From Patescibacteria group bacterium (GTDB lineage: Bacteria > Patescibacteriota > Minisyncoccia > Minisyncoccales > RBG-13-36-15): a stretch of DNA of 64,000 nt. Made by a program: the position numbers and the translations under genes. This document shows positions 1 to 64,000 of the stretch, piece after piece. Within the stretch, counting starts at the first letter, position 1; each line of letters starts with the position of its first letter. The notes beneath the pieces were generated by a model that saw only the letters and a program-made list of their open reading frames with translations, was not told the origin of the DNA and made no database searches. The stretch covers positions 9,559-73,558 of the forward strand of contig JAHCSE010000001.1 in the NCBI GenBank assembly GCA_018609195.1. Direction: 5' to 3'.

Positions 1-310
1 CTCTAAAAACTAAAGCCAATTGGCAAGAAAGTAAGACCTCTTCTAAAACTCGCTCTTTCCAGCTGTAAAATTTTCTATTTTGATAAGCAATTTTCTTTAG
101 GAAAAATCTCCCTCCTTCACCCTTTCTTAGAATAACGATAGCTACCGGGAAATTCGGTTCCTTCCCAGAAGAGGAATCGCATCCAACAATGATATCATAA
201 AATTTTTCTGGATGCTGCATCATATAACCAATTAACTCTCCCATAACTTCCTTTACACTCAGTTTTCCCTTCGTGGGATTGTAAAAATAACCTTGTTGAA
301 ATCTTTCCAT
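1..310 (-). CDS. Hypothetical protein, partial. N-terminus at 310; C-terminus runs off the window edge.
   Basis: Minus-strand ORF from ATG at 308-310 (MERFQQGYFYNPTKG...GCDSSSGKEPNFPVAIVILRKGEGG...), open to position 1; not in ORF track because truncated. Confidence 0.4.
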   Translation of the reverse strand, partial: MERFQQGYFYNPTKGKLSVKEVMGELIGYMMQHPEKFYDIIVGCDSSSGKEPNFPVAIVILRKGEGGRFFLKKIAYQNRKFYSWKERVLEEVLLSCQLALVFR

Positions 311-343
311 GTTACTAAATAATAGCAAGAAGCTTTAAGGAAG

Positions 344-1105
344 TCAACTTCTACTAACTGCTTTTACTAATATAACAAATTCTCTGGGATCTAATGAGGC
401 TCCCCCAACTAATAAGCCTTGAAAATTTGCCTCAAAAATGTAGGAGGCGGCGTTCTTGCCATTCACGCTTCCTCCGTAGAGAATTTTTATGGTTTTAGCT
501 AATTTTTTGTCATAGATTTTGGAAATAACTTTTTTAATAACATCGAGAGATTTTTTAGCTTCCCTTGGTGAACAAGCTTTTCCTGTTCCTATTGCCCAAA
601 CAGGTTCATAAGCGATTGCTAATTTTGAGTTTTGAATGTTGAATGCTGAAATTTTTGATAGAGCTTTTTTTAATTGATTTTTTAATATTGTTTGTGTTTT
701 GCCCTGTCCTCTCTCTTTTCGAGTTTCACCAATACATAAAATTGGGCTTAATTTTCTCTTGAGAGTCACTTTCAATTTTTTATTTATCATTTCATCAGTT
801 TCCTTTAAATATCTTCTCCGTTCAGAATGACCAATAATAACATATTTACAACCTGAATCTTTTAGCATTTTAGGAGAAATTTCTCCTGTAAAAGCTCCCT
901 TTTCTTCCCAGAATACATCTTGTGCGCCTAAATGGGGTTTGTAGTTTGTAGTTTGCAGTTGGGATAAATAAAGAAATGGTGGACAGATAACCACTTCTAC
1001 ATTTTTAACATTTTTTATCCCTTTCTTAAGTGAATTAAAAAGCTGCTTAGCTTCAGTCAAAGATTGAGGGTTCATTTTCCAATTTGCGACAATGAGTGGT
1101 TTCAT
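344..1105 (-). CDS. tpiA: Triosephosphate isomerase
   Basis: 253 aa; N-terminus MKPLIVANWKMN, IGHSERR and YEPVWAIGTG TIM signatures. Confidence 0.9.
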   Translation of the reverse strand: MKPLIVANWKMNPQSLTEAKQLFNSLKKGIKNVKNVEVVICPPFLYLSQLQTTNYKPHLGAQDVFWEEKGAFTGEISPKMLKDSGCKYVIIGHSERRRYLKETDEMINKKLKVTLKRKLSPILCIGETRKERGQGKTQTILKNQLKKALSKISAFNIQNSKLAIAYEPVWAIGTGKACSPREAKKSLDVIKKVISKIYDKKLAKTIKILYGGSVNGKNAASYIFEANFQGLLVGGASLDPREFVILVKAVSRS

Positions 1106-2208
1106 TGTTTCCTTAAATATTCAGCTGCTTTTTCCGGCTCAATAGTCGAAATTTCTATCCCTGTTCCCAGTTCAAAACCGGCCCAGACCCCAGTTTTAGG
1201 TAATACTTCAAAATGCCAGTGATAGTGATCATAATTTTTGCCATCGCAGGGAGCAGTATGTAAGAAAAAATTATAGGCAGGGTCATTTAAACCCTTAAAG
1301 ACTCTTTTGAGAGTCTGTTGAAGAGCTTCCGCCAAAGCCCATTTTTGCTCCTCATTTACTCGTTCAAAATAGGCGTGATGTTTGAGGGGGAAAATTCTGG
1401 TCTCAAAAGCCACTCTGGAAGCAAAAGGACACAATACCACAAAATCTTTATTTTTAAAGATAATCCTTCTGCCGTCTTTGAGATCCCAGTCAATCATTAC
1501 GCAATGGACGCACTTTTTATTTTCTTCAAAAAAGCGTTCAGATCCTTGAAGACTGGATTGAATATCAGGATCGGTTAAGGGCATGGCAATAATTTGAGAA
1601 TGGGGGTGGAAAACTGATGCTCCAGCTTCTGCTCCCTGATTATGGAAAATGGAAACGTAATTAACAAATTTCTCATTCATTAAATTCAAATATCTCTCTT
1701 GATAGGCATCTATTACCTCTTTAATTTGCTCTATTGAAAATTGAGCAATCTGTTTTACATGATCTCGGGTGATAACTACCTCATGAAAACCCATAGCATC
1801 CATTAACTGATAAGGACCTTCGGTTCTTTCATTTAAACTGGTATCTCTGGCAAAAGCTGGAAATTTATTAGGAATAACAATAGTTGTCCAGTTTTTAGGG
1901 ATGTCTAGGGGCCCGTCTTTAGCAGGAGGGCGGAGGGTGGGTTGGAGACCAAAGGGTACTTTTTTGCCTTCAGTGAAAATCAAAGTTGGTTTTTCTTGAG
2001 TTTCCAAATGACAAAAAGGGCAGGTCTTTTTTGGGGCGATAACAACTTTCCTTTTTTCTCTTTTAAAGGTCTCTGGCCGCTTAGCTCTGGCTGTAGCAAT
2101 AGTTATCCAGTCTTTAGAAACAAGGTCAAAACGAAGTTCGGAGGGACAAACTCCTGGGGGGCAAACCTTTAATTCTTTTTCGATCATTTTGATATGTTTT
2201 TTAGCCAT
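1102..2208 (-). CDS. Galactose-1-phosphate uridylyltransferase-like (GalT/HIT superfamily) nucleotidyltransferase
   Basis: 368 aa; CPFC zinc site near N-terminus, HPHSQ (HxHxQ) active-site motif, second half-domain HYHWHFE. Confidence 0.7.
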   Translation of the reverse strand: MAKKHIKMIEKELKVCPPGVCPSELRFDLVSKDWITIATARAKRPETFKREKRKVVIAPKKTCPFCHLETQEKPTLIFTEGKKVPFGLQPTLRPPAKDGPLDIPKNWTTIVIPNKFPAFARDTSLNERTEGPYQLMDAMGFHEVVITRDHVKQIAQFSIEQIKEVIDAYQERYLNLMNEKFVNYVSIFHNQGAEAGASVFHPHSQIIAMPLTDPDIQSSLQGSERFFEENKKCVHCVMIDWDLKDGRRIIFKNKDFVVLCPFASRVAFETRIFPLKHHAYFERVNEEQKWALAEALQQTLKRVFKGLNDPAYNFFLHTAPCDGKNYDHYHWHFEVLPKTGVWAGFELGTGIEISTIEPEKAAEYLRKQ

Positions 2209-2932
2209 ATTTTTTCGTGATCACATTCCATCTTATTTGGAAAACCTCAAAAAGCATCTTTATCATTCCTTTCAGTTTTACCTTGCTTTCAGGATCATTA
2301 ATCCACTTTACCGGGATCTCTTTTACTTTATAACCTAATGTCTTAGCTATTACTAAAATTTCAACATCAAAAGCCCAGCGATTAATTTTACATTTTGGTA
2401 AAATATCATCTACCGCCTTTTGTGTAAATCCTTTAAAACCACATTGAGTATCCCAAATCCCCCACAAGCCAGAAACTACCTGAACAATTAAATTAAAAAT
2501 ATCCCCCAATCTCCTTCTTATGAAAGATTGAGGAACAGCAATGACAGCTCCCTTGATATCTCTCGACCCAATAACAACTTCAAAACCCTTTTCAAGCTCT
2601 GGCCACATTTTCTCAACTTGATCAATAGAAGTAGCATTATCAGCATCAGTAAACAATCTGTACTCCCCTTTTGCCTCTAACATTCCTTGCCTTACCACAA
2701 AACCTTTCCCATTATTTTCTTTATTATCAATCAATCTCAGATTTTTTATTCGACTTTGTAAATTTTTTACAACTTCGGCAGTCTTATCTTTTGAGCCATC
2801 ATTAACCACAACTATCTCAGAATCATAATTTTGCTTTCTTAAATACTTATCAATCTCAGTCAAAGTTTTTGGCAAACGCCTTTCTTCATTATAAACAGGA
2901 ATGATAACGGATAAATAAGTTCTATTTGGCAT
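2201..2932 (-). CDS. Family 2 glycosyltransferase (dolichyl/polyprenyl-phosphate sugar transferase-like)
   Basis: 243 aa; LSVIIPVYNEE...VVNDGSKD...TDADN GT-A fold motifs. Confidence 0.8.
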   Translation of the reverse strand: MPNRTYLSVIIPVYNEERRLPKTLTEIDKYLRKQNYDSEIVVVNDGSKDKTAEVVKNLQSRIKNLRLIDNKENNGKGFVVRQGMLEAKGEYRLFTDADNATSIDQVEKMWPELEKGFEVVIGSRDIKGAVIAVPQSFIRRRLGDIFNLIVQVVSGLWGIWDTQCGFKGFTQKAVDDILPKCKINRWAFDVEILVIAKTLGYKVKEIPVKWINDPESKVKLKGMIKMLFEVFQIRWNVITKKYG

Positions 2933-2960
2933 TAGATTATTTTAGCACAAAAATTTTTAG

Positions 2961-2998
2961 AAACAAAAACGGGGCGTTCAGCTAGCTGACACCCCTTT
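2961..2998. terminator. GC hairpin terminator (bidirectional), paralogous to 3345..3385
   Basis: AAAAACGGGGCGTTCAGCTAGCTGACACCCCTTTT. Confidence 0.55.
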
Positions 2999-3018
2999 TA
3001 AGATAGGTATTTTGTGAA

Positions 3019-3246
3019 TTAGAAGGTGATGAGATAGATCTGATCCCCTCTCGGTGTTTTACAGGATTTCACTTCACGGTACTTATCGGCGAAGAATACT
3101 CGAATCCACTTTATTGCTTGGAGTGCATCATCATCAGGATTGCCTTTATTTGGCTCAGCGCTCATTGAAAGCGTTACATTGCCAGGTCTATCATGCTGGA
3201 CTACTTGAACTCGGAGCTGAACTGTCTTGTCGAACAAAACTGTCAT
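3019..3246 (-). CDS. Hypothetical 75-aa protein in a GC-rich island
   Basis: Strong SD (AAAGGAGGT, 7 nt before ATG); higher GC than surroundings; flanked by two similar GGGGCG-stem hairpins. Confidence 0.45.
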   Translation of the reverse strand: MTVLFDKTVQLRVQVVQHDRPGNVTLSMSAEPNKGNPDDDALQAIKWIRVFFADKYREVKSCKTPRGDQIYLITF

Positions 3247-3290
3247 TCCCAGAACCTCCTTTTCTCCTCTGCCAAATGATCAGGACTTAT

Positions 3291-3340
3291 GGAATTTTGT
3301 GCTGATTGTAATATAATCTATTGTTATAATTCTGTCAATA
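3291..3340. repeat. Diverged copy of the map 3'-end region (direct repeat partner of 3680..3735)
   Basis: ggaattttgtgct........tataatctatt...ataattctgtcaata vs ggaaatttgtgct........tataatctatt...ccaaatttgtcaata (about 75% identical). Confidence 0.6.
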
Positions 3341-3344
3341 AAAA

Positions 3345-3385
3345 AATGGGGCGCTCAGCCACTCGAGCGCCCCTTTCGGATGTGA
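3345..3385. terminator. GC hairpin terminator (bidirectional)
   Basis: AAAAAAATGGGGCGCTCAGCCACTCGAGCGCCCCTTT. Confidence 0.55.
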
Positions 3386-3421
3386 ACCCATTTTAGGCCT
3401 GGGTGAAGGATGAGAGATTTC

Positions 3422-3655
3422 TTATCTTCTTTTCCCGAACTCTAACTCTTTTGTTATAACAGCTATCGCTTCCTCCCTGTTTTTAGCAAATCTTATCGTC
3501 TGACCGGAGACCCAGGCAGTCCATGGGCGCTGGCGCCAAGAGTAATGCGTTATACCAGTAAAAAATTCCCTCGGGAAGTTTTGCATTTGTTCCTTAGTAG
3601 GGTCTTCAATGATTTTTATCGTCCTCCCAGCCACTATTATCTCTCCTGGCTGCAT
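3422..3655 (-). CDS. Hypothetical 77-aa protein (inserted between map and its displaced 3' end copy)
   Basis: SD-like GGAAAGGGAGAG upstream; sits between 50-nt direct repeats that both resemble the map 3' end. Confidence 0.45.
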   Translation of the reverse strand: MQPGEIIVAGRTIKIIEDPTKEQMQNFPREFFTGITHYSWRQRPWTAWVSGQTIRFAKNREEAIAVITKELEFGKRR

Positions 3656-3679
3656 TTCTCTCCCTTTCCTATCTATAAA

Positions 3680-3735
3680 ATGCAGGGCGTGGAAATTTGT
3701 GCTAACTTCCCTATAATCTATTATTCCAAATTTGT
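3680..3735. repeat. Direct repeat partner; includes the genuine map stop codon and last codons
   Basis: See 3291..3340. Confidence 0.6.
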
Positions 3736-4470
3736 CAATACTCGGCTGCCATTTTTTGTTACCGCAATTGTTTGTTCAAAATGGGCTGAAAGAGAACCAT
3801 CTTGAGTTTCATAGCCAAACCCATCTTTTGTTTTTTTAAGTTTCCAATCCCCTATTGTTACCATAGGTTCAATGCAAATTACCATACCTTCTTTTAGCTC
3901 AATTCCTTTATGTCTTTTCCCATAGTTTAAAATTTTTGGGTCCTCATGTAATTCTTTGCCAATTCCGTGGCCACAGAGTTCTCTTACTACATTGTATCCT
4001 TGAGATTCCACATATCTTTGAATGGTATTTGAGATATCCCCTATGGTATTTCCTGGCCTTACTTTTTTAATTCCTCTTTTTAAAGCCTTTTTTGTTACTC
4101 TTATTAATCGTAATGTTTCCGGATTAACTTTTCCTACTGGTAAGGTCACCGCCATATCATTGTGAAAACCCTTATATAAAATCCCCAAATCCAAAGTTAA
4201 AACATCTCCTTCTTTCAAAACTCGATTAGAAGGAACAGAATGGACAATCTCTTCGTTGATTGAACTACAGAGACAGGTTGGAAAACCTTCATATCCTTTG
4301 AAAGAACATTTCCCCCCATATTTTAAAATCAGGCTCTCTGCGAGCCTGTTCAGTTCTTTAGTCGTTATTCCCGGTCTTACTTTCCCTATCAATTCTTTCA
4401 TTATCTTGCCAAGAATTTTTCCACCTTCTGTCATGATTTGAATTTCTTCTGAGGATTTAATCGTTATCAT
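3721..4470 (-). CDS. map: Methionine aminopeptidase type I
   Basis: 249 aa; typical MetAP metal-binding residues (D..D..H..E..E context: GHGIGKELHEDP, ICIEPM). Confidence 0.9.
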   Translation of the reverse strand: MITIKSSEEIQIMTEGGKILGKIMKELIGKVRPGITTKELNRLAESLILKYGGKCSFKGYEGFPTCLCSSINEEIVHSVPSNRVLKEGDVLTLDLGILYKGFHNDMAVTLPVGKVNPETLRLIRVTKKALKRGIKKVRPGNTIGDISNTIQRYVESQGYNVVRELCGHGIGKELHEDPKILNYGKRHKGIELKEGMVICIEPMVTIGDWKLKKTKDGFGYETQDGSLSAHFEQTIAVTKNGSRVLTNLE

Positions 4471-5159
4471 TTTAAAGCCTTTAAAATATCTTGAAAAACT
4501 GCCTCCACCGATTGTTCGCCATTAACTTCTTTTATTTGTAATCCGTGTTTTTTGAAATAATCTATCAAAGGAAGTGTTCTTTCTTGATATTCTTTTAATC
4601 TAACTTTAATCACTTCTCTGGTATCATCCTTACGAATTATTAATCTTGAACCATCTAAGGGACATTTTCTCAATTTGGCGGTTTCTTGTGTATACAAAAT
4701 CGGATGGCGCATTAACTTACAGATTCTTCTTCTTGTGCCTCTCCAGATAGATTGTTCTGGGCTTAATGTGATAAGAATTATTTTTATATTTGAGGCCTTA
4801 TATAATTTTTTTAGAAAAGGGGTAACTTCTTTCCCTTCGTATAGAGTCCGAGGAGAGCCGGCTATCGACAGTCCCTTCCCCACCTTTGCTAGTTCTTTAA
4901 TCTTATTTTTTATCCAAAAAACAATTAAAGGAGGACTCATTAGTTTTCCCCTCTCTCGCATTTTTTTTTCTTCAATTAAAAAATATTTCTTTCCTTTAAC
5001 AATAATAAAATCGTCTTTTTTAATATTTTTTAAATTAGCGTCGATAATCCTACTTGTCTCCAAGTAATACAAATTCAATTTCTCAGCTAATAACTCAGCT
5101 TGGGTCCCTTTCCCAGATCCCGGCGGCCCTAATAATATAATCACTTGTTTATTACTCAT
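4467..5159 (-). CDS. adk: Adenylate kinase (long form with Cys4 LID)
   Basis: 230 aa; GPPGSGKGTQ P-loop; LID region with RRICKLMRHP...CPLDGSRL zinc-type motif; conserved position secY-adk-map. Confidence 0.85.
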   Translation of the reverse strand: MSNKQVIILLGPPGSGKGTQAELLAEKLNLYYLETSRIIDANLKNIKKDDFIIVKGKKYFLIEEKKMRERGKLMSPPLIVFWIKNKIKELAKVGKGLSIAGSPRTLYEGKEVTPFLKKLYKASNIKIILITLSPEQSIWRGTRRRICKLMRHPILYTQETAKLRKCPLDGSRLIIRKDDTREVIKVRLKEYQERTLPLIDYFKKHGLQIKEVNGEQSVEAVFQDILKALK

Positions 5160-5178
5160 TACTTTCTTTTTGAGAACA

Positions 5179-6465
5179 TTAAAAAGTTTCGTATTCTCGC
5201 ATTTGAAGTTGGGCTCTGACTTGACGCATAGTCTCTAAAACCACTGAAACCACAATAAGCAAGGCTGTCCCCCCCACCAGAAACTGGAAAAGCACCACCC
5301 CAGTTATACCTTGAACAATAATGGGTAAAACGGCAATTGTCCCTAAAAATAAAGCCCCAATTAATAAGATTCGATTTAAAACATAATATAAAAAGTTGGC
5401 GGTTGAAGGTCCTGGCCTGATGCCTGGGATAAATCCTCCCATTTTTTGCAAATTAGAGGAAATGGCTTTGGGGTCAAAGGTGACAGCTGTATAAAAATAG
5501 GTAAAAAGGCCGACTAAAAGAAAATAGAGAATTCCGTAACTCCAAGGGTTTCTGGCAGGGTCCACAATACTTCCTATGGTTTGAGCTATATTTGAAATCA
5601 TACCTTCCCCACCCGCTAAAAAACTGGCAATCATTCCTGGGAAAAGTAAGATAGATAAGGCAAAAATGATTGGAATAACACCAGCTGGATTGATATTTAA
5701 GGGTAAATAGGTGGAAACACCACCGTACATTCGCATACCCCTGACTCTTTTTGCATAAGAAACCGGAATATTTCTTCTGGCCTCATTTACTAAAACCACT
5801 CCGGCAATAATAGCTAAGGCCCCAGCAAAAAAGAGCAAATAGGCGGGAATCCTTGAAGGATCATAAGTAATAATCAGTTGGCGGATATTATTTGGAAGAG
5901 CAGAAACAATCCCAGCAAAAATTAAAAGGGAAATACCATTGCCAATCCCTTTTTCTGAGATTAACTCCCCGAGCCACATTAAAAAAACAGCTCCAGCAGC
6001 GACAGTCAAAAGAGAAGTTAAAAGAGAGATTGGAGAAAGAGTCCCAATAATATTTTGACGCTGAAGTAAAATGAGAAGCCCGTACCCTTGAAGAGTAGCG
6101 AAAGGAACAGTTAAAAGGCGCCCATATTGATTAAATTTTTGGCGCCCCGTCTCCCCCTCCTCTTTATAAAGCTTCTCTAGCTGAGGAAAAATCATTGTGA
6201 GCAACTGCAAAATAATAACTGAAGTAATATAAGGCCCCAATCCCAGCATGATAATGGAAAGGTTATCAAGGGCACCGCCGGTAAAAATATTTAATAATCC
6301 CAAAAGTTGATTGGCCTCAAAAAATTCCCTCATTCTTGCGAGATCAATTCCTGGAATAGGAATATTAGCCATTATTCGAAAAATGACAAAAATTCCCAAG
6401 ATAAACAAGATTTTGTTGCGGAGATCACGGATCTTAAATATTTGGATGATTTTTTGATACCACAT
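5179..6465 (-). CDS. secY: Preprotein translocase subunit SecY
   Basis: 428 aa, 10-TM profile, conserved operon position after rplO. Confidence 0.9.
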   Translation of the reverse strand: MWYQKIIQIFKIRDLRNKILFILGIFVIFRIMANIPIPGIDLARMREFFEANQLLGLLNIFTGGALDNLSIIMLGLGPYITSVIILQLLTMIFPQLEKLYKEEGETGRQKFNQYGRLLTVPFATLQGYGLLILLQRQNIIGTLSPISLLTSLLTVAAGAVFLMWLGELISEKGIGNGISLLIFAGIVSALPNNIRQLIITYDPSRIPAYLLFFAGALAIIAGVVLVNEARRNIPVSYAKRVRGMRMYGGVSTYLPLNINPAGVIPIIFALSILLFPGMIASFLAGGEGMISNIAQTIGSIVDPARNPWSYGILYFLLVGLFTYFYTAVTFDPKAISSNLQKMGGFIPGIRPGPSTANFLYYVLNRILLIGALFLGTIAVLPIIVQGITGVVLFQFLVGGTALLIVVSVVLETMRQVRAQLQMREYETF

Positions 6466-6468
6466 GTT

Positions 6469-6900
6469 TTATTTTATTACGCCTCCTGCTTTCTCAATTT
6501 TCTCTTGAGCTTGCTTTGAAACCTGACATTCTTCAATTGATAACTTTTTTGTCAGTTTCCCTTTTCCTAGAATTTTAACCTGGGGCAATCTTCCTTTTAT
6601 TTTACGAAATATTCTTTTCTCATGCAAGACTTTAGGAGTAATTGTATCTCCCTCTTTAAATTTTTTTTCTAAAATTTCAACATTAATTACAGTTGGTTTT
6701 AATTGAAAACTCTTAAATCTATATCCTCTCAATTTTGGATACCTTTTTATCAATTCTCGAATAATGGGCTTTAATCTTCTGCCTGCTCTCGATTTTTGAC
6801 CTTTCATTCCCTTACCAGAATAAGTTCCGCGTTTACCCCCTCGGCCAACGCGCTTTTTTCTCTTTCTTTTATAATTTGGTTTTAGCTGATGAAGTTGCAT
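6469..6900 (-). CDS. rplO: 50S ribosomal protein L15
   Basis: 143 aa; KRVGRGGKRGTYSGKGMKGQKSR signature. Confidence 0.9.
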   Translation of the reverse strand: MQLHQLKPNYKRKRKKRVGRGGKRGTYSGKGMKGQKSRAGRRLKPIIRELIKRYPKLRGYRFKSFQLKPTVINVEILEKKFKEGDTITPKVLHEKRIFRKIKGRLPQVKILGKGKLTKKLSIEECQVSKQAQEKIEKAGGVIK

Positions 6901-6904
6901 AAAT

Positions 6905-6975
6905 AATGGCTAAATGGCTCAATGGTTAAATGGTTATTTTTAACATAGCCATGTAGCCATTTAACCATGTAACCA
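6905..6975. repeat. Inverted array of an 8-mer (4x ATGGYTAA, 6-nt spacer, 4x TTARCCAT) filling the rpsE-rplO spacer
   Basis: atggctaaatggctcaatggttaaatggttat ttttaa catagccatgtagccatttaaccatgtaaccat. Confidence 0.7.
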
Positions 6976-7449
6976 TTATCTCGGTGCTTTTAACTGTTTT
7001 AACGCCTCGATGGTCGCTCTCGCATTATTCAACTTATTGCTTGTCCTTCCCAGAATCTTTGATGAAACATTTTTTATTCCAGCTAAAGTACAAATCACTC
7101 TTACTGTTCCTCCTGCTACCAGTCCCCTTCCTCTTCTTTGAGGTTTCAATAAAACTTTAGCTGGCCCAAATTTAGCATAAACTTCATGGGGAATAGTATC
7201 TTCAACAATGGGAATGGTAATTAAATTTTTCTTAGCTAATCTGGTAGCTTTTTCAATGGCTTGAGCAACATTAAGGCCTTTCGCCACTGCCACCCCAATT
7301 TTCCCTTCTTTATTACCAGTCACCACCACTGCCCGAAAGCTAAAACGCCGACCACCGGCTGTCACCCGAGTCACTCGAGCCAAATCTAAAAGCTTTGATT
7401 CAAATTCTTCCTTTTTTTCTTCTGCAATTATTTCTACCATATAGAACAA
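6976..7449 (-). CDS. rpsE: 30S ribosomal protein S5
   Basis: 157 aa; dsRBD plus S5 C-terminal domain (GRRFSFRAVVVTGN, KGLNVAQAIEKA). Confidence 0.9.
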   Translation of the reverse strand: MFYMVEIIAEEKKEEFESKLLDLARVTRVTAGGRRFSFRAVVVTGNKEGKIGVAVAKGLNVAQAIEKATRLAKKNLITIPIVEDTIPHEVYAKFGPAKVLLKPQRRGRGLVAGGTVRVICTLAGIKNVSSKILGRTSNKLNNARATIEALKQLKAPR

Positions 7450-7860
7450 TTAAAATTTTAATCCTCCTTCTCTTGCTCCTTCGGCTAGCGCTTTTACTCT
7501 TCCGTGGTATTTGTAACCTCCTCTATCAAAAACTACTTTTTCAATTTTCTTTTTTAAAGCTTTTTCCGCAATTAATTTCCCGACCTTATAAGCTACGGCA
7601 ACTTTTCTCGTCAATTGCTTTTGGGTCTTTTTTATTTCAGTTTTTTGCCTGCCCCGCATCGAATTTTTGCTGGTGCGAGGTTTTTGAATCTCTTGGTCGC
7701 TGGAAGCTGCAAGAGTCTTGCCATTTTCATCATCGATTAATTGAGCATACATATGCTTTGCTGATCTAAATACACAAAGCCGAGGCCTCTGAGCGATGCC
7801 ATAGATCTTGGCTCGTACTCGTCTGTGGCGTCTAAATTTTTTTTGTTGCTTTTCTCGCAT
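7450..7860 (-). CDS. rplR: 50S ribosomal protein L18 (start chosen at internal Met; ORF extends to 7956)
   Basis: [28 protein letters not shown] core; the 168-aa ORF is long for L18, MREKQQ start gives 136 aa. Confidence 0.8.
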
Positions 7861-7956
7861 AAGATTTATAGCTGGTATTTTGTAGCTGGTAGTTCGGGAT
7901 ATTCGAATTTTTTCAAAATCTTCCCAAACTACAAACTGCCAACTACTAACTGCCAA

Positions 7957-8544
7957 TTAAGCTTCAGTTGCCGCCTTCTTTCCTGCCTTTCTTCGAATAA
8001 CTTCCCCAAAATATCTAATTCCTTTCCCTTTATATGGTTCAGGGGGCTTAACCTTTCTTATTTTAGCTGCAATCTGCCCCACCAACTCTTTATCAATTCC
8101 TGAAACAGAAATTACATTCTTTTCTACTGAAAATTTTATTCCCTCTGGAGCTTTTATTTTTACAGGATGAGTAAATCCAACTCGCAAAACTAAATCTTCT
8201 CCCTCAATTAAAGCTCGATAGCCCAAACCCTCTATTTCTAATTTTTTTTCGTAACCCGTAGTCAATCCCTCAATGGAGTTAGCTAAAAGACTCCTAGTTA
8301 AGCCCCAAAGAGCTTTAGTTCGCTTGGTTTCTATTCGGGGAGAAACCACTAAAATTTTTCCCGAGGGGCGAGCTTGAGGCGGGAGGGTGATCGAAGGAGT
8401 AGCGTCCTTCAATTCAATTTTAATTTCAGGCGGAAGCTCTTTCGAAAGCTCGCCCTTTGGACCTTTAATCGTCACTTTCTCCCCTTCAATTTTGACTTCA
8501 ACCCCTTGAGGTATTTCAATTGGTTTTTTGCCTACACGACTCAT
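7957..8544 (-). CDS. rplF: 50S ribosomal protein L6
   Basis: 195 aa; MSRVGKKPIEIPQGVEV... Confidence 0.9.
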   Translation of the reverse strand: MSRVGKKPIEIPQGVEVKIEGEKVTIKGPKGELSKELPPEIKIELKDATPSITLPPQARPSGKILVVSPRIETKRTKALWGLTRSLLANSIEGLTTGYEKKLEIEGLGYRALIEGEDLVLRVGFTHPVKIKAPEGIKFSVEKNVISVSGIDKELVGQIAAKIRKVKPPEPYKGKGIRYFGEVIRRKAGKKAATEA

Positions 8545-8548
8545 AAAT

Positions 8549-8938
8549 TTACCAAATTTCGCAAATAACTTCTCCTCCTATTTTCTGCTTCCTTGCTTCT
8601 TTATTAGTCATTAACCCTTTTGAAGTTGAGATAATTGCTATTCCATAACCTCCTCTTACTAGTTTTAACTCTTTTGTACTCTTGTAAATTCTCTGACCAG
8701 GTTTTGAAATCCTTTTGAGACTAGAGATAGAGGGTACCTTTCCTTCATACTTTAAAGTAATTTCAATAATTTTATTTATATTTTTTCCTTTCTTCTCCAC
8801 TTTTTCTAAAAAACCTTGATGTTCTAAAATTTTAGCAATTTCATATTTCAAATTAGAAAAAGGCACATTTACCTTCGGATGCGAAACAGCTTTCGCATTA
8901 CGTATTCGGTTAAGAAGATCAGTTATTGGATCTGTCAT
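8549..8938 (-). CDS. rpsH: 30S ribosomal protein S8
   Basis: 129 aa; MTDPITDLLNRIRNA N-terminus. Confidence 0.9.
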   Translation of the reverse strand: MTDPITDLLNRIRNAKAVSHPKVNVPFSNLKYEIAKILEHQGFLEKVEKKGKNINKIIEITLKYEGKVPSISSLKRISKPGQRIYKSTKELKLVRGGYGIAIISTSKGLMTNKEARKQKIGGEVICEIW

Positions 8939-9005
8939 AATTCATATTAACATTTAAACGTTTAAGTATTTTAACATTTTATTTGTTTGTATGTCTAAAT
9001 AAAAG

Positions 9006-9191
9006 CTACCAGCTGCTTTTCTTAACTCCTGGTATCTCTCCTCTATTTGCCATTTCCCGAAAACAAATCCGGCACAAACCGAATTTTCTCATATATCCTC
9101 TTTTTCTCCCACATCTAAAACATCTGCGAACAATTCGAGTCGAAAACTTTGGTTTCTTTAAAGATTTTGCAATCTGTGCTTTAGTAGCCAT
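9006..9191 (-). CDS. rpsZ: 30S ribosomal protein S14 type Z (zinc-binding)
   Basis: 61 aa; [23 protein letters not shown]. Confidence 0.9.
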
Positions 9192-9199
9192 GTTTTGTT

Positions 9200-9757
9200 C
9201 TATGTTTTAATTGGGAATCCCAGCGACTTTAACAACTCTATTCCCTCCTCTTTGTTTTTAGCTGTCGTAACCACAGTTATTTCCAAACCGAAATTTAATT
9301 TTGTTTTTTCTGGGGATATTTCCGGAAAGGCAATATGTTCTCGAATACCTATAGTTAAATTTCCTTTTTTATCAACAGAATTTGAATTAATCCCCCGGAA
9401 ATCTCGGGATCTAGGTAGGACAATATTAATTAATCTTTCTAAAAAATCATACATTATTTTTCTTCTCAGGGTGGCTTTCGCTCCTATTGGCTGGTCTTTT
9501 CTAATTCTAAAACCAGAGATTGGCTTTTTAGCCTTACTCAAAATAGGCTTTTGTCCGCAAATTAAAGCTAAATCATTCAAAATACTGTCTGCAATTTTCT
9601 TTTGCTCCTCTGATGTTTTACCAGCTATAAATTTACCAAAGCCAGTATTGACTATCACTTTCTTAATGTTAGGAACAGCCATAGGATTTTTGTAGCCAAA
9701 CCTCTCTTTCATAGCCGGTATCACCTCTTTTTGATACTTTTCTTTTAAACTAAGCAT
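9200..9757 (-). CDS. rplE: 50S ribosomal protein L5
   Basis: 185 aa; conserved position and sequence. Confidence 0.9.
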
Positions 9758-9769
9758 AAAGTAAAATTA

Positions 9770-10075
9770 TTACACTTCTTGACCACATTTTTTACAGATC
9801 CTATACTTTTTACCCTCAGTCACCTTATATCCAACTCGAGTAGCCTTCTCACACTTTGAACAAATTAGTTTAACACTGGAGACATGAATGGAAGCTGGAA
9901 ACTCTATAACTTGGCCTTTTTCTCCAGATTTGCGAGCTCTGCGATGTTTTTTTCTTACATTAATCCCCTCAACCACAATCCTTTCTTCTTTAGGAAGAGC
10001 CTTCAAAATCTTGCCCCGTCTCCCTCGGTCTTTCCCCGAAATTATTAAAGCTATGTAACCTTTTTTTATTTTCAT
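9770..10075 (-). CDS. rplX: 50S ribosomal protein L24 with C-terminal Cys4 zinc-ribbon
   Basis: KOW motif GKDRGRRGKI; C-terminus CSKC...17...CKKC. Confidence 0.85.
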   Translation of the reverse strand: MKIKKGYIALIISGKDRGRRGKILKALPKEERIVVEGINVRKKHRRARKSGEKGQVIEFPASIHVSSVKLICSKCEKATRVGYKVTEGKKYRICKKCGQEV

Positions 10076-10076
10076 A

Positions 10077-10445
10077 TCAAACGAGTTCCTCTGCTAAAGC
10101 TGCTATTTTTTCAAATCCTTTCTCTCTTAATTCATAAGGCACAGGACCGAAAATTCTTCCTCCCTTAGGCTCTTTCTTTGTCTCTAAAATAACTGCTGCA
10201 TTATCATCAAAACGCACATAGGTCCCATCTTTTCTCCGGTAGGGTTTTCTTTGACGAATAATTACTGCTCTGACTATCTCGTGGGTTTTCACTGATCTTC
10301 TCGGTTCTGCCTTTTTAACTGTGGCCACAATCACATTTCCAATTTGAGCATATCTTCTTCTTGTTCCTCCCAACACTCGAAAACACTGAATAACTTTTGC
10401 TCCAGTATTATCGGCTACTTTTAACATTGTTCTTGGCTGAATCAT
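10077..10445 (-). CDS. rplN: 50S ribosomal protein L14
   Basis: 122 aa; MIQPRTMLKVADNTGAK. Confidence 0.9.
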   Translation of the reverse strand: MIQPRTMLKVADNTGAKVIQCFRVLGGTRRRYAQIGNVIVATVKKAEPRRSVKTHEIVRAVIIRQRKPYRRKDGTYVRFDDNAAVILETKKEPKGGRIFGPVPYELREKGFEKIAALAEELV

Positions 10446-10541
10446 AAGCGCTTCGCTAAAATAAAATATTAAATATAAAAGGTAAAATATTTTTTTAACT
10501 TTTGATTTGTGTTTTTTATTTTTGCTTTTTTATCTTTTATT

Positions 10542-10775
10542 TTAGGCTTTGCCGATTACTCGCCATCTCTTCTCTTTACTTATTGGCCGACATTCTTCAA
10601 TAACAACTTTATCTCCCATATTATATTCTTCCTTTTCATCGTGGACTTTATATTTTTTATGGACTTTATATCGCTTTTTATATTTTGGATGTTGTATAAT
10701 CTCTTCAATTTCAACCACTATTGTTTTCTGCATTTTATTAGAAATAACTTTTCCAATTAATTGACGCTTAGGCAT
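10542..10775 (-). CDS. rpsQ: 30S ribosomal protein S17
   Basis: 77 aa; RQLIGKVISNKMQKTIVVEIE. Confidence 0.9.
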   Translation of the reverse strand: MPKRQLIGKVISNKMQKTIVVEIEEIIQHPKYKKRYKVHKKYKVHDEKEEYNMGDKVVIEECRPISKEKRWRVIGKA

Positions 10776-10787
10776 AAAAATTGTTGG

Positions 10788-10967
10788 CTAACTTTTTAAC
10801 ACCGTTAATATTCTCGCAATACCTTTTCTTATTTTTCTTAGCTCTCTAACATTTTTTATTTTCTTTGAAGATAGGTCAAATCGAAGTTGACGTAACTTTT
10901 CTCGGTTATTTTGGAGTAACCTTTGAAGTTCAGGTGTTGATTTTCCTTTTAACTCTTTAGCTTTCAT
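10788..10967 (-). CDS. rpmC: 50S ribosomal protein L29
   Basis: Hand-translated 59-aa ORF MKAKELKGKSTPELQRLLQNNREKLRQLRFDLSSKKIKNVRELRKIRKGIARILTVLKS; below the 60-aa ORF-track cutoff; expected position between rplP and rpsQ. Confidence 0.75.
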   Translation of the reverse strand: MKAKELKGKSTPELQRLLQNNREKLRQLRFDLSSKKIKNVRELRKIRKGIARILTVLKS

Positions 10968-10993
10968 ATTTTAAGTACAGCTTTCTTAATTAT

Positions 10994-11410
10994 TTATTTA
11001 CGGAAGACAAATTTTGTTTTGATTGGTAATTTATTCCCCGCTCTCCTCAAGGCTTCCTTCGCCTGTTCCATTTTTATCCCTTCTAACTCAAAAATAATCC
11101 GGCCTGGTTTTATTGGAAAGACATAATGATCAACTGATCCTTTCCCCCCACCCATTGGAACTTCTGTCCCTTTCATAGTCACTGGTTTCTGAGGAAAAAT
11201 TCTAATCCAAAGCTTCCCCCCTTTTTTCAAATATCTAATAATCGCTCTCCTCGCTGCCTCAATTTGCCTGGAACTAATCCATCTACTCTCAAGGCTTTTT
11301 AAACCAAAGCTACCGAGGACAAGCTCCGTTCCTCGGGTCTCAATCCCTTTCGATCTCCCCTTTTGCCATTTCCTATGTTTAACTTTTTTTGGGTAAAGCA
11401 TATTATTCAA
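10994..11410 (-). CDS. rplP: 50S ribosomal protein L16
   Basis: 138 aa; [14 protein letters not shown]. Confidence 0.9.
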
Positions 11411-12047
11411 ATTTTTCTCCCTTATAAATCCAGACCTTCACCCCTATTACTCCATACGCACAAAAGGCTTCGGCAGTTGCATAATCAATATCCGCTCTTA
11501 AGGTCTGACGGGGAAGCCTTCCTTTTTTCTGCCATTCCTTTCTCGCAATCTCTCTCCCGCCCAATCTGCCCGAAACCTCTACCCTCGCCCCTTGGACTTG
11601 TTTTGAAGCCATGATTCTATCCAAGGCCTGTCTTAATACTCTTCTATAGAAGATTCTCTTTTCTATCTGCTGAGCCATCCATTGGCTAACCAATTGAGCA
11701 TGGGCCCAGGGGTCTCTAATCTCTCGAATTTCAACTTTAACCTCCCTTTTTTTATCTGCAGTTAAAATCTTTTTCGCTAAATCTTTTCTTAGTTTCTCAA
11801 TTCCTTCTCCCCCTCGACCAATAATTAAACCGGGTCGGGATGTCGTTATGATAATATTTAATTTCCCAGCAGATCTTTCAATTTCAATTTTCTCCAGGCC
11901 CATCTGGCTTAATCTTTTTTTTAAAAATTCTCTAATTCGGAAATCTTCCTCTAAAAATTTAGAGAAATCTTTTTTAGTTAGCCACCTCGAACCCCAATCG
12001 GCTGTCTCTTTTATTCTAAAAATTTTGGGATGAACTTTATGAGCCAT
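11403..12047 (-). CDS. rpsC: 30S ribosomal protein S3
   Basis: 214 aa; KH domain plus S3-C. Confidence 0.9.
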
Positions 12048-12049
12048 TT

Positions 12050-12541
12050 TTAGAAGGCTTTCCGCCTAAAGACCCGTTTAACCTCCCTTTCTACTTTCGG
12101 TCTGGGTAAGACTATCTCTGGCCTTAATTTAGGTTTCTCTTTTTTGAGAATTTTAATCTTTTCCACTTTTTCTACCTTTTTTGCTTCCTTAACTTTTTTA
12201 GGTTTTTTCGTAACCTCCTCTAATATCAAAGTGATGTGGGAAGTCTTTTTTTGAATTTCTGAAACCTGTCCCCGGGCTCGGGGCATCCATCTTTTTAGTT
12301 TTGGTCCCTCGTCAACTGTGATTTTTGAAATATAAAAATTGTCCTCAGTTAATTGGAGAGTATTTTTAGCATTGGAGATCGCTTGCTTTAAAAGCTTAAG
12401 TAAAGGAAGAGCTGCTCTTTTGGTAGTAAAATTTAAAATAGTTTGGGCTTCTAAAACTGACTTTCCCCTAACTAAATCAGTAACTAATCTCACTTTCCGG
12501 GGAGCAATTCGTAAATATCTTAACTTAGCTGTAACTGGCAT
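12050..12541 (-). CDS. rplV: 50S ribosomal protein L22 with Lys-rich C-terminal extension
   Basis: 163 aa; LRIAPRKVRLVTDLVRGK. Confidence 0.85.
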   Translation of the reverse strand: MPVTAKLRYLRIAPRKVRLVTDLVRGKSVLEAQTILNFTTKRAALPLLKLLKQAISNAKNTLQLTEDNFYISKITVDEGPKLKRWMPRARGQVSEIQKKTSHITLILEEVTKKPKKVKEAKKVEKVEKIKILKKEKPKLRPEIVLPRPKVEREVKRVFRRKAF

Positions 12542-12576
12542 AAAATAATAAACAAGATTGGTTATTCTTTTTCCTT

Positions 12577-12888
12577 TTATTTTAGTTTCTCTGTCTCTTT
12601 TGCTCTAGTTTTTTCCTCTAATTCTCTTTGCATCCTACCACCATGTCTAAAAAACTTCGTGGTTGGGGCAAATTCTCCCAATTTATGACCAACTATCTCT
12701 TCAGTTATAGTAACTGGAATATGTTCTTTGCCATTATGAACGCCGAAAGTAAAGCCGACCATTTCCGGAGTGATGGTACAGCTTCTTGACCAAGTCTTAA
12801 TAATTTCTTTCGTACCAGGTTTTAGATTTTTAATTTTTTTTAATAATTTTTGGTCAACAAAAGGACCTTTCTTTAATGAACGTGCCAT
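12577..12888 (-). CDS. rpsS: 30S ribosomal protein S19
   Basis: 103 aa; [12 protein letters not shown]...[10 protein letters not shown]. Confidence 0.9.
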
Positions 12889-12889
12889 A

Positions 12890-13684
12890 TTATTTCTTTT
12901 TTCTTCTTTGAATTATGTATTTATCTGTCCATCTTTTTTTTCTGGTCCTCACCCCTCGAGCTGGTTTTCCCCAAGGAGTTTTTGGATGTTTCAAGCCAAT
13001 GGGAGCCTTCCCCTCCCCTCCCCCATGGGGATGATCAGGAGGAATCATGGCTGTTCCCCGAACAGTAGGTCTCCTTCCTTTTAATCTTGTTCTTCCTGCT
13101 TTGCTAATTATCTCGTAAATTTTTTCAGGGTGAGAGACCATTCCAATTGAAGCGAAACATCGATTGGAAATTTTTCTAATTTCTCTAGAAGGCATCTCCA
13201 AATGAGTAAATTGATCTTCTTGGGCCAAAACCCGAGCTCCGGTTCCAGCCCCCCTGACCAGTTTTCCTCCCCTGCCTGGCTCAATTTCAATATTATAGAT
13301 CATGGTGCCTAAGGGAATATTTTTTAATTTCATTCGATTTCCAGCAGATATTGGGGCTTTCTCTGAAATCTGAACCTCATCTTTAATTTTTAAGTTTTGG
13401 GGAGCTAAAATATATCTCCTCTCTCCATCCTCATATTCCAGAAGAGCTAAAAACCCAGATCTGTAAGGATCGTATTCAAGAGATATGACTTTAGCTTTCT
13501 TTCCCATTTTTTCCTGGCCAAAATCAACAATTCGATAGAGCCTTTTTACCCCTCCCCCTCGGTGCCGCACCGTAATCCTGCCACTTGATCCTCTGCCGGC
13601 CGCACTCTTTAAGTGCAGGAGTAATCTTTTTTCGGGCTCTTTTTTAGATAATATTTTAATTGATGTTGATTTATCTCTTTTCAT
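12890..13684 (-). CDS. rplB: 50S ribosomal protein L2
   Basis: 264 aa; [23 protein letters not shown]. Confidence 0.9.
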
Positions 13685-13696
13685 AAAAATTAAGTT

Positions 13697-14113
13697 TTAT
13701 CTTGGCAACACTTCAATTTTTTGTCCCTCTTTTATTTTGACTATTGCTTTTTTATATCCTTTTCTCCAGCCAGTTATTCTCCCTAATCTTCTCCTTTTTT
13801 GAGGAATCTTTATAATTTTAACATCTACGACCTTCACTCCATAAAGACCTTCAATTACCCTTTTAATCTCAATCTTATTAGATCTGGAATAAACTTTAAA
13901 AACGTATTGATTTTTTTTAGTCAAATCGGTAGCTTTCTCTGTGATATGGAGGGATTTTAATATTCGATAGGCATGAAGGGGAATTCCCTTTCTCTCAATT
14001 CTTTTTTCTTCTGGAGGAATTTCAGGTTCTCTCACTTCCTTCACCTTCTTTTCTGGAATTTCTCTTTTCTCTTTTTTAATTTTTTTCTTTCGAAAACGGT
14101 CTAAAATTCCCAT
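13697..14113 (-). CDS. rplW: 50S ribosomal protein L23 with N-terminal extension
   Basis: 138 aa; YVFKVYSRSNKIEIKRVIEGLYGVKV. Confidence 0.85.
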   Translation of the reverse strand: MGILDRFRKKKIKKEKREIPEKKVKEVREPEIPPEEKRIERKGIPLHAYRILKSLHITEKATDLTKKNQYVFKVYSRSNKIEIKRVIEGLYGVKVVDVKIIKIPQKRRRLGRITGWRKGYKKAIVKIKEGQKIEVLPR

Positions 14114-14132
14114 ATTGTTATTACAGAGCGAA

Positions 14133-14276
14133 GTCGCTCGCCCTCCTCCAGCCTTTGGCTGGCGGTCGCCTTCGGCGACCTTCGGGCTCGCTCTTTAGAA
14201 ACCCTCGGTTTCTAACACTCGCTTCGCTTGCTGTTTTCCTACACGGGAGAACCTATGGTTCTCCCGACCCCTCTCC
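14133..14276 (+). repeat. GC-rich structured element family A, copy A1 (overlaps the rplD 3' end)
   Basis: GTCGCTCGCCCTCCTCCAG..hairpin GGTCGCC-TTC-GGCGACC..TAGAAACC-CTC-GGTTTCTA..CTGTTTTCCTACACGGGAGAACC-TATG-GGTTCTCCCGACCCCTC. Confidence 0.8.
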
Positions 14277-14923
14277 ATTTTGGGCAGCAAATTGGGTTTC
14301 AGGAATGTCTCTTTTATTATATTTATTGATTCTTTAGGTATTAATAAATATTTGAAAGAAAGTAAGTCCAAGGGATTTAAATCTTTAGTCTGGGTAGTTT
14401 CTACTTTAGGAATATTTTTTGAGGCTCTAATGACAGCTTCCTCTTTTGTAGGAAGAGCAATCAAACAAGATGCTTTTTTTATTGGTAGATTATTTAAAAT
14501 CTCAACAATCAATTTTGTCTTTGGTTTATCTAATTTTAAAGAATCCAAAAGAACTATTAAATTTTCTTTAGCTTTCGTTGATAATACCATAAACAAAGCT
14601 TTTCTTCTCATTTTTTTAGGAATTTTTTGCTTAAAAACTCTCGTTTTTCTTGGTCCAAAAGTGATTCCTCCTCCTCGCCAGATTGGAGAACGAATAGAGC
14701 CTGCCCTCGCTCTCCCTGTTCCTTTTTGCCGCCAGGGTTTTCTTCCTCCACCCCGAACCTCAGCTCTAATTTTGGTATGAGCGATAGGAATCCTTCTATT
14801 TGCCATCTGGCTCACCACTACCTGATGTACTAAATCAGGATTGATTTTCACATCAAAAATTTCTTTTGGTAATGAAGTTTTCCCAACTTCTTTTCCTTCT
14901 TGATTGTAAGTCTTAATAAACAT
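14195..14923 (-). CDS. rplD: 50S ribosomal protein L4; the last ~27 codons are encoded by repeat element A1
   Basis: 242 aa vs ~205 typical; C-terminal MERGRENHRFSRVGKQQAKRVLETEGF is read from the GC-rich element. Confidence 0.85.
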   Translation of the reverse strand: MFIKTYNQEGKEVGKTSLPKEIFDVKINPDLVHQVVVSQMANRRIPIAHTKIRAEVRGGGRKPWRQKGTGRARAGSIRSPIWRGGGITFGPRKTRVFKQKIPKKMRRKALFMVLSTKAKENLIVLLDSLKLDKPKTKLIVEILNNLPIKKASCLIALPTKEEAVIRASKNIPKVETTQTKDLNPLDLLSFKYLLIPKESINIIKETFLKPNLLPKMERGRENHRFSRVGKQQAKRVLETEGF

Positions 14924-14932
14924 AAGTTAATA

Positions 14933-15078
14933 GCGAGGGTAAGTTTTTCAAAGAGCATCTCGGAGGCATCGCTGGCATGGTGTCCGAGCGCAACGAGGAA
15001 CAGCGACGCCGAGAGTTGAACAAAATTTTCCTCGCTGGGGAAAATTATTGTGTCTCTTTGAGGAAGCTTTGCCCGAAC
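14933..15078 (+). repeat. GC-rich structured element family B, copy B1 (rplC-rplD spacer)
   Basis: About 92% identical to 20289..20435; nested inverted repeats CTCGGAGGCRTCGCTG / CAGCGACGCCGAGAG and TCAAAGAG / CTCTTTGA. Confidence 0.8.
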
Positions 15079-15080
15079 GC

Positions 15081-15674
15081 TTATCCTCTAATTTCAAGCA
15101 GTGTTCCTTTTGCTCCTGGTACTGCTCCCTTCACTGCTAATAAATTATTTTCTGCATCAACTTTCACAACTTTTAAATTTTTCACTGTAACTCTTTCAAA
15201 GCCCATTCTGCCTGGCATTTTTTTTCCTTTAATCACTCTCTCTGGGAATGAAGAACCAACAGATCCCGGAGTTCTGGCTTCATGCTTTACTCCGTGAGAA
15301 GCTCCTCTTCCAGCAAATCCCCATCTTTTGACTACTCCGGCAAATCCTTTTCCTTTTGAGATACCAGAAATTTTCACTTTTTCTCCTTCCTCAAAAATTG
15401 AAACATCAATCTTTTGCCCTTCTTTAAAATCCTTTGCTTTATTTTTAAATTCTCTTAGAAATCTGAAAGGTTTTTTCCTCAGTGGTTTTTTAATCCGCTT
15501 TTTTTTCTCTATTTTTTTAAAACCGAGTTGAATAGCTTCGTACCTATCTTTTTCTTCGGTCTTCACTTGCGTGACAAAACAGGGGCCAGCCTCGATTACT
15601 GTTACTGACAAGACATTACCTTTTTCATCAAATATCTGGGACATTCCTAATTTTTGACCAAGAATAAACTTCAT
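15081..15674 (-). CDS. rplC: 50S ribosomal protein L3
   Basis: 197 aa; MKFILGQKLGMSQIFDEKGNVLSVTVIEAGPC. Confidence 0.9.
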   Translation of the reverse strand: MKFILGQKLGMSQIFDEKGNVLSVTVIEAGPCFVTQVKTEEKDRYEAIQLGFKKIEKKKRIKKPLRKKPFRFLREFKNKAKDFKEGQKIDVSIFEEGEKVKISGISKGKGFAGVVKRWGFAGRGASHGVKHEARTPGSVGSSFPERVIKGKKMPGRMGFERVTVKNLKVVKVDAENNLLAVKGAVPGAKGTLLEIRG

Positions 15675-15678
15675 ACTT

Positions 15679-15745
15679 TCCTACGAATTACTCTATCGCT
15701 AAGCGACTCCCCGGAGGGTTGATATTTGCGAATATACGAATAATA
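15679..15745 (-). promoter_or_regulatory. TTCGTA-repeat leader/promoter motif upstream of rplC
   Basis: Minus-strand TATTCGTATATTCGCA...GTAATTCGTAGGAAAGT-ATG. Confidence 0.45.
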
Positions 15746-15871
15746 ATTTTCCAACAAAATACCGGGCACTAACCCGGTACTTTATTTTGTAGGTTAGTTA
15801 ATTTTATAATTTTATAAATTTTTGAAATAATTATTTCTTATCATAATGAGATAAAAAATATATTCGTAGGT

Positions 15872-15900
15872 ATCTACATTTTTATTTCGATATCACCTCC
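15872..15900. repeat. 29-nt near-exact duplicate of the rpsJ 3' end (direct repeat flanking element A2)
   Basis: atctacatttttatttcgatatcacctcc vs atctacatttttatttcgatgtcaactcc at 16007..16035. Confidence 0.8.
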
Positions 15901-15996
15901 GTCGCTCCGCTCCTTAGAAACCCGCGGTTTCTAACGCTCGCTTCACTCGCTGTTTTCCTACACGGGGAGACACCCAGTCTCCCCGACCCCTTCTGT
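15901..15996 (+). repeat. GC-rich structured element family A, copy A2 (short form, immediately after the rpsJ stop)
   Basis: GTCGCTCCGCTCC..TAGAAACC-CGC-GGTTTCTA..CTGTTTTCCTACACGGGGAGAC-ACCCA-GTCTCCCCGACCCCTTC. Confidence 0.8.
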
Positions 15997-16009
15997 GCGG
16001 AGTTGCCAT

Positions 16010-16354
16010 CTACATTTTTATTTCGATGTCAACTCCGGCTGGTAAATTTAAATTCATCAGAGAATCGATCACTTTTGAGCTAGGATTTAAAATATCAATG
16101 AGTCTTTTGTGAATTCTCGTTTCAAACTGTTCTCGGGCATCTTTGTGGATAAAAGAAGATCTATTGACGGTGTATTTGTGAATTTCAGTTGGTAAGGGGA
16201 CAGGTCCCGAGACCTCCGCCCCATATCTTAAAACAGTCTCCACAATCTGCCGAGCACTGCTATCTATAACTTTGTGGTCATAGGCTTTAAGCCTTATCCT
16301 AATCCTTGGCTTAACTTCTTCCTCAATTTCTTTTGATTTTTCCTTAACTTTCAT
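16010..16354 (-). CDS. rpsJ: 30S ribosomal protein S10
   Basis: 114 aa; [14 protein letters not shown]... Confidence 0.9.
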
Positions 16355-16458
16355 CTTAAAAAGGACAAAAAATTTTTAGGTTTTAGCGTTTAGGATCTAG
16401 GTCTATTAAGTGATATTAAATTTAAAAAAACTCGACGCTAAAACCTAGGCGCTAGACC

Positions 16459-17658
16459 CTATTTCACTATCTTCGTCACCACTCCTGCCCCCACTGTCTT
16501 TCCTCCCTCTCTGATGGCAAATCTTTGTTTTTCTTCCAAGGCGATAGGAAAAATTAATTTGATCTTCAAATTAACCGTATCCCCTGGCATAACCATTTCT
16601 GTACCTTCTAGTAAAGTTACCTCTCCTGTAACATCGGTGGTCCGGAAATAAAATTGGGGTTTATAACCAGAAAAGAAAGGAGTATGCCTTCCCCCTTCTT
16701 CTTTCGTTAGCACATAGACTTCTCCTTCAAAATCAGTATGGGGGGTAATTGAACCCGGTTTAGCTAGAACCTGACCTCTTTCCACTTCTTCTTTTTTTAA
16801 TCCCCTTACTAAGATTCCAACATTATCTCCTGCTCTTCCTTCGTCAAGTATTTTGTTAAACATTTCAATACTCACAACCACAGTTTTAATAGTAGGTCGC
16901 AAACCAACCAGTTCAACTTCTTCATTAGGGTGAACTATTCCCCGTTCGATTCTGCCCGTAGCCACCGTTCCTCTCCCTGCAATAGAGAAAACATCTTCAA
17001 TAGCCATCAAAACGGGTTTATCAATTTCTCTCACTGGTTCTGGAATAAAATCATCTAAGGCTTTAACCAAATCCAAAATTGGTTTAGCTTTTTCATCATC
17101 AGGGGAACTGGCCTCCAAGGCTTTCAAAGCCGATCCTCTAATTATTGGAGTTTTATCTCCTGGGAAACCATATTTTTTCAAAAGCTCCCTGAGTTCTGAC
17201 TCCACTAAGTTAATCATCTCTTGATCTTCTACGAGATCGCATTTATTCAAGAAAATAACAATTGAAGGCAGACCAACCTGTCTTGCTAATAAAATGTGTT
17301 CTCTAGTCTGGGGCATGGGGCCATCAGGAGCAGAAACTACTAGAATTGCTCCATCCATTTGAGCAGCTCCCGTAATCATGTTTTTGATGTAATCTGCATG
17401 GCCTGGACAATCAATATGAGCGTAGTGTCTTTTCTCGGTCTCGTATTCAACGTGAGTAATATTGATAGTCAATCCTCGAGCCCTTTCTTCGGGAGCTGAA
17501 TCAATTTCCTCCACTGTCTTTTTTGAGGTCCGCAATCCTTTTAACCCCAAGATTTTCAAAATAGCGGCAGTCAGCGTAGTCTTTCCATGATCGACATGGC
17601 CAATTGTCCCTACGTTGAGATGGGGTTTTACCCTTTCAAATTTTTCTTTCTCTGCCAT
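16459..17658 (-). CDS. tuf: Elongation factor Tu
   Basis: 399 aa; [22 protein letters not shown]. Confidence 0.95.
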
Positions 17659-17847
17659 TTTGTAAGAGCTTCTAGGTTCTCGCTTCTAGGTTTTAGAAAT
17701 TTACTAATTATCTATAAGCTGAAAGCTAAAAGCTGATCTTATATTATTATCTTAGTAAACCCTGAAAAATAGTCAAGCTAGTTTACTAACTAATTTCCTT
17801 TGTATCAAAAATTCCTAACGGGGTCAATAGATTGGTTGTGGATTATC

Positions 17848-17925
17848 CTATTTCCTCTTTCCCTCAATGATCTCCTGAGTAATATTCTGAGGTACTTCTC
17901 CGTAATGGTCGAATTCCATCGTAAA
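17848..17925 (-). pseudogene. Diverged in-frame duplicate of the last ~25 codons of fusA, downstream of element A3
   Basis: Encodes ...[25 protein letters not shown] vs the genuine fusA end [25 protein letters not shown]; nucleotide identity is low at synonymous sites. Confidence 0.7.
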
Positions 17926-18097
17926 GTCGCTCCGCTCCTCCAGTCTTCGGCTGGCGCTCCCCGCCAACATCTTCGAAGTTGTGGCGGGTCGCTTCGCTCC
18001 GCTCCCCAGACACCTCTCGGTTTCTGGCGGTCGTCGCTTCGCTCCTCCCTGTTTTCCTACACGGGAAAACACCCAGTTTTCCCGACCCCTTTCTGCT
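17926..18097 (+). repeat. GC-rich structured element family A, copy A3 (between the fusA stop and its duplicated 3' end)
   Basis: GTCGCTCCGCTCCTCCAG..long hairpin CCCGCCAACATCTTCGAAGTTGTGGCGGG..CTGTTTTCCTACACGGGAAAAC-ACCCA-GTTTTCCCGACCCCTTTCTG. Confidence 0.8.
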
Positions 18098-18120
18098 TCA
18101 CTATGGAGTTTTATCTAAAA

Positions 18121-20256
18121 TTATCTCCGTTTGCCTTCTATAATTTCTTGTGCGATGTTCCCTGGCACTTCACCGTAGTGATCAAACTCCATAGTAAACG
18201 TTCCTCGGCCTTCGGTCATCGATCGCAAAGCTGTGGCATAACCAAACATCTCAGCCAGAGGAACTTTAGCTGAAATTATTTTCAAATTTAACCTATCTTT
18301 TGTTTCTTCAATCTTCCCCCTCCTCGCTCCTAAATCCCCAATAGTATCTCCAAAAAATTCAGAAGGAATAATTACTTCTAATCTCATTATCGGTTCAAGT
18401 AAAATAGGTTTTGCTCTTTTGGCGGCCGTTTGCAAAGCAGCAGATGCAGCTATCTTGAAAGCAAATTCTGAGGAATCAACCTCATGATAGGAACCATCAT
18501 AAAGAGTCACTTCGATGTCAACCATAGGATAGCCTGCAGTTATCCCTTTTTCCATAGCTTCCTTCACTCCTTTTTTCACAGCGGGGATAAATTCTTTTGG
18601 GATGATTCCTCCTTTAATCTCGTCGATAAATTCAAATCCCTCTCCTCGTGTTTTGGGCCGAATTTTCAAGAAAACATGACCATATTGGCCTCTGCCGCCT
18701 GATTGTCTAATATATTTTCCTTCAGCTGAAGTTTCCTCTTTTATTGTTTCTTTATAGGCAACCTGAGGTCTTCCGGATGAAGCTTCCACCTTAAATTCTC
18801 TTCTCATTCGATCATTAATTATCTCTAAATGGAGCTCCCCCATTCCTGAGATAATAGTTTCTCCCGTTTCTAAATCACTTTTAATTTTAAAAGTGGGGTC
18901 TTCCTCAGCCAATCTTTTCAAAGCTAAACTCATTTTCTCTTGGTCGGCCTTCGTTTTCGGTTCAATTCGAATGGAAATGACAGGTTCTGGAAAGGTAATT
19001 TTTTCTAAGACAATGGGGTTATCAGGGTCACAAAGAGTATGACCAGTACTAGTTTTTTTTAATCCAACCGTAGCCCCAATATCTCCAGCGAAAAACTCTT
19101 GTACTTCCTCACGATCTGCCGCATGCATCCTTAAAATTCTCCCAATTCTCTCTTTCTCGCCCGTAGTTGCATTTAATACATAAGAACCTCTTTTTAAGCT
19201 ACCTGCATAAACTCGGAAATAATTTAAAGTTCCAACATAAGGATCAGCAGCAGATTTAAAAACCAAAGCGGAAAATGATTCTGAATCTAAAACTTTTCTT
19301 TCAATTTCCTGACCATTTCGAGGATCAACTCCTCTCACCGGAGGTAAATCCAAGGGGCTAGGCAAAAAATTCACAATTCCATCTAAGAGAGGCTGAATTC
19401 CTTTATTTCTCAAAGCTGATCCACAAAATACCGGGATGAGTTTGTAGGAAATTGTGGCTTTTCTCAATACTTCTCTCAATTCATTGATTGAAATTTCCTT
19501 TTTGGCTAAGTATTTCTCTAAAAGTTTCTCATCTTCAGCTGCAATTTTCTCCACTAATTTTTCTCGCCACTCTTTAGCGATCTTGCGCAAATTTTCAGGT
19601 ATCTCTTCTTCAACAACATTCTGGCCAAAGTCACCTTCAAATTTTAAGGCTCGCATTGTAAAGAGATCAATCACTCCTTCAAAATTTTCCTCGCTACCAA
19701 TTGGTAATTGAAGAACCACCGCCTGGGGAGATAATTTTTCCCAAATTGATTGCAAGCTCTTTTCAAAAGAAGCTCCTGTCCTATCCATTTTATTGATAAA
19801 GCAAATTCTGGGAACAGAAAATCTATCTGCTTGATGCCATACCGTCTCAGATTGAGGTTCTACTCCTGCTACTCCATCGAAAATCACTACCGCCCCATCC
19901 AAAACTCGCAAAGATCTTTGTACTTCCGCTGTAAAATCAATATGGCCAGGAGTATCAATAATGTTTATTCGATACTCATCTTTTTTGCTTTTTTCTTTGG
20001 ATTGACCGGGGGCGGTGTGTGGGTGATAGGTGGATGGAGTCCAAAAACAAGTAGTGGCTGCAGCTGTAATAGTAATTCCCCTTTCTTTTTCTTGAATCAT
20101 CCAATCCATTATTGCCTCCCCTTCATGAACTTCTCCAATTTTATGAGAAATTCCAGTATAGAAAAGCACCCGCTCAGTAACGGTTGTTTTCCCAGCATCG
20201 ATATGAGCAATAATACCAATATTGCGAGTTCGTTCTATTGGATACAAACGAGGCAT
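18121..20256 (-). CDS. fusA: Elongation factor G
   Basis: 711 aa; AHIDAGKTT, full EF-G domain set. Confidence 0.95.
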
Positions 20257-20288
20257 AATTTGTAGAAGCGGATTTACGCGGATCTAAA

Positions 20289-20435
20289 GCGAGGGTAAGC
20301 TTCTCAAAGAGCATCTCGGAGGCGTCGCTGGCAAGGTGTCCGAGTAAAGCGAGGAACAGCGACGCCGAGAGTTGAACAAAATTTTCCTCGCTGGGAAAAA
20401 TTATTGTGTCTCTTTGAGGGGGCTTTGCCCGAGCG
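20289..20435 (+). repeat. GC-rich structured element family B, copy B2 (fusA 5' side)
   Basis: Near-identical to B1 (14933..15078). Confidence 0.8.
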
Positions 20436-20452
20436 AATCACCAAGCCAAATG

Positions 20453-20612
20453 GTCGCTCGCCCTCCTCCAGCGCAGAGCGCTGGCGGACGCCTTTGGCGT
20501 CCTTCGGGCTCACTCCCCAGACACCTCTCGGTTTCTGGCGCTCCTTCGCTTTCGCTCAGTCACTGTTTTCCTATACGGGGAAACACCCAGTTTCCCCGAC
20601 CCCTTTCTGCCA
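20453..20612 (+). repeat. GC-rich structured element family A, copy A4 (abuts the rpsG stop)
   Basis: GTCGCTCGCCCTCCTCCAG..GGACGCC-TTT-GGCGTCC (compensatory vs A1)..CTGTTTTCCTATACGGGGAAAC-ACCCA-GTTTCCCCGACCCCTTTCTG. Confidence 0.8.
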
Positions 20613-20619
20613 CTTTGCG

Positions 20620-21087
20620 TTACCACGCAAAGTGGGCAAAAGCTCTATTCGCCTCTGCCATCCTGTGAGTATTTTCTTTCTTTTTCACTGCCCAGCCAGT
20701 GTTATTTGCGGCTTCTATCATTTCTTCAGCCAATTTCTCTCTCATTGGTTTTCCTTTTCTTGATTTGGCAGCTTGGATAATCCAACGCATAGCTAAAGTT
20801 AGCCTTCTTTCCCCTTTCACTTCTCTCGGAACCTGATAGGTAGCACCTCCAATTCTTTTCGCTTTAACCTCAAGTAAGGGGGAGGCATTTTTCAGAGCCT
20901 GATCAAAAACTTCCAAGGGGTCTTTTTTCGTTTTTCCTTTAATTATATCAAAGGCCTGATAAACAATTCTTCTCGCCAGCATCTTTTTCCCTCGCCGCAT
21001 TACCTGATTGATAAACTTTGATACAATGATGTTATTGTAAACCGGGTCAGATGTAATTTCCCTTTTTTCTTTTTTCTTCCTCCTCAT
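20620..21087 (-). CDS. rpsG: 30S ribosomal protein S7
   Basis: 155 aa; ends AFAHFAW. Confidence 0.9.
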
Positions 21088-21090
21088 AAA

Positions 21091-21501
21091 TTATTTTTCT
21101 TTTTTTGTTCCATACCTTGATCTTCTTTGTTTTCTCTCCTCCACTCCTCCCGCATCTAAAACCCCCCTGACCACATAATATCTTACTCCTGGTAAATCCT
21201 TCACTCTTCCTCCCCGAAGTAAAACTATTGAGTGCTCTTGCAAATTATGGCCTTCCCCAGGTATGTAAGCTGTAACCTCCATACCATTGGTCAATCTTAC
21301 TCTCGCTACTTTTCTTAAGGCAGAATTTGGTTTCCTGGGAGTAACGGTAAATACTTTTAGACAAACTCCTCTTTTGAAAGGAGAAGGATAAAATTTTGGT
21401 CTATTTTTTAATACATTAAAGCTAAATTCCAAAGCTGGCCTCTTTCCAGGTTTTTTAATTCTCTTTCTCCCTTTTTTGATTAGTTGATGAATAGTTGGCA
21501 T
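21091..21501 (-). CDS. rpsL: 30S ribosomal protein S12
   Basis: 136 aa; [16 protein letters not shown]. Confidence 0.9.
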
Positions 21502-21504
21502 AAA

Positions 21505-21545
21505 CCCTACGAATTACGAATCAGTACGAATATACGAATAAATTT
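21505..21545 (-). promoter_or_regulatory. TTCGTA-repeat leader/promoter motif upstream of rpsL
   Basis: Minus-strand TATTCGTATATTCGTACTGATTCGTAATTCGTAGGGTTT-ATG. Confidence 0.45.
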
Positions 21546-21549
21546 CCCC

Positions 21550-21575
21550 GACCCCTTCCGACGTGGGCTGCTATT
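21550..21575 (+). repeat. Fragment of element A 3' tail (TTTCCCCGACCCCTTCC)
   Basis: Matches the terminal arm and tail of copies A1-A4. Confidence 0.5.
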
Positions 21576-21671
21576 TCTGTTTCGCAGACAATAGTAACAT
21601 TATCCTCTCAAAAATAATTAAGCGGCTGACCGCTTACATTTGAGATTATCAAATATTTTAATTTAAGTCAA

Positions 21672-22370
21672 TTAAATTCCAATAATAAACTTGAAAACTG
21701 CAAATATTAATGAAAATAAAGGTATTACGCCAGAGATTACCAGAAAAAGAAAAAATATCAAAATAAACATTCCATATGTTTCTAAATAAAATTTAATATG
21801 TTCTAAACGATAAGGTAAAATACTATAAAGAACTTTTGAACCATCTAAAGGTGGAATGGGAATTAAATTAAAGATAGCTAAAAGAACATTTAAAAAGACA
21901 ATGAAGCTAAAAATAAGAAAAACTGGAGCGAGGGGAGAAGCCTGAAGCAAGGAAGGTAAATCTTCTGTTCTCGCAGAAAAGAAAGCAAAAATTAAACTTG
22001 TTTTCAACTCTTGAGAAAGAGGCAAAATCCGGCTCAAAACCCCAAAAAGCATCGCTAACAAAAGGTTGGCAGCAGGTCCTGCTAGGGCAATTTTAGCTGG
22101 TCCCCATTTCTGATCTCTCAAGTTATAAGGATTGAAAGGAACAGGTTTTGCATAGCCAAAAAGGATTGGGCTTCGAAACAAAATTAAGAGTAAGGGTAAA
22201 AAAATGGAACCGAAAGGATCTAAATGCTTTATTGGATTTAAAGTAAGCCTGCCTGCGTATTTTGCCGTAGGATCACCCAAAAAATAAGCCGCTTGCCCAT
22301 GGGAAACTTCATGAATAACAACTGAAAAAAGTAAAACAATTAAAGAGAAGAGCAATAAGATAATTTCCAT
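21672..22370 (-). CDS. M50-family (site-2 protease / SpoIVFB-like) zinc metalloprotease
   Basis: 232 aa polytopic; HEVSHG (HExxH) in TM1. Confidence 0.7.
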   Translation of the reverse strand: MEIILLLFSLIVLLFSVVIHEVSHGQAAYFLGDPTAKYAGRLTLNPIKHLDPFGSIFLPLLLILFRSPILFGYAKPVPFNPYNLRDQKWGPAKIALAGPAANLLLAMLFGVLSRILPLSQELKTSLIFAFFSARTEDLPSLLQASPLAPVFLIFSFIVFLNVLLAIFNLIPIPPLDGSKVLYSILPYRLEHIKFYLETYGMFILIFFLFLVISGVIPLFSLIFAVFKFIIGI

Positions 22371-22434
22371 ATTATTTCATTTTAGCAAATTAAAAGTTAC
22401 TTGTAAAAACTGGAAACTCTGTTAAGTTTAATAT

Positions 22435-22623
22435 ATGTCTAAAAAATGCTCAATCTGTAGCAAGGGCTCCATGTTGGTTTGGCGAAGAGTTAAACTCCGG
22501 GGAAAATATAATCCAACTATAAAAAGAAGGCAATACCCTAATTTACAATGGGCAAAGTTGCCTTCTGGAAAAAGAGTTTTAGCTTGTACAAAATGTATTA
22601 AGGCGATGGGGAAAAGAAAATAA
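22435..22623 (+). CDS. rpmB: 50S ribosomal protein L28 (Cys4 form)
   Basis: 62 aa; MSKKCSICSKG...KRRQYPNLQ...ACTKC. Confidence 0.8.
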   Translation: MSKKCSICSKGSMLVWRRVKLRGKYNPTIKRRQYPNLQWAKLPSGKRVLACTKCIKAMGKRK

Positions 22624-22697
22624 AAAATAATTAGCATATAAACACCCTATCTATTTTTTATCTTTTATATTTTATATTTGATTTTGAGCGAAGCGAA

Positions 22698-22770
22698 CGG
22701 GGCATAGTGTAATGGTTAACATTTGCGCATGGGGTGCGTAAGATTCTGGGTTCGAATCCCAGTGCCCCGA
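22698..22770 (+). tRNA. tRNA-Pro (anticodon GGG)
   Basis: Hand-folded cloverleaf: acceptor CGGGGCA/TGCCCCG, D-stem GTGT/ACAT, anticodon stem TGCGC/GCGTA, loop ATGGGGT (U33, GGG, G37), T-arm CTGGG-TTCGAAT-CCCAG, discriminator A; 73 nt, CCA not encoded. Confidence 0.8.
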
Positions 22771-22845
22771 CTAAAAGCAATTTCTCTCAATCCTAAGGAA
22801 AACATCTCTGAGAGATGAAAAAATTGAGGAACATGGTTTACAAAT

Positions 22846-23895
22846 ATGAGTAATAAATTTATTGTATCCTTAACTTTTATCATCTTTCTGGTTATTGTCG
22901 GAGGCCTTTTGTGGTTAGCCATTCAAAGTGACAATGCCGTTAGTGCCTTGCTTTCTTTTACCGCTGGGCTTTCCATGATATTTTTGCCCTGCACCTTGCC
23001 GTTAGCTTTTGTTATTATTCCTATTGCTGCCAAAGAACAAAAGCAGGGTCGAGCCCTGGGTATTGCGGTAGCTTTCGGTTTGGGGCTTTCGGTGACTCTG
23101 GCGCTTTATGGAATTGTCACAGCTTTCTTAGGTGATTACTTTGGACTTGATCAATTCACAAGAGTAATGTTTGTTGTAGCTGGAGCAATGGCTCTCATTT
23201 TTGCCTTGACCGAACTTAAGCTTTTGCAAATCCCACTTCCGATATTTACGCATCGTATTCCTAATTGGATTACGGGAGGATACGGCAAAACTTTTCTTTT
23301 AGGGATGTTTTTAGGAAATGCAGGAATTGGGTGTCCCAATCCTGCTTTTTATGTACTCTTAACCTACATCGCCTCTACAGGTTCATTGGTAACGGGAGGC
23401 TGGTTGGGCTTGGTTCACGGCCTCGGTCGAGCCACGCCTCTTATATTCCTCGTTCTTTTGACAATACTGGGAATCAAAAGTATCCAGTGGATGGGTAAAG
23501 CATCAGCAAAAATTCATATTTTAACTGGCGTAGGGTTAGTTCTTGCCGGAGCATTTATCCTTACCTATGGTCTTTTTGGTATGCACTGGTGGGAAGATTC
23601 TATATTTCATGCTTCATGGAATAGATCTGTATATAACATAGCTCCGAATCTTGCCGAACAACCCGGCCATCCTGTTGCCGAAGGAGTATGGGAGGCGCCG
23701 TCATGGGTAGGATGGTGGTCGCTAATCATATTCATGCTGATTCCTTTCATTTGGTATAAGCTCAGACACGGGGTGAAAAATAAAGTGTTTTGGATTGTGA
23801 GTGCATTCTTGATTCTTCTGGGGCTTTCTGCATCAGCTGGACTTATAGAGGTTGAGCATGGGCACGGAATTGAAGTTGAACAGGAACAACTTTAA
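22846..23895 (+). CDS. CcdA/DsbD-family transmembrane thiol-disulfide protein with C-terminal extension
   Basis: 349 aa; LPCTLP in TM1 and GIGCPNP in TM4. Confidence 0.6.
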   Translation: MSNKFIVSLTFIIFLVIVGGLLWLAIQSDNAVSALLSFTAGLSMIFLPCTLPLAFVIIPIAAKEQKQGRALGIAVAFGLGLSVTLALYGIVTAFLGDYFGLDQFTRVMFVVAGAMALIFALTELKLLQIPLPIFTHRIPNWITGGYGKTFLLGMFLGNAGIGCPNPAFYVLLTYIASTGSLVTGGWLGLVHGLGRATPLIFLVLLTILGIKSIQWMGKASAKIHILTGVGLVLAGAFILTYGLFGMHWWEDSIFHASWNRSVYNIAPNLAEQPGHPVAEGVWEAPSWVGWWSLIIFMLIPFIWYKLRHGVKNKVFWIVSAFLILLGLSASAGLIEVEHGHGIEVEQEQL

Positions 23896-23960
23896 TTATA
23901 GGCGTTACGATACAATAATTTTTTTTCAAAATAAGTTTGTACAAAATTTAGTAAATGCAA

Positions 23961-23992
23961 CAAAAAAGCGCCACAATGTGGTGCCTTTTTGA
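23961..23992 (+). terminator. Rho-independent terminator after the CcdA-like gene
   Basis: aaaaaGCGCCACAatgTGTGGTGCctttttg. Confidence 0.55.
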
Positions 23993-23994
23993 AG

Positions 23995-24135
23995 CCCTGC
24001 CTTCTTTCTAGAGAATCTTCCGGTAAATCATTTCTAGTGGGTGTCCGCACCCTGAGCCCACGGGCTCAAGAAATGTAGGACTCCCGAGAAAGAACTTTTG
24101 TTCCAGAATCTGGCTAGAAAAAACGAACAGGGCTA
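23995..24135. ncRNA. GC-rich structured segment in a convergent spacer (candidate small RNA, family unknown)
   Basis: GCCCTG...CAGGGC closing helix; internal hairpins GGGTG-TCCG-CACCC and TGAGCCC-ACG-GGCTCA; ~50% GC in an AT-rich spacer. Confidence 0.25.
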
Positions 24136-24251
24136 ATTTTATTGTAGCAGTTTAAGAAACTCAGTCAAGGTTTAAAATTTTACATATTTCTTCAGGATAT
24201 CCACAGTTTATTAACTATTTCCAAAAATTTTATTAGCTTTCTAAAGTATTT

Positions 24252-25325
24252 TCAGAAATGTAAAACATCTACCATTTGTTTAATTAAAGAAAGAACCACT
24301 GCCGGAGGCAATAAACTGTAAGAAGGAACTCCTTTATCATCAGGAAAAACCCAGGGTTTTTCAATTATTTCCACCTTTTTATCTTCCTCTATCCACTTAT
24401 AGTTATATTCGGGAGTAATTTCATAATCATCTACATATTCTTTTACCCTCTCTACAGGAACTGAATTTCTCAGAAGAATCCTGGGAATTCCATAAAGAGC
24501 GAAGGCTTGTTTAATCAACCGTTCATCCATTGTAAAACGCCTCTTTATTGGCTCTATTCCTCGCTCATCTCCTTCTTTTGCGACCATTTTTATTTCCTGA
24601 CAAGTGGGATTATCACAAATAAAGAAAAACTTTTTGCTCAGTTCATCGTATCTAACTTCTTTCGCTGGATGAAGCCTTAAATTTCTGGGGGTTTGACAGT
24701 TAGGACACACTACTCGAAATTTCATTCTCTCGTCAATTACTTTTCCAGGAACATCAATCAAAATAAAGACATCAGGGTCAGATCTGTAACCAATAAGGTC
24801 TCGGAAAAATAAAGAATATGAGATCTGATCCAAATCTCTCGGAAAACCATCTATAAAAAGGGCTTTTCTTTCCATTTTGTCTATCTCTCCTTTCGCTAAG
24901 GCTAAAATAAATTCAGTTGGCAAAAGAGTCTCCGTATTTCTACTCAAGAGTTTTTCAATTGCTTTCTCAATGGGAAGGAAGCCTCGATAATTTGAGGAAA
25001 GCCGGTGTATCAATTCTTCTTTGTTTTTTTGTTCTAAAATTTCTTGGTGCGATTTTCGAACGATATCTCCAATCGAAACGTGACTCACGCGTTCTTTATT
25101 AACAATCTCTGCAAATATCTTTGAGTAAGTTCCTTTGCCAGAATTCTTTTTCCCCAAGAGATAAGCAATGAAAGTATTTTTCTTGAGATACTCTCTTAAT
25201 TTCTTGATTTCCGATCCCGCCTTGAACTCAAAATATTCCTGTATCTCTTTGGGATCAGCTAAATTGAATTTCCGAGTGGGACCTTTAATTTTTGTTTTAA
25301 AAATCGGGAAGTTAATATCCCTCAT
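24252..25325 (-). CDS. Divergent adenylate/NMP-kinase family paralog with zinc LID and N/C extensions
   Basis: 357 aa; GKKNSGKGT P-loop (AK-type GxxGxGKGT), DGFPR NMP-binding motif, CPNC...CDNPTC. Confidence 0.55.
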   Translation of the reverse strand: MRDINFPIFKTKIKGPTRKFNLADPKEIQEYFEFKAGSEIKKLREYLKKNTFIAYLLGKKNSGKGTYSKIFAEIVNKERVSHVSIGDIVRKSHQEILEQKNKEELIHRLSSNYRGFLPIEKAIEKLLSRNTETLLPTEFILALAKGEIDKMERKALFIDGFPRDLDQISYSLFFRDLIGYRSDPDVFILIDVPGKVIDERMKFRVVCPNCQTPRNLRLHPAKEVRYDELSKKFFFICDNPTCQEIKMVAKEGDERGIEPIKRRFTMDERLIKQAFALYGIPRILLRNSVPVERVKEYVDDYEITPEYNYKWIEEDKKVEIIEKPWVFPDDKGVPSYSLLPPAVVLSLIKQMVDVLHF

Positions 25326-25328
25326 AGT

Positions 25329-25362
25329 CCTACGAATTACGAATATTTACGAATATACGAAC
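25329..25362 (-). promoter_or_regulatory. TTCGTA-repeat leader/promoter motif upstream of the kinase paralog
   Basis: Minus-strand GTTCGTATATTCGTAAATATTCGTAATTCGTAGGACT-ATG. Confidence 0.45.
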
Positions 25363-25364
25363 AG

Positions 25365-26219
25365 TTATTTTATTTTTAGATTTGTTCCGTCAGAAATAAT
25401 TTTAATATCTCCGTCTTCATCAGTCCTCAGCACTTTTATACCATGTTTCTTTAAAGTTTCCAAAGTTTCTTGATGGGGATGTCCGTAGCGATTATTCCTG
25501 CCGACCGGGATTACGGCGATCTCAGGAGTAACAGCTTCCAGAAACTCTTCGGCAGTTGAGGTCCTGCTGCCTTGATGAGCTACTTTTAAAATATCAGAAT
25601 CAATGAAAATGTTTTTCTCAACCAATGTTTTCTCCACTGATTTATAGATATCACCAGTCAGCAAAAAAGAATTTTCTCCAAAAACTAATCGAGCGACAAT
25701 TGAAGTATTGTTCGTATTTTTCACCGTTTTTCCTTCTAAATTTTCAGATGGATGTAAAATGTCTAAACGAGCTCTAGATGCCCCTATCCTTTGGCCAGCT
25801 TTGGCAATGAAAATCTGAGCTCCCTCTTTTTGAATTAACTTTTGCCATTCTCGAGCTTCGGACGTATCTTTCACAATTCCCGTCCATAAAATATTTTCCA
25901 CTTTATATCTTTTTAACACCTCCAAAAGCCCAGCAAGATGATCTTTATCAGGATGAGTTAAAATTATAAGATCAATCGTTCTATCGAAAAAAGGTATTTC
26001 CTTTCCCAGTTTTTCCAAAATAGTGGAATCCGGTCCCCCATCAATTAAAATTTGATGCGATTGCGGGGTTTCAATAAAAATAGCATCACCTTGGCCGACA
26101 TCAAAAAAAGTAACCTCAAGGAATCTTGGCTGGCTTAAATCGTAAACAGCAATCCAGGCTAAGATATTAAGGAAAAACAGAATACCTAAAATAATAAAAG
26201 CACTGTTATGCTTTTTCAT
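25365..26219 (-). CDS. Signal-anchored MBL-fold hydrolase resembling the ComEC/Rec2 C-terminal lactamase domain
   Basis: 284 aa; FFDVGQGDAIFIE, ILTHPDKDH, HQGS, RYGHP. Confidence 0.65.
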   Translation of the reverse strand: MKKHNSAFIILGILFFLNILAWIAVYDLSQPRFLEVTFFDVGQGDAIFIETPQSHQILIDGGPDSTILEKLGKEIPFFDRTIDLIILTHPDKDHLAGLLEVLKRYKVENILWTGIVKDTSEAREWQKLIQKEGAQIFIAKAGQRIGASRARLDILHPSENLEGKTVKNTNNTSIVARLVFGENSFLLTGDIYKSVEKTLVEKNIFIDSDILKVAHQGSRTSTAEEFLEAVTPEIAVIPVGRNNRYGHPHQETLETLKKHGIKVLRTDEDGDIKIISDGTNLKIK

Positions 26220-26294
26220 TGATTTTATTATAACGAACTATGTTCGATATATCACGCTGCGCGTGCTATAGGTTAGTTTATTGTGATTGAAAAC

Positions 26295-26317
26295 AAAAAA
26301 CCGCCTTCTTGGCGATT
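26295..26317 (-). terminator. Conserved terminator hairpin repeat (copy 1 of 5)
   Basis: Minus strand AAUCGCC-AAGAA-GGCGGUUUUUU. Confidence 0.65.
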
Positions 26318-26338
26318 AGAATGGTATTTTAGTAACTT

Positions 26339-26704
26339 TTATTTTTTATACCTTCGTTCATTAGTTTTATAACCAGTATCTGATGACCAAATAAGAAACA
26401 GCCTCTTTTTAAACCCTCCCTTAATCTTTGTACCCTCTTTCTGGGCATTTTTTATTTGCTGATTTGTAATTCCCTTAAATCTCTTTATTTCCTGAACAAC
26501 ATCTAAAACATCGGCTAACTCTGAAATCAATTTCTTTTTAGTTTTTGCGGCAAGTAAACCGTCTGCTTCTTCCCCTACTTTTTTTATGAGTTCTTTTTCA
26601 AAATCTTTTGCGTTTAATTTTCTTATTTTAAAATCGCCCCCGCTCTTTTTAATCTTTTCTGGTATTTTGTCACGAATTAGCTTATTGTAGCATATCTTTT
26701 TCAT
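26339..26704 (-). CDS. MazG/HisE-like all-alpha NTP pyrophosphohydrolase
   Basis: 121 aa; YNKLIRDKIPE...ELADVLDV. Confidence 0.6.
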   Translation of the reverse strand: MKKICYNKLIRDKIPEKIKKSGGDFKIRKLNAKDFEKELIKKVGEEADGLLAAKTKKKLISELADVLDVVQEIKRFKGITNQQIKNAQKEGTKIKGGFKKRLFLIWSSDTGYKTNERRYKK

Positions 26705-26718
26705 TATTTCATTCTATC

Positions 26719-26742
26719 AAAAAACCGCCTTCTTGGCGATTT
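26719..26742 (-). terminator. Conserved terminator hairpin repeat (copy 2)
   Basis: AAAAACCGCCTTCTTGGCGATTTTTT. Confidence 0.65.
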
Positions 26743-26822
26743 TTTTGTGGCTTCATCTATGAAAAGAAAAAGGCGACACGATAACCTCGGGTCGCCACTA
26801 AAAAAGAACAATTATAGTTTTG

Positions 26823-27479
26823 TTATTCAAGCCTATAATCCATAATATCCAAGAACCAATAACCTTCCATTTTAACTGGCCTGCTTTTCAGTATCCTTAT
26901 TTTCTTCTTAAATAGCGGGCCATCTACTACAAGGGTATGGTATTCGCCGTTCTCACCGCAAGGGTCAATATGTTTATATGCTCTCAAGTCTTTAAGAAAT
27001 TCCATATCCAGTCTTCTTCCAATCCACTCTTCACCAAGAAGACTTGCTTGGGTGCTTACTATTATTGCCTCAAATCCCGAATCTATGAATTCTAAAAGAA
27101 TTTCTTCTGGATTGCGACCCCAGAGAGGTTCAACCAACCGAAGACCGAGTTCTCCGCAAATCTTCTCTGCCCACTCTAAACAGTGCTGGAGGTGAATATC
27201 ACCAAAGACCATTCCCGATACTCCTCCTGGAAGCAATCTCCGCACGGCTTCCTTAAATTCTTGTTCGTATCCATCGGGCGTAGTCTCTACTTGCAAAATG
27301 GGAATACCCATTACTTGGGCTTGTGTTTGGATAAGCCCGGCTTCTATGCCGTGGAATCGGACACGCTTGAATTCTCTGGAAATAGTGTTGAAGAGATACG
27401 AAATATCATATCCTTCACGCTTTGCCTTATAGACGGCAAGGCAACTATCTTTGCCGCCGCTCCAAGAGGAAATATACAT
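26823..27479 (-). CDS. PP-loop ATPase of the Dph6 / MJ0570 (diphthine-ammonia ligase-like, DUF71) family
   Basis: 218 aa; SWSGGKDS PP-loop, EYHT. Confidence 0.65.
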   Translation of the reverse strand: MYISSWSGGKDSCLAVYKAKREGYDISYLFNTISREFKRVRFHGIEAGLIQTQAQVMGIPILQVETTPDGYEQEFKEAVRRLLPGGVSGMVFGDIHLQHCLEWAEKICGELGLRLVEPLWGRNPEEILLEFIDSGFEAIIVSTQASLLGEEWIGRRLDMEFLKDLRAYKHIDPCGENGEYHTLVVDGPLFKKKIRILKSRPVKMEGYWFLDIMDYRLE

Positions 27480-27725
27480 TTTTCTCTTCCCTCCTTAACT
27501 GCAGATGTATTTTAAGTTAATTTAGATATTTGTAAAGAGTTAGGTTATATAGATTTTCACAAAAACAATCATTCAATAAAGAGTGGCGTTTTATTTTTTT
27601 AGGCTCCCAGACGGCGACTCAAACCCTTAAACCCTCACCTCCAACTCAAATTTAAGCCAATTATTGGACCATTGTCTATGGTCTCTCAGATTACGAACGG
27701 TGGTCTACTAATGGTTATTAAGGAT

Positions 27726-27747
27726 AAAAACCGCCTTCTTGGCGATT
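27726..27747 (-). terminator. Conserved terminator hairpin repeat (copy 3)
   Basis: AAAAACCGCCTTCTTGGCGATT. Confidence 0.65.
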
Positions 27748-27841
27748 AAGTTGGCTCCCCAGTCTAAATCTTATTATAATTTTGGAGGATTGGGAATATG
27801 TGCAACATCTAAGAAATCGGGTAAGTGGTCTGACTCCCAAC

Positions 27842-28087
27842 TCATACCTGTAGAAAAACCCCAAAGAACTGAAGGCCAAATCCAATAGTAAAAAGGATAA
27901 AGCCAACTTTTCCCAACTTCCTACCTTTTAGGTGTCTCTTTTGCTTGTAATTACCTTTGTGATCCATATCTACGATAAGATCATCATCGACATTCTCATG
28001 TGCTCGCAAATAAGGATATAGCATCACTAACGATGCCGCTGTATTAAATAAGAGTCCTACCAAAATTAAAATGATAGAAAGGTCCAC
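27842..28087 (-). CDS. Small membrane protein (2 TM)
   Basis: 81 aa; hydrophobic profile only. Confidence 0.35.
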   Translation of the reverse strand: MDLSIILILVGLLFNTAASLVMLYPYLRAHENVDDDLIVDMDHKGNYKQKRHLKGRKLGKVGFILFTIGFGLQFFGVFLQV

Positions 28088-28092
28088 AAATT

Positions 28093-28917
28093 TTATTCTT
28101 TAACCCGTGGAATTAAATCTTTTAACGACTGCTCATCCATTGGCCCAGCAAACTCAACAAGAATGTTATCTACTTCCTTATAACTCTCCGGGTCTTTTAA
28201 CTCCATGTAAGTCATTTTCAAAGCAATTAAAGTGGTCACCATAGCATTTTTTAGAGCCTCCATATTTCTCAAGGTATAATGTGCACCGCCATACCTATTC
28301 CAATCAAAATCTTCATTGAAAACATCTACACTATCCAAAAGTGCGGCGTAAGAACAATGTGTATACTTAGAAAAACCTCTATATACATCTGTGGCCATGC
28401 TGTAAGGTGACAAACCATGCTCTTCCACAGATTTAATGGATCCCTTCTTAATAAATTCATCTGACAACCGGCGAGCTACTCTATTCGTAATTATTTCACC
28501 CTCAAACCATTTTTTAAGATGCGTCTGTTCTTTGTCTAAATGAAATGTGTGAATTAGATCTAAATTTTCGTTGATTGATCGAGTCAACTCCATTATCTCA
28601 AAGTTATATCCTCTCCTAGCTAAAAGAAAAATTGCCTCCCATGTCTGAAGTACCTTCCCATATATTAAGTAAACAGCGCACAGAGTGGTTTGTTCTGATA
28701 TCTCCGGTATTAGACTTTTTAATTTTCTAACTTTCTCCTCTATCTGAAAGTGAATAGACTCCAATCCTTTTAACTTTTCTTGAATGTCCTGCAAATCTTT
28801 TCCTTGTTGTTGTTGAGGATAAGATGGATTCTGCTCAAAATATTTCCTCCCTCTGTGCGCCCTCATCTTAGCAACACGATCTTGAATAAGCTGCTTTATT
28901 TTTTCATCGAGACTCAT
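28093..28917 (-). CDS. Hypothetical protein (start chosen at internal MSLDEK; ORF extends to 29025)
   Basis: Coding-like composition; no recognised family; upstream ORF part overlaps a terminator repeat. Confidence 0.45.
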   Translation of the reverse strand: MSLDEKIKQLIQDRVAKMRAHRGRKYFEQNPSYPQQQQGKDLQDIQEKLKGLESIHFQIEEKVRKLKSLIPEISEQTTLCAVYLIYGKVLQTWEAIFLLARRGYNFEIMELTRSINENLDLIHTFHLDKEQTHLKKWFEGEIITNRVARRLSDEFIKKGSIKSVEEHGLSPYSMATDVYRGFSKYTHCSYAALLDSVDVFNEDFDWNRYGGAHYTLRNMEALKNAMVTTLIALKMTYMELKDPESYKEVDNILVEFAGPMDEQSLKDLIPRVKE

Positions 28918-28933
28918 ATATATAATTCTAACA

Positions 28934-28956
28934 AAAAAACCGCCTTTTTGGCAATT
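28934..28956 (-). terminator. Conserved terminator hairpin repeat (copy 4)
   Basis: AAAAAACCGCCTTTTTGGCAATT. Confidence 0.6.
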
Positions 28957-29071
28957 TGTGCAGCTGAAAACATCAGACCAAAATTTGATGCCCTTGAGCT
29001 GTTTCAATAAAAATAGAAAACCCAAAACCCTTTTAAGGCCTTGGGCTAAATAGTTTATAGTCTAAGGTTAT

Positions 29072-29224
29072 TTACTTTCCCAAAATTCTATACATTTTGG
29101 TGCCACATTTCGGGCAGGTTCCAGTCAAAGCTCTTCTCGTTGTTCCTCCCTTTCCCTTCATAGATACTTCTTTCTCATCTTGTATTTCTCTTTTGGCTTT
29201 ACATTTTACGCAATAAGCTTCCAT
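29072..29224 (-). CDS. Small Cys4 zinc-ribbon protein (50 aa)
   Basis: Hand-translated MEAYCVKCKAKREIQDEKEVSMKGKGGTTRRALTGTCPKCGTKMYRILGK; below the ORF-track cutoff. Confidence 0.4.
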   Translation of the reverse strand: MEAYCVKCKAKREIQDEKEVSMKGKGGTTRRALTGTCPKCGTKMYRILGK

Positions 29225-29264
29225 AATTTTTTTATAGGTTGTAGTTTTAAGTTTTTAGATTTGA

Positions 29265-29277
29265 TCGACCTTTTCCC
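29265..29277 (-). promoter_or_regulatory. AAAGGTCGA motif (site 1), ~45 nt upstream of the zinc-ribbon ORF
   Basis: + strand gatCGACCTTTTCC followed by imperfect CCCC...GGGG hairpin. Confidence 0.45.
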
Positions 29278-29391
29278 TTTTTGTTCGTGGATTCCTTTGC
29301 CCCGTATCATCCGCCCAGGGCGGATTGGTGTGGGGTACTTATCCACAGGTTTATTTTAGCTTAATTTAAGCTAAAGATATAGTCAAGCCCC

Positions 29392-30630
29392 TTAAACTAT
29401 CTGAACAGAGGAATTTTTTACTGCCTCTTTAACTAATTTTTCAATATTTAGTTTTTTTTCTGTTTTTAAAATATCCTCTACTCTAGATTTCGTTTCAGGA
29501 TGTTTTGGTAAGAATCGAGAACAGCAATCTTGATGAGGCAAAATGGAAACATCAAAAGTGCCAATTTCTTTGGCTTTTTGTATTATCTCTTCTTTATCTT
29601 GGGAAATTAAAGGCCTGAAAACCGGGAGTTCAATTGTCTCTTCAATTACTTTTATATTCTCCAAAGTCTGGGAAGCAACTTGTCCAATACTTTCTCCGGT
29701 GAAAATTCCCAAAGCCTTTTCTCTTTTTGCTATCTCCTCCGCTATCTTTAACATAAATCTCCGATAGAGAATTACTCTTAATTTTGCTTGAGTTTTCATT
29801 AAAATCTCCTTTTGAATGTCAGCAAAAGGAATTAAATAGAGTTTTGATTTTCCCTGATAATCGCTTAAAATTCTGACTATTTTTATTGCCTTTTCAATAG
29901 AGGCTTTAGAGGCGAAAGGGTAGGCATGGAAATGTAAAAAAATAACTTTTACTCCTCTTTTCATTGCCAAAAAAGAAGCTACTGGTGAATCAATTCCACC
30001 TGAGAGCAGAGAAACTGCCTTTCCACTGGCACTAATTGGTAATCCTCCCTGGCCTCTGATTTTCTCCAAATATAAAAAAGCATAGTTTTCAACGATTTCA
30101 ATAAAGCAAGTTACATCTGGATTTTCCAAATCAACTTTAATTTTCGCTTGCGAGCCTAAGCCTTGGCGAAGGCGGGGTTTTTGAGTCTTTAATTTTTTTA
30201 AAACGTACGCCCCTACCCGCTCGTTGATCTGTGGGGAAGTTAACGAGAATTCTTTTTTTGATCTTTTGGTTGCAATTTTAAAAGTTTTAAATTTTTTATC
30301 CCTTAAAAGCTCAAGGGCCTTCTCTTGTATATTTTTTATTTTTTGAGGACAGCTAACAGCTAAAGCAGAATAGGCGATACCAAAAACCTTCTTGATATTT
30401 TCCTTAATCTCTTTTTCGTTTTCCTTTCCTTTTTTAGTTAATTTCACAATTATTCTCCCAGAAATTCTTTTAACAAATTCAAAAGAAGCGGATCCTAGGC
30501 TCCGCTTAATATTCTCCACTAATTTTTTTTCAAAAAATCTTCTATTCTTTCCTTTCAATCCAATCTCATGATAATGGCAGATAACAAAATCCATCTTGTT
30601 TAGGATAACAAAAAAAATCTCTTGAGCCAA
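29392..30630 (-). CDS. thiI: tRNA 4-thiouridine synthase ThiI
   Basis: 412 aa; THUMP region plus LLSGGIDSPVA PP-loop. Confidence 0.85.
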   Translation of the reverse strand: MAQEIFFVILNKMDFVICHYHEIGLKGKNRRFFEKKLVENIKRSLGSASFEFVKRISGRIIVKLTKKGKENEKEIKENIKKVFGIAYSALAVSCPQKIKNIQEKALELLRDKKFKTFKIATKRSKKEFSLTSPQINERVGAYVLKKLKTQKPRLRQGLGSQAKIKVDLENPDVTCFIEIVENYAFLYLEKIRGQGGLPISASGKAVSLLSGGIDSPVASFLAMKRGVKVIFLHFHAYPFASKASIEKAIKIVRILSDYQGKSKLYLIPFADIQKEILMKTQAKLRVILYRRFMLKIAEEIAKREKALGIFTGESIGQVASQTLENIKVIEETIELPVFRPLISQDKEEIIQKAKEIGTFDVSILPHQDCCSRFLPKHPETKSRVEDILKTEKKLNIEKLVKEAVKNSSVQIV

Positions 30631-30662
30631 GAGTTATTTCGTTCTTTTTAATTTAAACTGCC

Positions 30663-30690
30663 CTTTTATAAAAGGGCAGTCTTTGTTACA
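30663..30690. terminator. Palindromic hairpin CTGCCCTTTTATAAAAGGGCAG
   Basis: Perfect 9-bp stem in the thiI-cobO spacer. Confidence 0.5.
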
Positions 30691-30731
30691 TTTATTGGTA
30701 AGCTCTCGATGGTTTTACTTTTTCGTACCAT

Positions 30732-31253
30732 TTAGTATTCAACCCCTATTTTTGCTAAAACCCCTTTTTTAAAAGGGTGTTTTATTTCTTTACATTCAGT
30801 TGCCAAATCAGCAATCTTAATTAACTCTTTGGGGGCACCTCTCCCAGTAAGAATTAAATCTACTTCAGAAGGAGCTTTTTTTAGAATTTCCAAGACTTCT
30901 CTTAATTTAATGAGATTTAAAGAGATGGCAACATTTACTTCATCTAAAATTATCAAGTCAAATTCTCCAGAATGAATCGCATTTTTGGCAATTTTTAAGG
31001 TCTCTCGGGCTGCAAGTTCGTGAACTTCTCGGGGAAGCTTGTCCCCCATTATCCCAACAAAACCTTCTCCGCCTTTTATCAATTGAAATTTTGGTTCTAG
31101 GCTTTGGATGGTCTTTTCCTCGCCAGTTGGCCATTTTTTACTTTTAATGAACTGAATCATCAAAACTCGCTTTCCCTGGCCAACTGCCCGAATTCCCTGG
31201 CCAATGGCAGCTGTCGTTTTCCCTTTTCCATTCCCAGTAAAAACAAAAATCAT
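30732..31253 (-). CDS. cobO: Cob(I)alamin adenosyltransferase (CobO/BtuR family)
   Basis: 173 aa; MIFVFTGNGKGKTTAAIGQ. Confidence 0.8.
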   Translation of the reverse strand: MIFVFTGNGKGKTTAAIGQGIRAVGQGKRVLMIQFIKSKKWPTGEEKTIQSLEPKFQLIKGGEGFVGIMGDKLPREVHELAARETLKIAKNAIHSGEFDLIILDEVNVAISLNLIKLREVLEILKKAPSEVDLILTGRGAPKELIKIADLATECKEIKHPFKKGVLAKIGVEY

Positions 31254-33553
31254 GTTTGAGGTATTTGAGCAGGTACACTCCCTTCTTCAGAGTCAAACTC
31301 ACACACACCTCCTACACAGGCTAACTCTTTGAAACCTGTGGTTTCATCTTCTTTCTCATAAACGATAATCTGGGCAAAGTCAACTTTTGGTAGTTTCTCT
31401 ACCAGTTCTTGATATTTTTCCTCATCGATTTCCTCGTAGGGAGCAAGTCGATAGACATGTTCTGCGCGTGGAATAAAAGAGAGCCCTCCTAAAATATTCC
31501 AGTTATCATAAAGCCAGTATGTAGCTTGAATCCACTCGTTCTCACCTACAGAAACGGTAACTGAGGGATTATGCTCGGTGAAATTTTCCTTCACCATCTT
31601 CCAGTGTCTAAGTTGATCGAGTGCTGTTAAATCATTTCGGAAAACAGCTCTCTCGGGAGATTTTACTGGAAACTCAAGCACAAAGGTCGTGGCCGAGTCC
31701 TCGAGCTGTCCAACTTCAGGATGATATGGAAATTTTTGTTCTTTCAACATTTGGAAAAGAGGGTCATTTGCCGATATACGAACTCGTCTAATATAAAAGG
31801 GAGAGTGTCGAGGGTGCATACCAGAGGCAGCATCCACAAGTTGAGATAATGTACCTGAAGGTTTGACACAGGTGATGCAGGTTGATTCCGAAATCCCAAA
31901 TTTCTTGGCATATTCACGATTGATTTCGAGCGATCTTTCCCGAAGTTTCCTGAGGGTTTCGGCTGATCTAGCTGCAGGACAATCCCACTGACCGGTTATC
32001 GAAATTCCTAAAAGCCTTTCCTCCTCGCAGTTTTGCTTCCATTCTTTTGAAAGATAAGAAAAATTGGTGAGAGTAGATTGATAGGTACCGAGCAAGGTGG
32101 CGATTTCGATCTTTTTCAGAAGAGATTCTTCAGTATCCTCGGGTCTGGCCACTACCTCGGTTAAATTGCAAAATTGTTTGGATCTTAATATAATTTCTCC
32201 GCATGGATTTGTGCCGGCAGTGGCCCAATATTTTTTAAATGTCTTCCAGCGCCTCTCTGGTAATTGATGTTTTAATCCTCCTCTATTAAAAATGCCTCTC
32301 TCGCCAGTTCCACTTTTAGCGAGCGCTAACCATTCTTCAAGAAACTGGATTGCGCTGGGTTTCTCATTATAAACCGCGGAGTTGTTGGCCATCGATCTCT
32401 GAGGATCAGTAACATAAAACTGGCCAGCTTTAGCTCCCCTCATATCTTCATCGTCGAGATCAGAAAGGGATATTAAAGCAGATCTTCGCACTCCACCCAT
32501 CACTACAATTTCCCCAATTTTGCAGATAATGTCATGAACATCAAGATTGGAGAGGCGTTTTCCTTGACGACTCAAAACTTTAGAGCGAACAAAATCTAAA
32601 AGTGATTTAAGTGCCCCAGGGCCTGAACTTCGACCTCCCATGGTCTTTAACTTTGATCCTGCTGGCCGAATCTTGGAGTAATCAAATATAATATCTTTAC
32701 CATTATACCAGGCTTTAAGTCCGATAGTTAACGCATCTCCCCATCCCTCTTTGCTGTCTAAAATTACATGGGCAGGTAATACTTGACCGGTCTGGCGTTT
32801 CACAATTGGTAGCTGCTGGACCGTTTGACTCTCCACTGAGAAGCCAACTCCTGTACCGCACATTAAAAGATATATAATTTCAGCAAAATCACGAAACTCG
32901 CTTGGTGCAATAAAAGAACAGTTATACACTGAGACATTGGAAGCCCTCGCTGCTTTCCCGGCAGCCCATAAAAGTCTCATCGATGGCATCACTTGATGAT
33001 TTAGGATTGCCTCTTTTATTTCCTGGTATTCGTTATCTCTTAACTTCTTGCCAAGATTCTCTCTCATGAAATCCACATAGCGATTGACCGTCTCAATCCA
33101 GGTTTCTCTCCTTCCCTCCTCTTCAATCCAGCGAGAATAAGTACGATAATAAATAAACTCAGCCAGCTCATTCCTGAAATATTTCCTACTCTTTCGCACA
33201 AGACCCTGCACCCGCTCGGGAATTAACTTCTTTTTTTCCCGAACTTCAGCTCTTGCTTGCCGATAGAGAATGTAAGCTTTTGCTGTCTTTGGAAAATCTC
33301 TCAGAATCAGAGTTTCTTCTACTAAGTCTTGAGTCCCCTCCACTTGAGGAATGTGAGGAGGAGGATAACGCTTCTCGAGTTTTTTCACTACCCTGTCTGA
33401 AATTCGAAGAGGATCTCGCGAAAGATTCCCTTCCCCAGCAGCTTGCATTGCTTTGGAGATTGCATTGGTAATTCGATTTTGGTCAAACGGAACAATATTG
33501 CCTTCTCTTTTTCGAATTTCTTTAATTTTATTTTTCAATTTTGGAAGCTGCAT
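31250..33553 (-). CDS. nrdJ: Class II (adenosylcobalamin-dependent) ribonucleotide reductase
   Basis: 767 aa; NPCGEI active-site loop, N-terminal ATP-cone-like region. Confidence 0.9.
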   Translation of the reverse strand: MQLPKLKNKIKEIRKREGNIVPFDQNRITNAISKAMQAAGEGNLSRDPLRISDRVVKKLEKRYPPPHIPQVEGTQDLVEETLILRDFPKTAKAYILYRQARAEVREKKKLIPERVQGLVRKSRKYFRNELAEFIYYRTYSRWIEEEGRRETWIETVNRYVDFMRENLGKKLRDNEYQEIKEAILNHQVMPSMRLLWAAGKAARASNVSVYNCSFIAPSEFRDFAEIIYLLMCGTGVGFSVESQTVQQLPIVKRQTGQVLPAHVILDSKEGWGDALTIGLKAWYNGKDIIFDYSKIRPAGSKLKTMGGRSSGPGALKSLLDFVRSKVLSRQGKRLSNLDVHDIICKIGEIVVMGGVRRSALISLSDLDDEDMRGAKAGQFYVTDPQRSMANNSAVYNEKPSAIQFLEEWLALAKSGTGERGIFNRGGLKHQLPERRWKTFKKYWATAGTNPCGEIILRSKQFCNLTEVVARPEDTEESLLKKIEIATLLGTYQSTLTNFSYLSKEWKQNCEEERLLGISITGQWDCPAARSAETLRKLRERSLEINREYAKKFGISESTCITCVKPSGTLSQLVDAASGMHPRHSPFYIRRVRISANDPLFQMLKEQKFPYHPEVGQLEDSATTFVLEFPVKSPERAVFRNDLTALDQLRHWKMVKENFTEHNPSVTVSVGENEWIQATYWLYDNWNILGGLSFIPRAEHVYRLAPYEEIDEEKYQELVEKLPKVDFAQIIVYEKEDETTGFKELACVGGVCEFDSEEGSVPAQIPQT

Positions 33554-34122
33554 TATTTTATTGTACCAAATTTTGTTTTGGGCAACAAAATGGCTCTCTT
33601 TAATAGATAGTATATGAGTCTTTTATTCAAAACGAACTCGTAAACTCCGAAAAACAAGGTGACATAGAAAAGATTTCCTAAAATTGTATTTTTAAAAAAT
33701 AGTAAAGCCATGTAATAAGAAAGAAGCAATCCAGAAAGATCCTCTGGATACCAAGGGGTAAAAGCCCAGACAGCAAAATTAGTGATGAGATAAAACAATA
33801 GCGCTGCAAATAAAGAACTACTCAATATCATTCCCGGGCCTTTGTGTTTCCTCAACCAAAGGCCTATTAGACCGATTATACCAAAGCTCCCATATACTGC
33901 AATCATTAATTTTAAGCTATAAAACCCGATAAAATAATCACTTATCAACATGGCGAGAAGAGGCGCAACCAAGAAATACTTTTTTCTAAGATAAACACCG
34001 CCAAACAAAGAAATAGCTGCAATGGGAGCAAAATTAGGGGGGTGGGGCAAAAGCCTTAGACTCACTCCGATGATAATTAAGACCAATACACCTAAAATTT
34101 CTAAAATTTTTTCTTTTTTCAT
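33553..34122 (-). CDS. Polytopic membrane protein, possibly ECF-type substrate (B12) capture component
   Basis: 189 aa, 5-6 TM; context next to nrdJ and DUF4430. Confidence 0.4.
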   Translation of the reverse strand: MKKEKILEILGVLVLIIIGVSLRLLPHPPNFAPIAAISLFGGVYLRKKYFLVAPLLAMLISDYFIGFYSLKLMIAVYGSFGIIGLIGLWLRKHKGPGMILSSSLFAALLFYLITNFAVWAFTPWYPEDLSGLLLSYYMALLFFKNTILGNLFYVTLFFGVYEFVLNKRLIYYLLKRAILLPKTKFGTIK

Positions 34123-34805
34123 TTATTTTTTAGGGATACTTTTTGTATATTCATATACATTAGCGAATCTTTTGCATGCTTCGAATAAACATTTATATGA
34201 ATGCTTTTCTTAAATGGTGGCCCATCTACAACCATGGTATGATACTCCCCTTGTTCCCCACAAATATCAAGCCCCGTTTCGGCATTTATTGCCCGCAACC
34301 GCTCTAAAGAATCCTTCTTAAGTTCCATTCCAAGCAAATTATCATCCGTAAACCAAGGTTTCTTTATACAAGTAAAAATTAATTTAAATCTGTATGAAAG
34401 AAGTCGATTAAGAAGTTCTAATCTATCACGTCCCCACAGTGGAGTTAGGACACCAATACCTGAATATTTACTGCATTCTCTTACCCAATTAGGGTGGCCA
34501 TCAACTTCTGCAATATCGCCAGTTATTAATGTAGCTATTCCGTGTTTTTCTTTTAAAGAATGAATAGCTTTTTCATAGCTTTCTTTGAATGGCTCATTAA
34601 CCTCCAATGCATAATGTGGAATACCCAAAGCTTCTGCTTGATATTTCATAAAACTAAGAGGATGAGCAAGAAATTCTGGTTCACTGGGAATGAACGTAAC
34701 TAGACTTATAACTCTATATCCCAACAACTTTGCTTCATAAAGAGCCAAAGAAGAATCTTTCCCACCAGTCCACGATACGGCTGCGTTCCTCATCACTTTA
34801 TTCAT
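34119..34805 (-). CDS. Second Dph6/MJ0570-family PP-loop ATPase paralog
   Basis: 228 aa; SWTGGKDS, EYHT. Confidence 0.65.
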   Translation of the reverse strand: MNKVMRNAAVSWTGGKDSSLALYEAKLLGYRVISLVTFIPSEPEFLAHPLSFMKYQAEALGIPHYALEVNEPFKESYEKAIHSLKEKHGIATLITGDIAEVDGHPNWVRECSKYSGIGVLTPLWGRDRLELLNRLLSYRFKLIFTCIKKPWFTDDNLLGMELKKDSLERLRAINAETGLDICGEQGEYHTMVVDGPPFKKSIHINVYSKHAKDSLMYMNIQKVSLKNK

Positions 34806-34829
34806 AATTTAATAATTCCCAATTTTATA

Positions 34830-35297
34830 TCATTCAAATTGAGATTGAAAAAATTTCCATTCTACGATATCTCCATCTTCTAACTGAAACTGGCTTGCTC
34901 CAACTTGCGCGTATTCATTGTTGACCCAATACTGCCAGTATTTATTATCTTTACCATTTTCTTTATCACCAATTTGTTTAATAAAGGAGCCAAATTCTGG
35001 GTGCAAATCATAATCTAACGCAAAAGGATTTTCTGTATCACTTGAGCAAATCTCTAATAAATCAAGTACAGTTCTTTTTTCTTTTAGTTTCTGATTATTG
35101 CAAGTGATAATTTTCCCATCTGAAAAATCAAGCATCAAAGAAACACTAATTTCTTCTTTTGGTTGAACAGATTTCTCAAAATCTTGAACTGGAGGAGGCG
35201 CAATCTCTCCTTGAAAAATAAAAGAGCCTGCTGTTAAACCTAAAGCAAAACCAGCTCCGAAAATGATGATAGTTTTCATTCCATTAAACATCTTCAT
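34830..35297 (-). CDS. DUF4430-like (transcobalamin-like) secreted B12-binding protein
   Basis: 155 aa; signal/TM then ...YWQYWVNNEYAQVGASQFQLEDGDIVEWKF. Confidence 0.55.
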   Translation of the reverse strand: MKMFNGMKTIIIFGAGFALGLTAGSFIFQGEIAPPPVQDFEKSVQPKEEISVSLMLDFSDGKIITCNNQKLKEKRTVLDLLEICSSDTENPFALDYDLHPEFGSFIKQIGDKENGKDNKYWQYWVNNEYAQVGASQFQLEDGDIVEWKFFQSQFE

Positions 35298-35308
35298 AGA
35301 AATAAAAA

Positions 35309-35605
35309 TTAAAATCGAGGAATTAAACTCATAATTCCTTTCGAACCAACTAAAACGGCAGCAATCAGGAAAAGGAAGTTAGGAAGAACTACCCAAAAAC
35401 TTAAGAGAAGCAATCCTCCTCCCGTAATATCCATCAGGCCTCCGATATCTAAGGGAAAAAGAAAACCTTTTATCAATAAATAGCCCCCGAAAATAATTAA
35501 AATGAGTAGAGAAACATCCACTTGAAAGGCTCTTGATAATAATAAGCCTGCACTCGCGATGTCCATTAATCCCAAGGAGAACATAAAAGAAATTAAAAAT
35601 CCCAC
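35309..35605 (-). CDS. Small membrane protein (first gene after the candidate riboswitch)
   Basis: 98 aa, 3 TM. Confidence 0.4.
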   Translation of the reverse strand: MGFLISFMFSLGLMDIASAGLLLSRAFQVDVSLLILIIFGGYLLIKGFLFPLDIGGLMDITGGGLLLLSFWVVLPNFLFLIAAVLVGSKGIMSLIPRF

Positions 35606-35679
35606 CTCGAGTGGGATGGAAACTCCCCAAGCTTAGTCGCTTGGGTTGGCCTTTCCCTTTGCTCGAAGGTAGAGGTTAA

Positions 35680-35830
35680 AAAAATGTGTCCTCCTCCGTT
35701 AAAACTTTGGAGGACATGGATGGCATTCTGACTTTCACAGTTACGGCATAGTCCCGGATTTCCTGCCCGCATCGCTATACGAAGTATTGCAGGCGGGTCA
35801 CCGGAGTTCCCCATCCGTTTTCAAAGTCCG
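35680..35830 (-). ncRNA. Candidate cobalamin riboswitch in the 5' leader of the B12-uptake/nrdJ gene string
   Basis: Minus-strand GGGGAACTCCGGTGACCCGCC ... GGAAATCCGGGACTATGCCGTAACTGTGA resembles GGGAAnnnGGTGa / AAnTCC / CCGCnACnGTnA cores; GC-rich and structured. Confidence 0.4.
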
Positions 35831-35915
35831 TTAATAAATAATATCAGCTTGCACGAAGTAGTGTCAAGAGAAAATCTGGGGATAACTGATTTAATTTGGA
35901 GAGATTTCTTAAAAT

Positions 35916-36494
35916 CTAAATTTTACCTACTAATTTTAATCCGGGTTTTAAGGTTCTCTTTCCAGGTTCCCAACTGGCTGGGCAAACCAATCCTTTGTGT
36001 TCTCTGACAAATTTAGCTGCCTGCAATTTTCGTAAGATTTCTTTGACCGATCTGCCAATGCTATTGTTGTGCATTTCAAAAGCTTTAAGCTGACCATCAG
36101 GATCAATAATGAAAGTTCCTCGTAAAGAAAGACCTTCTTTTTCAATGTAGGTACCAAATTCTTGGCAAAGCTTTCCCGTTGGATCAGCTACCATCGGGAA
36201 TTTAATCTTTTTAATCGAAGGAGAATTATCATGCCAGGCCTTATGTACAAAAGCCGTATCGGTGCTCACACTTAAGATCTCTGCTCCCAATTTCTTAAAT
36301 TCAGAATAATATTTCGCAGCTTCTTCTAATTCTGTTGGGCAAACAAACGTAAAATCAGCAGGATAAAATAGCAATATAATCCATTTTCCCTTGTAATCAG
36401 AAAGTTTAATTTTTTTTATTTTTCCACTATGAAAAGCTTCCAACTCAACATCAGGTACTTTTTGATCAATTTTAACCATAGTTTTGTTAAACAA
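35916..36494 (-). CDS. Peroxiredoxin (AhpC/TSA, typical 2-Cys)
   Basis: 192 aa; FTFVCPTE. Confidence 0.9.
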   Translation of the reverse strand: MFNKTMVKIDQKVPDVELEAFHSGKIKKIKLSDYKGKWIILLFYPADFTFVCPTELEEAAKYYSEFKKLGAEILSVSTDTAFVHKAWHDNSPSIKKIKFPMVADPTGKLCQEFGTYIEKEGLSLRGTFIIDPDGQLKAFEMHNNSIGRSVKEILRKLQAAKFVREHKGLVCPASWEPGKRTLKPGLKLVGKI

Positions 36495-36508
36495 TTTTAA
36501 TTTTTATT

Positions 36509-36520
36509 GCGACCTTTTAC
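36509..36520 (-). promoter_or_regulatory. AAAGGTCGC motif (site 2), ~30 nt upstream of the peroxiredoxin
   Basis: gCGACCTTTTAC then hairpin CCCCGTTAGAAAT...ATTTCTAACGGGG (36521..36589). Confidence 0.45.
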
Positions 36521-36588
36521 CCCGTTAGAAATTTGTTCTTTCTACACTTTCTCCATTGTATTTGGTATTTCTAACGGGGTTTACTTTA

Positions 36589-36957
36589 TTAAATAAATAT
36601 TATTTTCCCTAAAACTAAATTTTTATTCACTTGACCAAAATTTTTACTCGATTCTGACCAGGAAACAGTGCCTTCTACAAAATAAAAATTATTTTTTATT
36701 TCTTTCACTTTTTTCACAAATATTTCTTTTCGGTTTTTTGGGTTTTGAAAAACAATAAAATCAGAAACTTTGGGTTTCAACAAATTAGTGGCCAAATACC
36801 TTTTCTCCGGAACTAAATTTGGCCAAGCTGATTCCCCTTCAACTTTTACCAGAAAAATCAATCCCAAAATTTTAGTAAAGTTTATCAGTGATTTCTTTAT
36901 AGGATTTAAATCTCTCTGGGACATTTTTAACCTCATAGAAGATTTTCGCAATTTCAT
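36589..36957 (-). CDS. sodX: SodX-like S26-family peptidase (NiSOD maturation protease); true start probably internal (M8/M12)
   Basis: GESAWPNL resembles the S26 GxSMxP box; immediately downstream of and overlapping sodN. Confidence 0.6.
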   Translation of the reverse strand: MKLRKSSMRLKMSQRDLNPIKKSLINFTKILGLIFLVKVEGESAWPNLVPEKRYLATNLLKPKVSDFIVFQNPKNRKEIFVKKVKEIKNNFYFVEGTVSWSESSKNFGQVNKNLVLGKIIFI

Positions 36958-37345
36958 CTACTGCATCTAATAATTTCTTGGCAGCTGTTTCATTTACTTC
37001 CTGTTTATTTTGAGAGCAAAGTTTTACTGCCTTCCAGAAAAGTTCATGAAGATTAGGAAACTTCTCGAGATGTTCTTCTTTGAAGAAATCAGACCACAAA
37101 ATCTCAAGTTCCTTTTTGCAAAGCTCTGCATGGTCTTCCTTATTTTTGATTCTTCTTGCCACGCTATTGAAATACTGCAAAAGAGAGTCTTTGTCCATAA
37201 TATCTCTTGGTAATTCCAATTCCTTCAATTGTTGAATCATCCTGGCAACGGTTTTCGCAGCAATTTTGGCAGGAGTAGGTTCATAAATTGCACAAGGAAT
37301 ATCACAATGCGCTTGAGCTATAATTTTTGGAAAAAAATTCATCAT
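36872..37345 (-). CDS. sodN: Nickel superoxide dismutase (start at MMNFF; ORF extends to 37435)
   Basis: Propeptide ...IIAQA then Ni-hook HCDIPCAIYEP; ILWSDFFK..HLEKFPNLHEL matches NiSOD core. Confidence 0.85.
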   Translation of the reverse strand: MMNFFPKIIAQAHCDIPCAIYEPTPAKIAAKTVARMIQQLKELELPRDIMDKDSLLQYFNSVARRIKNKEDHAELCKKELEILWSDFFKEEHLEKFPNLHELFWKAVKLCSQNKQEVNETAAKKLLDAVDEIAKIFYEVKNVPERFKSYKEITDKLY

Positions 37346-37375
37346 AATCTTCGATCTATTTAAAGGAAAACTGAC

Positions 37376-37387
37376 CTCGACCTTTCC
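37376..37387 (-). promoter_or_regulatory. AAAGGTCGAG motif (site 3), ~32 nt upstream of sodN
   Basis: CTCGACCTTTCC then hairpin CCCCCCACCACTT...AAGTGGTGGGGGG (37388..37455). Confidence 0.45.
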
Positions 37388-37498
37388 CCCCACCACTTCT
37401 GCACTCGCTTTATGATACTTGTGCCAAAGGCACAAGTAGAAAAGTGGTGGGGGGTTTATCTAAGATTTTTATCATTTTGAATAAAAAAATCAAGTTTT

Positions 37499-38530
37499 TC
37501 AAAAAATCTCTGCGAAAAGTTTATTTGAAAAATAAATAACTTGCCAGAAATCTTTAGAAAATAAATCTTTTAAAGATGGTCTTTCTGGAGAAACGTGGCC
37601 GTACTTTTCAGATATTACTACCGTCTTTTTGCCAGAGTAAATTTCAGAAAGAAAAAGAGAATGAGGAAAAGGAATTAATTGATCCTTTTTTCCATGGAGA
37701 ATAAAGAGAGAGGCTTTAACTTCTGGAACCACGGTTTTTGGCGAGAGCGATTCGAGAATTTCATTGGTATAAGGTGGCAAGTCTCGAAAAAGTTTTTCTA
37801 ACTCTTCTCTCTGTTTGCTTTCCATAATTTTTTCAATAATTATTTTTCCTTCCAGAGTTTTTTCTTCTTCAAAAAATCTTTGAAGATTTTTTTCCACTAC
37901 CTCTTTAATTCTCAATGAAGGATCCCAAGAATTTACCTTTTCTTGATAAACAAAACTTTCAGAAAGCACCTCTTGAATAAGTTGCTTTGCATCAAAGTAT
38001 CCACCACTCCATAAAATGTATTTAACTTTCTCTTGAATCTCAGGATCTGCAGCTGCCAAGAAAGCAAGAGAGGAACCTACGGAAAGACCAAAAAAACCAA
38101 TTGTGCTAGAATCAATATAAGGTTTCTTTTCAAGGAATTGAAAGGCCTCTACAAGATTTTTTATTTCTTTTTTATCAATCAAGGAATCTTTTAAAGCTGA
38201 CGAGTCAACAGTGATAACCACTACTCCATTTTGTACCAATCCTTGAAAAAGTTTTTGTAAATTTTTCTCCTCAGCTCCTTGAGGATGAATACCAAGAGAA
38301 ATAACAACCCCCGGGTGCCTATTGTCATCAGCTGGACGGAAAATATAAAAGGTGGAGTCTTTATCTTTGGGGTAAATTTCTTGAATTACATCTTCTGAAA
38401 GTTCGGTTGCCTCTATTGGTAAAATAGAGAAGAGGAAGCTCAATGTTTTGAATGTCATTCCCAAGGGAGTAGCAACGAAAAGAAAGGTAATTACTGCCAA
38501 AAAAATAAATATTACAATAAAGAGCCTCAT
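37499..38530 (-). CDS. Secreted alpha/beta-hydrolase (dienelactone hydrolase-like)
   Basis: 343 aa; signal/TM; GLSVGS nucleophile elbow. Confidence 0.6.
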   Translation of the reverse strand: MRLFIVIFIFLAVITFLFVATPLGMTFKTLSFLFSILPIEATELSEDVIQEIYPKDKDSTFYIFRPADDNRHPGVVISLGIHPQGAEEKNLQKLFQGLVQNGVVVITVDSSALKDSLIDKKEIKNLVEAFQFLEKKPYIDSSTIGFFGLSVGSSLAFLAAADPEIQEKVKYILWSGGYFDAKQLIQEVLSESFVYQEKVNSWDPSLRIKEVVEKNLQRFFEEEKTLEGKIIIEKIMESKQREELEKLFRDLPPYTNEILESLSPKTVVPEVKASLFILHGKKDQLIPFPHSLFLSEIYSGKKTVVISEKYGHVSPERPSLKDLFSKDFWQVIYFSNKLFAEIF

Positions 38531-38555
38531 TGATTATTCTTAAGTAAATACAAAT

Positions 38556-39476
38556 ATGCCTTGGCTTATTTTTGCAATTTTAGCTTATTTCTTTTTTGCT
38601 ATCAGCGTTTTTATTGATCGATTTTTAATGAAAGGTCCCCTGAAAAGTCCTTTCGCCTACGCCTTTTACGCAGGAGTGTTGACGAGTAGCGCAGTCTTTT
38701 TGCTTTTTTTGGATCTCGTATTTGATTTTTTTGAACCAGTATCTGTCACAACAATCACTCTTGGGCTTCTGGCTGGTTTTTTCGCAGTATGGACCTTATT
38801 GGTCTGGTTTACTTTGGTGTTAAAAGAAGAGGTATCGAGAGCAAGCCCAACGGTAGGGGCAATTCAGCCTATTTTTATAGTTGGAATTTCTTTATTATTC
38901 TTTCTCAAACAGGCCCTCCCTTCTCTTAATGAACTTTCTGCCTTTGTATTATTTTTGATAGGAAGTGTGATAATAATGCAAAAACCTGGAGAATTTCCTT
39001 TATTAAAAAATCACACAGCTCTTTTTATCTTGAGTGCTTTTTATTTTGCCTTTAGCTGGGTGATGCTAAAAACTATTTTTTTGTTAACTAATTTTTGGAC
39101 TGCTCTCTTTCTTTTGGGCGCGGGGGCTGTAATTGGAACAGCAGCCTTGCTTGTATTTCCAGAAACTCGCTCAGATTTAGCTAAAAAAGGTTTGCCAATT
39201 CAAAAAAGGGTTTTTCTCCCTTTTCTGATTGGTAGGGTCACCGGGGCATTGGGAGCAATTTTCCAATTGGTTGCTATCCGTTTTGCAACAATCACCCAGC
39301 TCCCTCTCATTGGAGCATTAACAGGAATTCAGTTTCTCTTTCTTTATGTAATTCTTTTCTTTTTTATCGGTCGATTCCCTCAAATGGAAGAACAAATGAC
39401 AGGTAAAGCCTTTTTCCAAAAACTCGGAGGAGTGGCAATTATTGGCCTTGGATTCTTAGCTTTAACTTTTGGATAA
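38556..39476 (+). CDS. Polytopic membrane protein (about 10 TM; DMT/EamA-like?)
   Basis: 306 aa, hydrophobicity only. Confidence 0.5.
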   Translation: MPWLIFAILAYFFFAISVFIDRFLMKGPLKSPFAYAFYAGVLTSSAVFLLFLDLVFDFFEPVSVTTITLGLLAGFFAVWTLLVWFTLVLKEEVSRASPTVGAIQPIFIVGISLLFFLKQALPSLNELSAFVLFLIGSVIIMQKPGEFPLLKNHTALFILSAFYFAFSWVMLKTIFLLTNFWTALFLLGAGAVIGTAALLVFPETRSDLAKKGLPIQKRVFLPFLIGRVTGALGAIFQLVAIRFATITQLPLIGALTGIQFLFLYVILFFFIGRFPQMEEQMTGKAFFQKLGGVAIIGLGFLALTFG

Positions 39477-39499
39477 TTATTTATGGTGAGCTTGTCGAA

Positions 39500-40279
39500 C
39501 TACTGAACGGTTAATTCTCCTTTCATGCCGTTTGCCCGGTGGCCAGGAACTGAGCAGAAAAAGGTATAAGTTCCGGAGGCTGAAGCAGTAAATTCAATCG
39601 TATCTGTCTTGCCAGAACCAATAGTTTTTGTTCCTACTCCTAATTCAGTAATTTTAAAATTGTGGATAATACTGCCATCGTTCCTGAAAGTTATTTTCAG
39701 TTGATCCCCAGCTGAAACAGTGATGGAAGCTGGGCTAAGACTAAATTCAGTACCACTGACGGTAATCTCTCTCACTATCGATGCTGGAGCAATACTCTTT
39801 GTAACCGTCATTGACTTTACCACAATCTTATCATCAACTTTCACTGGTACATCATCTCCTGGAAACTCATAGATGTCATCTCCATCATCAATATGGATCA
39901 TGGCAAAAAGGAAATTCTCTCCTTCTTGAAGCTCACTTACCACAACAGAAATGTTATTGTAGGTTCCAGATTCAACGAAATCAGAATTCCCAAGAACTTT
40001 CCCTGGTTTTCCATCTTCTGAAAGGTGAATCACAACATAGCCTGGGTCTTTAAAGCTTACCTCTTGGATAGTCACTTGATCTTCTGTAACCTGCTGATCC
40101 TGAACAGTAATCGCAGCCTGGGTTACTGGTGGTAGGAGTACTGTAGGTAGTGCTTCTGGTGGCTGATATCCTCCTTTCAATAGAAAATAGCCACCAATAA
40201 TAACCACCAAAATAATCACTATCACCCCTATCCACTTACACCCGCACATCTTCTCTGATTTACAAATTAGACATTTCAT
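39500..40279 (-). CDS. Membrane-anchored cupredoxin (plastocyanin/azurin-type blue copper protein)
   Basis: C-terminal FFCSVPGHRANGMKG (Cys-x2-His-x4-Met); paralog of 59724..60359. Confidence 0.7.
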   Translation of the reverse strand: MKCLICKSEKMCGCKWIGVIVIILVVIIGGYFLLKGGYQPPEALPTVLLPPVTQAAITVQDQQVTEDQVTIQEVSFKDPGYVVIHLSEDGKPGKVLGNSDFVESGTYNNISVVVSELQEGENFLFAMIHIDDGDDIYEFPGDDVPVKVDDKIVVKSMTVTKSIAPASIVREITVSGTEFSLSPASITVSAGDQLKITFRNDGSIIHNFKITELGVGTKTIGSGKTDTIEFTASASGTYTFFCSVPGHRANGMKGELTVQ

Positions 40280-40310
40280 AATTTTTTATCTTTAATTTTT
40301 TATTTTAAAG

Positions 40311-40322
40311 CTCGACCTTTTA
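40311..40322 (-). promoter_or_regulatory. AAAGGTCGAG motif (site 4), ~37 nt upstream of the cupredoxin
   Basis: CTCGACCTTTTAC. Confidence 0.45.
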
Positions 40323-40377
40323 CATCCTAATTATATTCTAACAAAAATTAAATAATTTCAAATATCCCTGGCCTTTT

Positions 40378-40842
40378 TTATTTTTCCTCAATTCTTTTTA
40401 TTTTTTTAATTCGCCTTTTATGGCGAGGTAATTGGCTAAATTTTGTTTTTAAAAATTTCTTCACAATCTCTCTTGCTTTTTTCTCTCTGATTTCCCAACC
40501 ATCAAGGCATAAAATATTAATGTCATCTTCCTCTCTTAGTTTTTTTGCCTGTAAAGGGGTAAAAGCTTGAGCTGCCCTAATACCTTTGATTTTGTTTGCT
40601 ACAATACATACTCCAGCTCCAGAACCACAAATTAAAATTCCTTTATCTTTTGTTTTAGCCACTTTTTTGGCAACGGGAATTGCAAAGTCTGGGTAGTCAT
40701 CTTTTGGATCAAATTTTGTGTTTCCCAAATCTCTATAATCAATACCTAATTTTTTGAGGTATTTTTTTATTACCTTTTTTAGCTTAAAACCATTATGGTC
40801 AGCTCCCAGAAGAATTTTCATCTCGTTAAAAATTTCTTTCAT
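40378..40842 (-). CDS. rpiB: Ribose-5-phosphate isomerase B
   Basis: 154 aa; ILLGADHNGF...ICGSGAGV. Confidence 0.85.
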   Translation of the reverse strand: MKEIFNEMKILLGADHNGFKLKKVIKKYLKKLGIDYRDLGNTKFDPKDDYPDFAIPVAKKVAKTKDKGILICGSGAGVCIVANKIKGIRAAQAFTPLQAKKLREEDDINILCLDGWEIREKKAREIVKKFLKTKFSQLPRHKRRIKKIKRIEEK

Positions 40843-40858
40843 GTTTTTATTGAACCAA

Positions 40859-41692
40859 TTAACCTATGCACAGCTCTCTCGCTTCCTTCTGAAGTTTTTT
40901 GACAGCCCTTGGCTGAAGGCCAATTATTTGAACTAAATCGTATAATGAATATTTTAATATATCTTTAGCTAACATCAGTTTCTTTTCAGCTAATCTCTGT
41001 CTGGCGTATTTCGTAAGCGAAGGTAAAATCGTAATCGGGTAAAGTCCCTTCTTCTCAATTAAATACTCCAAGCTTTCATCTCTCGGATAGTGCCAACCAA
41101 TGATTTTCAAACCGACACAGCGAGCATAGCCAATTGCCTCACTCGTGCATCTGGTATTCGTTACCAACCAAGCTTGATGAAAATGCTGCCCTTTTTCTCT
41201 GATTTTTTCCCAAGCCTTTTTTATATCTAAAAATCTGGCAAAAGTATACAAAGCTACTTTTATATCAGAACGGCTCCCCCGGCTATTGTGATATTTGCAC
41301 TCAACCATAAAATGCTTTTTTCCTTTCTGGGCAATGACATCAATTTCATGACGAACACAATATCCCCTCACTATTCTTCCTATTTTTGTATTATAACCAT
41401 ATCCTCTTAAAATTTCTGAAACGTATTTTTCAAAAAGAAAACCAGCTGGCCCCAATTTCATAATCGCTCTTTTTAGATTATATCGAGCAGCTAATATGGG
41501 ATTTTCTCTTCTCAGGCATTGCGTAACTTGACTCAAAATCTTTCCCGAACTATCGCCGGGGACAATAGTTCTGGCCACCTCCTGACAAACTTCTTGAGCC
41601 AGTTTTGGCTGAACGCCAACCCGTTTGAGGGAGCTATAGATTTTCTCTTTGCTGAATTTTTCTTTCTCACCTGAAGCTTTGATTATATCCAT
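40859..41692 (-). CDS. ATP-cone domain fused to a PD-(D/E)xK (Mrr-like) restriction-endonuclease domain
   Basis: N-terminal IIKASGEKEKFSKEKIYSSLKRVG (ATP-cone); then HEIDVIA...MVECKYH nuclease motifs. Confidence 0.6.
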   Translation of the reverse strand: MDIIKASGEKEKFSKEKIYSSLKRVGVQPKLAQEVCQEVARTIVPGDSSGKILSQVTQCLRRENPILAARYNLKRAIMKLGPAGFLFEKYVSEILRGYGYNTKIGRIVRGYCVRHEIDVIAQKGKKHFMVECKYHNSRGSRSDIKVALYTFARFLDIKKAWEKIREKGQHFHQAWLVTNTRCTSEAIGYARCVGLKIIGWHYPRDESLEYLIEKKGLYPITILPSLTKYARQRLAEKKLMLAKDILKYSLYDLVQIIGLQPRAVKKLQKEARELCIG

Positions 41693-42405
41693 TATTTATT
41701 TCGGATAGGTGTCTTTTTAATAATAGCAAAAGCCTCTTCTGCTGAATCAACAAGATGAAAAATTTGCAGATCCTTTCTCCTCACTGCTTTTTGTTTTTTG
41801 AAAACCTCGTTTTCAATCCAATGAAATAATGGCTGCCAATACTCTTTGCCAACAGCAACAACAGAAACTTGCTGAGGTAATTTTCTCGTTTGGATTAAAG
41901 TCACCATTTCAAAAAATTCATCCAAAGTACCAAAACCACCAGGAAAAAAGACATAGCCGCAACAAGCAGAAGAAAGCATTACTTTCCGAGTAAAAAAATA
42001 GTGAAAACCAATTGGGCTTTTGACATATTCGTTCATGCTCTGGCCTTCGGGAAGTTGGATGTTAATGCCAACCGATTCTCCCCCGACTTCAAAGGCTCCC
42101 CGATTGGCAGCTTCCATGATTCCGGGCCCCCCGCCAGTCATTACCGCATAACCTGCTTTAGCCAATAATTGAGCTAATTTTCTGGCTTCTTGATAATAAG
42201 GATTTTTGGGAGAAAAGCGAGTTGAGCCAAAAATAGCTACTGATTTTTTAAAATCTGCGATAAACTGAAAACCCTCCACAAATTCAGCCATTATTCTAAA
42301 AATTCTCCACTGGAAGGTCTTTCTAAAATCCTCTTTTACTGGAGGGAGTTCACTTTCTGGCAGACAAATTATTTTTTTTAATTTTGGAACTTTTGATTTT
42401 TTCAT
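41692..42405 (-). CDS. LOG-family (TIGR00730) nucleotide 5'-monophosphate nucleosidase-like protein
   Basis: 237 aa; VAIFGSTR...MTGGGPGIMEAANRGA...PGGFGTLDE. Confidence 0.8.
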   Translation of the reverse strand: MKKSKVPKLKKIICLPESELPPVKEDFRKTFQWRIFRIMAEFVEGFQFIADFKKSVAIFGSTRFSPKNPYYQEARKLAQLLAKAGYAVMTGGGPGIMEAANRGAFEVGGESVGINIQLPEGQSMNEYVKSPIGFHYFFTRKVMLSSACCGYVFFPGGFGTLDEFFEMVTLIQTRKLPQQVSVVAVGKEYWQPLFHWIENEVFKKQKAVRRKDLQIFHLVDSAEEAFAIIKKTPIRNK

Positions 42406-42416
42406 TATTCGTAGGA

Positions 42417-43328
42417 TTATCTCTTCACTTTATGGTGGCCGAATTGTTCTCTGAGAGCGGAAAGGATTTTTCCAGTATAGTTTGGTTTCTTCTGGCTTGA
42501 GACGCGGAATTGAAAAGAATCTTCAATCACTTTCACTTTAATTTTCCATTTTTTAGCTACTTTCACCGTCCACTCCCCTTCCCCGGTATGAGAAACCTTA
42601 CCTGAAACATCTTGAAGATTCTCACCATGTTTTTCAAAGGCTTTTTTTAACCAATCCATTAAGCGAGATTGAATGACGCTGCCGTAATTATAAACATCAG
42701 CCACTCTTTTTAAATCAAGTTTAAAAGGAGCGCTTCGTATCAAATTAAAACCTTCTGCAATTGATTGCATCATTCCATACTCAATCCCGTTGTGAACCAT
42801 TTTCACAAAGTGGCCAGCTCCCACTCCCTCAAAAAATTGAAAACCATTTTTCGTTGCCAAATCTCTAAAAAGGGGTTTTAACTTTTCAAAGTTTCTTTTC
42901 TTCCCTCCAATCATTAAGCAAGCGCCTTTCCGAGCTCCCTCTGGACCTCCTGATACCCCCACATCGAAAAACTCAATTCCTTTCTTAGCAAGTTTTTTTG
43001 ATCTTTTTATTGAATCTAAATAAAAAGAATTGCCTCCATCAATCACTATATCTCCTTTTTTTAAAAAATATATTAAGCCGCCCTTCCTAAATAAAACCTC
43101 ATCTACTGGTTTTCCAGCGGGTATCATTAACCAAATCAATCTTGGAGGAGAAAGTCTTTTTATTAAATCTTCTGGAGAATCAACAGAAATTGCTCTTTTC
43201 TTTGACAATTCTTTTTTCGGTCTAGGATTTTTATCGTAAACAATAACTTTCCAATTTCTTCCCAGTAATCTCAAAGCCATATTTTTCCCCATTTTCCCTA
43301 AACCGATAAGACCTATTTCTTTTTTCAT
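42417..43328 (-). CDS. 6-phosphogluconate dehydrogenase (decarboxylating), short YqeC/Gnd-like form
   Basis: 303 aa; IGLIGLGKMGKNMALRL Rossmann N-terminus. Confidence 0.8.
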   Translation of the reverse strand: MKKEIGLIGLGKMGKNMALRLLGRNWKVIVYDKNPRPKKELSKKRAISVDSPEDLIKRLSPPRLIWLMIPAGKPVDEVLFRKGGLIYFLKKGDIVIDGGNSFYLDSIKRSKKLAKKGIEFFDVGVSGGPEGARKGACLMIGGKKRNFEKLKPLFRDLATKNGFQFFEGVGAGHFVKMVHNGIEYGMMQSIAEGFNLIRSAPFKLDLKRVADVYNYGSVIQSRLMDWLKKAFEKHGENLQDVSGKVSHTGEGEWTVKVAKKWKIKVKVIEDSFQFRVSSQKKPNYTGKILSALREQFGHHKVKR

Positions 43329-43348
43329 ATTTTTTTAATTCTCAAATT

Positions 43349-44602
43349 TTATTTTCGTAAAATTTTCCTGGTCTCTTTTTTATACAATTCAACTCCTGGT
43401 TGGTCAAAGGCATTCACGCGCATCAACTTTGCCAAAAAGATAATTTCTATCATTTTCATTTGAAAGAGCGCTCCCAGACTTCTTTCATCCAATTCTGGCA
43501 AAATTGTCTCGGTAAAAGGGAGTTTTTTCTTGATATAGGCCTTTTTCACTCCCTCAAAAATTGCCAAAGTGAGTTCCCAGATTTTCTTTCCTTCGCTCCC
43601 CGGAAAAAGGAAATCAAGATCTCTATTTGGAGGAATCTGAAAGTCATGATTTAAATTTTTAACAAAAACAAAATTGATTAATTTATCCCTTGGCCCATCA
43701 AAATAAAGTTGAGCTAAAGAGTGAAAGTCAGTAGTGCCAACCGTAACAGTTGGAGTAATACCCTTTTTATCTTTGCCTAAACTTTCTGCCATTAATTGAC
43801 AATACCATCTCCCAAAGAATTCCAAATCCGGGGGAAAGACAAAATTACTATAAATGTTTTTCCCTTCCTTGTAGTGATAAAAAATGATTAAAGCTGAAGC
43901 TAAGGCTGGGTTTTTTAAAGGATTTGCTATCAAACAAATTTTATTTACCTCCTTAGCTCCCGCAAGCAACTCTTTTGGGTCAACCCCTGCCAAGGCTAAG
44001 GGAAAAATGCCAACATTACTCAAAACAGAATATCTCCCAGAAACCTCTTTCGGAATGGAAAGTATGGAGTAATTTCTTTTTTTCGCAAAATCCCAAAGAA
44101 TTGATCCTTCATTAGTGATGACAAAGATTTTAGGTTGATATCTTTTCAGAACTCTCAAAAGAACAAAAAAATTGGCAATGGTCTCAAAAGTCTTGCCTGT
44201 TTTACTCACCAGACAAACTGCAATCTCATCTCTTTTAAGAGGAGCTAATTTCAATTTTGAAATAAGTTCAGAAAAAGAAAGAGGGTTAAGAGTGTCAAGG
44301 AAAAAAATTTCAACTAAATCTGCTTTCTTTCTTTTCAGTGCTTTATAGACTGCCTCCGTCCCCAAACTCGATCCTCCAATTCCTACTACAATAATCAACT
44401 TGAGATTTTTTGGAATTTTTTTTAAAAAAATTGGCTTTTCAGTAGGTAACAATAAAAAACTTTCTGGAAATTTATAATTCTTTTCTTTTAAAATATTTTT
44501 AATCTTTTTCAGATAATTACTAATTTCTCCTTTTTTGTGAAAAAAAGTCAAAGGTACTTGGCTAATTTTTTGGAAGTTAAATTGGAACATGGGTCTCATC
44601 AT
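43349..44602 (-). CDS. pgi: Glucose-6-phosphate isomerase
   Basis: 417 aa; GGRYSVLSNVG, SIS domains. Confidence 0.8.
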   Translation of the reverse strand: MMRPMFQFNFQKISQVPLTFFHKKGEISNYLKKIKNILKEKNYKFPESFLLLPTEKPIFLKKIPKNLKLIIVVGIGGSSLGTEAVYKALKRKKADLVEIFFLDTLNPLSFSELISKLKLAPLKRDEIAVCLVSKTGKTFETIANFFVLLRVLKRYQPKIFVITNEGSILWDFAKKRNYSILSIPKEVSGRYSVLSNVGIFPLALAGVDPKELLAGAKEVNKICLIANPLKNPALASALIIFYHYKEGKNIYSNFVFPPDLEFFGRWYCQLMAESLGKDKKGITPTVTVGTTDFHSLAQLYFDGPRDKLINFVFVKNLNHDFQIPPNRDLDFLFPGSEGKKIWELTLAIFEGVKKAYIKKKLPFTETILPELDERSLGALFQMKMIEIIFLAKLMRVNAFDQPGVELYKKETRKILRK

Positions 44603-46030
44603 TTAAAATTTGCTTTTCGGCCCCTCAGATCCTGGTTTATACATTTTCAAAGGGGAAAGATTTTTTTGCCAACCTTTTAAAATTTGATCAATAAATCGCC
44701 AGCTATTCAGAGTCTCTCCGGTACTGACAAACAAAGTCTGATCACCCAAAAAAGAATCAATTAAAAGTTTTTCATAGGCTTCTAAAAGTTTTGCTTTGGG
44801 ATAGGCTTCTTGATAAATAAAGTGGAAAGTTTTTTTCTCAATTTCCATTTTTGGTCCTGGCTTTTTGACATTAAAACAATAGGATATGCCTTCTTTAGGT
44901 TGAATTTGAAAACATAAAGTATTTTTATAATGTTCTAACTCAGCTGGTGGACAAAAAAGACAAGGAGTGGTTTGTCTAAAAGTGATTAAAATCTCAGCTA
45001 CGTCCTGGTTTAATTTTTTACCACTTTCTAAATAAATAGGGACTCCCTCCCACCTTGGATGATGTAAAAAAGTCTTGATTTTAAAATAAGTCTCTCTCCG
45101 GGAATGGGGTTTAACTCCTGGGATTTCCAAATAGCCCTGGTATTGCCCTCTTACCGTATTCATTTTAATATCTTTTTTCGTCATTTTGGGGAGATATTTC
45201 AAAATCTCCGCTTTTTTTTCTCTAATCTCTTGGGGAGCTAAGTTAGGAGGAGCATCCATTGTGATTAAAGCCAGCATTTGTAAAAGGTGGTTTTGGCCAA
45301 CATCTCGTAAAGCCCCGAGGGGATCATAGAATAATCCTCTCTTTTCCACACCTTCTTTCTCCAAAAGCCTTATTTCAATTTTTTCAATAAAATCTTTGTT
45401 CCAGAGATTCTCAAAAACTGAGTTGGCAAAACGGAAAACTAATAAATTGGAAATCGTCTCTTTGGCTAAATAATGGTCAATTCGGAAAACCTGAATTTCT
45501 TTAAATAATTTGCCTAAAAGTTGATCCAACTTCTGAGCTCTCTCTAAATCTTGGCCAAAAGGCTTTTCCACCAAAACTCGAGTCCACCCTTCCTCAGGAC
45601 TACAAGGTTGCGTCAAACCGGATTTAGCTAAATTTTTAAAAATTATTTCATAATAATTTGGCGGGACAGCCAAATAAAATAATTTATTGGCACAAGTTCG
45701 AAATTTTCCATCAATGTGGCCTAATTTTTTACCTAGTGCAAAATAGCTTTCCATATTTTCAAAAAGCCCTGGTTGGTAGGAGAATTTTTTCAAAAGATCC
45801 TCAACCTTTGGGCTTTTTTTTAATAAATTTTTTCTTAACCAACCTTGATATTCTTTTTCTGTAAAATTTTCTTTTGCAAAACCAATAACTTGAAACATCT
45901 TTGGCAGAAAACCAGTTTGAGACAAATGCAAAATGCTTGGGAGTAATTTCCTTTCCATCAAATCTCCAGTGGCTCCAAAAATTATTAAAATCGTTGGGAA
46001 ATTTTCTAATTTCCTTTCAAGATTTTTCAT
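44603..46030 (-). CDS. zwf: Glucose-6-phosphate 1-dehydrogenase
   Basis: 475 aa; FGATGDL, RIDHYLAKE. Confidence 0.9.
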   Translation of the reverse strand: MKNLERKLENFPTILIIFGATGDLMERKLLPSILHLSQTGFLPKMFQVIGFAKENFTEKEYQGWLRKNLLKKSPKVEDLLKKFSYQPGLFENMESYFALGKKLGHIDGKFRTCANKLFYLAVPPNYYEIIFKNLAKSGLTQPCSPEEGWTRVLVEKPFGQDLERAQKLDQLLGKLFKEIQVFRIDHYLAKETISNLLVFRFANSVFENLWNKDFIEKIEIRLLEKEGVEKRGLFYDPLGALRDVGQNHLLQMLALITMDAPPNLAPQEIREKKAEILKYLPKMTKKDIKMNTVRGQYQGYLEIPGVKPHSRRETYFKIKTFLHHPRWEGVPIYLESGKKLNQDVAEILITFRQTTPCLFCPPAELEHYKNTLCFQIQPKEGISYCFNVKKPGPKMEIEKKTFHFIYQEAYPKAKLLEAYEKLLIDSFLGDQTLFVSTGETLNSWRFIDQILKGWQKNLSPLKMYKPGSEGPKSKF

Positions 46031-46304
46031 AGATACTTAAGTTCTTTTACGTATGTGAGCCAGGGTTTTATCTCCACTGTCACCTGCTTTCCAGCGAATT
46101 CGTTTCGCTTCATATCTTCTAAAATCTCAGTATTTATCTCGCATTCTTTGCATTCACTCTTTATTGTAATGCCGAATTTACTTCCTGCCCAGCACCAGAG
46201 CGAAGCTCGGTGCTGGGCTAGTCCCGCACCGAAACAAAGTTTCTGGTGCGGGGCCCAGAGATACATTGTAATTTTTACTGATTTCATATTCTAATCCGGA
46301 GTTT

Positions 46305-47420
46305 TTACCCAAAAGTAAATGTAAAGACCTGAAGTCCTGGTGAGTGAATTATTATTTCTAACGTGTGCCATCCGTACTCCTTCCCCGTATCTACAAGATT
46401 ATAGAGTTTTGATTCTTTGACCTTCGCGAATGACTTCCCCTCTTTAAAAAACGAGTCAGCCCCTTTGTTTTGCTCGGTAAGATATTCTCCATCGAGCTTT
46501 ACTTCAAGCGTAATCTCTGAATTTTCTCGATTTTCGAGCACTACATTTACCTTATTGGCCTTGTAGCGAAGGATGAGTTTTCCTTTCTCATCCACAAATT
46601 CTGCAAATTCAGGGTTAATACTCCAAGTGCCCACAAAATAAAAGCGGTTTCGCGCGATGCGCTCAGGTTCTACAAATGTATGTGGTTCATTCGGGCGAAC
46701 ATTTTTATCTTTATTACCAAGATTATTTATGCGCAAATACCCGAGATATATTTCCGGAGTCCCAATTTTTCGGAACTCAACACCAAGAGGTGCTTCTTTG
46801 ATTTCTGAAATTTTGTCAATCGAGAGAAATCCAGCTTCCAAAAGAAGCTGTTGAATTGCTCGTTCGGTTTCTGCATAACGGCCCTCTCCGAAATGATGGT
46901 AACGAATATTTCCATTAACGTCTATCAAATATTCAGCCGGCCAGTATTGGTTTTGAAAGGCATTCCAGGTTTTGTGATCGTTGTCCAAGGCAACGGGATA
47001 TTCCAGATTATATTTGCGAACTTCTTGTAAAACATTTTCCTTCTTTTTTTCAAAATCAAATTCCGGAGAATGAACGCTTAAAAGAACAAAGCCGCTATCT
47101 TTATATTTTCGATGCCACTCCGAAAGATGCGGAAAGGTACGGATGCAGTTAATGCAGGTGTAGGTCCAAAAATCGACCAAAACTACTTTGCCTCTTAGTT
47201 CCTCGAGGGTCAATGGCTCGGAATTAATCCAATCTTCAATACCTACCAACTCAGGTGCCTTTCTTTCAATGGGCAATTTTTGTAATTGCGGAATGGGCAT
47301 GATTCCTTTGAAAGTAATAAGACCTTTTTTATTTAGATATGAAATAGTACCCGCGATCAAAAGAAGCGCTAAAAGAAATAAAAAAATATACCTCATTGAA
47401 GTAATTTGCTTTGCAAACAA
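46305..47420 (-). CDS. Secreted thioredoxin-fold (TlpA/redoxin-like) protein with a large C-terminal domain
   Basis: 371 aa; VVLVDFWTYTCINCIRTFPHL. Confidence 0.6.
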   Translation of the reverse strand: MFAKQITSMRYIFLFLLALLLIAGTISYLNKKGLITFKGIMPIPQLQKLPIERKAPELVGIEDWINSEPLTLEELRGKVVLVDFWTYTCINCIRTFPHLSEWHRKYKDSGFVLLSVHSPEFDFEKKKENVLQEVRKYNLEYPVALDNDHKTWNAFQNQYWPAEYLIDVNGNIRYHHFGEGRYAETERAIQQLLLEAGFLSIDKISEIKEAPLGVEFRKIGTPEIYLGYLRINNLGNKDKNVRPNEPHTFVEPERIARNRFYFVGTWSINPEFAEFVDEKGKLILRYKANKVNVVLENRENSEITLEVKLDGEYLTEQNKGADSFFKEGKSFAKVKESKLYNLVDTGKEYGWHTLEIIIHSPGLQVFTFTFG

Positions 47421-47429
47421 ATGTGCTTT

Positions 47430-48185
47430 TTAGTTTTCTTGAACCCAATTAAGTTTTGCTATATGCGGAATCCACCCCTCTTTATCGACAGGCATATAGA
47501 TAGCTTCATACGTTTGCCCTGGCTTCAATCTCGGTTTTGGCTTAGGTTCATGATAATAGTAGGGCACCTCCACATCTATATCCGGAAAGCGCCACTTCTG
47601 TAAAAGTGAATAAATACCAGTTACCATTTTCTTGCCATCATTAATCAATAAAAATGATATCCAATAGGGATGCCCCTGCTCTTTTGGCCACGAAAATTCT
47701 GGTTCTTTTTGTTTTGAAATTGAGAGAACATCATTCTTTTGAATTGACGGTAGGGTATCAATTTTACCAAGAACAGTATTAGAGGCGATAATTTTCCTCC
47801 CTTTTCGAGCTCTTATTATGTAATGTGCACGGTCCTTATAATTATCGGTTACAAAGGCATAAAGGGAACCCTCAAACATTGGGAGTAATTTCGCATTAAT
47901 CTTCTTAAACGAATTGTAATTCTTGCAATCTTGATCCTTGCTTAACCTGCATTCCCATAACTCAAAATCTCTCGCTTTCACTGCTGGCCGAAATAGAATA
48001 GTGGTTGGTTCTGATTCACCCTTTTTTAACAAATCTACCTTCCCGCCGTATACACAGGCAAGAATAAATTTTGAACCAAAAAGAATCTTCGCCCGATGCG
48101 CCAAAACAGATTTATACGAAATCCATGCCGCTAACTTAATAAAAGTGCGACCTAAGATATTTTTTGTATCAAAAAGGAAAAACAT
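47430..48185 (-). CDS. Hypothetical protein
   Basis: 251 aa, no recognised motif. Confidence 0.45.
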   Translation of the reverse strand: MFFLFDTKNILGRTFIKLAAWISYKSVLAHRAKILFGSKFILACVYGGKVDLLKKGESEPTTILFRPAVKARDFELWECRLSKDQDCKNYNSFKKINAKLLPMFEGSLYAFVTDNYKDRAHYIIRARKGRKIIASNTVLGKIDTLPSIQKNDVLSISKQKEPEFSWPKEQGHPYWISFLLINDGKKMVTGIYSLLQKWRFPDIDVEVPYYYHEPKPKPRLKPGQTYEAIYMPVDKEGWIPHIAKLNWVQEN

Positions 48186-48202
48186 TAATACGGATCCTTC
48201 TA

Positions 48203-48979
48203 TTACAAATAATCAAGTATCCGCTCGTAGTCTATAAATTGCAAAGCTCTAAACCCCCAGGAAATTAAGAGCACCATCTTATTAGTAAGAAGCAGGATAC
48301 CAAGGAGGATAAGGAATGCGCCTCCGATAATTTCTACCCAGTGTAAATATCGAGTTATTTTTGTAATCGCAGAGGATACTGCTCCAATACCAGCGGCAAT
48401 AAGTAAAAAAGGGATAGCTAACCCCATAGAGAAAACGAAAAGGAGAAAGCCGCCCTGAAAGGCGGTAGAAGAAGTCGAAGCAAGAAAGAGAATTGCACCA
48501 AGAATTGGTCCCACACATGGTGTCCAGCCAGTGGCAAAAGCTGAACCAAGTAGAGCTGAACTCAATGGATTTCCGCGTCTGACTTGAAAAGGGAGTCTTA
48601 CCTTTCGTTCTTTGCTGAGGAATGAGGTAAGAAAAGGAATCCTGAAAATTCCTAACATAGAGAGACCGAAAAGTATGACAAATACGCCGGCAATACGCGT
48701 GAGCCAAATGCGATAAGCGCCAAAGGCTTGCCCTGCAAGACCTGCTAACGTTCCGAAGAGAACAAAAATAACCGTGACTCCCGCCATAAAAAATAGGCCG
48801 TTCAAAAAAATCTTCCTGCGGGCACTTCTTGCTTTTGTAGGATCTCTGAGTTCTTCAGCAGAGGTTCCACTGATAAAACCTAAATAAGCCGGTATAAGAG
48901 GAAGAGTGCAAGGGGCTAAGAACGTAATAATGCCGGCAATAAAAGCCGGGATAATGAGGGCAATTACTTCAGGGGTCAT
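48203..48979 (-). CDS. ccdA: Cytochrome c-type biogenesis / disulfide electron-transfer protein CcdA
   Basis: 258 aa; LAPCTLPLIPAY, TPCVGPIL. Confidence 0.8.
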   Translation of the reverse strand: MTPEVIALIIPAFIAGIITFLAPCTLPLIPAYLGFISGTSAEELRDPTKARSARRKIFLNGLFFMAGVTVIFVLFGTLAGLAGQAFGAYRIWLTRIAGVFVILFGLSMLGIFRIPFLTSFLSKERKVRLPFQVRRGNPLSSALLGSAFATGWTPCVGPILGAILFLASTSSTAFQGGFLLFVFSMGLAIPFLLIAAGIGAVSSAITKITRYLHWVEIIGGAFLILLGILLLTNKMVLLISWGFRALQFIDYERILDYL

Positions 48980-49506
48980 AATGCAAAAAGTTGTTGTACC
49001 TTAGATTTCATCTCATCAAAGGTCATGGGGCCCCGCTTATGGAAGAGGATATTTCCTTCTCCATCAACAAAAATTGTCTCTGGCATAGAAAATCCTCCGA
49101 TTGAGCGATAAAAAGAATCTTTGGGATCGAGGAGGAAAATAAGGGTATCTGTCACACCGAGATCATCTGTATAGCTCTTGGTTAGCTCAAGAGATTCAGC
49201 TCGGTCAATTGGAATAATGGTGATTTTATCTCCAAATTCCTGTTGGAGTTTTGCAAAATCCCCCAGTTCCTTAACGCAGAATGGACACCACACTGCCCAG
49301 GAATTTACAATAATGGATTTGCCTTGGAAATCGGAAAGAGCCACTGTGTTGCCACTATAGTCTTTCAAACTGAAATTGGGCGCTGGCTCAGGTTTTGGGG
49401 GCGTAAGAGTTTGAGTATCCTGTTTCTGACCCCCGCCCGAAACTATAAAAAAGATGATAATGGAGGCAAGAATAATAATTCCCACCACTACAAAGATTTT
49501 ATTCAT
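48976..49506 (-). CDS. TlpA/ResA-like thiol-disulfide oxidoreductase
   Basis: 176 aa; signal anchor; SWAVWCPFC. Confidence 0.75.
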   Translation of the reverse strand: MNKIFVVVGIIILASIIIFFIVSGGGQKQDTQTLTPPKPEPAPNFSLKDYSGNTVALSDFQGKSIIVNSWAVWCPFCVKELGDFAKLQQEFGDKITIIPIDRAESLELTKSYTDDLGVTDTLIFLLDPKDSFYRSIGGFSMPETIFVDGEGNILFHKRGPMTFDEMKSKVQQLFAL

Positions 49507-49562
49507 AATAAATGCTAAAGCGAACCCACGGATGTATCACATTGCCGTGGGTTTGCTAAGAA

Positions 49563-49721
49563 TTATGCACATCCACCGCAGCCCCCTTTTTCTTTATGAG
49601 TATGTCCGCACTTCGAACATTTTTCCTGACGCTCCGCTCCACAGCAGGTCCCAGGGCTTTCAGTAGACTCTGAACCACAGCCGGGACAAATATGTGTTTT
49701 TTCGGTTGTTTCTTCTGCCAT
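49563..49721 (-). CDS. Small Cys-rich metallothionein-like protein (52 aa)
   Basis: Hand-translated MAEETTEKTHICPGCGSESTESPGTCCGAERQEKCSKCGHTHKEKGGCGGCA; not in ORF track. Confidence 0.45.
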   Translation of the reverse strand: MAEETTEKTHICPGCGSESTESPGTCCGAERQEKCSKCGHTHKEKGGCGGCA

Positions 49722-49758
49722 ATTTTATATTTTTTGAAAATTTAATTTTACAATTTTT

Positions 49759-49769
49759 TCGACCTTTTC
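49759..49769 (-). promoter_or_regulatory. AAAGGTCGA motif (site 5), ~40 nt upstream of the metallothionein-like ORF
   Basis: TCGACCTTTTC. Confidence 0.45.
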
Positions 49770-49778
49770 TTGGTTGTA

Positions 49779-50834
49779 TTATTTATACAATTCGGTATCT
49801 GGATAAGCTGCCACCCACGAAAACCAAAAAGCAGAAAAGGGATTGATGCGCTCCTCGCTGCCATCTGGCAATATCTTAAACATCCTGATCACATCAAGTT
49901 CTTTATCAGGCCGCAAGATAATAGTGGTATCTTGAAAAACATCCTCTACAGTGCCTTTTTCTTTTACTGCATCAATGTGGTATGCCTTAGCTTCTCCATT
50001 GATAACAATCCCGAATACAAAAGCATCATTAGGAAGTCGGGTATCAGTAGGTTTGGCAAGGGATAATGCCAAGTTTGTAGTTGAAAAATAATCGCCATAA
50101 GGCTTTGAGCCATAAAAGCGAAGAGCTCCCGTATCTTTGGAAAGAATTTCGCCATCAGGATGTAATTTTTTCCAGTTGCCGTAGCGCATCTGGTCTGAGG
50201 GCAATACTTTGAGTTTTGTTCCTGTCATTTCTCCTACAGCGGCTTCTCCCAAAATTTGCGGCCACAGGCTATCTGTCTTCCTATCATACATCACCAAGTT
50301 TGCCTTCCAGAGTTTTCCTGAGGTTCCAAACTCAACTCTCTCCCCTTTTACCAGAGGATCAAATATATACCCAGTGAGACAGAGAGGACAATAAGTAACA
50401 AGAACGCGTTCTCCCTCCACAATATCATTGACGATTTCATGCCAGACAGTAATCTGATAGGGATAAAAACGGTGAGTGTTTCCTCTCGAAAAAGCAATAC
50501 CTGGCTCTTCATCACTTAACCACTGATTTGCCTCTGTAATAGAAATAAACTTTGGATTATCAATAGAGGGAATGCCGTCTTTGGGCGGACCTCCACTAAT
50601 AATTTCTTCCAAAGGTATACTATGTTTAACTCCATCCGTCACCATAATTTCTTTTTCGGTTACCACAATTTCTTTTTCTCCTTCTTTGGTGATAATTTCC
50701 TCTTCTATGAGAACTTTTTCCTCTCGTGTTTCTCCTTTCGGCAGTTCAAACCTTTCTTTTCCAAATCTTTGGAAAATTAAAAAACCTACTCCTAAAAGAA
50801 TTAAAACTAAAATAGCAATATTAATAATCTTCAT
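49779..50834 (-). CDS. Signal-anchored hypothetical protein (DUF3179-like?)
   Basis: 351 aa; VTYCPLCLTGYIFD. Confidence 0.5.
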   Translation of the reverse strand: MKIINIAILVLILLGVGFLIFQRFGKERFELPKGETREEKVLIEEEIITKEGEKEIVVTEKEIMVTDGVKHSIPLEEIISGGPPKDGIPSIDNPKFISITEANQWLSDEEPGIAFSRGNTHRFYPYQITVWHEIVNDIVEGERVLVTYCPLCLTGYIFDPLVKGERVEFGTSGKLWKANLVMYDRKTDSLWPQILGEAAVGEMTGTKLKVLPSDQMRYGNWKKLHPDGEILSKDTGALRFYGSKPYGDYFSTTNLALSLAKPTDTRLPNDAFVFGIVINGEAKAYHIDAVKEKGTVEDVFQDTTIILRPDKELDVIRMFKILPDGSEERINPFSAFWFSWVAAYPDTELYK

Positions 50835-50844
50835 TGGAATCTTT

Positions 50845-51099
50845 TTACTTTTTAGCCCACTGTTTTACCCTTTCGTAATCAACTTCGCCACAAATGAAAT
50901 CTTCGTTTGCAGTGTTGAAGAAAAATGGTACTCCCATACACCTCCCCTCCGCATATTCTCTCATTTTTTGAGCACTGTCTTTATTATGCCACACTTCGTA
51001 TTTTTCAACTTTTACCCCTTCTTCTTTCTCTAATCTCTCTATCAAAGGGTGCATATTCATACAATGAGGGCATTCTTCCCCGTAAAATTCCAAAAGCAT
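50845..51099 (-). CDS. Glutaredoxin/thioredoxin-like small protein
   Basis: 84 aa; FYGEECPHC. Confidence 0.65.
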   Translation of the reverse strand: MLLEFYGEECPHCMNMHPLIERLEKEEGVKVEKYEVWHNKDSAQKMREYAEGRCMGVPFFFNTANEDFICGEVDYERVKQWAKK

Positions 51100-51188
51100 G
51101 AGGTTAAAAAATCTGAAAGGCGCCTTAAAAACGAACCAGTCGCTCAGCTCCTTGTAATGCTTCGTATTAAAAGGCGTCTCAGGCTATT

Positions 51189-51338
51189 TTAAGCTGCGCA
51201 ACACTCTTTGGCGTACTTACCCGAACCACATCCACAAACCTTTTCTCTTGATGCACCACAACACGTTCCTCCTTCTTCACCCTCGGGAGGTGTACTGCCA
51301 CAGCTTTGGCATTTGTACTGGTCTTTTTCTTCAGCCAT
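51189..51338 (-). CDS. Small Cys-rich metallothionein-like protein (49 aa), paralog of 49563..49721
   Basis: Hand-translated MAEEKDQYKCQSCGSTPPEGEEGGTCCGASREKVCGCGSGKYAKECCAA. Confidence 0.45.
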   Translation of the reverse strand: MAEEKDQYKCQSCGSTPPEGEEGGTCCGASREKVCGCGSGKYAKECCAA

Positions 51339-51372
51339 AAATTGCTAAAAATTTAACGGTATTTTTGTTTTT

Positions 51373-51383
51373 TCGACCTTTCC
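51373..51383 (-). promoter_or_regulatory. AAAGGTCGA motif (site 6), ~37 nt upstream of the second metallothionein-like ORF
   Basis: TCGACCTTTCC then 90-nt hairpin CCCCGTAGAG...CTACGGGG. Confidence 0.45.
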
Positions 51384-51465
51384 CCGTAGAGAAATTTTGA
51401 CATCCGCCTTTGGCGGAAATAGTGTTTTGTTTAACAAAACACCAGTCAAAATTCTTCTACGGGGT

Positions 51466-51780
51466 TTATTTTAATAATCCTTTAATTTTTTCAGCAAGGG
51501 AGTAGCAAGCCATTCTCCCAATCTTCACCCTTCTTACCAAACCTGCTCTCTCAAGTAAACTCAATTGATGGGAAACAGCGCTTATACTAATATGTAAAAT
51601 TTGTGAAAAGTCAGTAGGACACAATTTTTTATAGTGTTTGAGCAAAAAAATAATTTTAAGGCGGGTGGGGTCAGAACAAAGATAATAAAAACTGCTTTTT
51701 TCTTTAATTTTTTGAGAAAGTTTTGCTAATTCTCTCTGGGAATTTTTGATTTCTCTTCCCTTAAGAAGCATTAATTGCAT
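51466..51780 (-). CDS. ArsR/SmtB-family metalloregulator
   Basis: 104 aa; DPTRLKIIFLL...ISAVSHQLSLLERAGLV wHTH. Confidence 0.8.
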   Translation of the reverse strand: MQLMLLKGREIKNSQRELAKLSQKIKEKSSFYYLCSDPTRLKIIFLLKHYKKLCPTDFSQILHISISAVSHQLSLLERAGLVRRVKIGRMACYSLAEKIKGLLK

Positions 51781-51941
51781 ATTTGCTCAACTATTTAAAT
51801 ATTATCTGGATAAAAAAACTTGTCAAGTGGTAGGTTGTGGAAAACTCAACCTTAAGAAATAAAAAGCCACTTTAAAACTTGGGGGTTTAAACTTTTGAAT
51901 CAACATGTTTTTGTCTTATTACTCTTTTTCCTTAAGATTAA

Positions 51942-52799
51942 CTACGGCAGAATTTGAAGTAGCCGTTCGCTTAACGTGATTACAATATTAAAGGCACCCA
52001 TAAGGATGAGGAAAAAGCCTCCTAATAACCTGATAGGTTTCATTTGCCTAACCAATGTTTGTGTCAAGGATTCTCTCGCAAATCCAGCTATAACTGAAAG
52101 TGATATCATGAGCAAAGCCATAACAGTACTTGCAAGTATAAAGACAGTTAAAGCAGAGGATAACCCGCCGCCACTCAAGGCAAAAAGAGAAAGTCCACCA
52201 ACTAAGGGAGCTACACAACCTATCCCAGCTAAAGTATATCCAAATCCAAACATAAAAAATTTACCAAACATTCCGCGGCCTCTTTTCGATATTTCAGTGC
52301 CAAGATGTTCCACTTTTCCTAAACTGACGAATACTTTATTGGTTACCAATGCCAACCCAAGTCCTATCAACAAAACACCAATGATTCGTCTAAACCATAG
52401 CAGTGCCGTTGTTCCTGGTTTAATAAAATTAATAAATGTTTCTCCCAAAAGTCCGATGACAATTCCGAAAAGAATCATAAACGCTAAAAGACCTAATGCA
52501 GCATAGAATCCATTACGAATCAGTTTTCCTCGAGAAAGTACTCGCCCTCCCCCACTCACCACCTCTGTTTGATAAACCAAATAAGATGGGAGGATCGGTA
52601 AAACACACGGATTAAAGAAAGCCGCTATCCCGACACCTAAGCCAGCGACAATAAGCGTAACCAAGGATATATCCGATGGTTTCATAAAACTTTTTGTAGC
52701 CGAAAAGAGGTAAAATCCGATAACTGCTATAACAATAAAAAACACTGCTAAGCCGATGTAAAGTAGAACAGGATGAGTTTTTGTCTGAGTATTATTCAT
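51942..52799 (-). CDS. CcdA/DsbD-family membrane protein (paralog)
   Basis: 285 aa; FNPCVLPILPSY, GIGCVAPLVGG. Confidence 0.75.
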   Translation of the reverse strand: MNNTQTKTHPVLLYIGLAVFFIVIAVIGFYLFSATKSFMKPSDISLVTLIVAGLGVGIAAFFNPCVLPILPSYLVYQTEVVSGGGRVLSRGKLIRNGFYAALGLLAFMILFGIVIGLLGETFINFIKPGTTALLWFRRIIGVLLIGLGLALVTNKVFVSLGKVEHLGTEISKRGRGMFGKFFMFGFGYTLAGIGCVAPLVGGLSLFALSGGGLSSALTVFILASTVMALLMISLSVIAGFARESLTQTLVRQMKPIRLLGGFFLILMGAFNIVITLSERLLQILP

Positions 52800-52844
52800 A
52801 GGTACTATTTGAAGTTATAAGCTATTAGTTAATCATTTTAGAAC

Positions 52845-52855
52845 TCGACCTTTGA
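52845..52855 (-). promoter_or_regulatory. AAAGGTCGAG motif (site 7), ~45 nt upstream of CcdA 51942..52799
   Basis: CTCGACCTTTG. Confidence 0.4.
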
Positions 52856-52896
52856 TTTCTTTTTCTTTAACTAATGCCCTCGTGGTTATAATAGGT

Positions 52897-53064
52897 TTAT
52901 TGATGCCTGTCCTGTAGGACGTGCTTATTAATTTCGAGATTGCAGCTTTTGTGTTCTCTGCACCAAGCCTCACATTTCTCTGCCCACTCTTCATCTTCAT
53001 ACTTATATCCACATTCCTCGCATTGATATAATTCTTTGTTTTCTTGTTCTATTTTCTTAACCAT
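52897..53064 (-). CDS. Small Cys-rich protein (55 aa), paralog of 57515..57700
   Basis: Hand-translated MVKKIEQENKELYQCEECGYKYEDEEWAEKCEAWCREHKSCNLEINKHVLQDRHQ. Confidence 0.5.
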   Translation of the reverse strand: MVKKIEQENKELYQCEECGYKYEDEEWAEKCEAWCREHKSCNLEINKHVLQDRHQ

Positions 53065-53332
53065 TTTGGGGAGATAATTCTTTTAATTTTTCTACTAACT
53101 TATTTTTATCAAGCCCTCCAACTGCAAAAAGCTCTCCATTAACGACAATACCAGGCGAAACCATAATACCGTATTCCTGAACCATTTTCTGGCCTTGTTC
53201 AGAAAACATATCAATGTATTCAATTTCCGCATCTGGAAATTGGGGTTTAATTTCTTCTTCTAAAGTTTTCTTTGCCGTGGCACAGTGACTACACCCTGGT
53301 GTTGAAAGTTCTTGAATTTTTATCTTATTCAT
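53057..53332 (-). CDS. Thioredoxin/glutaredoxin-like protein
   Basis: 91 aa; STPGCSHCATAK. Confidence 0.65.
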   Translation of the reverse strand: MNKIKIQELSTPGCSHCATAKKTLEEEIKPQFPDAEIEYIDMFSEQGQKMVQEYGIMVSPGIVVNGELFAVGGLDKNKLVEKLKELSPQNG

Positions 53333-53882
53333 ATTCTCTTAAGGCTTGGAAAGAATTATCTAATATATTATTGACCTTATCCCAATATCCTTGACTGATA
53401 GCATCATTCAACTCCTCTTCAATAAATACTTCGAGAGAGACTCCTCGTTCTGCAAGTCCTTGAGCGAGTATGCTTAATTTGAATTCAATTTCTTGAGGAA
53501 TTTCTGTTACTTGCCCCCGAGAAGTAGTGCCGGTATATGCCTGGTCAGCAAGGATACGAGCAGAATATGCTTGAAAAATTGAAGCATCTATAATTTGTTC
53601 TTTCGTAATGCTCGTAGAATCATATATTACCCAACCAGAATCAGTTCTCGGGTCAGCATCTGCTTGCACAACTCCTGGTATGCCCAATAAGGAATTTACC
53701 ACACTTGAACGACATCCCAGACAAAACATATTGTTAATCTCCAAATCCACCTTCCGAAGGTTTGCTTGGACAACATCTCCTCCAAGAGAAGTATCCTTAC
53801 TGCTGCCACCGAATAGAAACACTCCTCCGATAATTGCCCCCACAATAATTATTGACAATGGTATGAGAAGACTCTTATTCAT
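53325..53882 (-). CDS. Secreted heavy-metal-associated (HMA)-like domain protein
   Basis: 185 aa; signal anchor; NMFCLGCRSSV resembles GMxCxxC. Confidence 0.5.
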   Translation of the reverse strand: MNKSLLIPLSIIIVGAIIGGVFLFGGSSKDTSLGGDVVQANLRKVDLEINNMFCLGCRSSVVNSLLGIPGVVQADADPRTDSGWVIYDSTSITKEQIIDASIFQAYSARILADQAYTGTTSRGQVTEIPQEIEFKLSILAQGLAERGVSLEVFIEEELNDAISQGYWDKVNNILDNSFQALREYE

Positions 53883-53905
53883 AGAGGTTTAATAATAGTG
53901 TAAGT

Positions 53906-54200
53906 CTACTACATCCCCCAAATAAAAAATATAGTAAACATCCACATGCTTGTTAAAACTAATATTCCGCCTGCAACCTTTTTCATTGTTTCTGTTTTTC
54001 CAATCATTGTTTTGAAAAAAGTGTGCTTACCCTGTCCGATAAATACGGTAACTGCAATAAGAAATAGGGCTTGAAATTTAAAAACCCGCAGCTCGTTCCA
54101 TGACTTCAGCCACTTGTTCTTTTGTAATGTTTTTTGCTATTTTGATTACACTTTCGCAGCAGGTGCAATCTTTTATATGGATTATAGTTAGCGTTGTCAT
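53906..54200 (-). pseudogene. Gene remnant: ~170-nt duplicate of the 3' end of the CcdA-like gene 55387..56214, plus a 40-codon HMA-like ORF
   Basis: 53906..54075 about 93% identical to 55387..55560 with a 26-nt deletion; upstream ORF MTTLTIIHIKDCTCCESVIKIAK... Confidence 0.55.
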
Positions 54201-54235
54201 AATATGTGTTTAATTAGTTATTATTTTTCTATACA

Positions 54236-55357
54236 TTACCTTACTGAAGTATATTCTCCGAGCAGACCTTTTTTCGATAATACTATCTGCCATTGCTGGG
54301 CTTTTCGAGCCCGGAAGGATCCTGCAGCCGAGAGAAGATAGTATTTCCACATTCGATAAAATCTATCCCCATATTTAGTGCGCAATTCATTCCAGTGCGA
54401 ATTAAAGTTGTCCCACCAGTGCATAAGAGTCGTATCGTAGTGAGTACCAAAGCTATGCCAGTCCTCAAGAACAAACAGCCCTTCCGCTGCCTTTGCGATC
54501 TGTTTGTATGACGGAAGCATTGTATTCGGAAAAATATATTTCAAATACCACGGATCCAATCCAATTGAGGACGTACTAACACCTCCTGCGTCTAAGAGAA
54601 AAAGTCCATCATCGCTAAGCATGGAGTGAACCTTTTCCATGTAGAGTCGGTAATTTTTGTATCCGACATGCTCAAACATCCCTAACGAAACAATATGGTC
54701 AAACGTTCCATCAATATCACGATAATCCTGTAGACGAGTTTCTGTCGGCAAATCACCGCGCTGTGCGTTCGCATAGTCCGCCTGCTCTTTCGACACCGTA
54801 ATCCCTACACATTGAGCCCCGTAGCGCTCAGCAGCAAAGTTGATAAAGCTGCCCCACCCTGAGCCAATATCGAGAATTCGATCGCCTTTTTGTATTCCAA
54901 GTTTCCTGCACGTAAGGTCGAGTTTTAATTCCTGTGCCTCGTCAAGTGTTTGCGCATTCTTCCAGTACCCACATGTGTAGGTCAGTCGTTTGTCGAGCAT
55001 TGCCTTAAATAAGTCATTGCCAATGTCATAGTGATCTTCTCCAACCTGAAACGCGCGCAAACGCGGCATGTTGATGAGCTTTGCCTTGAGATAATTCCAT
55101 ACCAATACTGGATTTATGCGTGCCTGTTTTTCAAGTCTCGAGCGAAGAACTTTGTTAAAAAATTCATCAAGCTCTTTCACGTCCCACCAGCCGTCCATAT
55201 ACGACTCACCAAGCCCGAGAGAGCCCTGGCTTAGGACACGACCGTAGAATTTCTCGTTGTGCACTTGAATATCCCATGGTCGATCGCCATTGATTGTAAT
55301 ACCTGCCTCCGAAGCTAATTGTTCAATAACTACTTTAGGTGTAAACGGCATATTCAA
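54236..55357 (-). CDS. Cyclopropane-fatty-acyl-phospholipid synthase family SAM methyltransferase
   Basis: 373 aa; ILDIGSGWGSF SAM motif; noticeably higher GC than neighbours. Confidence 0.85.
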   Translation of the reverse strand: MNMPFTPKVVIEQLASEAGITINGDRPWDIQVHNEKFYGRVLSQGSLGLGESYMDGWWDVKELDEFFNKVLRSRLEKQARINPVLVWNYLKAKLINMPRLRAFQVGEDHYDIGNDLFKAMLDKRLTYTCGYWKNAQTLDEAQELKLDLTCRKLGIQKGDRILDIGSGWGSFINFAAERYGAQCVGITVSKEQADYANAQRGDLPTETRLQDYRDIDGTFDHIVSLGMFEHVGYKNYRLYMEKVHSMLSDDGLFLLDAGGVSTSSIGLDPWYLKYIFPNTMLPSYKQIAKAAEGLFVLEDWHSFGTHYDTTLMHWWDNFNSHWNELRTKYGDRFYRMWKYYLLSAAGSFRARKAQQWQIVLSKKGLLGEYTSVR

Positions 55358-55386
55358 TTATTTTTCTACAAACGTTAGAAAGATTA

Positions 55387-56214
55387 CTACATTCCCCATA
55401 TAAAGAATATAGCAAACATCCACATACTTGTTAAGACTAATATTCCGCCTGCGACCTTTTTCATTGTTTCTGTTTTTCCAATCATTGTTTTGAAAAACGT
55501 GTGCTTTCCCTGCCCGATAAATACGGTAACTGCAATAAGAAATAATGCTTGAGCAAGACTAAAAATCAGAAAGCTTGAAATACTGACTAAAAATTCTCCA
55601 CCCACAAGAGGGAAGAATACCAATGGTAAAAAGATGGGCAAGAAACACATCAATCCTCCAGCCCCATATACAATGCCAAAGCCAAAAAGATTAACGCTTT
55701 GTGAACGCCCACGACTCATTTTATTAACTTTATCTCTGAAGGAAGAAAGAAAATTAATATTGATAGATTTGCCACGCAAAAAAGCAATGCCGATAAACAA
55801 AATGAGAATTGCAACGGCAAATTTCAATTGGCTAGCATAGGAAGCCAGAAATGTCCCGATAGTCGCAAAAAGTAAACCAAGGACAATAAAGAAGCTGAAT
55901 ACACCGAGTGAGGCAATAATGCCAAGCTTGATACTTCTTTTAATTGGCGAGTGTTTTTCTTCTCCCTCGTCCATTCCAAGATAAAAAGACATATAAGCCG
56001 GAAGCACTCCTAAGGAACAGGGTCCAAAATTCACAATAAGCCCGGCAATGAAAGCAAAGCCCAAAATACCAAGCGTGCTAAAGGCAGCAAGATTGCTTGT
56101 CTGGGGAATAATAATCCCATACAGAACTTTCCAGCCAAAGATACTGGCAACCACAAAAATAGTAAGTGCTGCCAATATCCAAATGCTATAAGTTACTATT
56201 TTTGACTTAATCAT
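55387..56214 (-). CDS. CcdA/DsbD-family membrane protein (start at internal MIKSK; ORF extends to 56286)
   Basis: NFGPCSLGVLPAY, GGLMCFLPIF. Confidence 0.7.
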   Translation of the reverse strand: MIKSKIVTYSIWILAALTIFVVASIFGWKVLYGIIIPQTSNLAAFSTLGILGFAFIAGLIVNFGPCSLGVLPAYMSFYLGMDEGEEKHSPIKRSIKLGIIASLGVFSFFIVLGLLFATIGTFLASYASQLKFAVAILILFIGIAFLRGKSININFLSSFRDKVNKMSRGRSQSVNLFGFGIVYGAGGLMCFLPIFLPLVFFPLVGGEFLVSISSFLIFSLAQALFLIAVTVFIGQGKHTFFKTMIGKTETMKKVAGGILVLTSMWMFAIFFIWGM

Positions 56215-56218
56215 AAAA

Positions 56219-57076
56219 TTAAGGAAAAAGAATTTTTGTAAATGGAGTGATGAAAACAGAAGAAAGAATAAGGAAAATTCCGACAATAAGAAGTAGAACG
56301 CCGCTTACTCTTTTGATAGCAACGGTTGATTGGCGAAGACTTTGGAGTAAAGTTTCTTTGGAAAAAGCAATGAGCAGTGATACAACAATCATCAGAAGTG
56401 CCATTACTAATGAATAAACCACAAAAGCCAGAAACGCATCTGAGAAGCCACCTTGAGATAGTGCAAATACAATGAGCCCACCCATGATTGGGCCTCCACA
56501 ACCGATACCAAGTAGTGGATAGCCAAAACCATAGCCATAGAGTTTTCCAAATCCCGCTTGTTTTTCTTCCGGCAATGATTTCGGATGCCATAAATGCCCT
56601 AATCTCCCAAAAGGATTCCCTCTCCCTGTGGCGTGGCTAAAACCAAGATACAGAAGAAACACTCCTACAATGCCACGCAGCCATCTTACTGGTATGCTTG
56701 GGTTTTCTCCTGCAAGCCCTAATGATTTCCCAAAACCAGCTCCTAAAATACCAATGCCAATACCGAGTAAAAGATTAAAGGTGATAAGACCTAATGCTGC
56801 TGCTAATCCAGAGAGGAGTAGTTTCGTTGCTGACTTTTTACTTTCACCTTCTTTTGTTGTGTAGTATTGAGCAAAGTAGGCAGGAAGCAATGGAAAAGCA
56901 CAAGGGTTAAAGAAACTTGCCACTCCTGCAACTACCGCAACAAATAGTAACCCAAAAGCAGCACCTCCCTTCATTATGTTGATAACAAACCAGATAAATA
57001 ACCCATACCCGCCTGCTACCAAAACAAAAATAATAAAAAAAAGAAAAATGAGCTTGCTCCAATCTTTTAACGACAT
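56219..57076 (-). CDS. CcdA/DsbD-family membrane protein (paralog of 51942..52799)
   Basis: 285 aa; FNPCAFPLLPAY, GIGCGGPIMGG. Confidence 0.75.
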   Translation of the reverse strand: MSLKDWSKLIFLFFIIFVLVAGGYGLFIWFVINIMKGGAAFGLLFVAVVAGVASFFNPCAFPLLPAYFAQYYTTKEGESKKSATKLLLSGLAAALGLITFNLLLGIGIGILGAGFGKSLGLAGENPSIPVRWLRGIVGVFLLYLGFSHATGRGNPFGRLGHLWHPKSLPEEKQAGFGKLYGYGFGYPLLGIGCGGPIMGGLIVFALSQGGFSDAFLAFVVYSLVMALLMIVVSLLIAFSKETLLQSLRQSTVAIKRVSGVLLLIVGIFLILSSVFITPFTKILFP

Positions 57077-57369
57077 AGCTTTTTGCAGAATTTGTTAATA
57101 TGCTTATCCATTAACCCAAGAAGCGGCTTTGTTGTTTCTTTGTTTAGAGTATAAATGCGTTCTTTTCCATTTCTTTCCATGCTTACAAAACCACATTTTT
57201 GAAGCCGTCCTAAGTGATGCGAGACAAGACTTTGCTCATAGCCAAGTTTCTTGGCAATAGCAGTTACATTTAGCTTTCCTTTTCGAAGCAAATGGATAAT
57301 ATCCCACCTTGTTTTATTCCCCAGGGTTTCAAAAAAGATTTTATATGGTTCGCGAATAATTCTCTTCAT
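57067..57369 (-). CDS. ArsR/SmtB-family regulator
   Basis: 100 aa; wHTH IAKKLGYEQSLVSHHLGRLQKCGFV. Confidence 0.8.
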   Translation of the reverse strand: MKRIIREPYKIFFETLGNKTRWDIIHLLRKGKLNVTAIAKKLGYEQSLVSHHLGRLQKCGFVSMERNGKERIYTLNKETTKPLLGLMDKHINKFCKKLCR

Positions 57370-57453
57370 AGTATGAATTATATTTCATATGAAACTTATG
57401 TCAAGTGTATTTTTCCACAAGAGTTCTCATTGTTTTGTTTTGTATAGAGATAT

Positions 57454-57476
57454 AAAAAACCGCCTTCTCGACGATT
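57454..57476 (-). terminator. Conserved terminator hairpin repeat (copy 5)
   Basis: AAAAAACCGCCTTCTCGACGATT. Confidence 0.55.
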
Positions 57477-57514
57477 GATTAAGATTTCAGCCTACCCTGT
57501 TGCTCCCTATTTCT

Positions 57515-57700
57515 TTAGCTCTCTGACTTCTCAAGGAAAGCAGGTTCTTTCACAGCGTGCTCGGTAATCTCAAGGTTACAGCTTTTGTGTTCCAAGCACC
57601 AAGCCTCGCATTTCTCTGCCCACTCTTTTTCTCTATAAGTAAAACCGCACTCTCTGCACTGGTAATACGTTTTATTGTTTTGAGTAATAACTTTTGGCAT
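57515..57700 (-). CDS. Small Cys-rich protein (61 aa)
   Basis: YYQCRECGFTYREKEWAEKCEAWCLEHKSCNLEI; paralog of 52897..53064. Confidence 0.5.
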   Translation of the reverse strand: MPKVITQNNKTYYQCRECGFTYREKEWAEKCEAWCLEHKSCNLEITEHAVKEPAFLEKSES

Positions 57701-57729
57701 AAATCACTTATATAAAAAGCAAAAGTAAA

Positions 57730-58107
57730 TTATTCATTACTTCTTCTCCAAAATCTAAAATTTTCTGGCCAGGCACTAATCGCTAAAGCCAAGGCTGCAG
57801 TAAATAATCCAATATCGCGAACTGTAATTGTATTAATACCAGAGACTGTAAGAACGGTGACTAAGTGCAAAGCTCCAAGAAGTGCTGCTAACCAAGTGAA
57901 GTAATCTATTAAAAGCAAAGCACCAATAATAATATCAAAAAGGGCTGTTCCAATCATTACTCCTTTTAAGGAGATTGGTAAAAGATTAGCTGCCCAGGGT
58001 TGCACGTAGCCTCCCCACCCTACTGGGTCCCGTAAAATGAGAATGCCAATCCACAAGAAAGTAATGGCCATTCCCACTCGTAATATGTGAAATGCACTTG
58101 ATTTCAT
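57730..58107 (-). CDS. DoxX-family membrane protein
   Basis: 125 aa, 4 TM. Confidence 0.55.
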   Translation of the reverse strand: MKSSAFHILRVGMAITFLWIGILILRDPVGWGGYVQPWAANLLPISLKGVMIGTALFDIIIGALLLIDYFTWLAALLGALHLVTVLTVSGINTITVRDIGLFTAALALAISAWPENFRFWRRSNE

Positions 58108-58175
58108 AAATAATACTAGATTTTAAAGAATATGAACTTTATCTTCGATAAAGACCGTATAATTTTCGTTTCGCT

Positions 58176-58589
58176 TCAAATTATAAGCTCGCTAATTAAT
58201 ACAATAAGTCCCATAGCAAAAACGGTAAAGGCAGACAGTACACACCAAAAACACCAAGCTTTGATAACCCGCCATTGAAGATAGGTCAAAATGATTGATA
58301 TAACTACTCCAGCTCCAATAAGAATCTTTACCAACATATCCCAAAAGATCAGTGGTTCAACCCCAATTATCAAAAAAGCAGTGAAAAGGGAAATTAAAAC
58401 ATAAAATGTAAATCCCAAAACTTCATTATGAATACCAATAATTTTATTGTACTTACTTCCCAAGACTTCATAGCACTCCTCGCCGAAAATACAGACAGGT
58501 TCCTCTTTTGCTATTCTTTTACGAATTAAATAAACTGTCTCTGAAATACCTATGGCGGCGAGTGTGAAAAGAAGGGCATGTGGAGTCAT
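58176..58589 (-). CDS. Vitamin K epoxide reductase (VKOR)-family membrane oxidoreductase
   Basis: 137 aa; loop Cys pair CIFGEEC and TM active site CFWC. Confidence 0.7.
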   Translation of the reverse strand: MTPHALLFTLAAIGISETVYLIRKRIAKEEPVCIFGEECYEVLGSKYNKIIGIHNEVLGFTFYVLISLFTAFLIIGVEPLIFWDMLVKILIGAGVVISIILTYLQWRVIKAWCFWCVLSAFTVFAMGLIVLISELII

Positions 58590-58594
58590 GGTTG

Positions 58595-58810
58595 TTATTT
58601 TCGCTCTTGATCACGGTGGATGAGCGTCCCTACACCAAAGGCAATGGAAACAAGTAATAATGTTATTGCGTCATTGTAAAAATCTCCTTGAGACAATCCA
58701 AGAAAAGTGCCATACGTTCTCACAATCCAAGCGCCAAAGAGCGATAATATGCCTAAAATTCCAGAAATCATGGCAACGTGGTGTAAAATTGGTGACCATT
58801 TCATATTCAT
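58595..58810 (-). CDS. Small membrane protein
   Basis: 71 aa, 2 TM. Confidence 0.35.
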   Translation of the reverse strand: MNMKWSPILHHVAMISGILGILSLFGAWIVRTYGTFLGLSQGDFYNDAITLLLVSIAFGVGTLIHRDQERK

Positions 58811-58917
58811 AGAATGTATCTAATAAATTTACGTTTAGGCCTGCCTGCCCCGTAGGGAAGCGAAGCTTCTCCTTCGGGGCTTAATCTTACAGGCCATTTA
58901 TTGTTCAATAGGGTCTC

Positions 58918-59703
58918 CTATTTTTCATTTCCCTCGTTCTTGTTCTCTTCTGGTAATTTTTTGCCAAATCTTTCAAAGGCTCTAAGAATTTCCAAAGGCA
59001 CAGCAAAAATAATCGTATTTGATTTATCAGAGCTTATATCATTGATTGATTGAAGAGTTCTTAAATGAAGGGCTCCCTTAGCCTCAGATAGAGTCCGGGC
59101 AGCTTTTGCCAGATTACCGGAGGCAATTACTTCTCCTGCGGCCTTAATAATTATTGCTCTTTTTTCCCTTTCTGCTTCAGCTTGCTTTCCAATTACCCTC
59201 TTCATTCCTTCTGGTAAAGTTATATCTTTTAATTCCACATTGAGAACTTTAATTCCCCAAGGATCGGTAGCCTTATCTATAATGCTTCTTATGTTTTCTG
59301 AAACCCTGTCTCTTTGAGAAAGGAGGCCATCTAAATCTACTTGACCTACGGCATTTCGCATTGTTGTTTGGGCTAACTGAGAAATGGCAAAGAAAAAATC
59401 CTCTACTTCCAAAACTGCCTTATCAGCTTCTTGGACTTTATAATAGATAACAGCATTAACCCTAACTGAGATATTATCCTTGGTAATTGCCTCCTGATCT
59501 GGTACATCTACCGCCTTTACTCTTAAATCTATTTTTCGATAAAACTGAACAATAGGCAAAACTATTCTCCAGCCAGGTTCCATCAAACCGATATACTTAC
59601 CCAGCATAAACTTAACTCCCTTTTGATACTGATTAATCTGCTTAATGGAGGTTAAAATAATCAAGACAATTATTGCTAAAATTACCCAACCTATATTTGG
59701 CAT
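58918..59703 (-). CDS. SPFH/band-7 (stomatin/prohibitin-like) protein
   Basis: 261 aa; N-terminal TM then SPFH core. Confidence 0.8.
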   Translation of the reverse strand: MPNIGWVILAIIVLIILTSIKQINQYQKGVKFMLGKYIGLMEPGWRIVLPIVQFYRKIDLRVKAVDVPDQEAITKDNISVRVNAVIYYKVQEADKAVLEVEDFFFAISQLAQTTMRNAVGQVDLDGLLSQRDRVSENIRSIIDKATDPWGIKVLNVELKDITLPEGMKRVIGKQAEAEREKRAIIIKAAGEVIASGNLAKAARTLSEAKGALHLRTLQSINDISSDKSNTIIFAVPLEILRAFERFGKKLPEENKNEGNEK

Positions 59704-59723
59704 ATTTTTTTGAAGTTAATTAA

Positions 59724-60359
59724 TTATTCGACCTTTAAGGAACCCAGCATTCCATTGGCGCGGTGACCAGGGATAGCACAATAATACTCAAAGGTACCTA
59801 GCTTATCGGGTATGAAAGAGACAGTTTTCGATCCAGTACCATAGTAACCACCAGATAGTGAGTAGTTAACTCCTAGTTCATCGATAGTAAAAGTATGGGT
59901 GCCAGAGATGGAAAAGTTAATCTTAAGTTCTTGTCCTTTTTGAACCGTTGCTGAATTTGGAATAAACGCAAAGTTGCGTGCCGTCATTGAAATCTCTTTA
60001 GTTGGAAGTGGCTCAGGAGTAGGTTCAGGTTCAGGGGTTGGCTCAGGCTCTGGAGTAGGTTCTTGCATAGGTTCAGGTTCAGACTCTGGTTCTGGGGTTG
60101 GTTCGGGTGTAATCATCTGTTCTTCTGTCAGTGCTGGAGCGATTGCCTCTTCTTCATCTGGGAGAGACACCTCCTCGGGTGGACTAGGAATTTGTTCTCC
60201 TGGGGCGACTTTTTCTGGTGCTAGAGGCCCGGTTGGAGTTGGAGTTGGGGCTTGATAACCTCCTTTTAAAATAAAATATCCACCCACAATGACTGCAAAC
60301 GCCACCGCTGCAATAATAATACCCCACGTTACTTTATCCATATATTCCCTACCTTTCAA
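59724..60359 (-). CDS. Membrane-anchored cupredoxin with a Pro/Glu/Thr-rich repeat linker
   Basis: YYCAIPGHRANGMLG copper site; linker (PEPT/PEPE) repeats. Confidence 0.7.
   Translation of the reverse strand: MKGREYMDKVTWGIIIAAVAFAVIVGGYFILKGGYQAPTPTPTGPLAPEKVAPGEQIPSPPEEVSLPDEEEAIAPALTEEQMITPEPTPEPESEPEPMQEPTPEPEPTPEPEPTPEPLPTKEISMTARNFAFIPNSATVQKGQELKINFSISGTHTFTIDELGVNYSLSGGYYGTGSKTVSFIPDKLGTFEYYCAIPGHRANGMLGSLKVE
59728..59739 (-). promoter_or_regulatory. AAAGGTCGAA motif (site 8), ~27 nt upstream of the SPFH gene
   Basis: TTCGACCTTTAA. Confidence 0.4.
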
Positions 60360-60891
60360 TAAATTCTTTTATTTTATCTTCATCAAAACCATCTAAAATT
60401 TCTCTTTTGTTAAGCTTGGTTAAGATAATTTTCCCATCATAATTATTGGGAGCTAAATAAACATTGTCTGGGTATTGTTTTACTAAAGCTGTGATCTTTT
60501 CTATTAAACCTAATTTACACTTAAACTTATCACAGTTGTATTGAATGATAACTCCTGGTTTGCCTCTGCCATCGGCATGCTCTAACATGTGTTTTTGGAT
60601 GACTTCTGGTATAGGTTGCGAAAGAATGTGAGCTGGGGGTATTGCTTCTGAATGATTAAGGAGTGTCGTTGGAGGTAAATCAGGACTGCTGGTTAAAAAC
60701 CATCCTAAACCAAAAATTCCTCCTCCTATCACCAAGACAATTAAGCTTAAATTTAGTGTCTTTTTAAATCGCAGTCTCCGTCTTCCCCCCTCTTGTTCTT
60801 TTTGTCTAAGTTTTCTTTTGAGAAGTCGACGCTCTTTTTTTGTCAGTTGTTGATCCTCAACGAGAACCTTGTTTTTCTCTAATTCCTCCAT
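60349..60891 (-). CDS. Membrane-anchored hypothetical protein (DUF3105-like?)
   Basis: 180 aa; HMLEHADGRGKPGVIIQY. Confidence 0.45.
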   Translation of the reverse strand: MEELEKNKVLVEDQQLTKKERRLLKRKLRQKEQEGGRRRLRFKKTLNLSLIVLVIGGGIFGLGWFLTSSPDLPPTTLLNHSEAIPPAHILSQPIPEVIQKHMLEHADGRGKPGVIIQYNCDKFKCKLGLIEKITALVKQYPDNVYLAPNNYDGKIILTKLNKREILDGFDEDKIKEFIER

Positions 60892-60917
60892 TTTCCTTTA
60901 AGTAAAACCGGATCCTT

Positions 60918-61613
60918 TTATTTCAGATCAGCCAATGCCTGATCTACTGCGGCCTTGAAGGTTGAGTAAGGAACTGCTCCAGGAATGGATCGCCCATTTA
61001 CAAAACTTCCCGGAGTCCCTCTTACTCCTGTCTTTATCCCCTCTTGATAATCAGCGGCTACCTTATCTTTGTATTTTCTGGAAGAAAAACAACTATTAAA
61101 CTGATCTATATTAAGCCCGAGATTTCCTGCTAATTCTTGATAAAGTGCTTTTCCCAATCTGGATTGATTTTCAAATGCGCCATCTACAAACTGCCAAAAT
61201 CCATCATTTCCCGTTTGTTCCCAGACGCACTCGGATGCTTCAGCTGCAGGGGTTGCCTGAGGATGAATTTGGTCTAAAGGAAAGTGCTTGTACACCCAAC
61301 GGACTTGACCGGAATACTCTGCCAAAATCTGCTTCAGAGTGGGATGAAGTCTATCGCAAAATGGACACTCAAGATCAGAATATTCAACAATAGTTACGGG
61401 GGCCTCAAAATCTCCTCGGATATGATCTTTCTCGGAAATAGTAAGCGTTCCTCCTGGACTTCCTTTTTGAGACTCTGTTTGAGAAATATCAGCCTGCGAT
61501 TTTTGAGTTAATCCAGTGGATTGTTGAGGGCTTTTTGTATAAATCAAAGCTCCAACAATCAGTAAAGCACCTACAATTATTGAGACTGGTAAATATAATT
61601 TTTCTCCTCTCAT
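60918..61613 (-). CDS. DsbA-family thiol:disulfide oxidoreductase
   Basis: 231 aa; signal anchor; SDLECPFCDRLH. Confidence 0.75.
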   Translation of the reverse strand: MRGEKLYLPVSIIVGALLIVGALIYTKSPQQSTGLTQKSQADISQTESQKGSPGGTLTISEKDHIRGDFEAPVTIVEYSDLECPFCDRLHPTLKQILAEYSGQVRWVYKHFPLDQIHPQATPAAEASECVWEQTGNDGFWQFVDGAFENQSRLGKALYQELAGNLGLNIDQFNSCFSSRKYKDKVAADYQEGIKTGVRGTPGSFVNGRSIPGAVPYSTFKAAVDQALADLK

Positions 61614-61637
61614 AGATTTATTTGAATAAAGTATAAT

Positions 61638-61649
61638 CCGACCTTTTCC
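61638..61649 (-). promoter_or_regulatory. AAAGGTCGG motif (site 9), ~27 nt upstream of dsbA-like gene, adjacent to hairpin
   Basis: CCGACCTTTTCC then CCCCCACCACTTTT...AAAAGTGGTGGGGG (61650..61715). Confidence 0.45.
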
Positions 61650-61730
61650 CCCACCACTTTTTGATTCGCTTCGCGAATGAGTCCATGAATATATCCAAAA
61701 GTGGTGGGGGATTTTTATCTCATATCAACT

Positions 61731-62225
61731 TTACCAAGTATTTTTAATCTTGGCAAGCCCGCCTAAGTTTTTTTTCAAAAAATTTGGGTGGGCAAGGATT
61801 TTTGAAATAGCCTCCCTTGGTCTAATTTTATCTGTATTTATAGAAAGATCAGGTTTTAAAGGTTTTTCCATTTCTCGGTTTAAAATGTGAATAACTTTAT
61901 CTGGAAGGCTTGGCTTCCTTTCTTTATTTCTTTTGAGACAAGTTTCTAAAGAGCAATAAAGATAAATAGTTAAAGCTTTCTTTGAATTTACTAATTTGTA
62001 CACCATATTTTGCCACTTTCTTTTATAAAAAGTGGCATCAATTAAAAGAAAATCTACCTTGTTTTTATTCTCCTTAACAATTTTCCCAATTTTTTCGTAG
62101 ATTCTGCCTGAAATTTTATCAGAGGAGAAAAGCTTTACAGTCCCGAGCTTTTGGAGTTTTCTGGCCAAAAGCCGAGCAATAGTCGATTTTCCCACGCCGG
62201 GAATTCCAGAAAAAATTATAATCAT
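61731..62225 (-). CDS. Small P-loop NTPase/kinase (AAA_33/KTI12-like)
   Basis: 164 aa; IIFSGIPGVGKST. Confidence 0.55.
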   Translation of the reverse strand: MIIIFSGIPGVGKSTIARLLARKLQKLGTVKLFSSDKISGRIYEKIGKIVKENKNKVDFLLIDATFYKRKWQNMVYKLVNSKKALTIYLYCSLETCLKRNKERKPSLPDKVIHILNREMEKPLKPDLSINTDKIRPREAISKILAHPNFLKKNLGGLAKIKNTW

Positions 62226-62337
62226 AATATTTTAAATCTGCCAAAATCATTCATATCTTAGGGCATCGGCTGGTTTAAATCTGGCTGCTCGGATTTATTT
62301 ATACAAAGTCTGCTCCTCTACGATGCGAAACTAGAGG

Positions 62338-62664
62338 CTATTTTAATTCTCCTTTTATCCAATTGATATAATCTTTGTTCATGCCTTTAATTTCAATAAA
62401 CCCAATAAAGGGAAGCTTGTCTGAATGAAGTCTTTTTACTTCCTTTGCCACCAAATTATATTTCTCTTTGAAGGTTTCAATAATTAAAGTGGCCCCTTTC
62501 GCTTTCTCAATCTTTCCACTTTTTGGGGGCCAATAGTAAACAGCCAAGTGCCGGGGAATGATATCAAAACAAACTGAGGACCTCTTTTTTAATATTTTCT
62601 CCCCTATGAATTTTGCTTCTTTTATACTATTGCAATTGACTAAAATCCAAATTACTTGAGTCAT
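62338..62664 (-). CDS. cutA: Divalent-cation tolerance protein CutA (start at internal Met; ORF extends to 62775)
   Basis: SVCFDIIP...AVYYWPPKSGKIEKAKGATLIIET...LHSDKLPFIGFIEIKG...YINWIKGE. Confidence 0.7.
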   Translation of the reverse strand: MTQVIWILVNCNSIKEAKFIGEKILKKRSSVCFDIIPRHLAVYYWPPKSGKIEKAKGATLIIETFKEKYNLVAKEVKRLHSDKLPFIGFIEIKGMNKDYINWIKGELK

Positions 62665-62668
62665 AAAA

Positions 62669-63346
62669 TTAACGTGATGTAAACCAACGATTGGCAGCAG
62701 GAGGATAGATTTTTGTGAGAGGGTGAGATTTACAATCGTGCGATCTCGCAGGACAAATTTTTCTTCCATAGTCAATCATCCGATAGGTAAAATCGGACCA
62801 TTCTTTTTTTGGTAAAATTCTCATGAGATCTTTTTCGATCTTATCTGGATTTTTTGAGTCGGTTAAATCAAATTTTAAGGAAAGGCGCCTTACATGTGTA
62901 TCAACAGCTATCCCCTCTACTATTCCGTAAACATTACCTAAGACAATGTTTGCAGTCTTTCTGCCAATTCCAGGAAGCTGAGTTAATTCCTCCATACTTT
63001 TTGGAATCTTTCCTTTGTACTTTTCTTTAATAATTTTGGCAGTTGAAAGTATATTTTTTGCTTTCGTTTTATAAAGTCCTATTTCTCTGATATCTGCTTC
63101 AAATTCTTTCAAATTAGCTTTTGCATAATTATCAAGAGTTTTGTATTTTTGAAAAAGACTTTTCGTAACCTCATTAACTTTTTTATCAGTCGTTTGGGCA
63201 GACAAAACTACAGTTACCAGCAGCGCCCAATTGTTTTTATAATGTAAAGCAATTTTTGTTTTAGGAAATAATCTTTTTAACTCTTTCACAATTTTTAAAA
63301 TTCTTTCTTTTCTCTCTTGAAATTTTTTATCCTCTTTAGCGTTCAT
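62669..63346 (-). CDS. nth: Endonuclease III (Nth) with degenerate Fe-S motif
   Basis: 225 aa; HhH-GPD LPGIGRKTA; only CPARSHDC retained at C-terminus. Confidence 0.8.
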   Translation of the reverse strand: MNAKEDKKFQERKERILKIVKELKRLFPKTKIALHYKNNWALLVTVVLSAQTTDKKVNEVTKSLFQKYKTLDNYAKANLKEFEADIREIGLYKTKAKNILSTAKIIKEKYKGKIPKSMEELTQLPGIGRKTANIVLGNVYGIVEGIAVDTHVRRLSLKFDLTDSKNPDKIEKDLMRILPKKEWSDFTYRMIDYGRKICPARSHDCKSHPLTKIYPPAANRWFTSR

Positions 63347-63386
63347 TCTCTTTTATTGTATTGGAATTTTAATTCCGATACAACAC

Positions 63387-63510
63387 AGGAGGGGTCGGGA
63401 GGATTGGGTATCCTCCCGTATAGGAAAACAGGCTTTCAGGTGAGCGAAGCGAAGACTGAAAACGTTAGAAACCGTGGGTGTCTAAAGAACATGGTGCCGA
63501 GCGTTAGCGA
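63387..63510 (-). repeat. GC-rich structured element family A, copy A5 in inverted orientation
   Basis: Reverse complement reads ...GGTTTCTAACG..CGCTTCGCTCAC..CTGTTTTCCTATACGGGAGGATACCCAATCCTCCCGACCCCTCCTG. Confidence 0.75.
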
Positions 63511-63544
63511 GGTCTATGTTCTTATACCGCATTTTATTCACAAA

Positions 63545-63575
63545 CAAAAAAGACCCGAAACGGGTCTTTGAAATA
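63545..63575 (-). terminator. Rho-independent terminator (minus strand)
   Basis: AGACCCG-UUUC-GGGUCUUUUUUGUUUG on minus strand. Confidence 0.6.
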
Positions 63576-63583
63576 CTGGCCAA

Positions 63584-63877
63584 TTACTTGTAGAGAGAAT
63601 CAATTGCATCACTTTCCCCTGTCCAATACTCTTTATACCAAGTTTGGAATAAAATTGGGAATTGCTCGGCAAAAATTTCGGCGATTTTCATAGCATACCG
63701 GCGGTGTTCCTCTTGGGCATGCCAATCACAGCGCAGGTTGAGAAAGTTAAAGAGCTCTATTCCATCGCTGTTGCGCAAAACTTGAACATAAAAACAGTAA
63801 GGAAGGAATCGTTCAGCGTACTTTGGAGGTATCCCCTTTAGTAAAAATTCTCCATAGCGGTTTCTCCGCTCTTCCAC
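63584..63877 (-). CDS. Hypothetical protein
   Basis: 97-aa ORF; no motif recognised. Confidence 0.4.
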   Translation of the reverse strand: MEERRNRYGEFLLKGIPPKYAERFLPYCFYVQVLRNSDGIELFNFLNLRCDWHAQEEHRRYAMKIAEIFAEQFPILFQTWYKEYWTGESDAIDSLYK

Positions 63878-64000
63878 ATATTCGTTAAAAGCTTGGGTTA
63901 ACGCGGTGTTCTCTCTCTGATTAAATTGTTCGAAGACATATCTCGATCCTTTGGTCTGTGCTCTCCATTGTTGGGGAATATAAAAGTGGTCAGTAATTTC

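Follow-up and report, generated by a model that had tools for sequence, protein, structure and literature searches.

In the window, the whole stretch of 64,000 nucleotides that was analysed, the EF-G gene fusA lies upstream of its native spacer and of tuf. The Pfam domains GTP_EFTU, EFG_III, EFG_IV and EFG_C are on record for a protein identical to the window EF-G. The 3' end of this essential gene carries an insertion of 273 nt (positions 17926-18198), which is located directly ahead of the FTMEF codons, 25 codons before the end of the gene. Read 5' to 3' on the gene strand, the inserted DNA consists of a replacement for the last 25 codons with a stop codon (copy 1), a 9-nt spacer, a 12-nt segment called antiX, and a core of roughly 185 nt. 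The core is GC-rich and non-coding, contains hairpins and has GAGCGAC at its end. The original 25 codons (copy 2) were pushed downstream and are now outside the gene. fusA remains whole because the differently coded replacement tail sits on the gene side of the element. The features are listed in Table 1.

Table 1. Positions of the fusA element, its surroundings and the other element copies in the window.
Feature	Position	Strand	Description
fusA (EF-G) CDS as now read	18121..20256	minus	711 aa; from ORF list and translation
Copy 1	18121..18198	minus	last 25 fusA codons in use, plus TAA; divergent replacement end
X, ACTATGGAGTTT	18184..18195	minus	copy-1 segment pairing with antiX; exact 12-nt complement of 18100-18111
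Spacer, 9 nt	18112..18120	minus	from fusA stop codon to antiX; aligns with L004 spacer
antiX, AAACTCCATAGT	18100..18111	minus	reverse complement of copy-1 start
Purine-rich linker	18090..18099	minus	last bases mirror 5' arm of hairpin P1; candidate third triplex strand
Core module M1	18049..18089	minus	GGGGTC, hairpin P1, then CCCGTGTAGGAAAACAG
Core module M2	18006..18026	minus	hairpin CAGAAACCGAGAGGTGTCTGG
3' modules	17926..18005	minus	further GC-rich hairpins with GCGNAGC motifs; from alignment of window copies
Conserved terminus of 3' modules, GGAGGAGCGGAGCGAC	17926-17941	minus	
Copy 2	17848..17925	minus	displaced ancestral last 25 fusA codons, plus TAG
Native fusA-tuf spacer	17659..17847	minus	promoter-like sites; directly after stop codon
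tuf	16459-17658		after native spacer
rpsG/fusA sister copy	20438..20634	minus	rpsG end, antiX, core, displaced end
rpsG end, CACTTTGCGTGGTAA	20620-20634	minus	
rpsG-site antiX, CGCAAAGTGG	20610-20619	minus	
Displaced rpsG end, CATTTGGCTTGGTGA	20438-20452	minus	
rpsJ/rplC sister copy	15872..16036	minus	rpsJ end 16008-16036, antiX 15998-16010, core, second rpsJ end 15872-15900
Alpha-subfamily sister copy between rplD and rplW	14111..14287	minus	rplD reading frame runs into element
Fifth copy	63356..63521	plus	opposite strand; constant 5' hairpin, also on four copies in MAG CAYGBM01

The initial annotation had described a second, in-frame copy of the last 25 fusA codons, with conserved amino acids and diverged synonymous positions. 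Re-translation confirmed both points. The two copies are identical at 22/25 amino acids and 54/78 nucleotides (BLASTP E = 6e-17, single comparison), and they are separated by 195 nt of GC-rich hairpins. Copy 2 is in frame with fusA, because the copy starts lie 273 nt (91 codons) apart, and the stop codon is retained at the equal position in both copies. According to the Nei-Gojobori method, ~19 differences are synonymous and 4 are non-synonymous; pN is 0.066, and the synonymous differences outnumber the synonymous sites. Runs of identity between the copies do not exceed 5 nt, and their starts have only TTTAC and ATGGA (5 nt each) in common. In GC3 codon usage, which was used to ask which copy is foreign, both ends depart from the gene body.

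A fresh duplication does not fit this divergence, as the initial annotation had argued. Under a neutral-decay model copy 2 accumulated ~13 amino acid changes on average, and none of the 20,000 simulations matched the data (0/20,000). Hence, neutral decay of a fresh duplication is rejected, and both fusA ends have evolved as coding sequence. Coding-type divergence between the copies was also found in L002, L034 and L085.

Comparison with element-free relatives identified the ancestral end. The closest relative found, L162, has a fusA that is 89.5% identical at the nucleotide level, with an empty site. Its fusA end matches copy 2 at 71/78 positions and copy 1 at 58/78, and from the stop codon on its downstream spacer is collinear with the copy-2 flank (~93% identical). 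The mismatch to L162 is 6.8% in the 1122 nt before the duplicated segment and 25.6% in copy 1 (Fisher P = 7.6e-7), so that similarity changes at or near the start of the segment. The empty site of L078 is also collinear with copy 2. None of the 80 related fusA-tuf junctions (0/80) contained a second full fusA end copy or the core motif, whereas the same fusA codon is occupied in L004, from a sister lineage, and in L002, from a different clade with empty neighbours. Copy 2 is therefore the ancestral fusA end and copy 1 is the replacement. An exact look-up in the protein collection of the EF-G that an empty allele would encode (gene body plus copy-2 tail) gave no match.

The inserted DNA is strongly structured. 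Its folding z-scores are -4.6 for RNA and -5.5 for DNA, and the X:antiX stem is present in the minimum-energy folds of both. Module M1 has five matches in the window versus 0 expected. Its hairpin P1 is 99.6% paired and has AU/GC covariation at four positions, while the outer two pairs of M2 covary family-wide (69/71 Watson-Crick, six pair combinations). The mirror symmetry between the linker and P1 covaries as well: across 79 copies it holds for 92% in register, compared with 45-67% when slid, and 0/500 shuffles reach 92%. Structure thus covaries in P1, in the mirrored purine tract and in M2. The GCGNAGC motif has 57 occurrences on this strand, compared with 6 on the opposite one and 3.5 in shuffles. 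The terminal GCGAC adjoins copy 2 in the window copies and at most loci inspected by eye. No ORF in the 273-nt insert is consistent among copies. The inverted antiX segment was absent from the description in the initial annotation, and a GTAG-like motif lies beside P1.

The window contains five copies of the element, including the fusA copy. The fusA and rpsG copies have near-identical cores, yet their antiX segments and repeats differ. At rpsG, an orthologous copy in L004 carries compensatory changes in X and antiX, and L162 has no element at the rpsG/fusA site. Phe is missing from the displaced rpsG end of the window genome and from that of L004, and in L004 a stop has replaced the Trp codon, so that displaced ends are evidently subject to decay. 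This rpsG repeat is a further parallel to fusA that was not on the list of the initial annotation. That list gave a 29-nt duplication at rpsJ and a third case at map. The rpsJ duplication holds with 27/29 nt identical, although copy 1 lies one base away from the coordinates first given. About 20 relatives have an empty rpsJ site, and native-type flank follows copy 2. The map case (3291-3340 vs 3680-3735) is of another kind, namely a repeated promoter-like TTGACA-17-TATAnn upstream of two small ORFs that are unrelated to each other; behind one of them lies a terminator-scan match, behind the other a comparable hairpin with a T-run. The alpha-type copy is read through as a C-terminal extension of L4. 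At the rplD junction, similarity of L163 to the window is lost partway through rplD.

Matches to the core were found at 77 loci in bacterial and archaeal species-representative genomes, nearly all in Patescibacteria, but not in the IMG/VR viral contigs. Rfam gave no match over the elements at gathering thresholds, nor at E <= 5 on 13900-20700, and a full-text literature search yielded no description of the family. Hence, these small, strand-specific and structured elements of CPR bacteria (Patescibacteria) seem to form an undescribed family. Many copies have a common layout: target-end copy 1, antiX, a covarying hairpin core ending in GAGCGAC, and target-end copy 2. Conserved genes at their 3' ends and tRNA genes in their 3' halves are among the targets. 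Of 70 copies, 24 have flanking direct repeats with a score >= 30 (null 0.24%), and 33 have an antiX complement of ~10 bp or more (null 3%). Where the fit of antiX to the two target ends differs, copy 1 fits better in 21 cases and copy 2 in 2. Compensatory changes in X and antiX occur among the window genome, L004 and L002, at fusA and rpsG.

The copies vary in several respects. Flanking repeats range from about 15 to 112 nt, and some are near-identical including non-coding flank (rpsJ, 27/29; L007, 112 nt; L009, 66/66; L035; L059). About two thirds of the copies are co-oriented with their neighbours, and both orientations occur. The loci occupied are unrelated, among them tRNA genes and a GTPase gene at its 5' end; L035 has copies in tandem, and individual genomes have their own sequence subtypes. 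The 5' junctions of the loci inspected have no conserved nucleotides and no common core between copies. In 10 of the 11 tRNA-linked loci checked, the tRNA upstream of the element is intact, and a 3' fragment that matches it follows downstream. A cDNA origin of these fragments was considered and rejected: CCA follows copy 2, but not the gene, only in L015, L021/L062 and L026, which is not significant because CCA is absent in the remaining tRNA cases.

The fusA element neither contains nor adjoins a recombinase, transposase or reverse transcriptase gene. ORF clustering over the 77 loci (8-kb) revealed no such gene, including recombinase-like and reverse transcriptase genes, that recurs near the elements; the clusters comprise only housekeeping neighbours, such as EF-G in 9 loci and S7. 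In 4 loci there is a family of small HTH proteins, which have a LAGLIDADG-like motif and gave no Pfam endonuclease match. A tblastn search of the window with approximate transposase queries found no Y1 transposase. The only enzyme candidate is a Y1_Tnp gene in L052, located 2.7 kb away from a copy; its PF01797 match (E = 5e-10) exceeds the curated cut-off. No recombinase core site, for which the initial annotation had proposed a search, was recognized at the junctions; an integrase is missing, and the insert is only 273 nt and non-coding. Translation of copy 2 through the element was also considered. In the window this frame stays open for 63 codons, but L004 closes it after 3 codons and L002 and L009 have only a short one, and read-through was rejected as a general explanation for that reason.

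We judge it somewhat probable that these features result from a target-restoring insertion by a non-autonomous element that carries a replacement gene end. The element would be moved by an enzyme encoded elsewhere, and the cassette would travel with the replacement gene end; because the cassette includes this end, insertion in an essential gene would be harmless. The X:antiX duplex, which would reproduce the uninterrupted target sequence, may take part in site choice or joining. The nucleic acid probably acts single-stranded, in view of the strand-specific GCGNAGC mini-hairpin motifs, the predicted purine-motif triple helix and the strong folding. The general idea of the initial annotation, that a second copy of the gene end makes an insertion harmless as in tRNA-gene islands, is borne out by the empty site of L162, the rejection of neutral decay and the tRNA targets. 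Several mechanisms were weighed by reasoning only, i.e. target-primed reverse transcription with template jumps, fold-back synthesis making antiX, IS608-type insertion 3' of a guide-paired site, and hairpin-opening (P-nucleotide-like) models; none of them reproduced the whole architecture. Acquisition of new targets, as implied by near-identical cores with different antiX and repeats within one genome, is not explained by a simple cassette model.

Copy 1 appears to have come from another lineage. Its best match, at 64/78 positions (82%), is the native fusA end of L164, which belongs to another lineage; over the 369 nt ahead of this end, L164 and the window genome agree at 71.8% (excess of copy 1 over the gene body, P = 0.07). 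The copy-1 tail of L004 matches L164 at 16/18 positions, including the codon pair AGG CGT, compared with 11/18 for its own copy 2. No true donor of copy 1 was found, the best match being these 82%. The explanation favoured in the initial annotation, that the element arrived with its own copy of the gene end, is thus moderately supported: the similarities of copy 1 and of the L004 tail to L164 speak for it, whereas the P value and the missing donor speak against it. Furthermore, the Gly at position 9 is common to copies 1 and 2 but occurs in only 8 of about 120 related ends, which hints at a common local ancestry. In L004 the first 60 nt are identical between its two fusA copies (a mosaic), which requires an additional gene-conversion step.

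A rather unlikely, but not negligible, alternative is that a long and variable resident target was duplicated in situ at insertion, creating antiX, and that the in-use copy was recoded afterwards. Synonymous changes would then have been fast in copy 1, for instance by selection against slippage or recombination, while copy 2 stayed near the ancestral state. The near-identical long repeats with non-coding flank at rpsJ, L007, L009, L035 and L059 look like such a duplication of resident sequence and count against a cassette. The variable repeat length (about 15 to 112 nt), the tailoring of antiX to the target even among near-identical cores of one genome, and the rare Gly9 in both fusA copies point the same way. 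Moreover, the copies share identical codons at only 3/21 and 2/22 positions, versus ~10 expected from unrelated orthologues (analytic P = 7e-4 and 5e-5; empirical P about 0.03 and 0.004), and, with the alignment read by eye, the changes in copy 2 since L162 all fall at sites where copy 1 is ancestral (hand-calculated combinatorial estimate for this non-overlap about 0.003). However, duplication in situ needs a roughly six-fold acceleration at the synonymous sites of a single 78-nt segment with a sharp boundary. Selection for dissimilarity should also hit the unconstrained copy 2, yet this copy changed at a normal rate and mostly at synonymous sites (count by eye). In addition, similarity to L164 is higher for copy 1, compared with the native end, than for the gene body, and 16/18 positions of the L004 tail again match L164.

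Alternatively, both ends might be in use. The segment from copy 1 to GAGCGAC would be removed in some molecules or cells, either from RNA in an intron-like manner or by reversible DNA excision, and with both tails translated both would be under selection at the protein level. This would account for the frame, stop codon and conservative residues kept in both copies, for synonymous-only divergence also in L002 and L085, and for compensatory changes that maintain X:antiX pairing; L162 could even be a product of precise excision, since the window genome and the more distant L004 are occupied at both rpsG and fusA. We nevertheless consider it quite improbable. The elements match no known ribozyme or intron family in Rfam, their 5' junctions lack conserved nucleotides, and the displaced rpsG end decayed, with Phe lost in the window genome and L004 and Trp changed to a stop in L004. 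No open frame leads into copy 2 in L004 or L002, and identity runs of <=5 nt are a poor substrate for excision.

It is very unlikely that the element is a fixed cis-acting RNA or DNA structure of the ribosomal-protein operon, involved in processing, stability or termination, with the duplicated codons as a by-product. Four of the five window copies do lie in sense orientation at gene junctions of the str/S10 operon, about two thirds of all copies are co-oriented with their neighbours, folding and covariation are strong, and REP elements of other bacteria have such regulatory roles. But presence varies among close relatives, with empty sites in L162, L078 and 80 other junctions. Moreover, copies occur in both orientations, in tandem (L035), as genome-specific subtypes, and at loci as unrelated as tRNA genes and a GTPase gene (5' end). 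The element may have a secondary, domesticated function.

A misassembly, in which a wrong join through the repeated core brought together fusA ends from different molecules or strains, is extremely unlikely. Short-read assemblies of the same organism do break inside the core, but two of them (ENA ERZ25043468, Logan SRR5189788) independently reproduce each junction half at 99.9-100% identity. Since copy 1 continues fusA without a gap, and the native fusA-tuf spacer and tuf lie behind copy 2, the conserved fusA-tuf order requires this join. Two other MAGs (L004, L002) have the same architecture at the same codon, and the ends differ by 31%, beyond variation at the strain level. A diversity-generating retroelement, with a template and a variable repeat at the 3' end of its target gene, has a negligible probability: such elements are common in CPR bacteria and a gene 3'-end repeat adjoins GC-rich hairpins here, but the substitution pattern contradicts it, with differences that are synonymous rather than diversifying and not specific to adenine (A at 9/24 differing sites in copy 2 and 8/24 in copy 1), the targets are EF-G, ribosomal proteins and tRNAs, and no reverse transcriptase recurs near the elements (77 loci).

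Among known systems, integrative elements that use gene 3' ends or tRNA genes (islands, prophages, ICE/IME) also insert inside the 3' part of a conserved gene. Element-side sequence completes the gene, as in fusA and 10 of the 11 tRNA-linked loci, and at the far junction the displaced original end persists as a direct repeat, like copy 2 here. T-arm and T-loop positions of tRNAs are likewise among the targets, and the same site is reused in different lineages. In contrast, these elements are kilobases long and encode their own tyrosine or serine integrase, whereas the fusA insert is non-coding and has a length of 273 nt. They have near-identical att repeats with a defined crossover core, while the repeats here may be fully re-coded, and they lack the inverted copy of the target start (antiX).

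REP/BIME-RAYT elements and IS200/IS605 derivatives resemble the family in their short, GC-rich, strand-specific hairpin modules, their mosaic build and their position at gene ends in operons. These miniatures are non-autonomous, as proposed here, and the copies of the present family are, like REP/BIME-type elements, multi-copy, strand-specific, GC-rich imperfect palindromes at gene ends. In IS608, a guide beside a subterminal hairpin base-pairs with the cleavage or target site, in the same order as X, spacer, antiX and hairpin. IS200/IS605 elements transpose as single strands by 'peel and paste', using Y1 HUH enzymes; no Y1 transposase was seen in the window. Unlike the present family, which has 15-112-nt repeats in at least 24 of 70 copies, REP and IS200/IS605 elements neither duplicate their target nor carry gene ends, and the IS200/IS605 guide pairing of 4-5 nt is shorter than the 8-17 nt found here. 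MITEs have terminal inverted repeats and a short fixed duplication, instead of a locus-specific 5' antiX, a 3' GAGCGAC and variable repeats.

AT-rich mitochondrial genomes contain mobile GC clusters and double-hairpin elements. The GC clusters are likewise GC-rich hairpins in an AT-rich genome, but with short fixed duplications and without a guide-like inverted segment. The atp6 insertion of Allomyces carries a foreign C-terminus and an endonuclease ORF, and the original end is displaced downstream; its in-frame foreign C-terminus resembles copy 1, but the element is organellar and has that ORF. Casposons target the 3' end of the archaeal EF-2 gene, a homologue of fusA, or tRNA genes, and their target-site duplications are longer than those of typical transposases. 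They are, however, 8-20 kb in size, with terminal inverted repeats, Cas1, a polymerase and identical fixed duplications of ~14-15 bp; neither Cas1, terminal inverted repeats nor a fixed 14-15 bp duplication was found at the elements. In integron attC sites and the attP hairpin of CTX phage (XerCD), a strand-specific intrastrand duplex recreates the recombination site, much like X:antiX. These systems use one fixed chromosomal site and a known recombinase, whereas each copy here has its own target sequence and no enzyme was found. Rickettsia palindromic elements are small repeats tolerated in coding genes, comparable to the alpha-type extension of L4, but they insert in frame without restoring or duplicating a gene end.

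We propose, tentatively and as a possibility that we rate below an even chance, that the family is a new class of miniature mobile DNA of CPR bacteria combining guided targeting, single-strand action and built-in repair. antiX would read the uninterrupted site and be re-derived for each new target, the element would act as a folded strand whose core forms a conserved purine-motif triple helix, and the re-coded replacement end would make insertion in essential genes and tRNA genes harmless. The two ends would be kept as different as possible at the nucleotide level while their protein products stay equivalent, either to block recombination between the repeats or because both are used, since the element can leave again.

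CPR genomes are tiny and gene-dense, and few mobile elements have been described in these bacteria. The present family occupies, without damage, the most highly conserved genes of the cell, namely those for EF-G, ribosomal proteins and tRNAs, and it appears to be widespread in Patescibacteria. Its elements apply the "restore the target" strategy of large integrative elements within 0.2 kb and without a protein, together with a guide-like inverted target copy and a covariation from which an intramolecular triple helix is predicted. Should the guide idea be true, the family would represent a minimal-size programmable insertion system that occurs naturally. Short-read assemblies break at ribosomal operons because of the elements, and the gene ends that they duplicate and the ORFs that they extend, such as L4 here, mislead the annotation of CPR genomes and the extraction of phylogenomic markers.

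The end of fusA occurs twice in the window, once as the end of the gene in use (copy 1) and once as a downstream duplicate (copy 2). As described in the initial annotation, the duplicate is in frame, with the copy starts 273 nt apart, and combines a conserved protein sequence with changed synonymous sites: 22 of the 25 residues match (BLASTP E = 6e-17) and 54 of the 78 nt are identical. Of the differences, ~19 are synonymous and 4 non-synonymous. The 195 nt between the copies have a GC content of ~60%, compared to 37.7% for the window. They contain a hairpin core, preceded on its 5' side by antiX, the inverted complement of the start segment of copy 1 (X).

Native and newly acquired ends were distinguished by comparison with L162, a locus from a related genome found through a 90%-identity protein cluster. 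Its fusA is 89.5% identical at the nucleotide level, and its rpsG|fusA and fusA|tuf junctions are both empty (i.e. without element). The L162 gene end matches copy 2 and not copy 1. Mismatches to L162 are significantly more frequent in copy 1 than in the stretch of gene ahead of it (Fisher P = 7.6e-7), and similarity changes at, or close to, the point where the repeat begins. Hence, copy 2 is the displaced native end and positions 17926-18198 are the insertion. A structured insertion of 273 nt has thus regenerated the gene end and displaced the native one.

Features of the fusA site and of the element core, with the agreement between window and L162 sequences
Feature	Position	Strand	Sequence or alignment	Window vs L162
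fusA	18121-20256	minus		
Gene end in use (copy 1)	18121-18198	minus		58/78 identical
Duplicate of the fusA end (copy 2)	17848-17925	minus		71/78 identical
fusA segment ahead of the repeat (1122 nt)				6.8% mismatch
Spacer after the stop				~93% identical, aligned from first base after copy 2
Module M1			GGGGTC, hairpin P1, then CCCGTRTAGGAAAACAG	
Middle of core			variable hairpin, then module M2: YYAGAAACC-loop-GGTKTCTRR	
3' part of core			optional extra hairpins, end ..GAGCGAC	
Insert ends as a circle would join them			GAGCGAC + TTTACTATGG	
Mirrored purine tract	18090-18089 boundary		alignment A2, columns 7-10 vs 20-23 and 34-37	

Among 80 related metagenomic fusA-tuf junctions, none had the complete fusA end in duplicate or the core motif; two of the 80 (L085, L104) hold short GC-rich inserts in which a few codons next to the stop are duplicated. 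A tree built on the C-terminal 299 residues places the window with L004 (filled), and the branch next to them, L078, has an empty site. The filled L002, whose insertion is at the same codon, falls in another clade among empty sites. Independent assemblies (ERZ25043468, SRR5189788) confirmed fusA-copy 1-antiX-core and core-copy 2-spacer-tuf as separate halves at 99.9-100% identity; their contigs stop within the core. The complete join fusA-copy 1-core-copy 2-tuf is required by the gene order and the L162 comparison, and contigs of 0.2-1 Mb with both fusA and tuf presumably span the element.

Of the conserved degenerate positions, only 3 of 21 in the window and 2 of 22 in L002 had the same codon in both fusA copies, versus ~10 expected. 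The identical-codon fraction averaged 0.44 ± 0.14 over 477 real orthologue pairs (empirical P ~0.03 for the window and ~0.004 for L002). Hence, the difference between the fusA copies equals or exceeds that between orthologues of distant lineages. Natural fusA ends of the copy 1 type exist, such as protein P0011 (24/25 aa). The locus encoding it, L164, is without such an element, and its fusA end matches copy 1 at 64 of 78 nt and copy 2 at 58 of 78. Over the 369 nt ahead of this end, identity to the window is only 71.8% (P = 0.07). L164 also has the exact X sequence complementary to the window antiX. In L004, copy 1 differs from copy 2 only in its last 18 nt, of which 16 agree with L164, including the codon pair AGG CGT. 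The L164 comparisons are moderate evidence that copy 1 arrived with the element from another lineage.

The earlier proposal that the element brought its own gene end is moderately supported: copy 1 is nearer to L164, but the rare Gly9 is common to both window copies. An explanation by in-situ "repulsion" between the fusA copies is kept alive by this shared residue and by the changes in copy 2 since L162, which, as read from the alignment, avoid sites already differing between the copies (hand-calculated estimate ~0.003). Neutral decay of the duplicate was rejected, as a model in which the copies start identical, copy 1 takes synonymous changes only and copy 2 drifts freely predicted ~13 amino-acid differences and matched the data in 0 of 20,000 runs. 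The fusA-tuf spacer of L164 (455-610) carries a different insert, whose ends form a 21-nt perfect inverted repeat (CCCCCACACCATAACGAGTTT ... AAACTCGTTATGGTGTGGGGG).

Of the two parallels proposed within the window, the one at rpsJ is real (27/29 nt identical), with copy 1 at 16008-16036, one base from its first placement. A further parallel was found at the end of rpsG (20620-20634 vs 20438-20452). The supposed parallel at map proved to be a promoter-like TTGACA-17-TATAnn repeat before two unrelated small ORFs, without the GC-rich element. This region (2960-3740, minus strand, after map) consists of two tandem cassettes, each with a near-identical promoter-like sequence, a small ORF and a GC-rich hairpin with T-run, of which a terminator scan scored only that of the first cassette. 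The ORFs of 77 aa (3422-3655) and 75 aa (3019-3246) had no Pfam match.

The core motif occurs exactly five times in the window, versus none expected by chance. Four copies occupy junctions between str/S10 operon genes, in sense orientation, and the fifth lies at 63.4 kb on the opposite strand. An exact-pattern scan covering one genome per bacterial and archaeal species detected the core at 77 loci, nearly all in Patescibacteria MAGs, including Paceibacteria, Nealsonbacteria, Niyogibacteria and Staskawiczbacteria; the same scan found none in 2.9 million viral contigs. The element had no match in Rfam, and no description of the family was found in the literature searched.

A direct repeat with a score of at least 30 flanked the element in 24 of 70 testable copies (null 0.24%), and in 33 of 70 the antiX just 5' of the core complemented upstream sequence over ~10 bp or more (null 3%). 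In the repeat-bearing copies inspected, the pairing partner of antiX lies where the upstream repeat begins, or close by. The better match to antiX was the upstream copy, contiguous with the gene, in 21 cases and the downstream copy in 2; antiX often spans the junction position of the uninterrupted target. The repeats range from ~15 to 112 nt and from perfect or near-perfect (66/66 in L009; 112 nt with one mismatch in L007; L035; L059) to strongly diverged (window fusA, L002, L034, L065).

The same site has been reused, and there are many different targets, each with its own antiX. Targets include the gene ends of fusA, rpsJ, rpsG, rplD and an rpmG-like gene, and the 5' end and upstream region of an EF-G-like gene on the opposite strand. 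Many tRNA genes are also targeted, in the T-arm or T-loop. At 10 of 11 tRNA-linked loci checked, an intact upstream tRNA (ARAGORN) was accompanied by a matching 3' fragment after the element. Synonymous changes in X are matched in antiX in the window, L004 and L002, with X/antiX pairs of ACTATGGAGTTT / AAACTCCATAGT (window) vs TTACGATGGAGTT / AACTCCATCGTAA (L002) at fusA, and CCACTTTGCG / CGCAAAGTGG (window) vs CCATTTTGCC / GGCAAAATGG (L004) at rpsG. These compensatory changes imply that the stem has been kept up after insertion.

Several variants were observed at individual targets. In L035 (1900-2500), two tandem elements follow one tRNA gene, each with its own tRNA 3'-end copy, which is consistent with re-insertion into the regenerated target. 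Displaced tRNA fragments in L015, L021/L062 and L026 are followed by CCA, and the intact upstream gene has C only. This could hint at an RNA-derived copy; the pattern is not significant, as other tRNA cases are without CCA. Inserts of 10-16 nt split the T-loop of displaced fragments as GGTTC[TAGGAGCGTAGCGACG]GAATCC (L021, L023, L062), with related inserts in L015, L026 and L029. GC-rich hairpin inserts of 20-50 nt were present at rpsG/fusA ends in L085 (~1466-1560, ~3780-3870) and L104 (~3880-3940), some containing GAGCGAAGCGAG; these inserts are also bracketed by duplicated, synonymously different last codons plus stop, and single hairpin modules may move on their own. At rplD (14195-14923; element 14111-14287), there is no stop before the element, which belongs to the alpha subfamily, and the frame enters it for ~30 codons (...KPNLLPKMERGRENHRFSRVGKQQAKRVLETEGF*). 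The rplD frame likewise enters the element in L051 (6000-6300), with the displaced native end ETFLK* after it. In the alpha subfamily, the 5' arm is conserved (AACATCCCAYATCGGAAG), and the 3' tail, TRACTTnGTAnTACCACTATG, ends in the start codon of the next gene.

Core anatomy was derived from the aligned window copies and 79 cores. P1 pairing was 99.6%, with AU/GC exchanges at four positions, and the two outer pairs of M2 covary (69/71 Watson-Crick, six pair combinations). The purine tract directly 5' of GGGGTC mirrors and covaries with the P1 purine arm, position by position, in 79 copies. Agreement was 92% in register and 45-67% when slid, and none of 500 shuffles scored as high; a separate shuffle test gave 256 matches versus 166 ± 9 expected. 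This is the pattern expected of a fold-back purine-motif triple helix (G.G-C, A.A-T), which we put forward as a prediction. GCGNAGC, which as DNA forms very stable mini-hairpins, occurred 57 times on the element strand, 6 times on the opposite strand and 3.5 times in shuffles. Moreover, folding of the 273-nt insert is far stronger than that of shuffled sequences (z = -4.6 as RNA, -5.5 as DNA). Hence, the strand-specific structural evidence defines the functional strand.

The element is probably non-autonomous, because the copies show no consistent coding capacity and their surroundings, within 8 kb of each of the 77 copies, contain no recurring mobile-element gene. The intact target is reproduced by the X:antiX duplex, which would take part in site choice or strand joining, presumably on a single-stranded substrate. 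Different antiX sequences on near-identical cores in one genome imply that retargeting must be easy. The only enzyme lead is a 241-aa IS200-like Y1_Tnp (PF01797, E = 5e-10) at 3083-3808 of L052, a Nealsonbacteria genome, 2.7 kb from an element copy; its gene is without flanking hairpins, and L150 ends in a fragment similar to it. At 4 of 77 loci, the tRNA genes near elements are accompanied by genes for small proteins that have an HTH at the N-terminus and a LYWGEG motif (L058 1431-2106, L061 ~1214-1890, L045, L069). The motif is LAGLIDADG-like by eye, and Pfam gives only weak HTH matches.

The left end of IS608 is arranged as cleavage site, linker, guide and hairpin, and X - spacer - antiX - hairpin has the same order. 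However, the present element has a target duplication, whereas the IS608 family is not known to make one. Functionally it behaves like integrative elements of tRNA genes and gene 3' ends, but is without integrase; physically it resembles miniature hairpin elements, REP/BIME among them, and also the GC-rich elements found in AT-rich mitochondria. It has a target duplication and no terminal inverted repeats, adenine-specific changes or Rfam model. As it fails defining features of each of these systems, we filed it as a target-restoring miniature element. A new mechanism, marked by the guide-like antiX and the predicted triplex core, is a real possibility.

Other repeats and structures were also noted. 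A second repeat type of 148 nt, 92% identical between its two copies, immediately precedes rplD (14932-15079) and fusA (20288-20435) on the minus strand. Its start (TTCGCTCGG...) follows the rpsG stop in L082 and L084-L086, and L162 has only the last ~40 nt. It had no credible Rfam match; a leader RNA or a further mobile element are possible identities. An AdoCbl-II (cobalamin) riboswitch scored above the Rfam gathering threshold at 35713-35827 (minus strand). A short conserved hairpin (AAAAACCGCCTTCTTGGCGATT) occurs five times (26286-26317, 26710-26741, 27716-27747, 28925-28956, 57445-57476) and resembles a terminator common to these sites, on the other strand. Finally, several repeats of 70-173 nt with 70-92% identity at 52400-57700 (e.g. 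53902-54074 vs 55380-55552) suggest a duplicated gene block including small ArsR-like regulators and membrane proteins.

Follow-up and report, generated by a model that had tools for sequence, protein, structure and literature searches.

Several described systems resemble a short hairpin repeat placed between genes. Intrinsic (Rho-independent) terminators, including bidirectional ones with flanking A- and T-tracts, ordinarily share a structure and not a sequence. Extended −10 (TGn) sigma-70 promoters, which do not require a −35 box, have been described together with leaderless mRNAs in Actinobacteria, Deinococcus and other groups. The REP/BIME elements and REPINs of proteobacteria and the Correia elements of Neisseria are short palindromic intergenic repeats with many copies, which may serve as terminators, transcript stabilisers or promoters and form mosaics with short modules. 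The Neisseria DUS and Haemophilus USS are often located in terminators; integron cassettes are usually promoterless, and attC sites measure 57–141 nt. Finally, putative mobile promoters, or promoter reuse, have been reported with 50 nt as the minimum length (Matus-Garcia, Nijveen & van Passel 2012; PMC3575422).

The repeat considered here reads AATCGCCAAGAAGGCGGTTTTT on the gene (minus) strand and occurs five times in the window, i.e. the whole 64-kb stretch of DNA that was analysed; dinucleotide shuffles gave 0 matches to this 22-mer (chance expectation 0). The initial annotation had reported five identical copies, four of them within 3 kb. All five were found where it placed them, and the four clustered copies span 2.66 kb, but only three are exact, the other two having 2 mismatches each. 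All five are intergenic and run in the same direction as the genes, which at this locus are all on the minus strand. The relevant features are the following.

24252–26219, minus strand: conserved core pair, not bounded by the repeat, consisting of an MBL gene (25365–26219) and an ADK-like gene (24252–25325)
26296–28956, minus strand: variable slot between copies 4 and 1, with 4 genes
26296–26317, minus strand: copy 1, exact, beginning 22 nt past the stop codon of the 121-aa HisE/MazG-like gene, without a −10 box; apparently the terminator-only form
26702–26741, minus strand: copy 2 with its putative promoter; exact hairpin at 26741–26720; promoter scan TCGCCA-17-TAGAAT with TG (−35-like TCGCCA 26739–26734, TG 26719–26718, −10 box TAGAAT 26716–26711)
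26762–26796, minus strand: predicted separate terminator of the Dph6-like gene, upstream of copy 2, GGCGAC...GTCGCC plus TTTTTCTTTT
27575–27655, minus strand: non-coding tRNA-3′-half-like fragment TTGAGTTGGAGGTGAGGGTTTAAGGGTTTGAGTCGCCGTCTGGGAGCC, with a homologous fragment at the corresponding slot in the relative L002
27726–27747, minus strand: copy 3, exact, beginning 95 nt past the stop codon of the 81-aa membrane protein, without a −10 box
28915–28956, minus strand: copy 4, AATTGCCAAAAAGGCGGTTTTT, with its putative promoter; hairpin at 28956–28935 with 2 mismatches; promoter scan TTGCCA-18-TAGAAT with TG (−35-like TTGCCA 28954–28949, extended −10 box TGTTAGAAT with its last base at 28925)
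29009–29047, minus strand: predicted separate strong terminator of the DUF5679 Zn-ribbon gene, upstream of copy 4, 13-bp stem plus T-run
57455–57476, minus strand: copy 5, AATCGTCGAGAAGGCGGTTTTT, 2 mismatches, beginning 39 nt past the stop codon of a small Cys-rich protein

The sequence AATCGCCAAGAAGGCGGTTTTT folds into a hairpin of 7 bp whose loop has 5 nt, followed by a T-run (−8.3 kcal/mol). With 4 G-C pairs the stem is weak as a terminator hairpin, and an upstream A-tract permits a longer stem of about 11 bp, the form in which copy 2 folds. Similarity among the window copies stops at about 24 nt. Both window variants have C to T changes in the 5′ arm, and pairing is kept, as G·U, only on the gene-strand RNA. 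At the RNA level, the GC-cored short hairpin with its U-run would be an intrinsic terminator of the upstream gene or tRNA, resembling the known ones in its stem-loop, its position after stop codons and tRNAs, its co-orientation with genes and the A-tract that gives the stem of about 11 bp.

Judged by their sequence, copies 2 (26741) and 4 (28956) appear to be a promoter-coupled form serving the 121-aa and 274-aa genes, respectively. The 121-aa gene has its ATG (26704) 6 nt past the −10 box of copy 2, which implies a leaderless start, and the 274-aa gene its ATG (28917) 7 nt past that of copy 4; the JGI gene call also gives 274 aa. A listed 310-aa ORF starting with TTG was rejected as an overcall of the latter gene, its real start being the ATG at 28917. 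Copies 1 (26317), 3 (27747) and 5 (57476) look like terminator-only elements. The MBL gene downstream of copy 1 is preceded by a promoter of its own (GTGATA-17-TATAAT and, after a further 7 nt, the ATG at 26219), and copy 5 is followed by a canonical TTGACA-17-TATAAT promoter, beyond which an ArsR-type gene begins with a leaderless ATG. The earlier statement that each copy follows a single gene needs correction, since the copies at 26741 and 28956 sit behind a separate strong hairpin and T-run of the upstream gene, and the copy at 27747 comes after a unit of two genes (274 aa and 81 aa, with 5 nt between them) and a tRNA-3′-end-like remnant, '...GACTGGGGAGCC'.

Beyond the window, at least 111 stretches from species-representative genomes, nearly all of them Patescibacteria/CPR assemblies, carry the repeat, the comparison loci being a biased sample, as they were retrieved by the motif itself, with heuristic ORF calls. 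The same 22-mer is present in some 70 or more species representatives of the CPR, beside unrelated genes and tRNAs (a tRNA lies 5–32 nt ahead of it in 10/126 copies), and the 81 proteins encoded downstream of it represent 95 Pfam families. Mosaics with other short modules, the tRNA-3′-like 'class A/B', are observed here as well. The conserved unit, aAAAAATCGCCAAGAAGGCGGTTTTTTGgTAgAAT, is longer than the 22-mer; a consensus was taken over 175 copies. An extended −10 box stands directly 3′ of the hairpin in 106 of 180 copies, and TTGAC in 12. Among promoter-coupled copies, the spacer between TCGCCA in the 5′ arm and the −10 box is exactly 17 nt in 103 of 113 and 102 of 113 have a T-run of 6 nt (in copies that are not promoter-coupled its length is more variable, 5–7 nt), and the start codon follows 6–8 nt past the −10 box, a spacing that implies a leaderless mRNA. 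Loop bases 8–9 (AA) are conserved as strongly as the stem, and bases 10–11 vary. Intergenic position is seen for 160 of the 180 called copies, and co-orientation with the motif for 143/152 downstream and 134/148 upstream genes. Distances from the motif end to the start codon peak sharply at 15–17 nt, and those from the upstream stop codon are scattered over 0–300 nt. The upstream gene is divergent in 11 copies (a promoter-only setting) and the downstream gene convergent in 7 (a terminator-only setting).

Given this anatomy, geometry, orientation and distribution, the 22-mer is probably the commonest version of a lineage-wide composite terminator/promoter signal of Patescibacteria/CPR genomes, which most likely terminates a transcript and, where it takes its commonest form, belongs to the promoter of the next gene. 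At the DNA level, the full form aAAAAATCGCCAAGAAGGCGGTTTTTTGgTAgAAT would also form the upstream half of a promoter, in which the −35-like hexamer, TCGCCA (matching TTGACA at 4/6 positions) or TTGCCA, would come from the 5′ arm with the first loop base, the 3′ arm with the T-run would make up the 17-nt spacer, and the extended −10 box TGnTAGAAT would come directly after it. With the start codon 6–8 nt further on, the downstream mRNA would be leaderless, and because transcription of a leaderless gene has to start separately, right at its AUG, one would expect runs of units of one or two genes, split by terminator/promoter junctions. Actual termination and initiation at the repeat are what we infer from these sequences. 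The likeness to extended −10 leaderless promoters comprises the TGnTAnAAT box, the start-codon distance and the −35-like hexamer at 17 nt; the CPR element differs in that a conserved putative terminator hairpin with its T-run would serve as the −35/spacer region and in that its hexamer is the GC-enriched TCGCCA. The arrangement hairpin-T6-TGnTAnAAT-ATG is also built on different stems, both in motif loci and in relatives, and some hairpin-coupled promoters, e.g., in L124, are without any −35-like hexamer.

A simpler reading, in which the repeat is a plain intrinsic terminator, the favoured hairpin of AT-rich genomes, and the adjoining −10 box merely reflects tight intergenic packing, is unlikely. 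It agrees with a hairpin and U-run that are co-oriented with genes and located after stop codons and tRNAs, with the missing −10 box at 3/5 window copies, with the complete canonical TTGACA promoter that follows some copies instead, and with the other hairpins that take the same place in relatives. However, the motif keeps its phase with the start codon of the downstream gene, not with the stop codon of the upstream one, which also sets it apart from ordinary terminators, as does one stem sequence recurring in so many representatives. The 17-nt spacing, the T-run length fixed only where a −10 box follows and the conservation of the first two loop bases speak against this reading too, as do window copies 2 and 4, which stand behind already existing terminators, and the 11 copies with a divergent upstream gene, where nothing upstream is to be terminated. 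Moreover, two other genomes carry homologs of the 121-aa gene that are only 37–41% identical and yet have the same element directly upstream, the stem sequence being held constant.

The stem sequence is conserved far beyond the need of a plain terminator. Among single substitutions in unbiased secondary copies, pairing was kept in 26 and broken in 27; as it was kept in only about half of them, selection on structure is not clearly shown. Such conservation in excess of the structural requirement might point to an operator of a conserved CPR DNA-binding protein, a global repressor or MerR-like factor acting over many promoters. The putative site, the palindrome AATCGCC-N5-GGCGRTT, would have its centre near −29, between the −35 and −10 positions; its inverted half-sites are conserved around a partly variable centre, and it stands at a constant distance from the −10 box. 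The perfect palindrome GGCGATT is, besides, the commonest stem substitution in secondary copies (12/62). This possibility is very improbable: the majority form GGCGGTT is an imperfect DNA palindrome yet pairs as RNA, the downstream genes have no common theme, many copies are without a downstream promoter, those right behind tRNAs suit a terminator better, and no candidate regulator was found. For the composite terminator/promoter, the overlapping constraints of stem pairing, −35-likeness, U-run and TG would explain the recurrence of one sequence across lineages.

These constraints alone do not account for the distribution of the motif, patchy among close relatives and widespread across CPR. 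In the closest relatives by ADK-like identity (69–79%), the motif was not found within 10–20 kb around the homologous site. The clustered copies occupy a slot between the ThiI/Zn-ribbon genes and the conserved MBL and ADK-like pair, and its gene content differs in every relative examined; its four genes (274-aa DUF5677-like, 81-aa TM, a second Dph6-like paralog and the 121-aa HisE/MazG-like gene) are replaced by others at the same position in L123, L125, L127, L128, L130 and L002. This comparison supports the view that the copies sit in an accessory region. A propagating or recombinogenic repeat, i.e., a REP/BIME-like element, a mobile promoter or a short attC-like hairpin site at which accessory genes were inserted, would make the four copies the borders of three cassettes, site-(274+81)-site-(Dph6)-site-(121)-site, bracketing exactly the genes that vary between relatives. 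Besides the patchy distribution, the tRNA-Asn 3′-end fragments in the slot (the L002 fragment matches the 3′ end of tRNA-Asn) fit this reading, as does genome B100T1L10, where 7 copies occur in 8 kb as parts of longer, roughly 65-nt repeats containing a tRNA-3′-like module.

Such an origin is nevertheless quite improbable. As in attC arrays, the repeat forms a hairpin and stands between accessory genes that are co-oriented and mostly single, and its cluster lies in a variable region, but attC-like features, which the initial annotation proposed to inspect for, were absent: the CPR repeat is 22 nt long and has no R″/L″/L′/R′ boxes or GTTRRRY core, and no integrase, transposase, recombinase or RAYT-type gene is among the annotated genes of the window. 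Unlike cassettes, the element would itself supply a promoter. It differs from REP/BIME, REPIN and Correia repeats in having no GTAG head, inverted pairs or terminal repeats and in an orientation strictly tied to genes, and this co-orientation, with the start-codon phasing, is expected of an expression signal. Homologs of the 274-aa gene elsewhere are without the motif, so the two do not travel together, and 2.9 million viral contigs gave 0 matches. With mobile promoters the element shares near-identical upstream sequence before non-homologous genes, within and between distant genomes (PMC3575422), but it is much shorter (22–36 nt), has a probable additional terminator role and shows no evident mobility mechanism.

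A single over-represented sequence common to related lineages, in terminator-like inverted repeats and adjoined by a ComEC-type MBL gene, could also recall a DNA-uptake signal for ComEC-dependent import in CPR, comparable to DUS and USS. This is extremely improbable in view of the low density (5 copies in 64 kb), the mostly intergenic and neighbour-co-oriented copies, the phasing to start codons and the close relatives without the motif.

The repeat is a generic gene-boundary signal and not a marker of a special nucleotide-metabolism module. The initial annotation was right about its terminator-like character, a common regulatory design and the accessory region, whereas a specific module for nucleotide pools or competence, with the repeat as its defining mark, was not supported: the 22-mer adjoins unrelated genes throughout its range, essentially the generic terminator that had been named as the contrary case, here at the level of the lineage. 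At the same time, the MBL and ADK-like genes, said to be separated by repeats, are neither separated nor followed by any copy; the pair lies outside the repeat-bounded part, is adjacent in 8/10 metagenomic relatives and is present in relatives without the repeat. That all the genes act on nucleotides was overstated, the 274-aa, 81-aa and Zn-ribbon proteins having no known function, and the sole match of the 'MazG-like' 121-aa protein is a weak HisE one (E = 1e-4). The other identities stood: the MBL protein is a ComEC C-terminal MBL domain (TIGR00361, E = 1.6e-44), the PP-loop protein of the slot is Dph6-like and 34% identical to the Dph6-like copy at 34119–34805, and the 357-aa gene encodes an ADK-like NMP-kinase paralog, with the canonical adk at 4467–5159 and 4274 family homologs at E ≤ 1e-20.

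The 22-mer repeat is real and statistically solid. A search of the window with up to three mismatches allowed returned exactly five copies, a density of five per 64 kb, and no match was found in 100 dinucleotide-preserving shuffles of the window. The initial annotation had described five shared terminators, and five are present at the places it named; only three of them are identical, and two carry two mismatches each:

26296–26317, minus strand: copy 1, exact
26720–26741, minus strand: copy 2, exact
27726–27747, minus strand: copy 3, exact
28935–28956, minus strand: copy 4, two mismatches
57455–57476, minus strand: copy 5, two mismatches

The genes around the copies are all on the minus strand, on which the repeat reads AATCGCCAAGAAGGCGGTTTTT. 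It has the sequence features of an intrinsic terminator, namely a GC-rich stem-loop with a T-run directly after it on the transcribed strand: the stem is 7 bp (AAUCGCC/GGCGGUU, with four G-C pairs and one G·U pair), the loop 5 nt and the folding energy −8.3 kcal/mol, and a run of T5–7 was found at all five copies. It was picked out by the terminator scan of the window, and every copy lies 3′ of, and co-oriented with, a gene. Both variant copies carry a C→T change in the 5′ arm, and the pair is kept, as G·U, in the gene-strand RNA only. When the five copies were aligned with 50-nt flanks, conservation ended at about 24 nt; the 22-mer is therefore not part of a larger repeat in the window, and a larger mobile element containing it was ruled out.

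The description of each copy as the end of a single gene was only partly borne out. The copy at 27747 comes after a two-gene unit (274 aa + 81 aa), and at 26741 and 28956 the copy is preceded by a separate strong terminator that belongs to the Dph6-like gene or the Zn-ribbon gene, respectively. Nor are the gene for the ComEC C-terminal-type metallo-β-lactamase hydrolase (MBL) and that for the 357-aa adenylate kinase-like protein (ADK-like), which had been listed among the genes set apart by these terminators, separated or followed by any copy. The terminator reading itself was right but incomplete. Copies 2 and 4 show a full promoter geometry:

26741–26702, minus strand: copy 2 with promoter, AATCGCCAAGAAGGCGGTTTTT-TGATAGAAT-GAAATA-ATG, 121-aa gene
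28956–28915, minus strand: copy 4 with promoter, AATTGCCAAAAAGGCGGTTTTT-TTGTTAGAAT-TATATAT-ATG, 274-aa gene

At both, the −10 hexamer has A at position 2 and T at position 6 and is preceded by TGn (TGATAGAAT and TGTTAGAAT); the start codon comes 6 nt later at copy 2 and 7 nt later at the other. The promoter scan separately called TCGCCA-17-TAGAAT with TG at copy 2 and TTGCCA-18-TAGAAT with TG at copy 4, and the same start codons are used in the JGI gene calls, taken from the matching contig Ga0137937_1000065 (71 kb, metagenome 3300010931). The TGn plus −10 hexamer is absent from copies 1, 3 and 5. These have no −10 box at the right place and are followed by other promoters or non-coding DNA, and therefore appear to fit a terminator-only role.

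A scan of GTDB representatives, one genome per species, with the pattern AATYGYCRARAAGGCGGTTTT gave at least 111 matching stretches. Among the matches listed, all but about 13 were from assemblies of Patescibacteria, the candidate phyla radiation (CPR), corresponding by accession prefix to roughly 70 species-level genomes, with records named Nealsonbacteria, Parcubacteria, Paceibacterota, Minisyncoccales, Doudnabacteria and Kerfeldbacteria; in JACZRI01 (B100T1L10), seven copies lie within one 8-kb stretch. Seven of 11 non-CPR matches fall within ORFs and are probably due to chance. No match was found in IMG/VR viral contigs, and a phage origin was ruled out on this ground. A known RNA family was likewise ruled out, because Rfam 15 gave no family at the copies or the associated modules (gathering threshold or E ≤ 1), the only Rfam matches across the window being one tRNA and one AdoCbl riboswitch.

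The anatomy of the element was determined on 180 CPR copies (up to three mismatches), a biased sample in that the loci were fetched by the motif itself, and with heuristic ORF calls. The conserved unit exceeds 22 nt and has the consensus aAAAAATCGCCAAGAAGGCGGTTTTTTGgTAgAAT. An extended −10 box directly follows the motif in 106 of the 180 copies, mostly as TGGTAGAAT or TGATAGAAT, and a TTGAC-type −35 box follows another 12. The distance from the upstream stop codon to the motif is broad (0–300 nt); that from the motif to the downstream start codon peaks sharply at 15–17 nt. The −10 box stands 6–8 nt before the start codon (mode 6 nt over 152 sites), with no Shine-Dalgarno sequence. Co-orientation with the motif holds for the downstream gene in 143 of 152 cases and for the upstream gene in 134 of 148. 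The 5′ arm with the first loop base reads TCGCCA, or TTGCCA in some copies, and in 103 of 113 cases the distance from it to the −10 hexamer is exactly 17 nt. As a −35-like hexamer this is a weak match (4/6 and 5/6, respectively), and extended −10 promoters can do without a −35 box. Of the 113 promoter-coupled copies, 102 have a T-run of 6 nt; elsewhere its length varies from 5 to 7. In 62 secondary copies outside the fetch pattern, the stem and loop bases 8–9 (AA) are nearly invariant and loop bases 10–11 are free to vary; single substitutions keep pairing in 26 cases and break it in 27, so structure is not clearly favoured. Homologues of the 121-aa protein in two other genomes (37–41% identity) have the motif and an extended −10 box directly upstream, a sign of strong selection on the motif sequence.

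Taken together, the 22-mer is probably a composite terminator/promoter junction. The RNA hairpin with its U-run would end upstream transcription, and the same DNA would supply the extended −10 promoter of a leaderless gene with its −35-like hexamer and its 17-nt spacer. Almost every base would then be under overlapping constraints, which would keep the sequence constant. The alternative of a plain terminator accounts for the hairpin and T-run but leaves unexplained the start-codon phasing, the fixed spacing, the conserved loop bases and the copies behind existing terminators, and is unlikely. The hairpin-T6-TGnTAnAAT-N6–8-ATG arrangement was also found with the stems CCCGAGA/TCTCGGG, GCGGGT/ACCCGC and ACCAC/GTGGT, both in motif-bearing loci and in relatives of the window. 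Because the same architecture recurs with other stems, the placing of a hairpin beside a promoter is apparently general, with AATCGCC/GGCGG as its dominant version.

Leaderless translation requires AUG at the mRNA 5′ end. Each leaderless gene would therefore need its own promoter, giving a “string” of short transcription units. By crude counts, a Shine-Dalgarno-like sequence is present in about 10 of 87 window ORFs, and a −10-like box stands at the leaderless distance of 4–9 nt before the start codon in about 17 of 87; leaderless or otherwise atypical initiation may be common in this organism.

The proteins encoded downstream of the copies belong to 95 Pfam families with no theme, which ruled out a functional regulon. 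With the repeat CPR-wide, the nucleotide-pool or competence-associated module proposed initially is also unsupported. An operator of a global DNA-binding protein would suit the conserved half-sites, but fits poorly with unrelated downstream genes, promoter-less copies and the copies associated with tRNA genes (a tRNA lies 5–32 nt upstream in 10 of 126), and is very unlikely.

The element was also compared with known repeat systems. A DNA uptake sequence has a core over-represented in both orientations and inside genes too, whereas 160 of the 180 CPR copies were called intergenic (the remaining 20 lie within heuristically called ORFs) and 121 of these 160 sit between two co-oriented genes. A DUS-like signal was thereby ruled out; an uptake function, against which orientation and density speak, has hardly any probability. 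Unlike the regular repeats and short spacers of a CRISPR array, the clustered copies are 424, 1006 and 1209 bp apart, with whole genes in each interval. Integron attC sites are 57–141 nt long with inverted core sites R″ (RYYYAAC) and R′ (GTTRRRY), and cassette arrays have an adjacent tyrosine-recombinase integrase and attI. In the window, where attC-like features had been suggested as worth looking for, the repeat is 22–24 nt with unconserved flanks, core sites are absent and no integrase was found among the genes annotated or scanned; these differences ruled out attC/integron. REP/REPIN-RAYT elements have a GTAG head, often inverted pairs and a RAYT gene; the 22-mer has no GTAG head, its copies occur singly and share one orientation, and no Y1 transposase was found in the window. 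The element nevertheless resembles REP/BIME-type intergenic repeats, as well as “putative mobile promoters” (PMC3575422); on its sequence it can be likened to a fusion of an intrinsic terminator with an extended −10 leaderless promoter. A limited search of the literature on CPR/Patescibacteria promoters, terminators or leaderless mRNAs returned nothing relevant and no account of the element.

Four of the five copies bound exactly a variable slot. The gene order ThiI ... MBL + ADK-like ... M50-S12-S7-EF-G-EF-Tu is kept in relatives, MBL and ADK-like being adjacent in 8 of 10 metagenomic relatives, and the gene content between ThiI/Zn-ribbon and MBL differed from genome to genome in all those examined, as in these comparison loci:

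L123: nothing
L002: alpha/beta hydrolase and small ORFs
L125: set of Fe-S/ParA-type genes
L130: PRK-family kinase

The L002 slot contains two motif copies and a tRNA-Asn 3′-end fragment, which is homologous to the non-coding piece at about 27575–27655 in the window. In the nearest relatives, no motif occurs within 10–20 kb of the genes for ADK-like proteins of 69–79% identity, which ruled out orthologous conservation there. Homologues of the 274-aa protein in three other contexts have no motif either, so a cassette travelling with it was ruled out. A propagating or recombination site would agree with the variability of the slot and the patchy occurrence of the motif, but no integrase or transposase was found among the annotated window genes, nor any recombinase Pfam family among those annotated or scanned, and cassette co-mobility is lacking; this explanation is improbable. 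Just as doubtful is the idea that the 22-mer and the tRNA-3′-half-like modules, which in other CPR genomes often lie ahead of it, form a short hairpin site for the insertion or exchange of accessory genes. Exchange could then be REP/BIME-like, minimal attC-like, or homology-facilitated recombination after ComEC-mediated DNA uptake; the result would be ready-made CPR “expression slots” bounded by a shared terminator/promoter, and the ThiI–MBL slot of the window would be a three-cassette example.

The gene identities, obtained from Pfam and NCBIfam matches, confirmed an ADK paralog (357 aa; the canonical adk is at 4467–5159, between secY and map) and a ComEC C-terminal-type MBL protein (284 aa; TIGR00361, E = 1.6e-44). 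A second Dph6-like paralog (218 aa; Diphthami_syn_2, E = 1e-56) has 34% identity to the copy at 34119–34805, and the protein of 50 aa was identified as a DUF5679 zinc ribbon. The MazG-like label of the 121-aa protein holds only as a weak HisE/MazG-superfamily match (E = 1e-4), with no PDB match. That all these genes act on nucleotides or nucleic acids was overstated, the 274-aa protein being weakly DUF5677-like and the 81-aa membrane protein matching no Pfam or NCBIfam family. On the composite terminator/promoter reading, the “string of singly terminated genes” is a consequence of this expression style within a hypervariable slot and not the mark of a dedicated nucleotide-metabolism module.

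To our knowledge, CPR bacteria are almost entirely uncultured and their transcription signals essentially uncharacterised. If the composite terminator/promoter reading is correct, a sequence-conserved junction of about 36 nt is common to many CPR species. It would offer a concrete, testable model for the separation and expression of single genes in tiny CPR genomes, evidence for leaderless mRNAs as a common CPR expression mode, practical help in assigning start codons and transcription units when CPR genome bins are annotated, and a candidate portable promoter/terminator for genetic tools.

Additionally, a second, more abundant short element, class A (AAAC-AGGTTCTAACATCGTCC-N6-9-(C/G)GGAGC), was observed in motif-bearing CPR genomes. 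Its 17-mer core gave 120 matches (up to three mismatches, about 0.8 Mb) in the motif-bearing loci L001–L111, e.g. L106, L092, L097 and L032. In the cases inspected it follows stop codons at a distance of between a few and about 25 nt, just before terminator hairpins and sometimes in tandem. It resembles the T-loop-to-3′-end half of tRNA-Asn, has no T-arm fold and was not called by ARAGORN or Rfam. No covariation was found between its TTCTAAC and the −10 GKTAGAA, a candidate attC-like pairing. The canonical form is absent from the window, where degenerate remnants lie at about 27750–27775 and 27603–27625 (minus strand). A third module, B (GTGCTCGGTTCGAGNGACCGAGNNGCAT), has the form of a T-arm-like hairpin whose loop measures 9 nt; it is placed ahead of the 22-mer and after either the class-A element or a real tRNA-Asn (L002, L019, L022, L036, L097, L107 and others). 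tRNA-Asn precedes 5 of the 10 motif copies that lie 5–32 nt after a tRNA. The intergenic mosaic of tRNA-like A, B, 22-mer and promoter recalls BIMEs.

Several further observations concern the surrounding genes. The true start of the 274-aa gene is the ATG at 28917, the ORF list entry of 310 aa from TTG (28093–29025) being an overcall. Its family is rare (30 proteins in a 5.8-billion-cluster collection), and the homologue at L134 has an HTH_3 gene on one side and a type I restriction HsdR-like helicase on the other, a possible sign of a defence-island gene. ADK-like proteins make up a large and well-conserved family in Patescibacteria (4274 homologues at E ≤ 1e-20, many at about 65% identity), and the paralog usually adjoins a membrane-anchored ComEC-C-terminal-type MBL protein (24252–26219 in the window; loci L115–L131); the pair could be tied to DNA or nucleotide salvage. 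An AdoCbl-II (B12) riboswitch (35713–35827, minus strand) lies upstream of a co-oriented run of genes for DUF4430, Dph6-like (34119–34805), DUF6580, ribonucleotide reductase (31250–33553) and CobA/CobO adenosyltransferase, which suggests a B12-controlled RNR operon including a Dph6-like PP-loop protein. Finally, TTCGTA repeat units (ttcgtatattcgta...attcgtaattcgtagg) stand directly 5′ of the ADK-like and rpsL start codons (25326–25364 and 21502–21545, minus strand), and a shorter version (gagtaattcgtaggaaagt) lies upstream of rplC (15675–15700, minus strand); these units may act as a 5′ signal common to the three genes or provide an unusual context for ribosome binding.

Follow-up and report, generated by a model that had tools for sequence, protein, structure and literature searches.

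A conserved strand-specific box upstream of thiol and metal genes as a candidate shared regulatory signal in Patescibacteria

Among the described systems closest to the element reported here are the boxA signal of rrn and λ leaders (GCUCUUUAACAA), which is bound by NusB-NusE, and the ops signal (GGCGGTAGNNTG), which is bound by RfaH. These are nonpalindromic, strictly oriented transcribed-leader signals of 9 to 12 nt that lie at varying distances from their promoters and mark groups of operons with a coherent function; the conserved box of rrn leaders is directly adjoined by a hairpin of variable sequence (boxB for boxA). The leader sites of the GcvB sRNA (CA rich) and of CsrA (GGA) are short single-stranded motifs located tens of nucleotides before start codons, are found on the sense strand only, tolerate nearby insertions and link many mRNAs with one physiological theme. 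Thioredoxin-fold, peroxiredoxin, SOD and metallothionein-like genes are controlled by σR-RsrA (GGAAT-N18-GTT), Spx, PerR/OxyR and SmtB/ArsR (12-2-12), and the Cys-rich gene of smtB-smtA has an ArsR gene immediately upstream. The CtsR operator consists of direct repeats of A/GGTCAAA, and the Spo0A 0A box is TGTCGAA. Each of these systems has features in common with a box that recurs in a 64,000-nt stretch of DNA (the window) from an uncultivated Patescibacteria (CPR) bacterium.

An earlier note on this DNA had reported the box upstream of nine redox and metal genes, and this proved to be correct. Seven exact matches to AAAGGTCGA were present in the window against an expectation of 0.52, a number that was reached in 0 of 100 shuffles, and all seven were on the minus strand, which is the gene strand. 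Together with two one-base variants, these matches occupied the following nine intergenic sites.

29265..29273, minus strand: box AAAGGTCGA, 40 nt upstream of the ATG of the DUF5679 Zn-ribbon gene (29072-29224)
36509..36517, minus strand: box variant AAAGGTCGC, 29 nt upstream of the peroxiredoxin ATG (36470)
37377..37385, minus strand: box, 31 nt upstream of the sodN ATG (37336)
40312..40320, minus strand: box, 32 nt upstream of the DUF7282-cupredoxin gene (39500-40279)
49759..49767, minus strand: box, 37 nt upstream of a 52-aa Cys-rich ORF (49563-49721) and 13 nt past the DUF3179 stop codon
51373..51381, minus strand: box, 34 nt upstream of a 49-aa Cys-rich ORF (51189-51338) and downstream of the ArsR gene at 51466-51780
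52845..52853, minus strand: box, 45 nt upstream of a divergent CcdA paralog (51942-52799)
59728..59736, minus strand: box, 24 nt upstream of the SPFH gene (58918-59703)
61638..61646, minus strand: box variant AAAGGTCGG, 24 nt upstream of the DsbA-like gene (60918-61613)

The gene identities were borne out by Pfam matches (DUF5679 Zn-ribbon, AhpC/TSA peroxiredoxin, Sod_Ni, DUF7282 plus cupredoxin, SPFH and DsbA-like). The 285-aa CcdA paralog downstream of 52845 had no Pfam match; BLASTP aligned this divergent protein to CcdA (E = 5e-11), with both Cys motifs kept. The two ORFs that had been called metallothionein-like were Cys rich and 49 to 52 aa in length, and neither had a Pfam family. A match to AAAAGGTCGC at 55451..55460 on the minus strand was considered as a box site and rejected as coding, being inside the CcdA-like ORF at 55387-56286. 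This match is duplicated in a pseudogene copy at 53973.

Within the window, 9 of ~19 intergenic regions from 29 to 62 kb contained the box, compared to 0 of ~17 in the first 29 kb, which agreed with the earlier remark that it was not seen upstream of any r-protein or housekeeping gene in the first 22 kb. In 648 kb of nonredundant CPR loci, 25 copies were detected on the gene strand and 1 on the opposite strand, compared to an expectation of ~3 per strand (~6 for both). As the loci sampled were neighborhoods of three query genes, the extent of the regulon and the absence of the box elsewhere refer to this limited amount of sequence. No anti-box RNA or trans factor was found in the sampled loci; the sole antisense copy (L095) was coding. 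All 33 curated sites were in the sense orientation. The consensus was AAA[G/A]GTCGA, often with AAA next; GTCG was unchanged across variants, and positions 1, 2 and 4 varied only between A and G, which would be compatible with pairing to U or with a purine-only reader. The box was asymmetric and not palindromic, with no second half-site, and its predicted single-strandedness (0.26 to 0.78) was unremarkable.

Conservation across genomes supported the idea of a regulon, as the box was present upstream of orthologous and related redox and metal genes in many relatives with diverged flanks. In L001, the closest genome, it was kept at the orthologous cupredoxin (at 7003), sodN and Zn-ribbon genes; gene order around the boxes was syntenic with the window, and a ~60-nt insertion was located 3 nt after a conserved box. 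The sodN box of L003 was a one-mismatch variant. At least 10 other CPR lineages had the box upstream of genes for small Cys-rich proteins, DoxX, glutaredoxin, SodN, SDR and, above all, DUF5679, a 50-aa Zn-ribbon protein whose gene was boxed in 8 of 9 lineages, Nealsonbacteria and Wildermuthbacteria among them (present in L001, L161, L169, L172, L176, L179 and L180). The position after DUF3179 was boxed likewise in L087, L088, L091 and L108, the order ArsR-box-Cys-rich gene recurred in L146, and SDR orthologs were boxed in L161 and L172. For a minus-strand gene of L179, the box was also on the minus strand.

The distance from the box to the ATG was 24 to 48 nt at 31 of the 33 curated sites (24 to 45 nt from the box end in the window), whereas the distance to a recognizable σ70 promoter ranged from ~0 to ~95 nt. 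The DUF5679 gene had a TTGACT promoter that was conserved in five lineages at 20 to 95 nt upstream of the box, the window representing the ~95-nt case.

29353..29386, minus strand: conserved σ70-type promoter of the DUF5679 gene, with TTGACT (29381-29386), a 17-nt spacer and TAAGCT (29358-29363)

A 6-1-6 palindrome, GCTTAAATTAAGC (29359-29371), overlapped this promoter. In L161, a terminator (204-227) was followed by a TTGACA-17-TATTAT promoter (11/12; 259-287) and a box at 294, which places the box at a predicted position of ~+1. The varying distances of these upstream promoters indicated that the position of the box follows the start codon and not the promoter. Between close relatives, indels of 1 to 3 nt occurred between the box and a start-proximal block, with both blocks kept. 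At six sites (w59728, L161:5398, L179, L172, L089a and L146), the box overlapped the end of the upstream ORF; at the first of these, the cupredoxin ORF (59724-60359) has its stop codon immediately after the box (GAATAA). Neither a −35 or −10 partner at fixed spacing, with a peak of positional information, nor a conserved element upstream of the box was detected, and almost no gene of this organism had a Shine-Dalgarno sequence.

The hairpins beside the boxes were as follows.

29286..29347, minus strand: H1, composite hairpin 25 nt upstream of the box, with an inner CCCC..GGGG element (29300-29335) plus CAAAGG
36520..36579, minus strand: H2, stem type A (CCCCGTTAGAAAT), abutting the box
37386..37454, minus strand: H3, stem type B (CCCCCCACCACTT), abutting the box
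51382..51464, minus strand: H4, stem type C, with a three-way structure that contains two mini-hairpins
61648..61710, minus strand: H5, stem type B, abutting the box and homologous to H3

The description of five hairpins fused to the box thus applied to four of them (H2 to H5; gap of 0 to 1 nt, length of 60 to 83 nt, folding z-scores of −5.5 to −9.8) but not to H1. On the coding strand, AAAGG and not a U-tract came next, as had been noted. H4 extended from the ArsR stop codon all the way to the box. The outer stem of H1 (GTGGAT/ATCCAC) was conserved in L001, and the inner element, missing from that genome, sits in the loop of this older hairpin. H3 was also missing at the orthologous sodN site of L001, where the box stands alone. 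The type-A stem was found with a box in L089 and without one in L092 to L094. These observations, together with the homologous copies H3 and H5 and the presence of an abutting hairpin at only 6 of 33 boxes, demonstrated that box and hairpin are separable. Judged from their sequences, the hairpins are dispersed palindromic repeat families of the REP/MITE type, separate from the box signal, which would insert or persist at the A-run bordering the box on its 5' side. Of the 11 CCCC-clamped hairpins in ~660 kb, 5 abutted a box, a proportion far above chance, and some functional coupling between hairpin and box may exist.

The start codon distance, which is kept while that to the promoter is not, the constant sense orientation and the ability to overlap the end of an upstream ORF make action at the RNA level most likely. 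On balance we favor, with slightly better than even confidence, a reading in which the box is a cis-regulatory element, conserved and strand specific, that lies in the transcribed leader or between cistrons, acts on RNA and marks a thiol/metal regulon, with the hairpins being separate. The box would be a single-stranded RNA site, and the protein or small RNA reading it would control how the downstream cistron is translated or how stable it is. This looks like a previously undescribed regulon with the box as its shared control signal. Its theme would be thiol-disulfide, reactive-oxygen and metal homeostasis, with SodN, peroxiredoxin, DsbA/VKOR/CcdA/TlpA/DoxX, cupredoxins, small Cys-rich proteins, glutaredoxin, SDR and the DUF5679 Zn-ribbon protein as putative members, and it may be common to many Parcubacteria-type Patescibacteria.

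The regulon-like distribution and the conservation would fit equally well with a classical transcriptional regulon, in which the box is a double-stranded DNA operator of a dedicated repressor or activator located at or just downstream of promoters, including compact internal ones. The box at L161:294 would lie at ~+1 to +10, a classical repressor position, and a roadblock anywhere from +1 to +95 is conceivable; many boxes had −10-like hexamers 3 to 14 nt upstream or 1 to 9 nt downstream, and boxed spacers lacked the canonical TTGACA present in other island spacers. We nevertheless consider an operator unlikely, though worth serious consideration. The strict orientation (33/33 sites, 25:1 in bulk) is unusual for an operator. 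The single asymmetric site, a constrained ATG distance next to a loose promoter distance and the L001 insertion 3 nt past the box also speak against it. Furthermore, no single regulator gene co-occurred with the box, with ArsR, CsoR and Rrf2 each present in some loci only. Binding of ArsR/SmtB proteins is unlikely, since the ArsR genes have their own σ70 promoters and palindromic candidate operators and the box is not palindromic. It is improbable that the box is itself a core promoter element, used by an alternative sigma factor or a −35-replacing activator together with a TAAAAT-like hexamer 4 to 9 nt downstream. The apparent transcription units headed by boxes lack TTGACA, L180 has a gene for an ECF-type sigma factor two genes away from DUF5679, and TAAAA started 4 to 9 nt past the box at 9 of 22 sites compared to 2.8 expected (P = 0.0006). 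To this extent the earlier remark on a −10 was upheld, and such a TAAAA could serve as the −10 for an internal promoter employing the box; however, sites outside those of the earlier note had it in no more than 4 of 13 cases, and there was no enrichment of a generic TA...T hexamer. The leaders are 83% A+T, so that −10-like hexamers arise easily by chance, promoter-like counts equaled the shuffle expectation, and the TSSs are predicted ones. The spacing to a putative −10 varied from 1 to 17 nt without an information peak and with small indels between close relatives, a box 4 to 9 nt before a −10 falls in the spacer and not at −35, and the shortest ATG distance, 24 nt, leaves too little room for a −35. 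Nor is the box the −10 of a two-part ECF promoter, as no conserved upstream element was present. Canonical promoters lie upstream of the box in L161 and at the DUF5679 gene, and the proposal of a promoter element was not supported.

The other proposal of the earlier note, a small promoter-carrying mobile unit spread within the island, is highly improbable. In this reading, hairpin and box form one MITE with an outward promoter or signal, and hairpin-less boxes are remnants. It would account for the abutting hairpins, the H3/H5 homology, a type-A stem common to three genomes, flanks resembling a TAAA target duplication and a small GC hairpin immediately ahead of the sodN box in the outgroup L003. 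Against this, 27 of 33 boxes were hairpin free, boxes were conserved at orthologous genes of lineages without any likeness in the flanks, and hairpins of type A occurred without a box; the H1 element lies 25 nt away in the loop of another hairpin, and the surroundings of the boxes were syntenic with L001 and not shuffled. That the motif merely reflects generic intrinsic terminators, or chance in AT-rich spacers, is scarcely credible. Read on the opposite strand, the hairpins are terminator-like, being followed by TTTAT, but ordinary hairpin-plus-U-tract terminators occurred without a box (at 29047, 57476 and 63569 and in the ATCGCCAAGAAGGCGG family), most boxes had no hairpin, and enrichment and cross-genome conservation were far above chance.

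The likeness of the box to the known systems is partial in each case. The box is unrelated in sequence to boxA and ops, it keeps a start codon range that antitermination signals do not need, many of its targets are single short genes and not long operons, and the analysis did not connect it with any Nus or RfaH-type factor. Unlike the GcvB and CsrA sites, it is not CA rich and has no GGA in a loop, and the near absence of Shine-Dalgarno sequences gives it a different translational context. As a single asymmetric site downstream of promoters, without fixed promoter geometry, it matches none of the σR-RsrA, Spx, PerR/OxyR or SmtB/ArsR consensus sequences. Its core, GGTCGAA, presumably resembles the CtsR GGTCAAA (one insertion away) and Spo0A TGTCGAA (one mismatch) sequences; the box is single and not tandem, its targets include no clp or sporulation genes, and neither regulator is known in CPR. 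The hairpins share with REP/BIME elements and MITEs such as Correia the character of very stable, probably transcribed intergenic palindromes (36 to 98 nt) that form families in which the terminal inverted repeats are conserved and the interiors vary, are polymorphic for presence at orthologous sites and have short A-rich flanking direct repeats. They differ from these in a very low copy number in the sequence examined, with no associated transposase (RAYT or IS) seen, in the insertion of some copies in the loops of older hairpins and in their striking preference for one neighbor, the box.

The 9-mer AAAGGTCGA was present in seven copies in the window, compared to 0.52 expected, and all seven were on the minus strand; none of 100 dinucleotide shuffles reached this number. 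Since the minus strand holds almost every gene of the window, the box lies on the sense strand. Two further sites, which bring the total to the nine sites of the earlier note, carried variants of the box.

36509: box variant AAAGGTCGC, one base off
61638: box variant AAAGGTCGG, one base off

The nine downstream genes, whose identities agreed with those first assigned, encode a 50-amino-acid (aa) DUF5679 Zn-ribbon protein, an AhpC/TSA peroxiredoxin, a Ni-SOD, a DUF7282-cupredoxin protein, two Cys-rich ORFs of 49 to 52 aa, a divergent CcdA paralog, SPFH and a DsbA-like protein. The divergent paralog had no Pfam hit and was identified by BLASTP to CcdA (E = 5e-11), with both Cys motifs being present. 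Boxes were found in 9 of ∼19 intergenic regions at 29 to 62 kb and in 0 of ∼17 before 29 kb; the first 29 kb had 0 copies, in line with the earlier note, which saw none upstream of ribosomal-protein or housekeeping genes in the first 22 kb. A tenth match, at 55451, was excluded because it is internal to a CcdA-like ORF and has a second copy in a pseudogene fragment. This fragment is probably a pseudogene remnant.

53883-54235: non-coding duplicate of the 3′ part of the CcdA-like gene at 55387-56286, with box-like AAAAGGTTGC at 53973

No protein on record was identical to the SodN of the window; its relatives placed the source of the window in the Patescibacteria (CPR), with JACZRI010000002.1 (L001) as the closest reference (86% identity). 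In L001, the exact 9-mer preceded the cupredoxin, sodN and Zn-ribbon orthologs, and the surrounding intergenic DNA had diverged beyond alignment. Metagenome loci were collected using the DUF3179 protein as the query. The box was located directly after the DUF3179 stop codon in four of these (L087, L088, L091 and L108), and boxes in this set preceded genes for small proteins of two families, rich in Cys or in Cys/His, as well as for DoxX (twice), a TlpA-like redoxin and a glutaredoxin. The upstream gene differs between L086 and L087, yet the Cys/His-rich gene keeps its box and leader in both. Homologs of DUF5679 (230 hits, 72 to 88% identical) all came from Patescibacteria-type sources, and a box preceded the DUF5679 gene in eight of nine lineages, including Nealsonbacteria and Wildermuthbacteria. 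Further boxes in the DUF5679 loci were detected before SDR orthologs (two lineages), a DUF5320 gene and a membrane protein gene; a Zn-finger gene on the minus strand had its box on the minus strand too. In a non-redundant set of CPR-like loci totalling 648 kb, 25 exact copies of the 9-mer were on the majority gene strand and 1 was on the opposite strand, with ∼6 copies being expected for the two strands combined. No copies were found in the ribosomal-protein operons of four loci (L161, L169, L172 and L176), near sodN in the more distant CPR sodN loci (L002 and L004-L009) or in L181 and the Sungbacteria loci, although L181 still has DUF5679.

Comparison of 33 curated sites indicated that GTCG was invariant, that positions 1, 2 and 4 varied only between A and G and that position 9 was free. 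A single-stranded RNA carrying the box would read AAAGGUCGAAAA; if the box pairs with another RNA, its restriction to purines at positions 1, 2 and 4 predicts a U at the pairing positions of the partner, UCGAC[C/U]UUU. The regulon proposed in the earlier note gained support from this cross-genome conservation at orthologous and functionally linked genes with diverged flanks and a 25:1 strand bias, the pattern by which comparative analysis recognizes such signals. Overall, these comparisons support the box as a putative regulon-defining cis element. An uptake sequence or Chi-like word was rejected, as the 9-mer was missing from the first 29 kb and the ribosomal-protein operons and occurs almost exclusively just upstream of gene starts.

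The boxed genes of the window lie in a dense redox/metal neighbourhood containing four CcdA paralogs, TlpA-like redoxins, thioredoxins, VKOR, DoxX, two cupredoxins, an HMA protein, CutA, oxidative pentose-phosphate genes and two ArsR regulators. Gene order is largely the same in L001, and a Wildermuthbacteria contig has DsbA, VKOR, CcdA, DoxX, an Mrr-like gene and DUF5679 likewise clustered. This region reads as a conserved neighbourhood and not as a recently assembled mobile island. Two Pfam-less families of 49- to 61-aa Cys-rich proteins, CxxCGS...GTCCGAxR...CxxC and C(M/V)ACSCPCExHKEHNH, were regularly box associated and were sometimes encoded directly 3′ of an ArsR gene, an arrangement that recalls smtB-smtA.

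Window 49563-49721 and 51189-51338; L140 and L146; L086-L090, L089 and L108: members of the Cys-rich families

A series of comparisons examined the position of the box relative to promoters. Ordinary σ70 promoters occur in the window (a perfect TTGACA-16-TATAAT at 57404 and others at 35867, 51826 and 62244), as do ordinary hairpin-plus-U terminators. When sites were anchored on either the box or the ATG, no informative position was detected outside the 9-mer, and -10-like hexamers were spread over 0 to 35 nt relative to the box. The claim of a TAAAAT-like element 4 to 9 nt downstream held in part: TAAAA was enriched overall (9 of 22 sites versus 2.8 expected; P = 0.0006) but was present at only 4 of 13 newly found sites. 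A box ending 4 to 9 nt before a -10 would in any case lie in the promoter spacer and not at -35. The lack of a conserved partner at fixed spacing and the presence of canonical promoters upstream of the box led us to reject both a σ70 -35/-10 element and the alternative-sigma promoter of the earlier note. With GTCGA taken as the -10 of an ECF or alternative-sigma promoter, no conserved element was present 16 to 17 nt upstream, a position that at hairpin sites consists of variable stem sequence. A second motif, TAATCAAT, was rejected as a -10 because its spacing to the box shifts by indels even among close relatives. Leaderless transcripts were also rejected, as a T at -1 is frequent throughout the genome and no -10 was seen between -12 and -7 from the ATG.

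Canonical promoters were recognizable upstream of the box at some sites only, and counts of promoter-like sequences equalled the shuffle expectation and so were uninformative in general. Individual loci were more instructive. At position 294 of L161, the box follows a terminator (204-227) and an 11/12 promoter, TTGACA-17-TATTAT (259-287), which places it at about +1. Six boxes lie partly or wholly within the 3′ end of the preceding ORF, which leaves no room for a terminator and promoter. The DUF5679 promoter block, CTTGACT-N9-GCTTAAATTAAGC-TAAAAT...TGTGRAT, is near-invariant in five lineages and reads as a -35 and a TAAGCT-type -10 separated by 17 nt; a 6-1-6 palindrome overlaps the -10, and the box lies 20 to 95 nt downstream. 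These three sets of observations indicated that the box is located downstream of promoters. The palindrome was kept in five Patescibacteria lineages, was found nowhere else in the window or other loci and probably serves as an operator for a dimeric repressor, distinct from the box.

29359-29371, minus strand: perfect 6-1-6 palindrome GCTTAAATTAAGC, overlapping the DUF5679 -10; also in L001, L161 (9912-9924), L169 and L176
L180:5397-5435: 53% GC Wildermuthbacteria leader in which GACCTTT, just 5′ of the DUF5679 ATG, complements AAAGGTC of the box, located 23 nt upstream

A hairpin formed by these two segments of L180 could occlude the start region; such complementarity was not seen in the AT-rich lineages.

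The distance from box to start codon was 24 to 48 nt at 31 of 33 sites (median, 32 nt), and both exceptions, in L001, carry obvious insertions of hairpin or short-repeat DNA. A Shine-Dalgarno or translation-coupling role was rejected on account of this distance and because Shine-Dalgarno sequences are missing from almost every gene of the window. A trans-acting antisense RNA was likewise rejected, since the only antisense copy of the box (L095) is in a coding region. Predictions of box accessibility in leaders gave no clear signal. A strictly sense-stranded signal that keeps register with the start codon whatever the position of the promoter, and that tolerates large insertions on both sides, is best accounted for as part of the transcript. 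We therefore favour an RNA-level operator, which would be read by a protein or small RNA controlling translation or stability. A serious rival is a DNA operator that works at the transcription start site, where the L161 box would lie, or downstream of it.

The hairpins beside the boxes were examined separately. Four very stable hairpins (60 to 83 nt; z, -5.5 to -9.8) directly adjoin a box, at 0 to 1 nt, and a fifth (H1) is separated from its downstream box by 25 nt. H3 and H5 are homologous copies, with 14-nt termini in common and an alignable interior. The type-A stem CCCCGTTAGAAAT, found before the peroxiredoxin gene of the window, recurs with unrelated loops in L089, where it has a 72-nt loop and precedes a Cys/His-rich gene, and in L092-L094, where no box follows it. 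At sodN, L001 has AATAAA directly joined to AAAGGTCGA versus GATAAA, a 69-nt hairpin and AAAGGTCGA in the window. The inner CCCC element of H1 has no L001 counterpart and is within the loop of an older GTGGAT/ATCCAC hairpin that is intact in L001. Hairpin flanks read TAAA before and (T)AAAG after the element, which is compatible with a TAAA target duplication that would regenerate the A-run of the box, although A-runs make any duplication ambiguous. The multiple copies and conserved terminal inverted repeats are those of REP/MITE-like elements, and the hairpins thus appear to behave as palindromic repeats of this kind, separate from the box. Among 11 CCCC-clamped hairpins in ∼660 kb, 5 abut a box on the sense strand, and in the sodN leader of an outgroup, Liptonbacteria (L003), a small CCCCGCC...GGCGGGG hairpin is separated by 2 nt from the variant box that follows it. 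This preference could arise because insertion is targeted or because such hairpins are retained by selection, in a role as insulator or mRNA stabiliser. Two further arrangements were observed.

58848-58879, minus strand: sixth CCCC...GGGG hairpin, without a box, between the SPFH gene and a 71-aa membrane ORF; nested in an outer GGCCTG/CAGGCC stem, the layout of an element inside an older hairpin loop as in H1
L092:965-1050 and 4261-4346: two 86-nt CCCCGCA...TGCGGGG hairpins, mutually inverted around a 3.2-kb segment, like a composite transposon; also in L093 and L094

The promoter-carrying mobile unit suggested in the earlier note did not survive these comparisons, given the type-A stem without a box in L092-L094, the hairpin-free sodN box of L001 and the largely conserved gene order. 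Its observation that AAAAGG and not a U-tract follows the hairpins was borne out by AAAGG on the coding strand; with most boxes lacking a hairpin and true terminators lacking a box, both an intrinsic terminator and a box that is part of a generic terminator were rejected. In integrons, each cassette ends in an attC site, an imperfect palindrome with R″/R′ cores (RYYYAAC/GTTRRRY), and cassette order is variable. Here, palindromes were present at only 5 of 9 boundaries, GTTRRRY cores were absent and gene order was kept in L001. Conspicuous hairpins beside a motif can be independent repeat elements, a caution for annotation.

Candidate readers of the box were then considered. ArsR/SmtB operators are imperfect 12-2-12 inverted repeats that overlap the promoter they control; the box is asymmetric, has no inverted partner and is unlikely to be such an operator. 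Both ArsR genes have σ70 promoters with palindromes, TTTCATATGAAA and TATTTAAATA, that are unlike the box and look like these genes' own operators.

57377-57404, minus strand: promoter of the ArsR gene at 57067-57369, a perfect TTGACA-16-TATAAT with the 12-bp palindrome TTTCATATGAAA in its spacer

For this ArsR gene, the -10 is only 7 nt from the ATG, the geometry of a leaderless transcript. The ArsR, CsoR and Rrf2 genes were each present in some loci only, and DUF5679 was the sole gene boxed almost everywhere. Regulators often carry the signal of their own regulon. The DUF5679 protein is a highly basic Cys4 Zn ribbon with a confident all-β model (pLDDT, 88). It matched nothing in the PDB by sequence and gave only weak matches by fold (SH3-like, Cren7, eIF5A and ZPR1; E > 0.3), which are compatible with nucleic acid binding but not diagnostic of it; the searchable literature held nothing relevant on this family. 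We consider DUF5679 as the reader of the box to be a lead and not a result. It is rather unlikely that the box is specifically an RNA or single-strand operator of this protein, with oxidation or loss of metal from Zn(Cys)4 releasing the protein and so switching on the thiol/metal regulon post-transcriptionally; if true, the DUF5679-box pair would be a new type of minimal redox switch in ultra-small bacteria.

Searches of the window with Rfam 15 detected only tRNA-Pro and an AdoCbl-II riboswitch above threshold, with nothing at E ≤ 1 overlapping a box or hairpin, and the permissive mode gave no match on either. Several other features of these genomes were recorded.

35713-35827, minus strand: AdoCbl-II riboswitch (Rfam, 39.1 bits), preceded by a TTGACA-18-TATTAT promoter; operon of B12-dependent ribonucleotide reductase, corrinoid adenosyltransferase, DUF6580 and DUF4430
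14114-14194, 14924-15080, 15675-16009, 17659-18120, 20257-20619 and 21502-21671, and inverted at 63347-63583: str/S10 spacer repeats, a GC-rich family with GCAGAAAGGGGTCGGGGAAACTGGGTGTTTCCCCGTATAGGAAAACAG directly after the stop codon, then mini-hairpins
26220-26338, 26705-26822, 27480-27841 and 57370-57514, minus strand: four near-identical copies of a repeated terminator module, canonical AATCGCCAAGAAGGCGGTTTTTT
Window 21502-21540, 25326-25364, 6901-6975, 16355-16400 and 17659-17700; L179:5953-6000; L001:18121-18216: short tandem heptamer-like repeats (ATTCGTA, AACCATTTA, CCTAGAA/CCTAAAAC; AATCACT in L179) adjoining start codons upstream
L165:7227-8462, compared with L161:8482: 411-aa ORF with a faint LAGLIDADG match, between SufBD and UDG

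Spacers in the str/S10 ribosomal-protein operon reach 462 nt, an unusual length, and are short in the relatives L161 and L172. The heptamer-like repeats may be translation leader signals, independent of Shine-Dalgarno sequences, in genomes poor in the latter. The LAGLIDADG-like insertion is present in one of two otherwise near-identical contigs and may be a mobile homing-endonuclease gene.

Patescibacteria are uncultivated and have tiny genomes with very few recognisable regulators. We know of no regulon or cis-regulatory code described for this group and found none in the searchable literature, where searches on the box motif and on CPR promoter motifs also returned nothing relevant. It is mainly for this reason that the box is notable in this very large uncultivated group. 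A conserved and easily scanned 9-mer unites SOD, peroxiredoxin, the extracytoplasmic disulfide machinery, cupredoxins, small Cys-rich proteins and a universal Zn-ribbon protein; it gives a concrete handle on the response of CPR bacteria to oxygen or metal stress, yields co-regulated genes of unassigned function (DUF5679, DUF5320, DUF7282 and the two Cys-rich families) and supplies a testable regulator candidate. From the earlier interpretation, the regulon is retained and both the alternative-sigma promoter and the mobile promoter unit are discarded. The box does not show the traits that define a promoter, a terminator, an ArsR operator, an attC site or an uptake sequence. To our knowledge, it matches no described σR, Spx, PerR, OxyR, SmtB, CsoR, CtsR or Spo0A consensus, and its resemblance to the CtsR and Spo0A heptamers is only loose. 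In its behaviour, the box is closest to the short oriented leader signals boxA and ops and to the regulon-wide mRNA motifs that are targeted by small RNAs or RNA-binding proteins.
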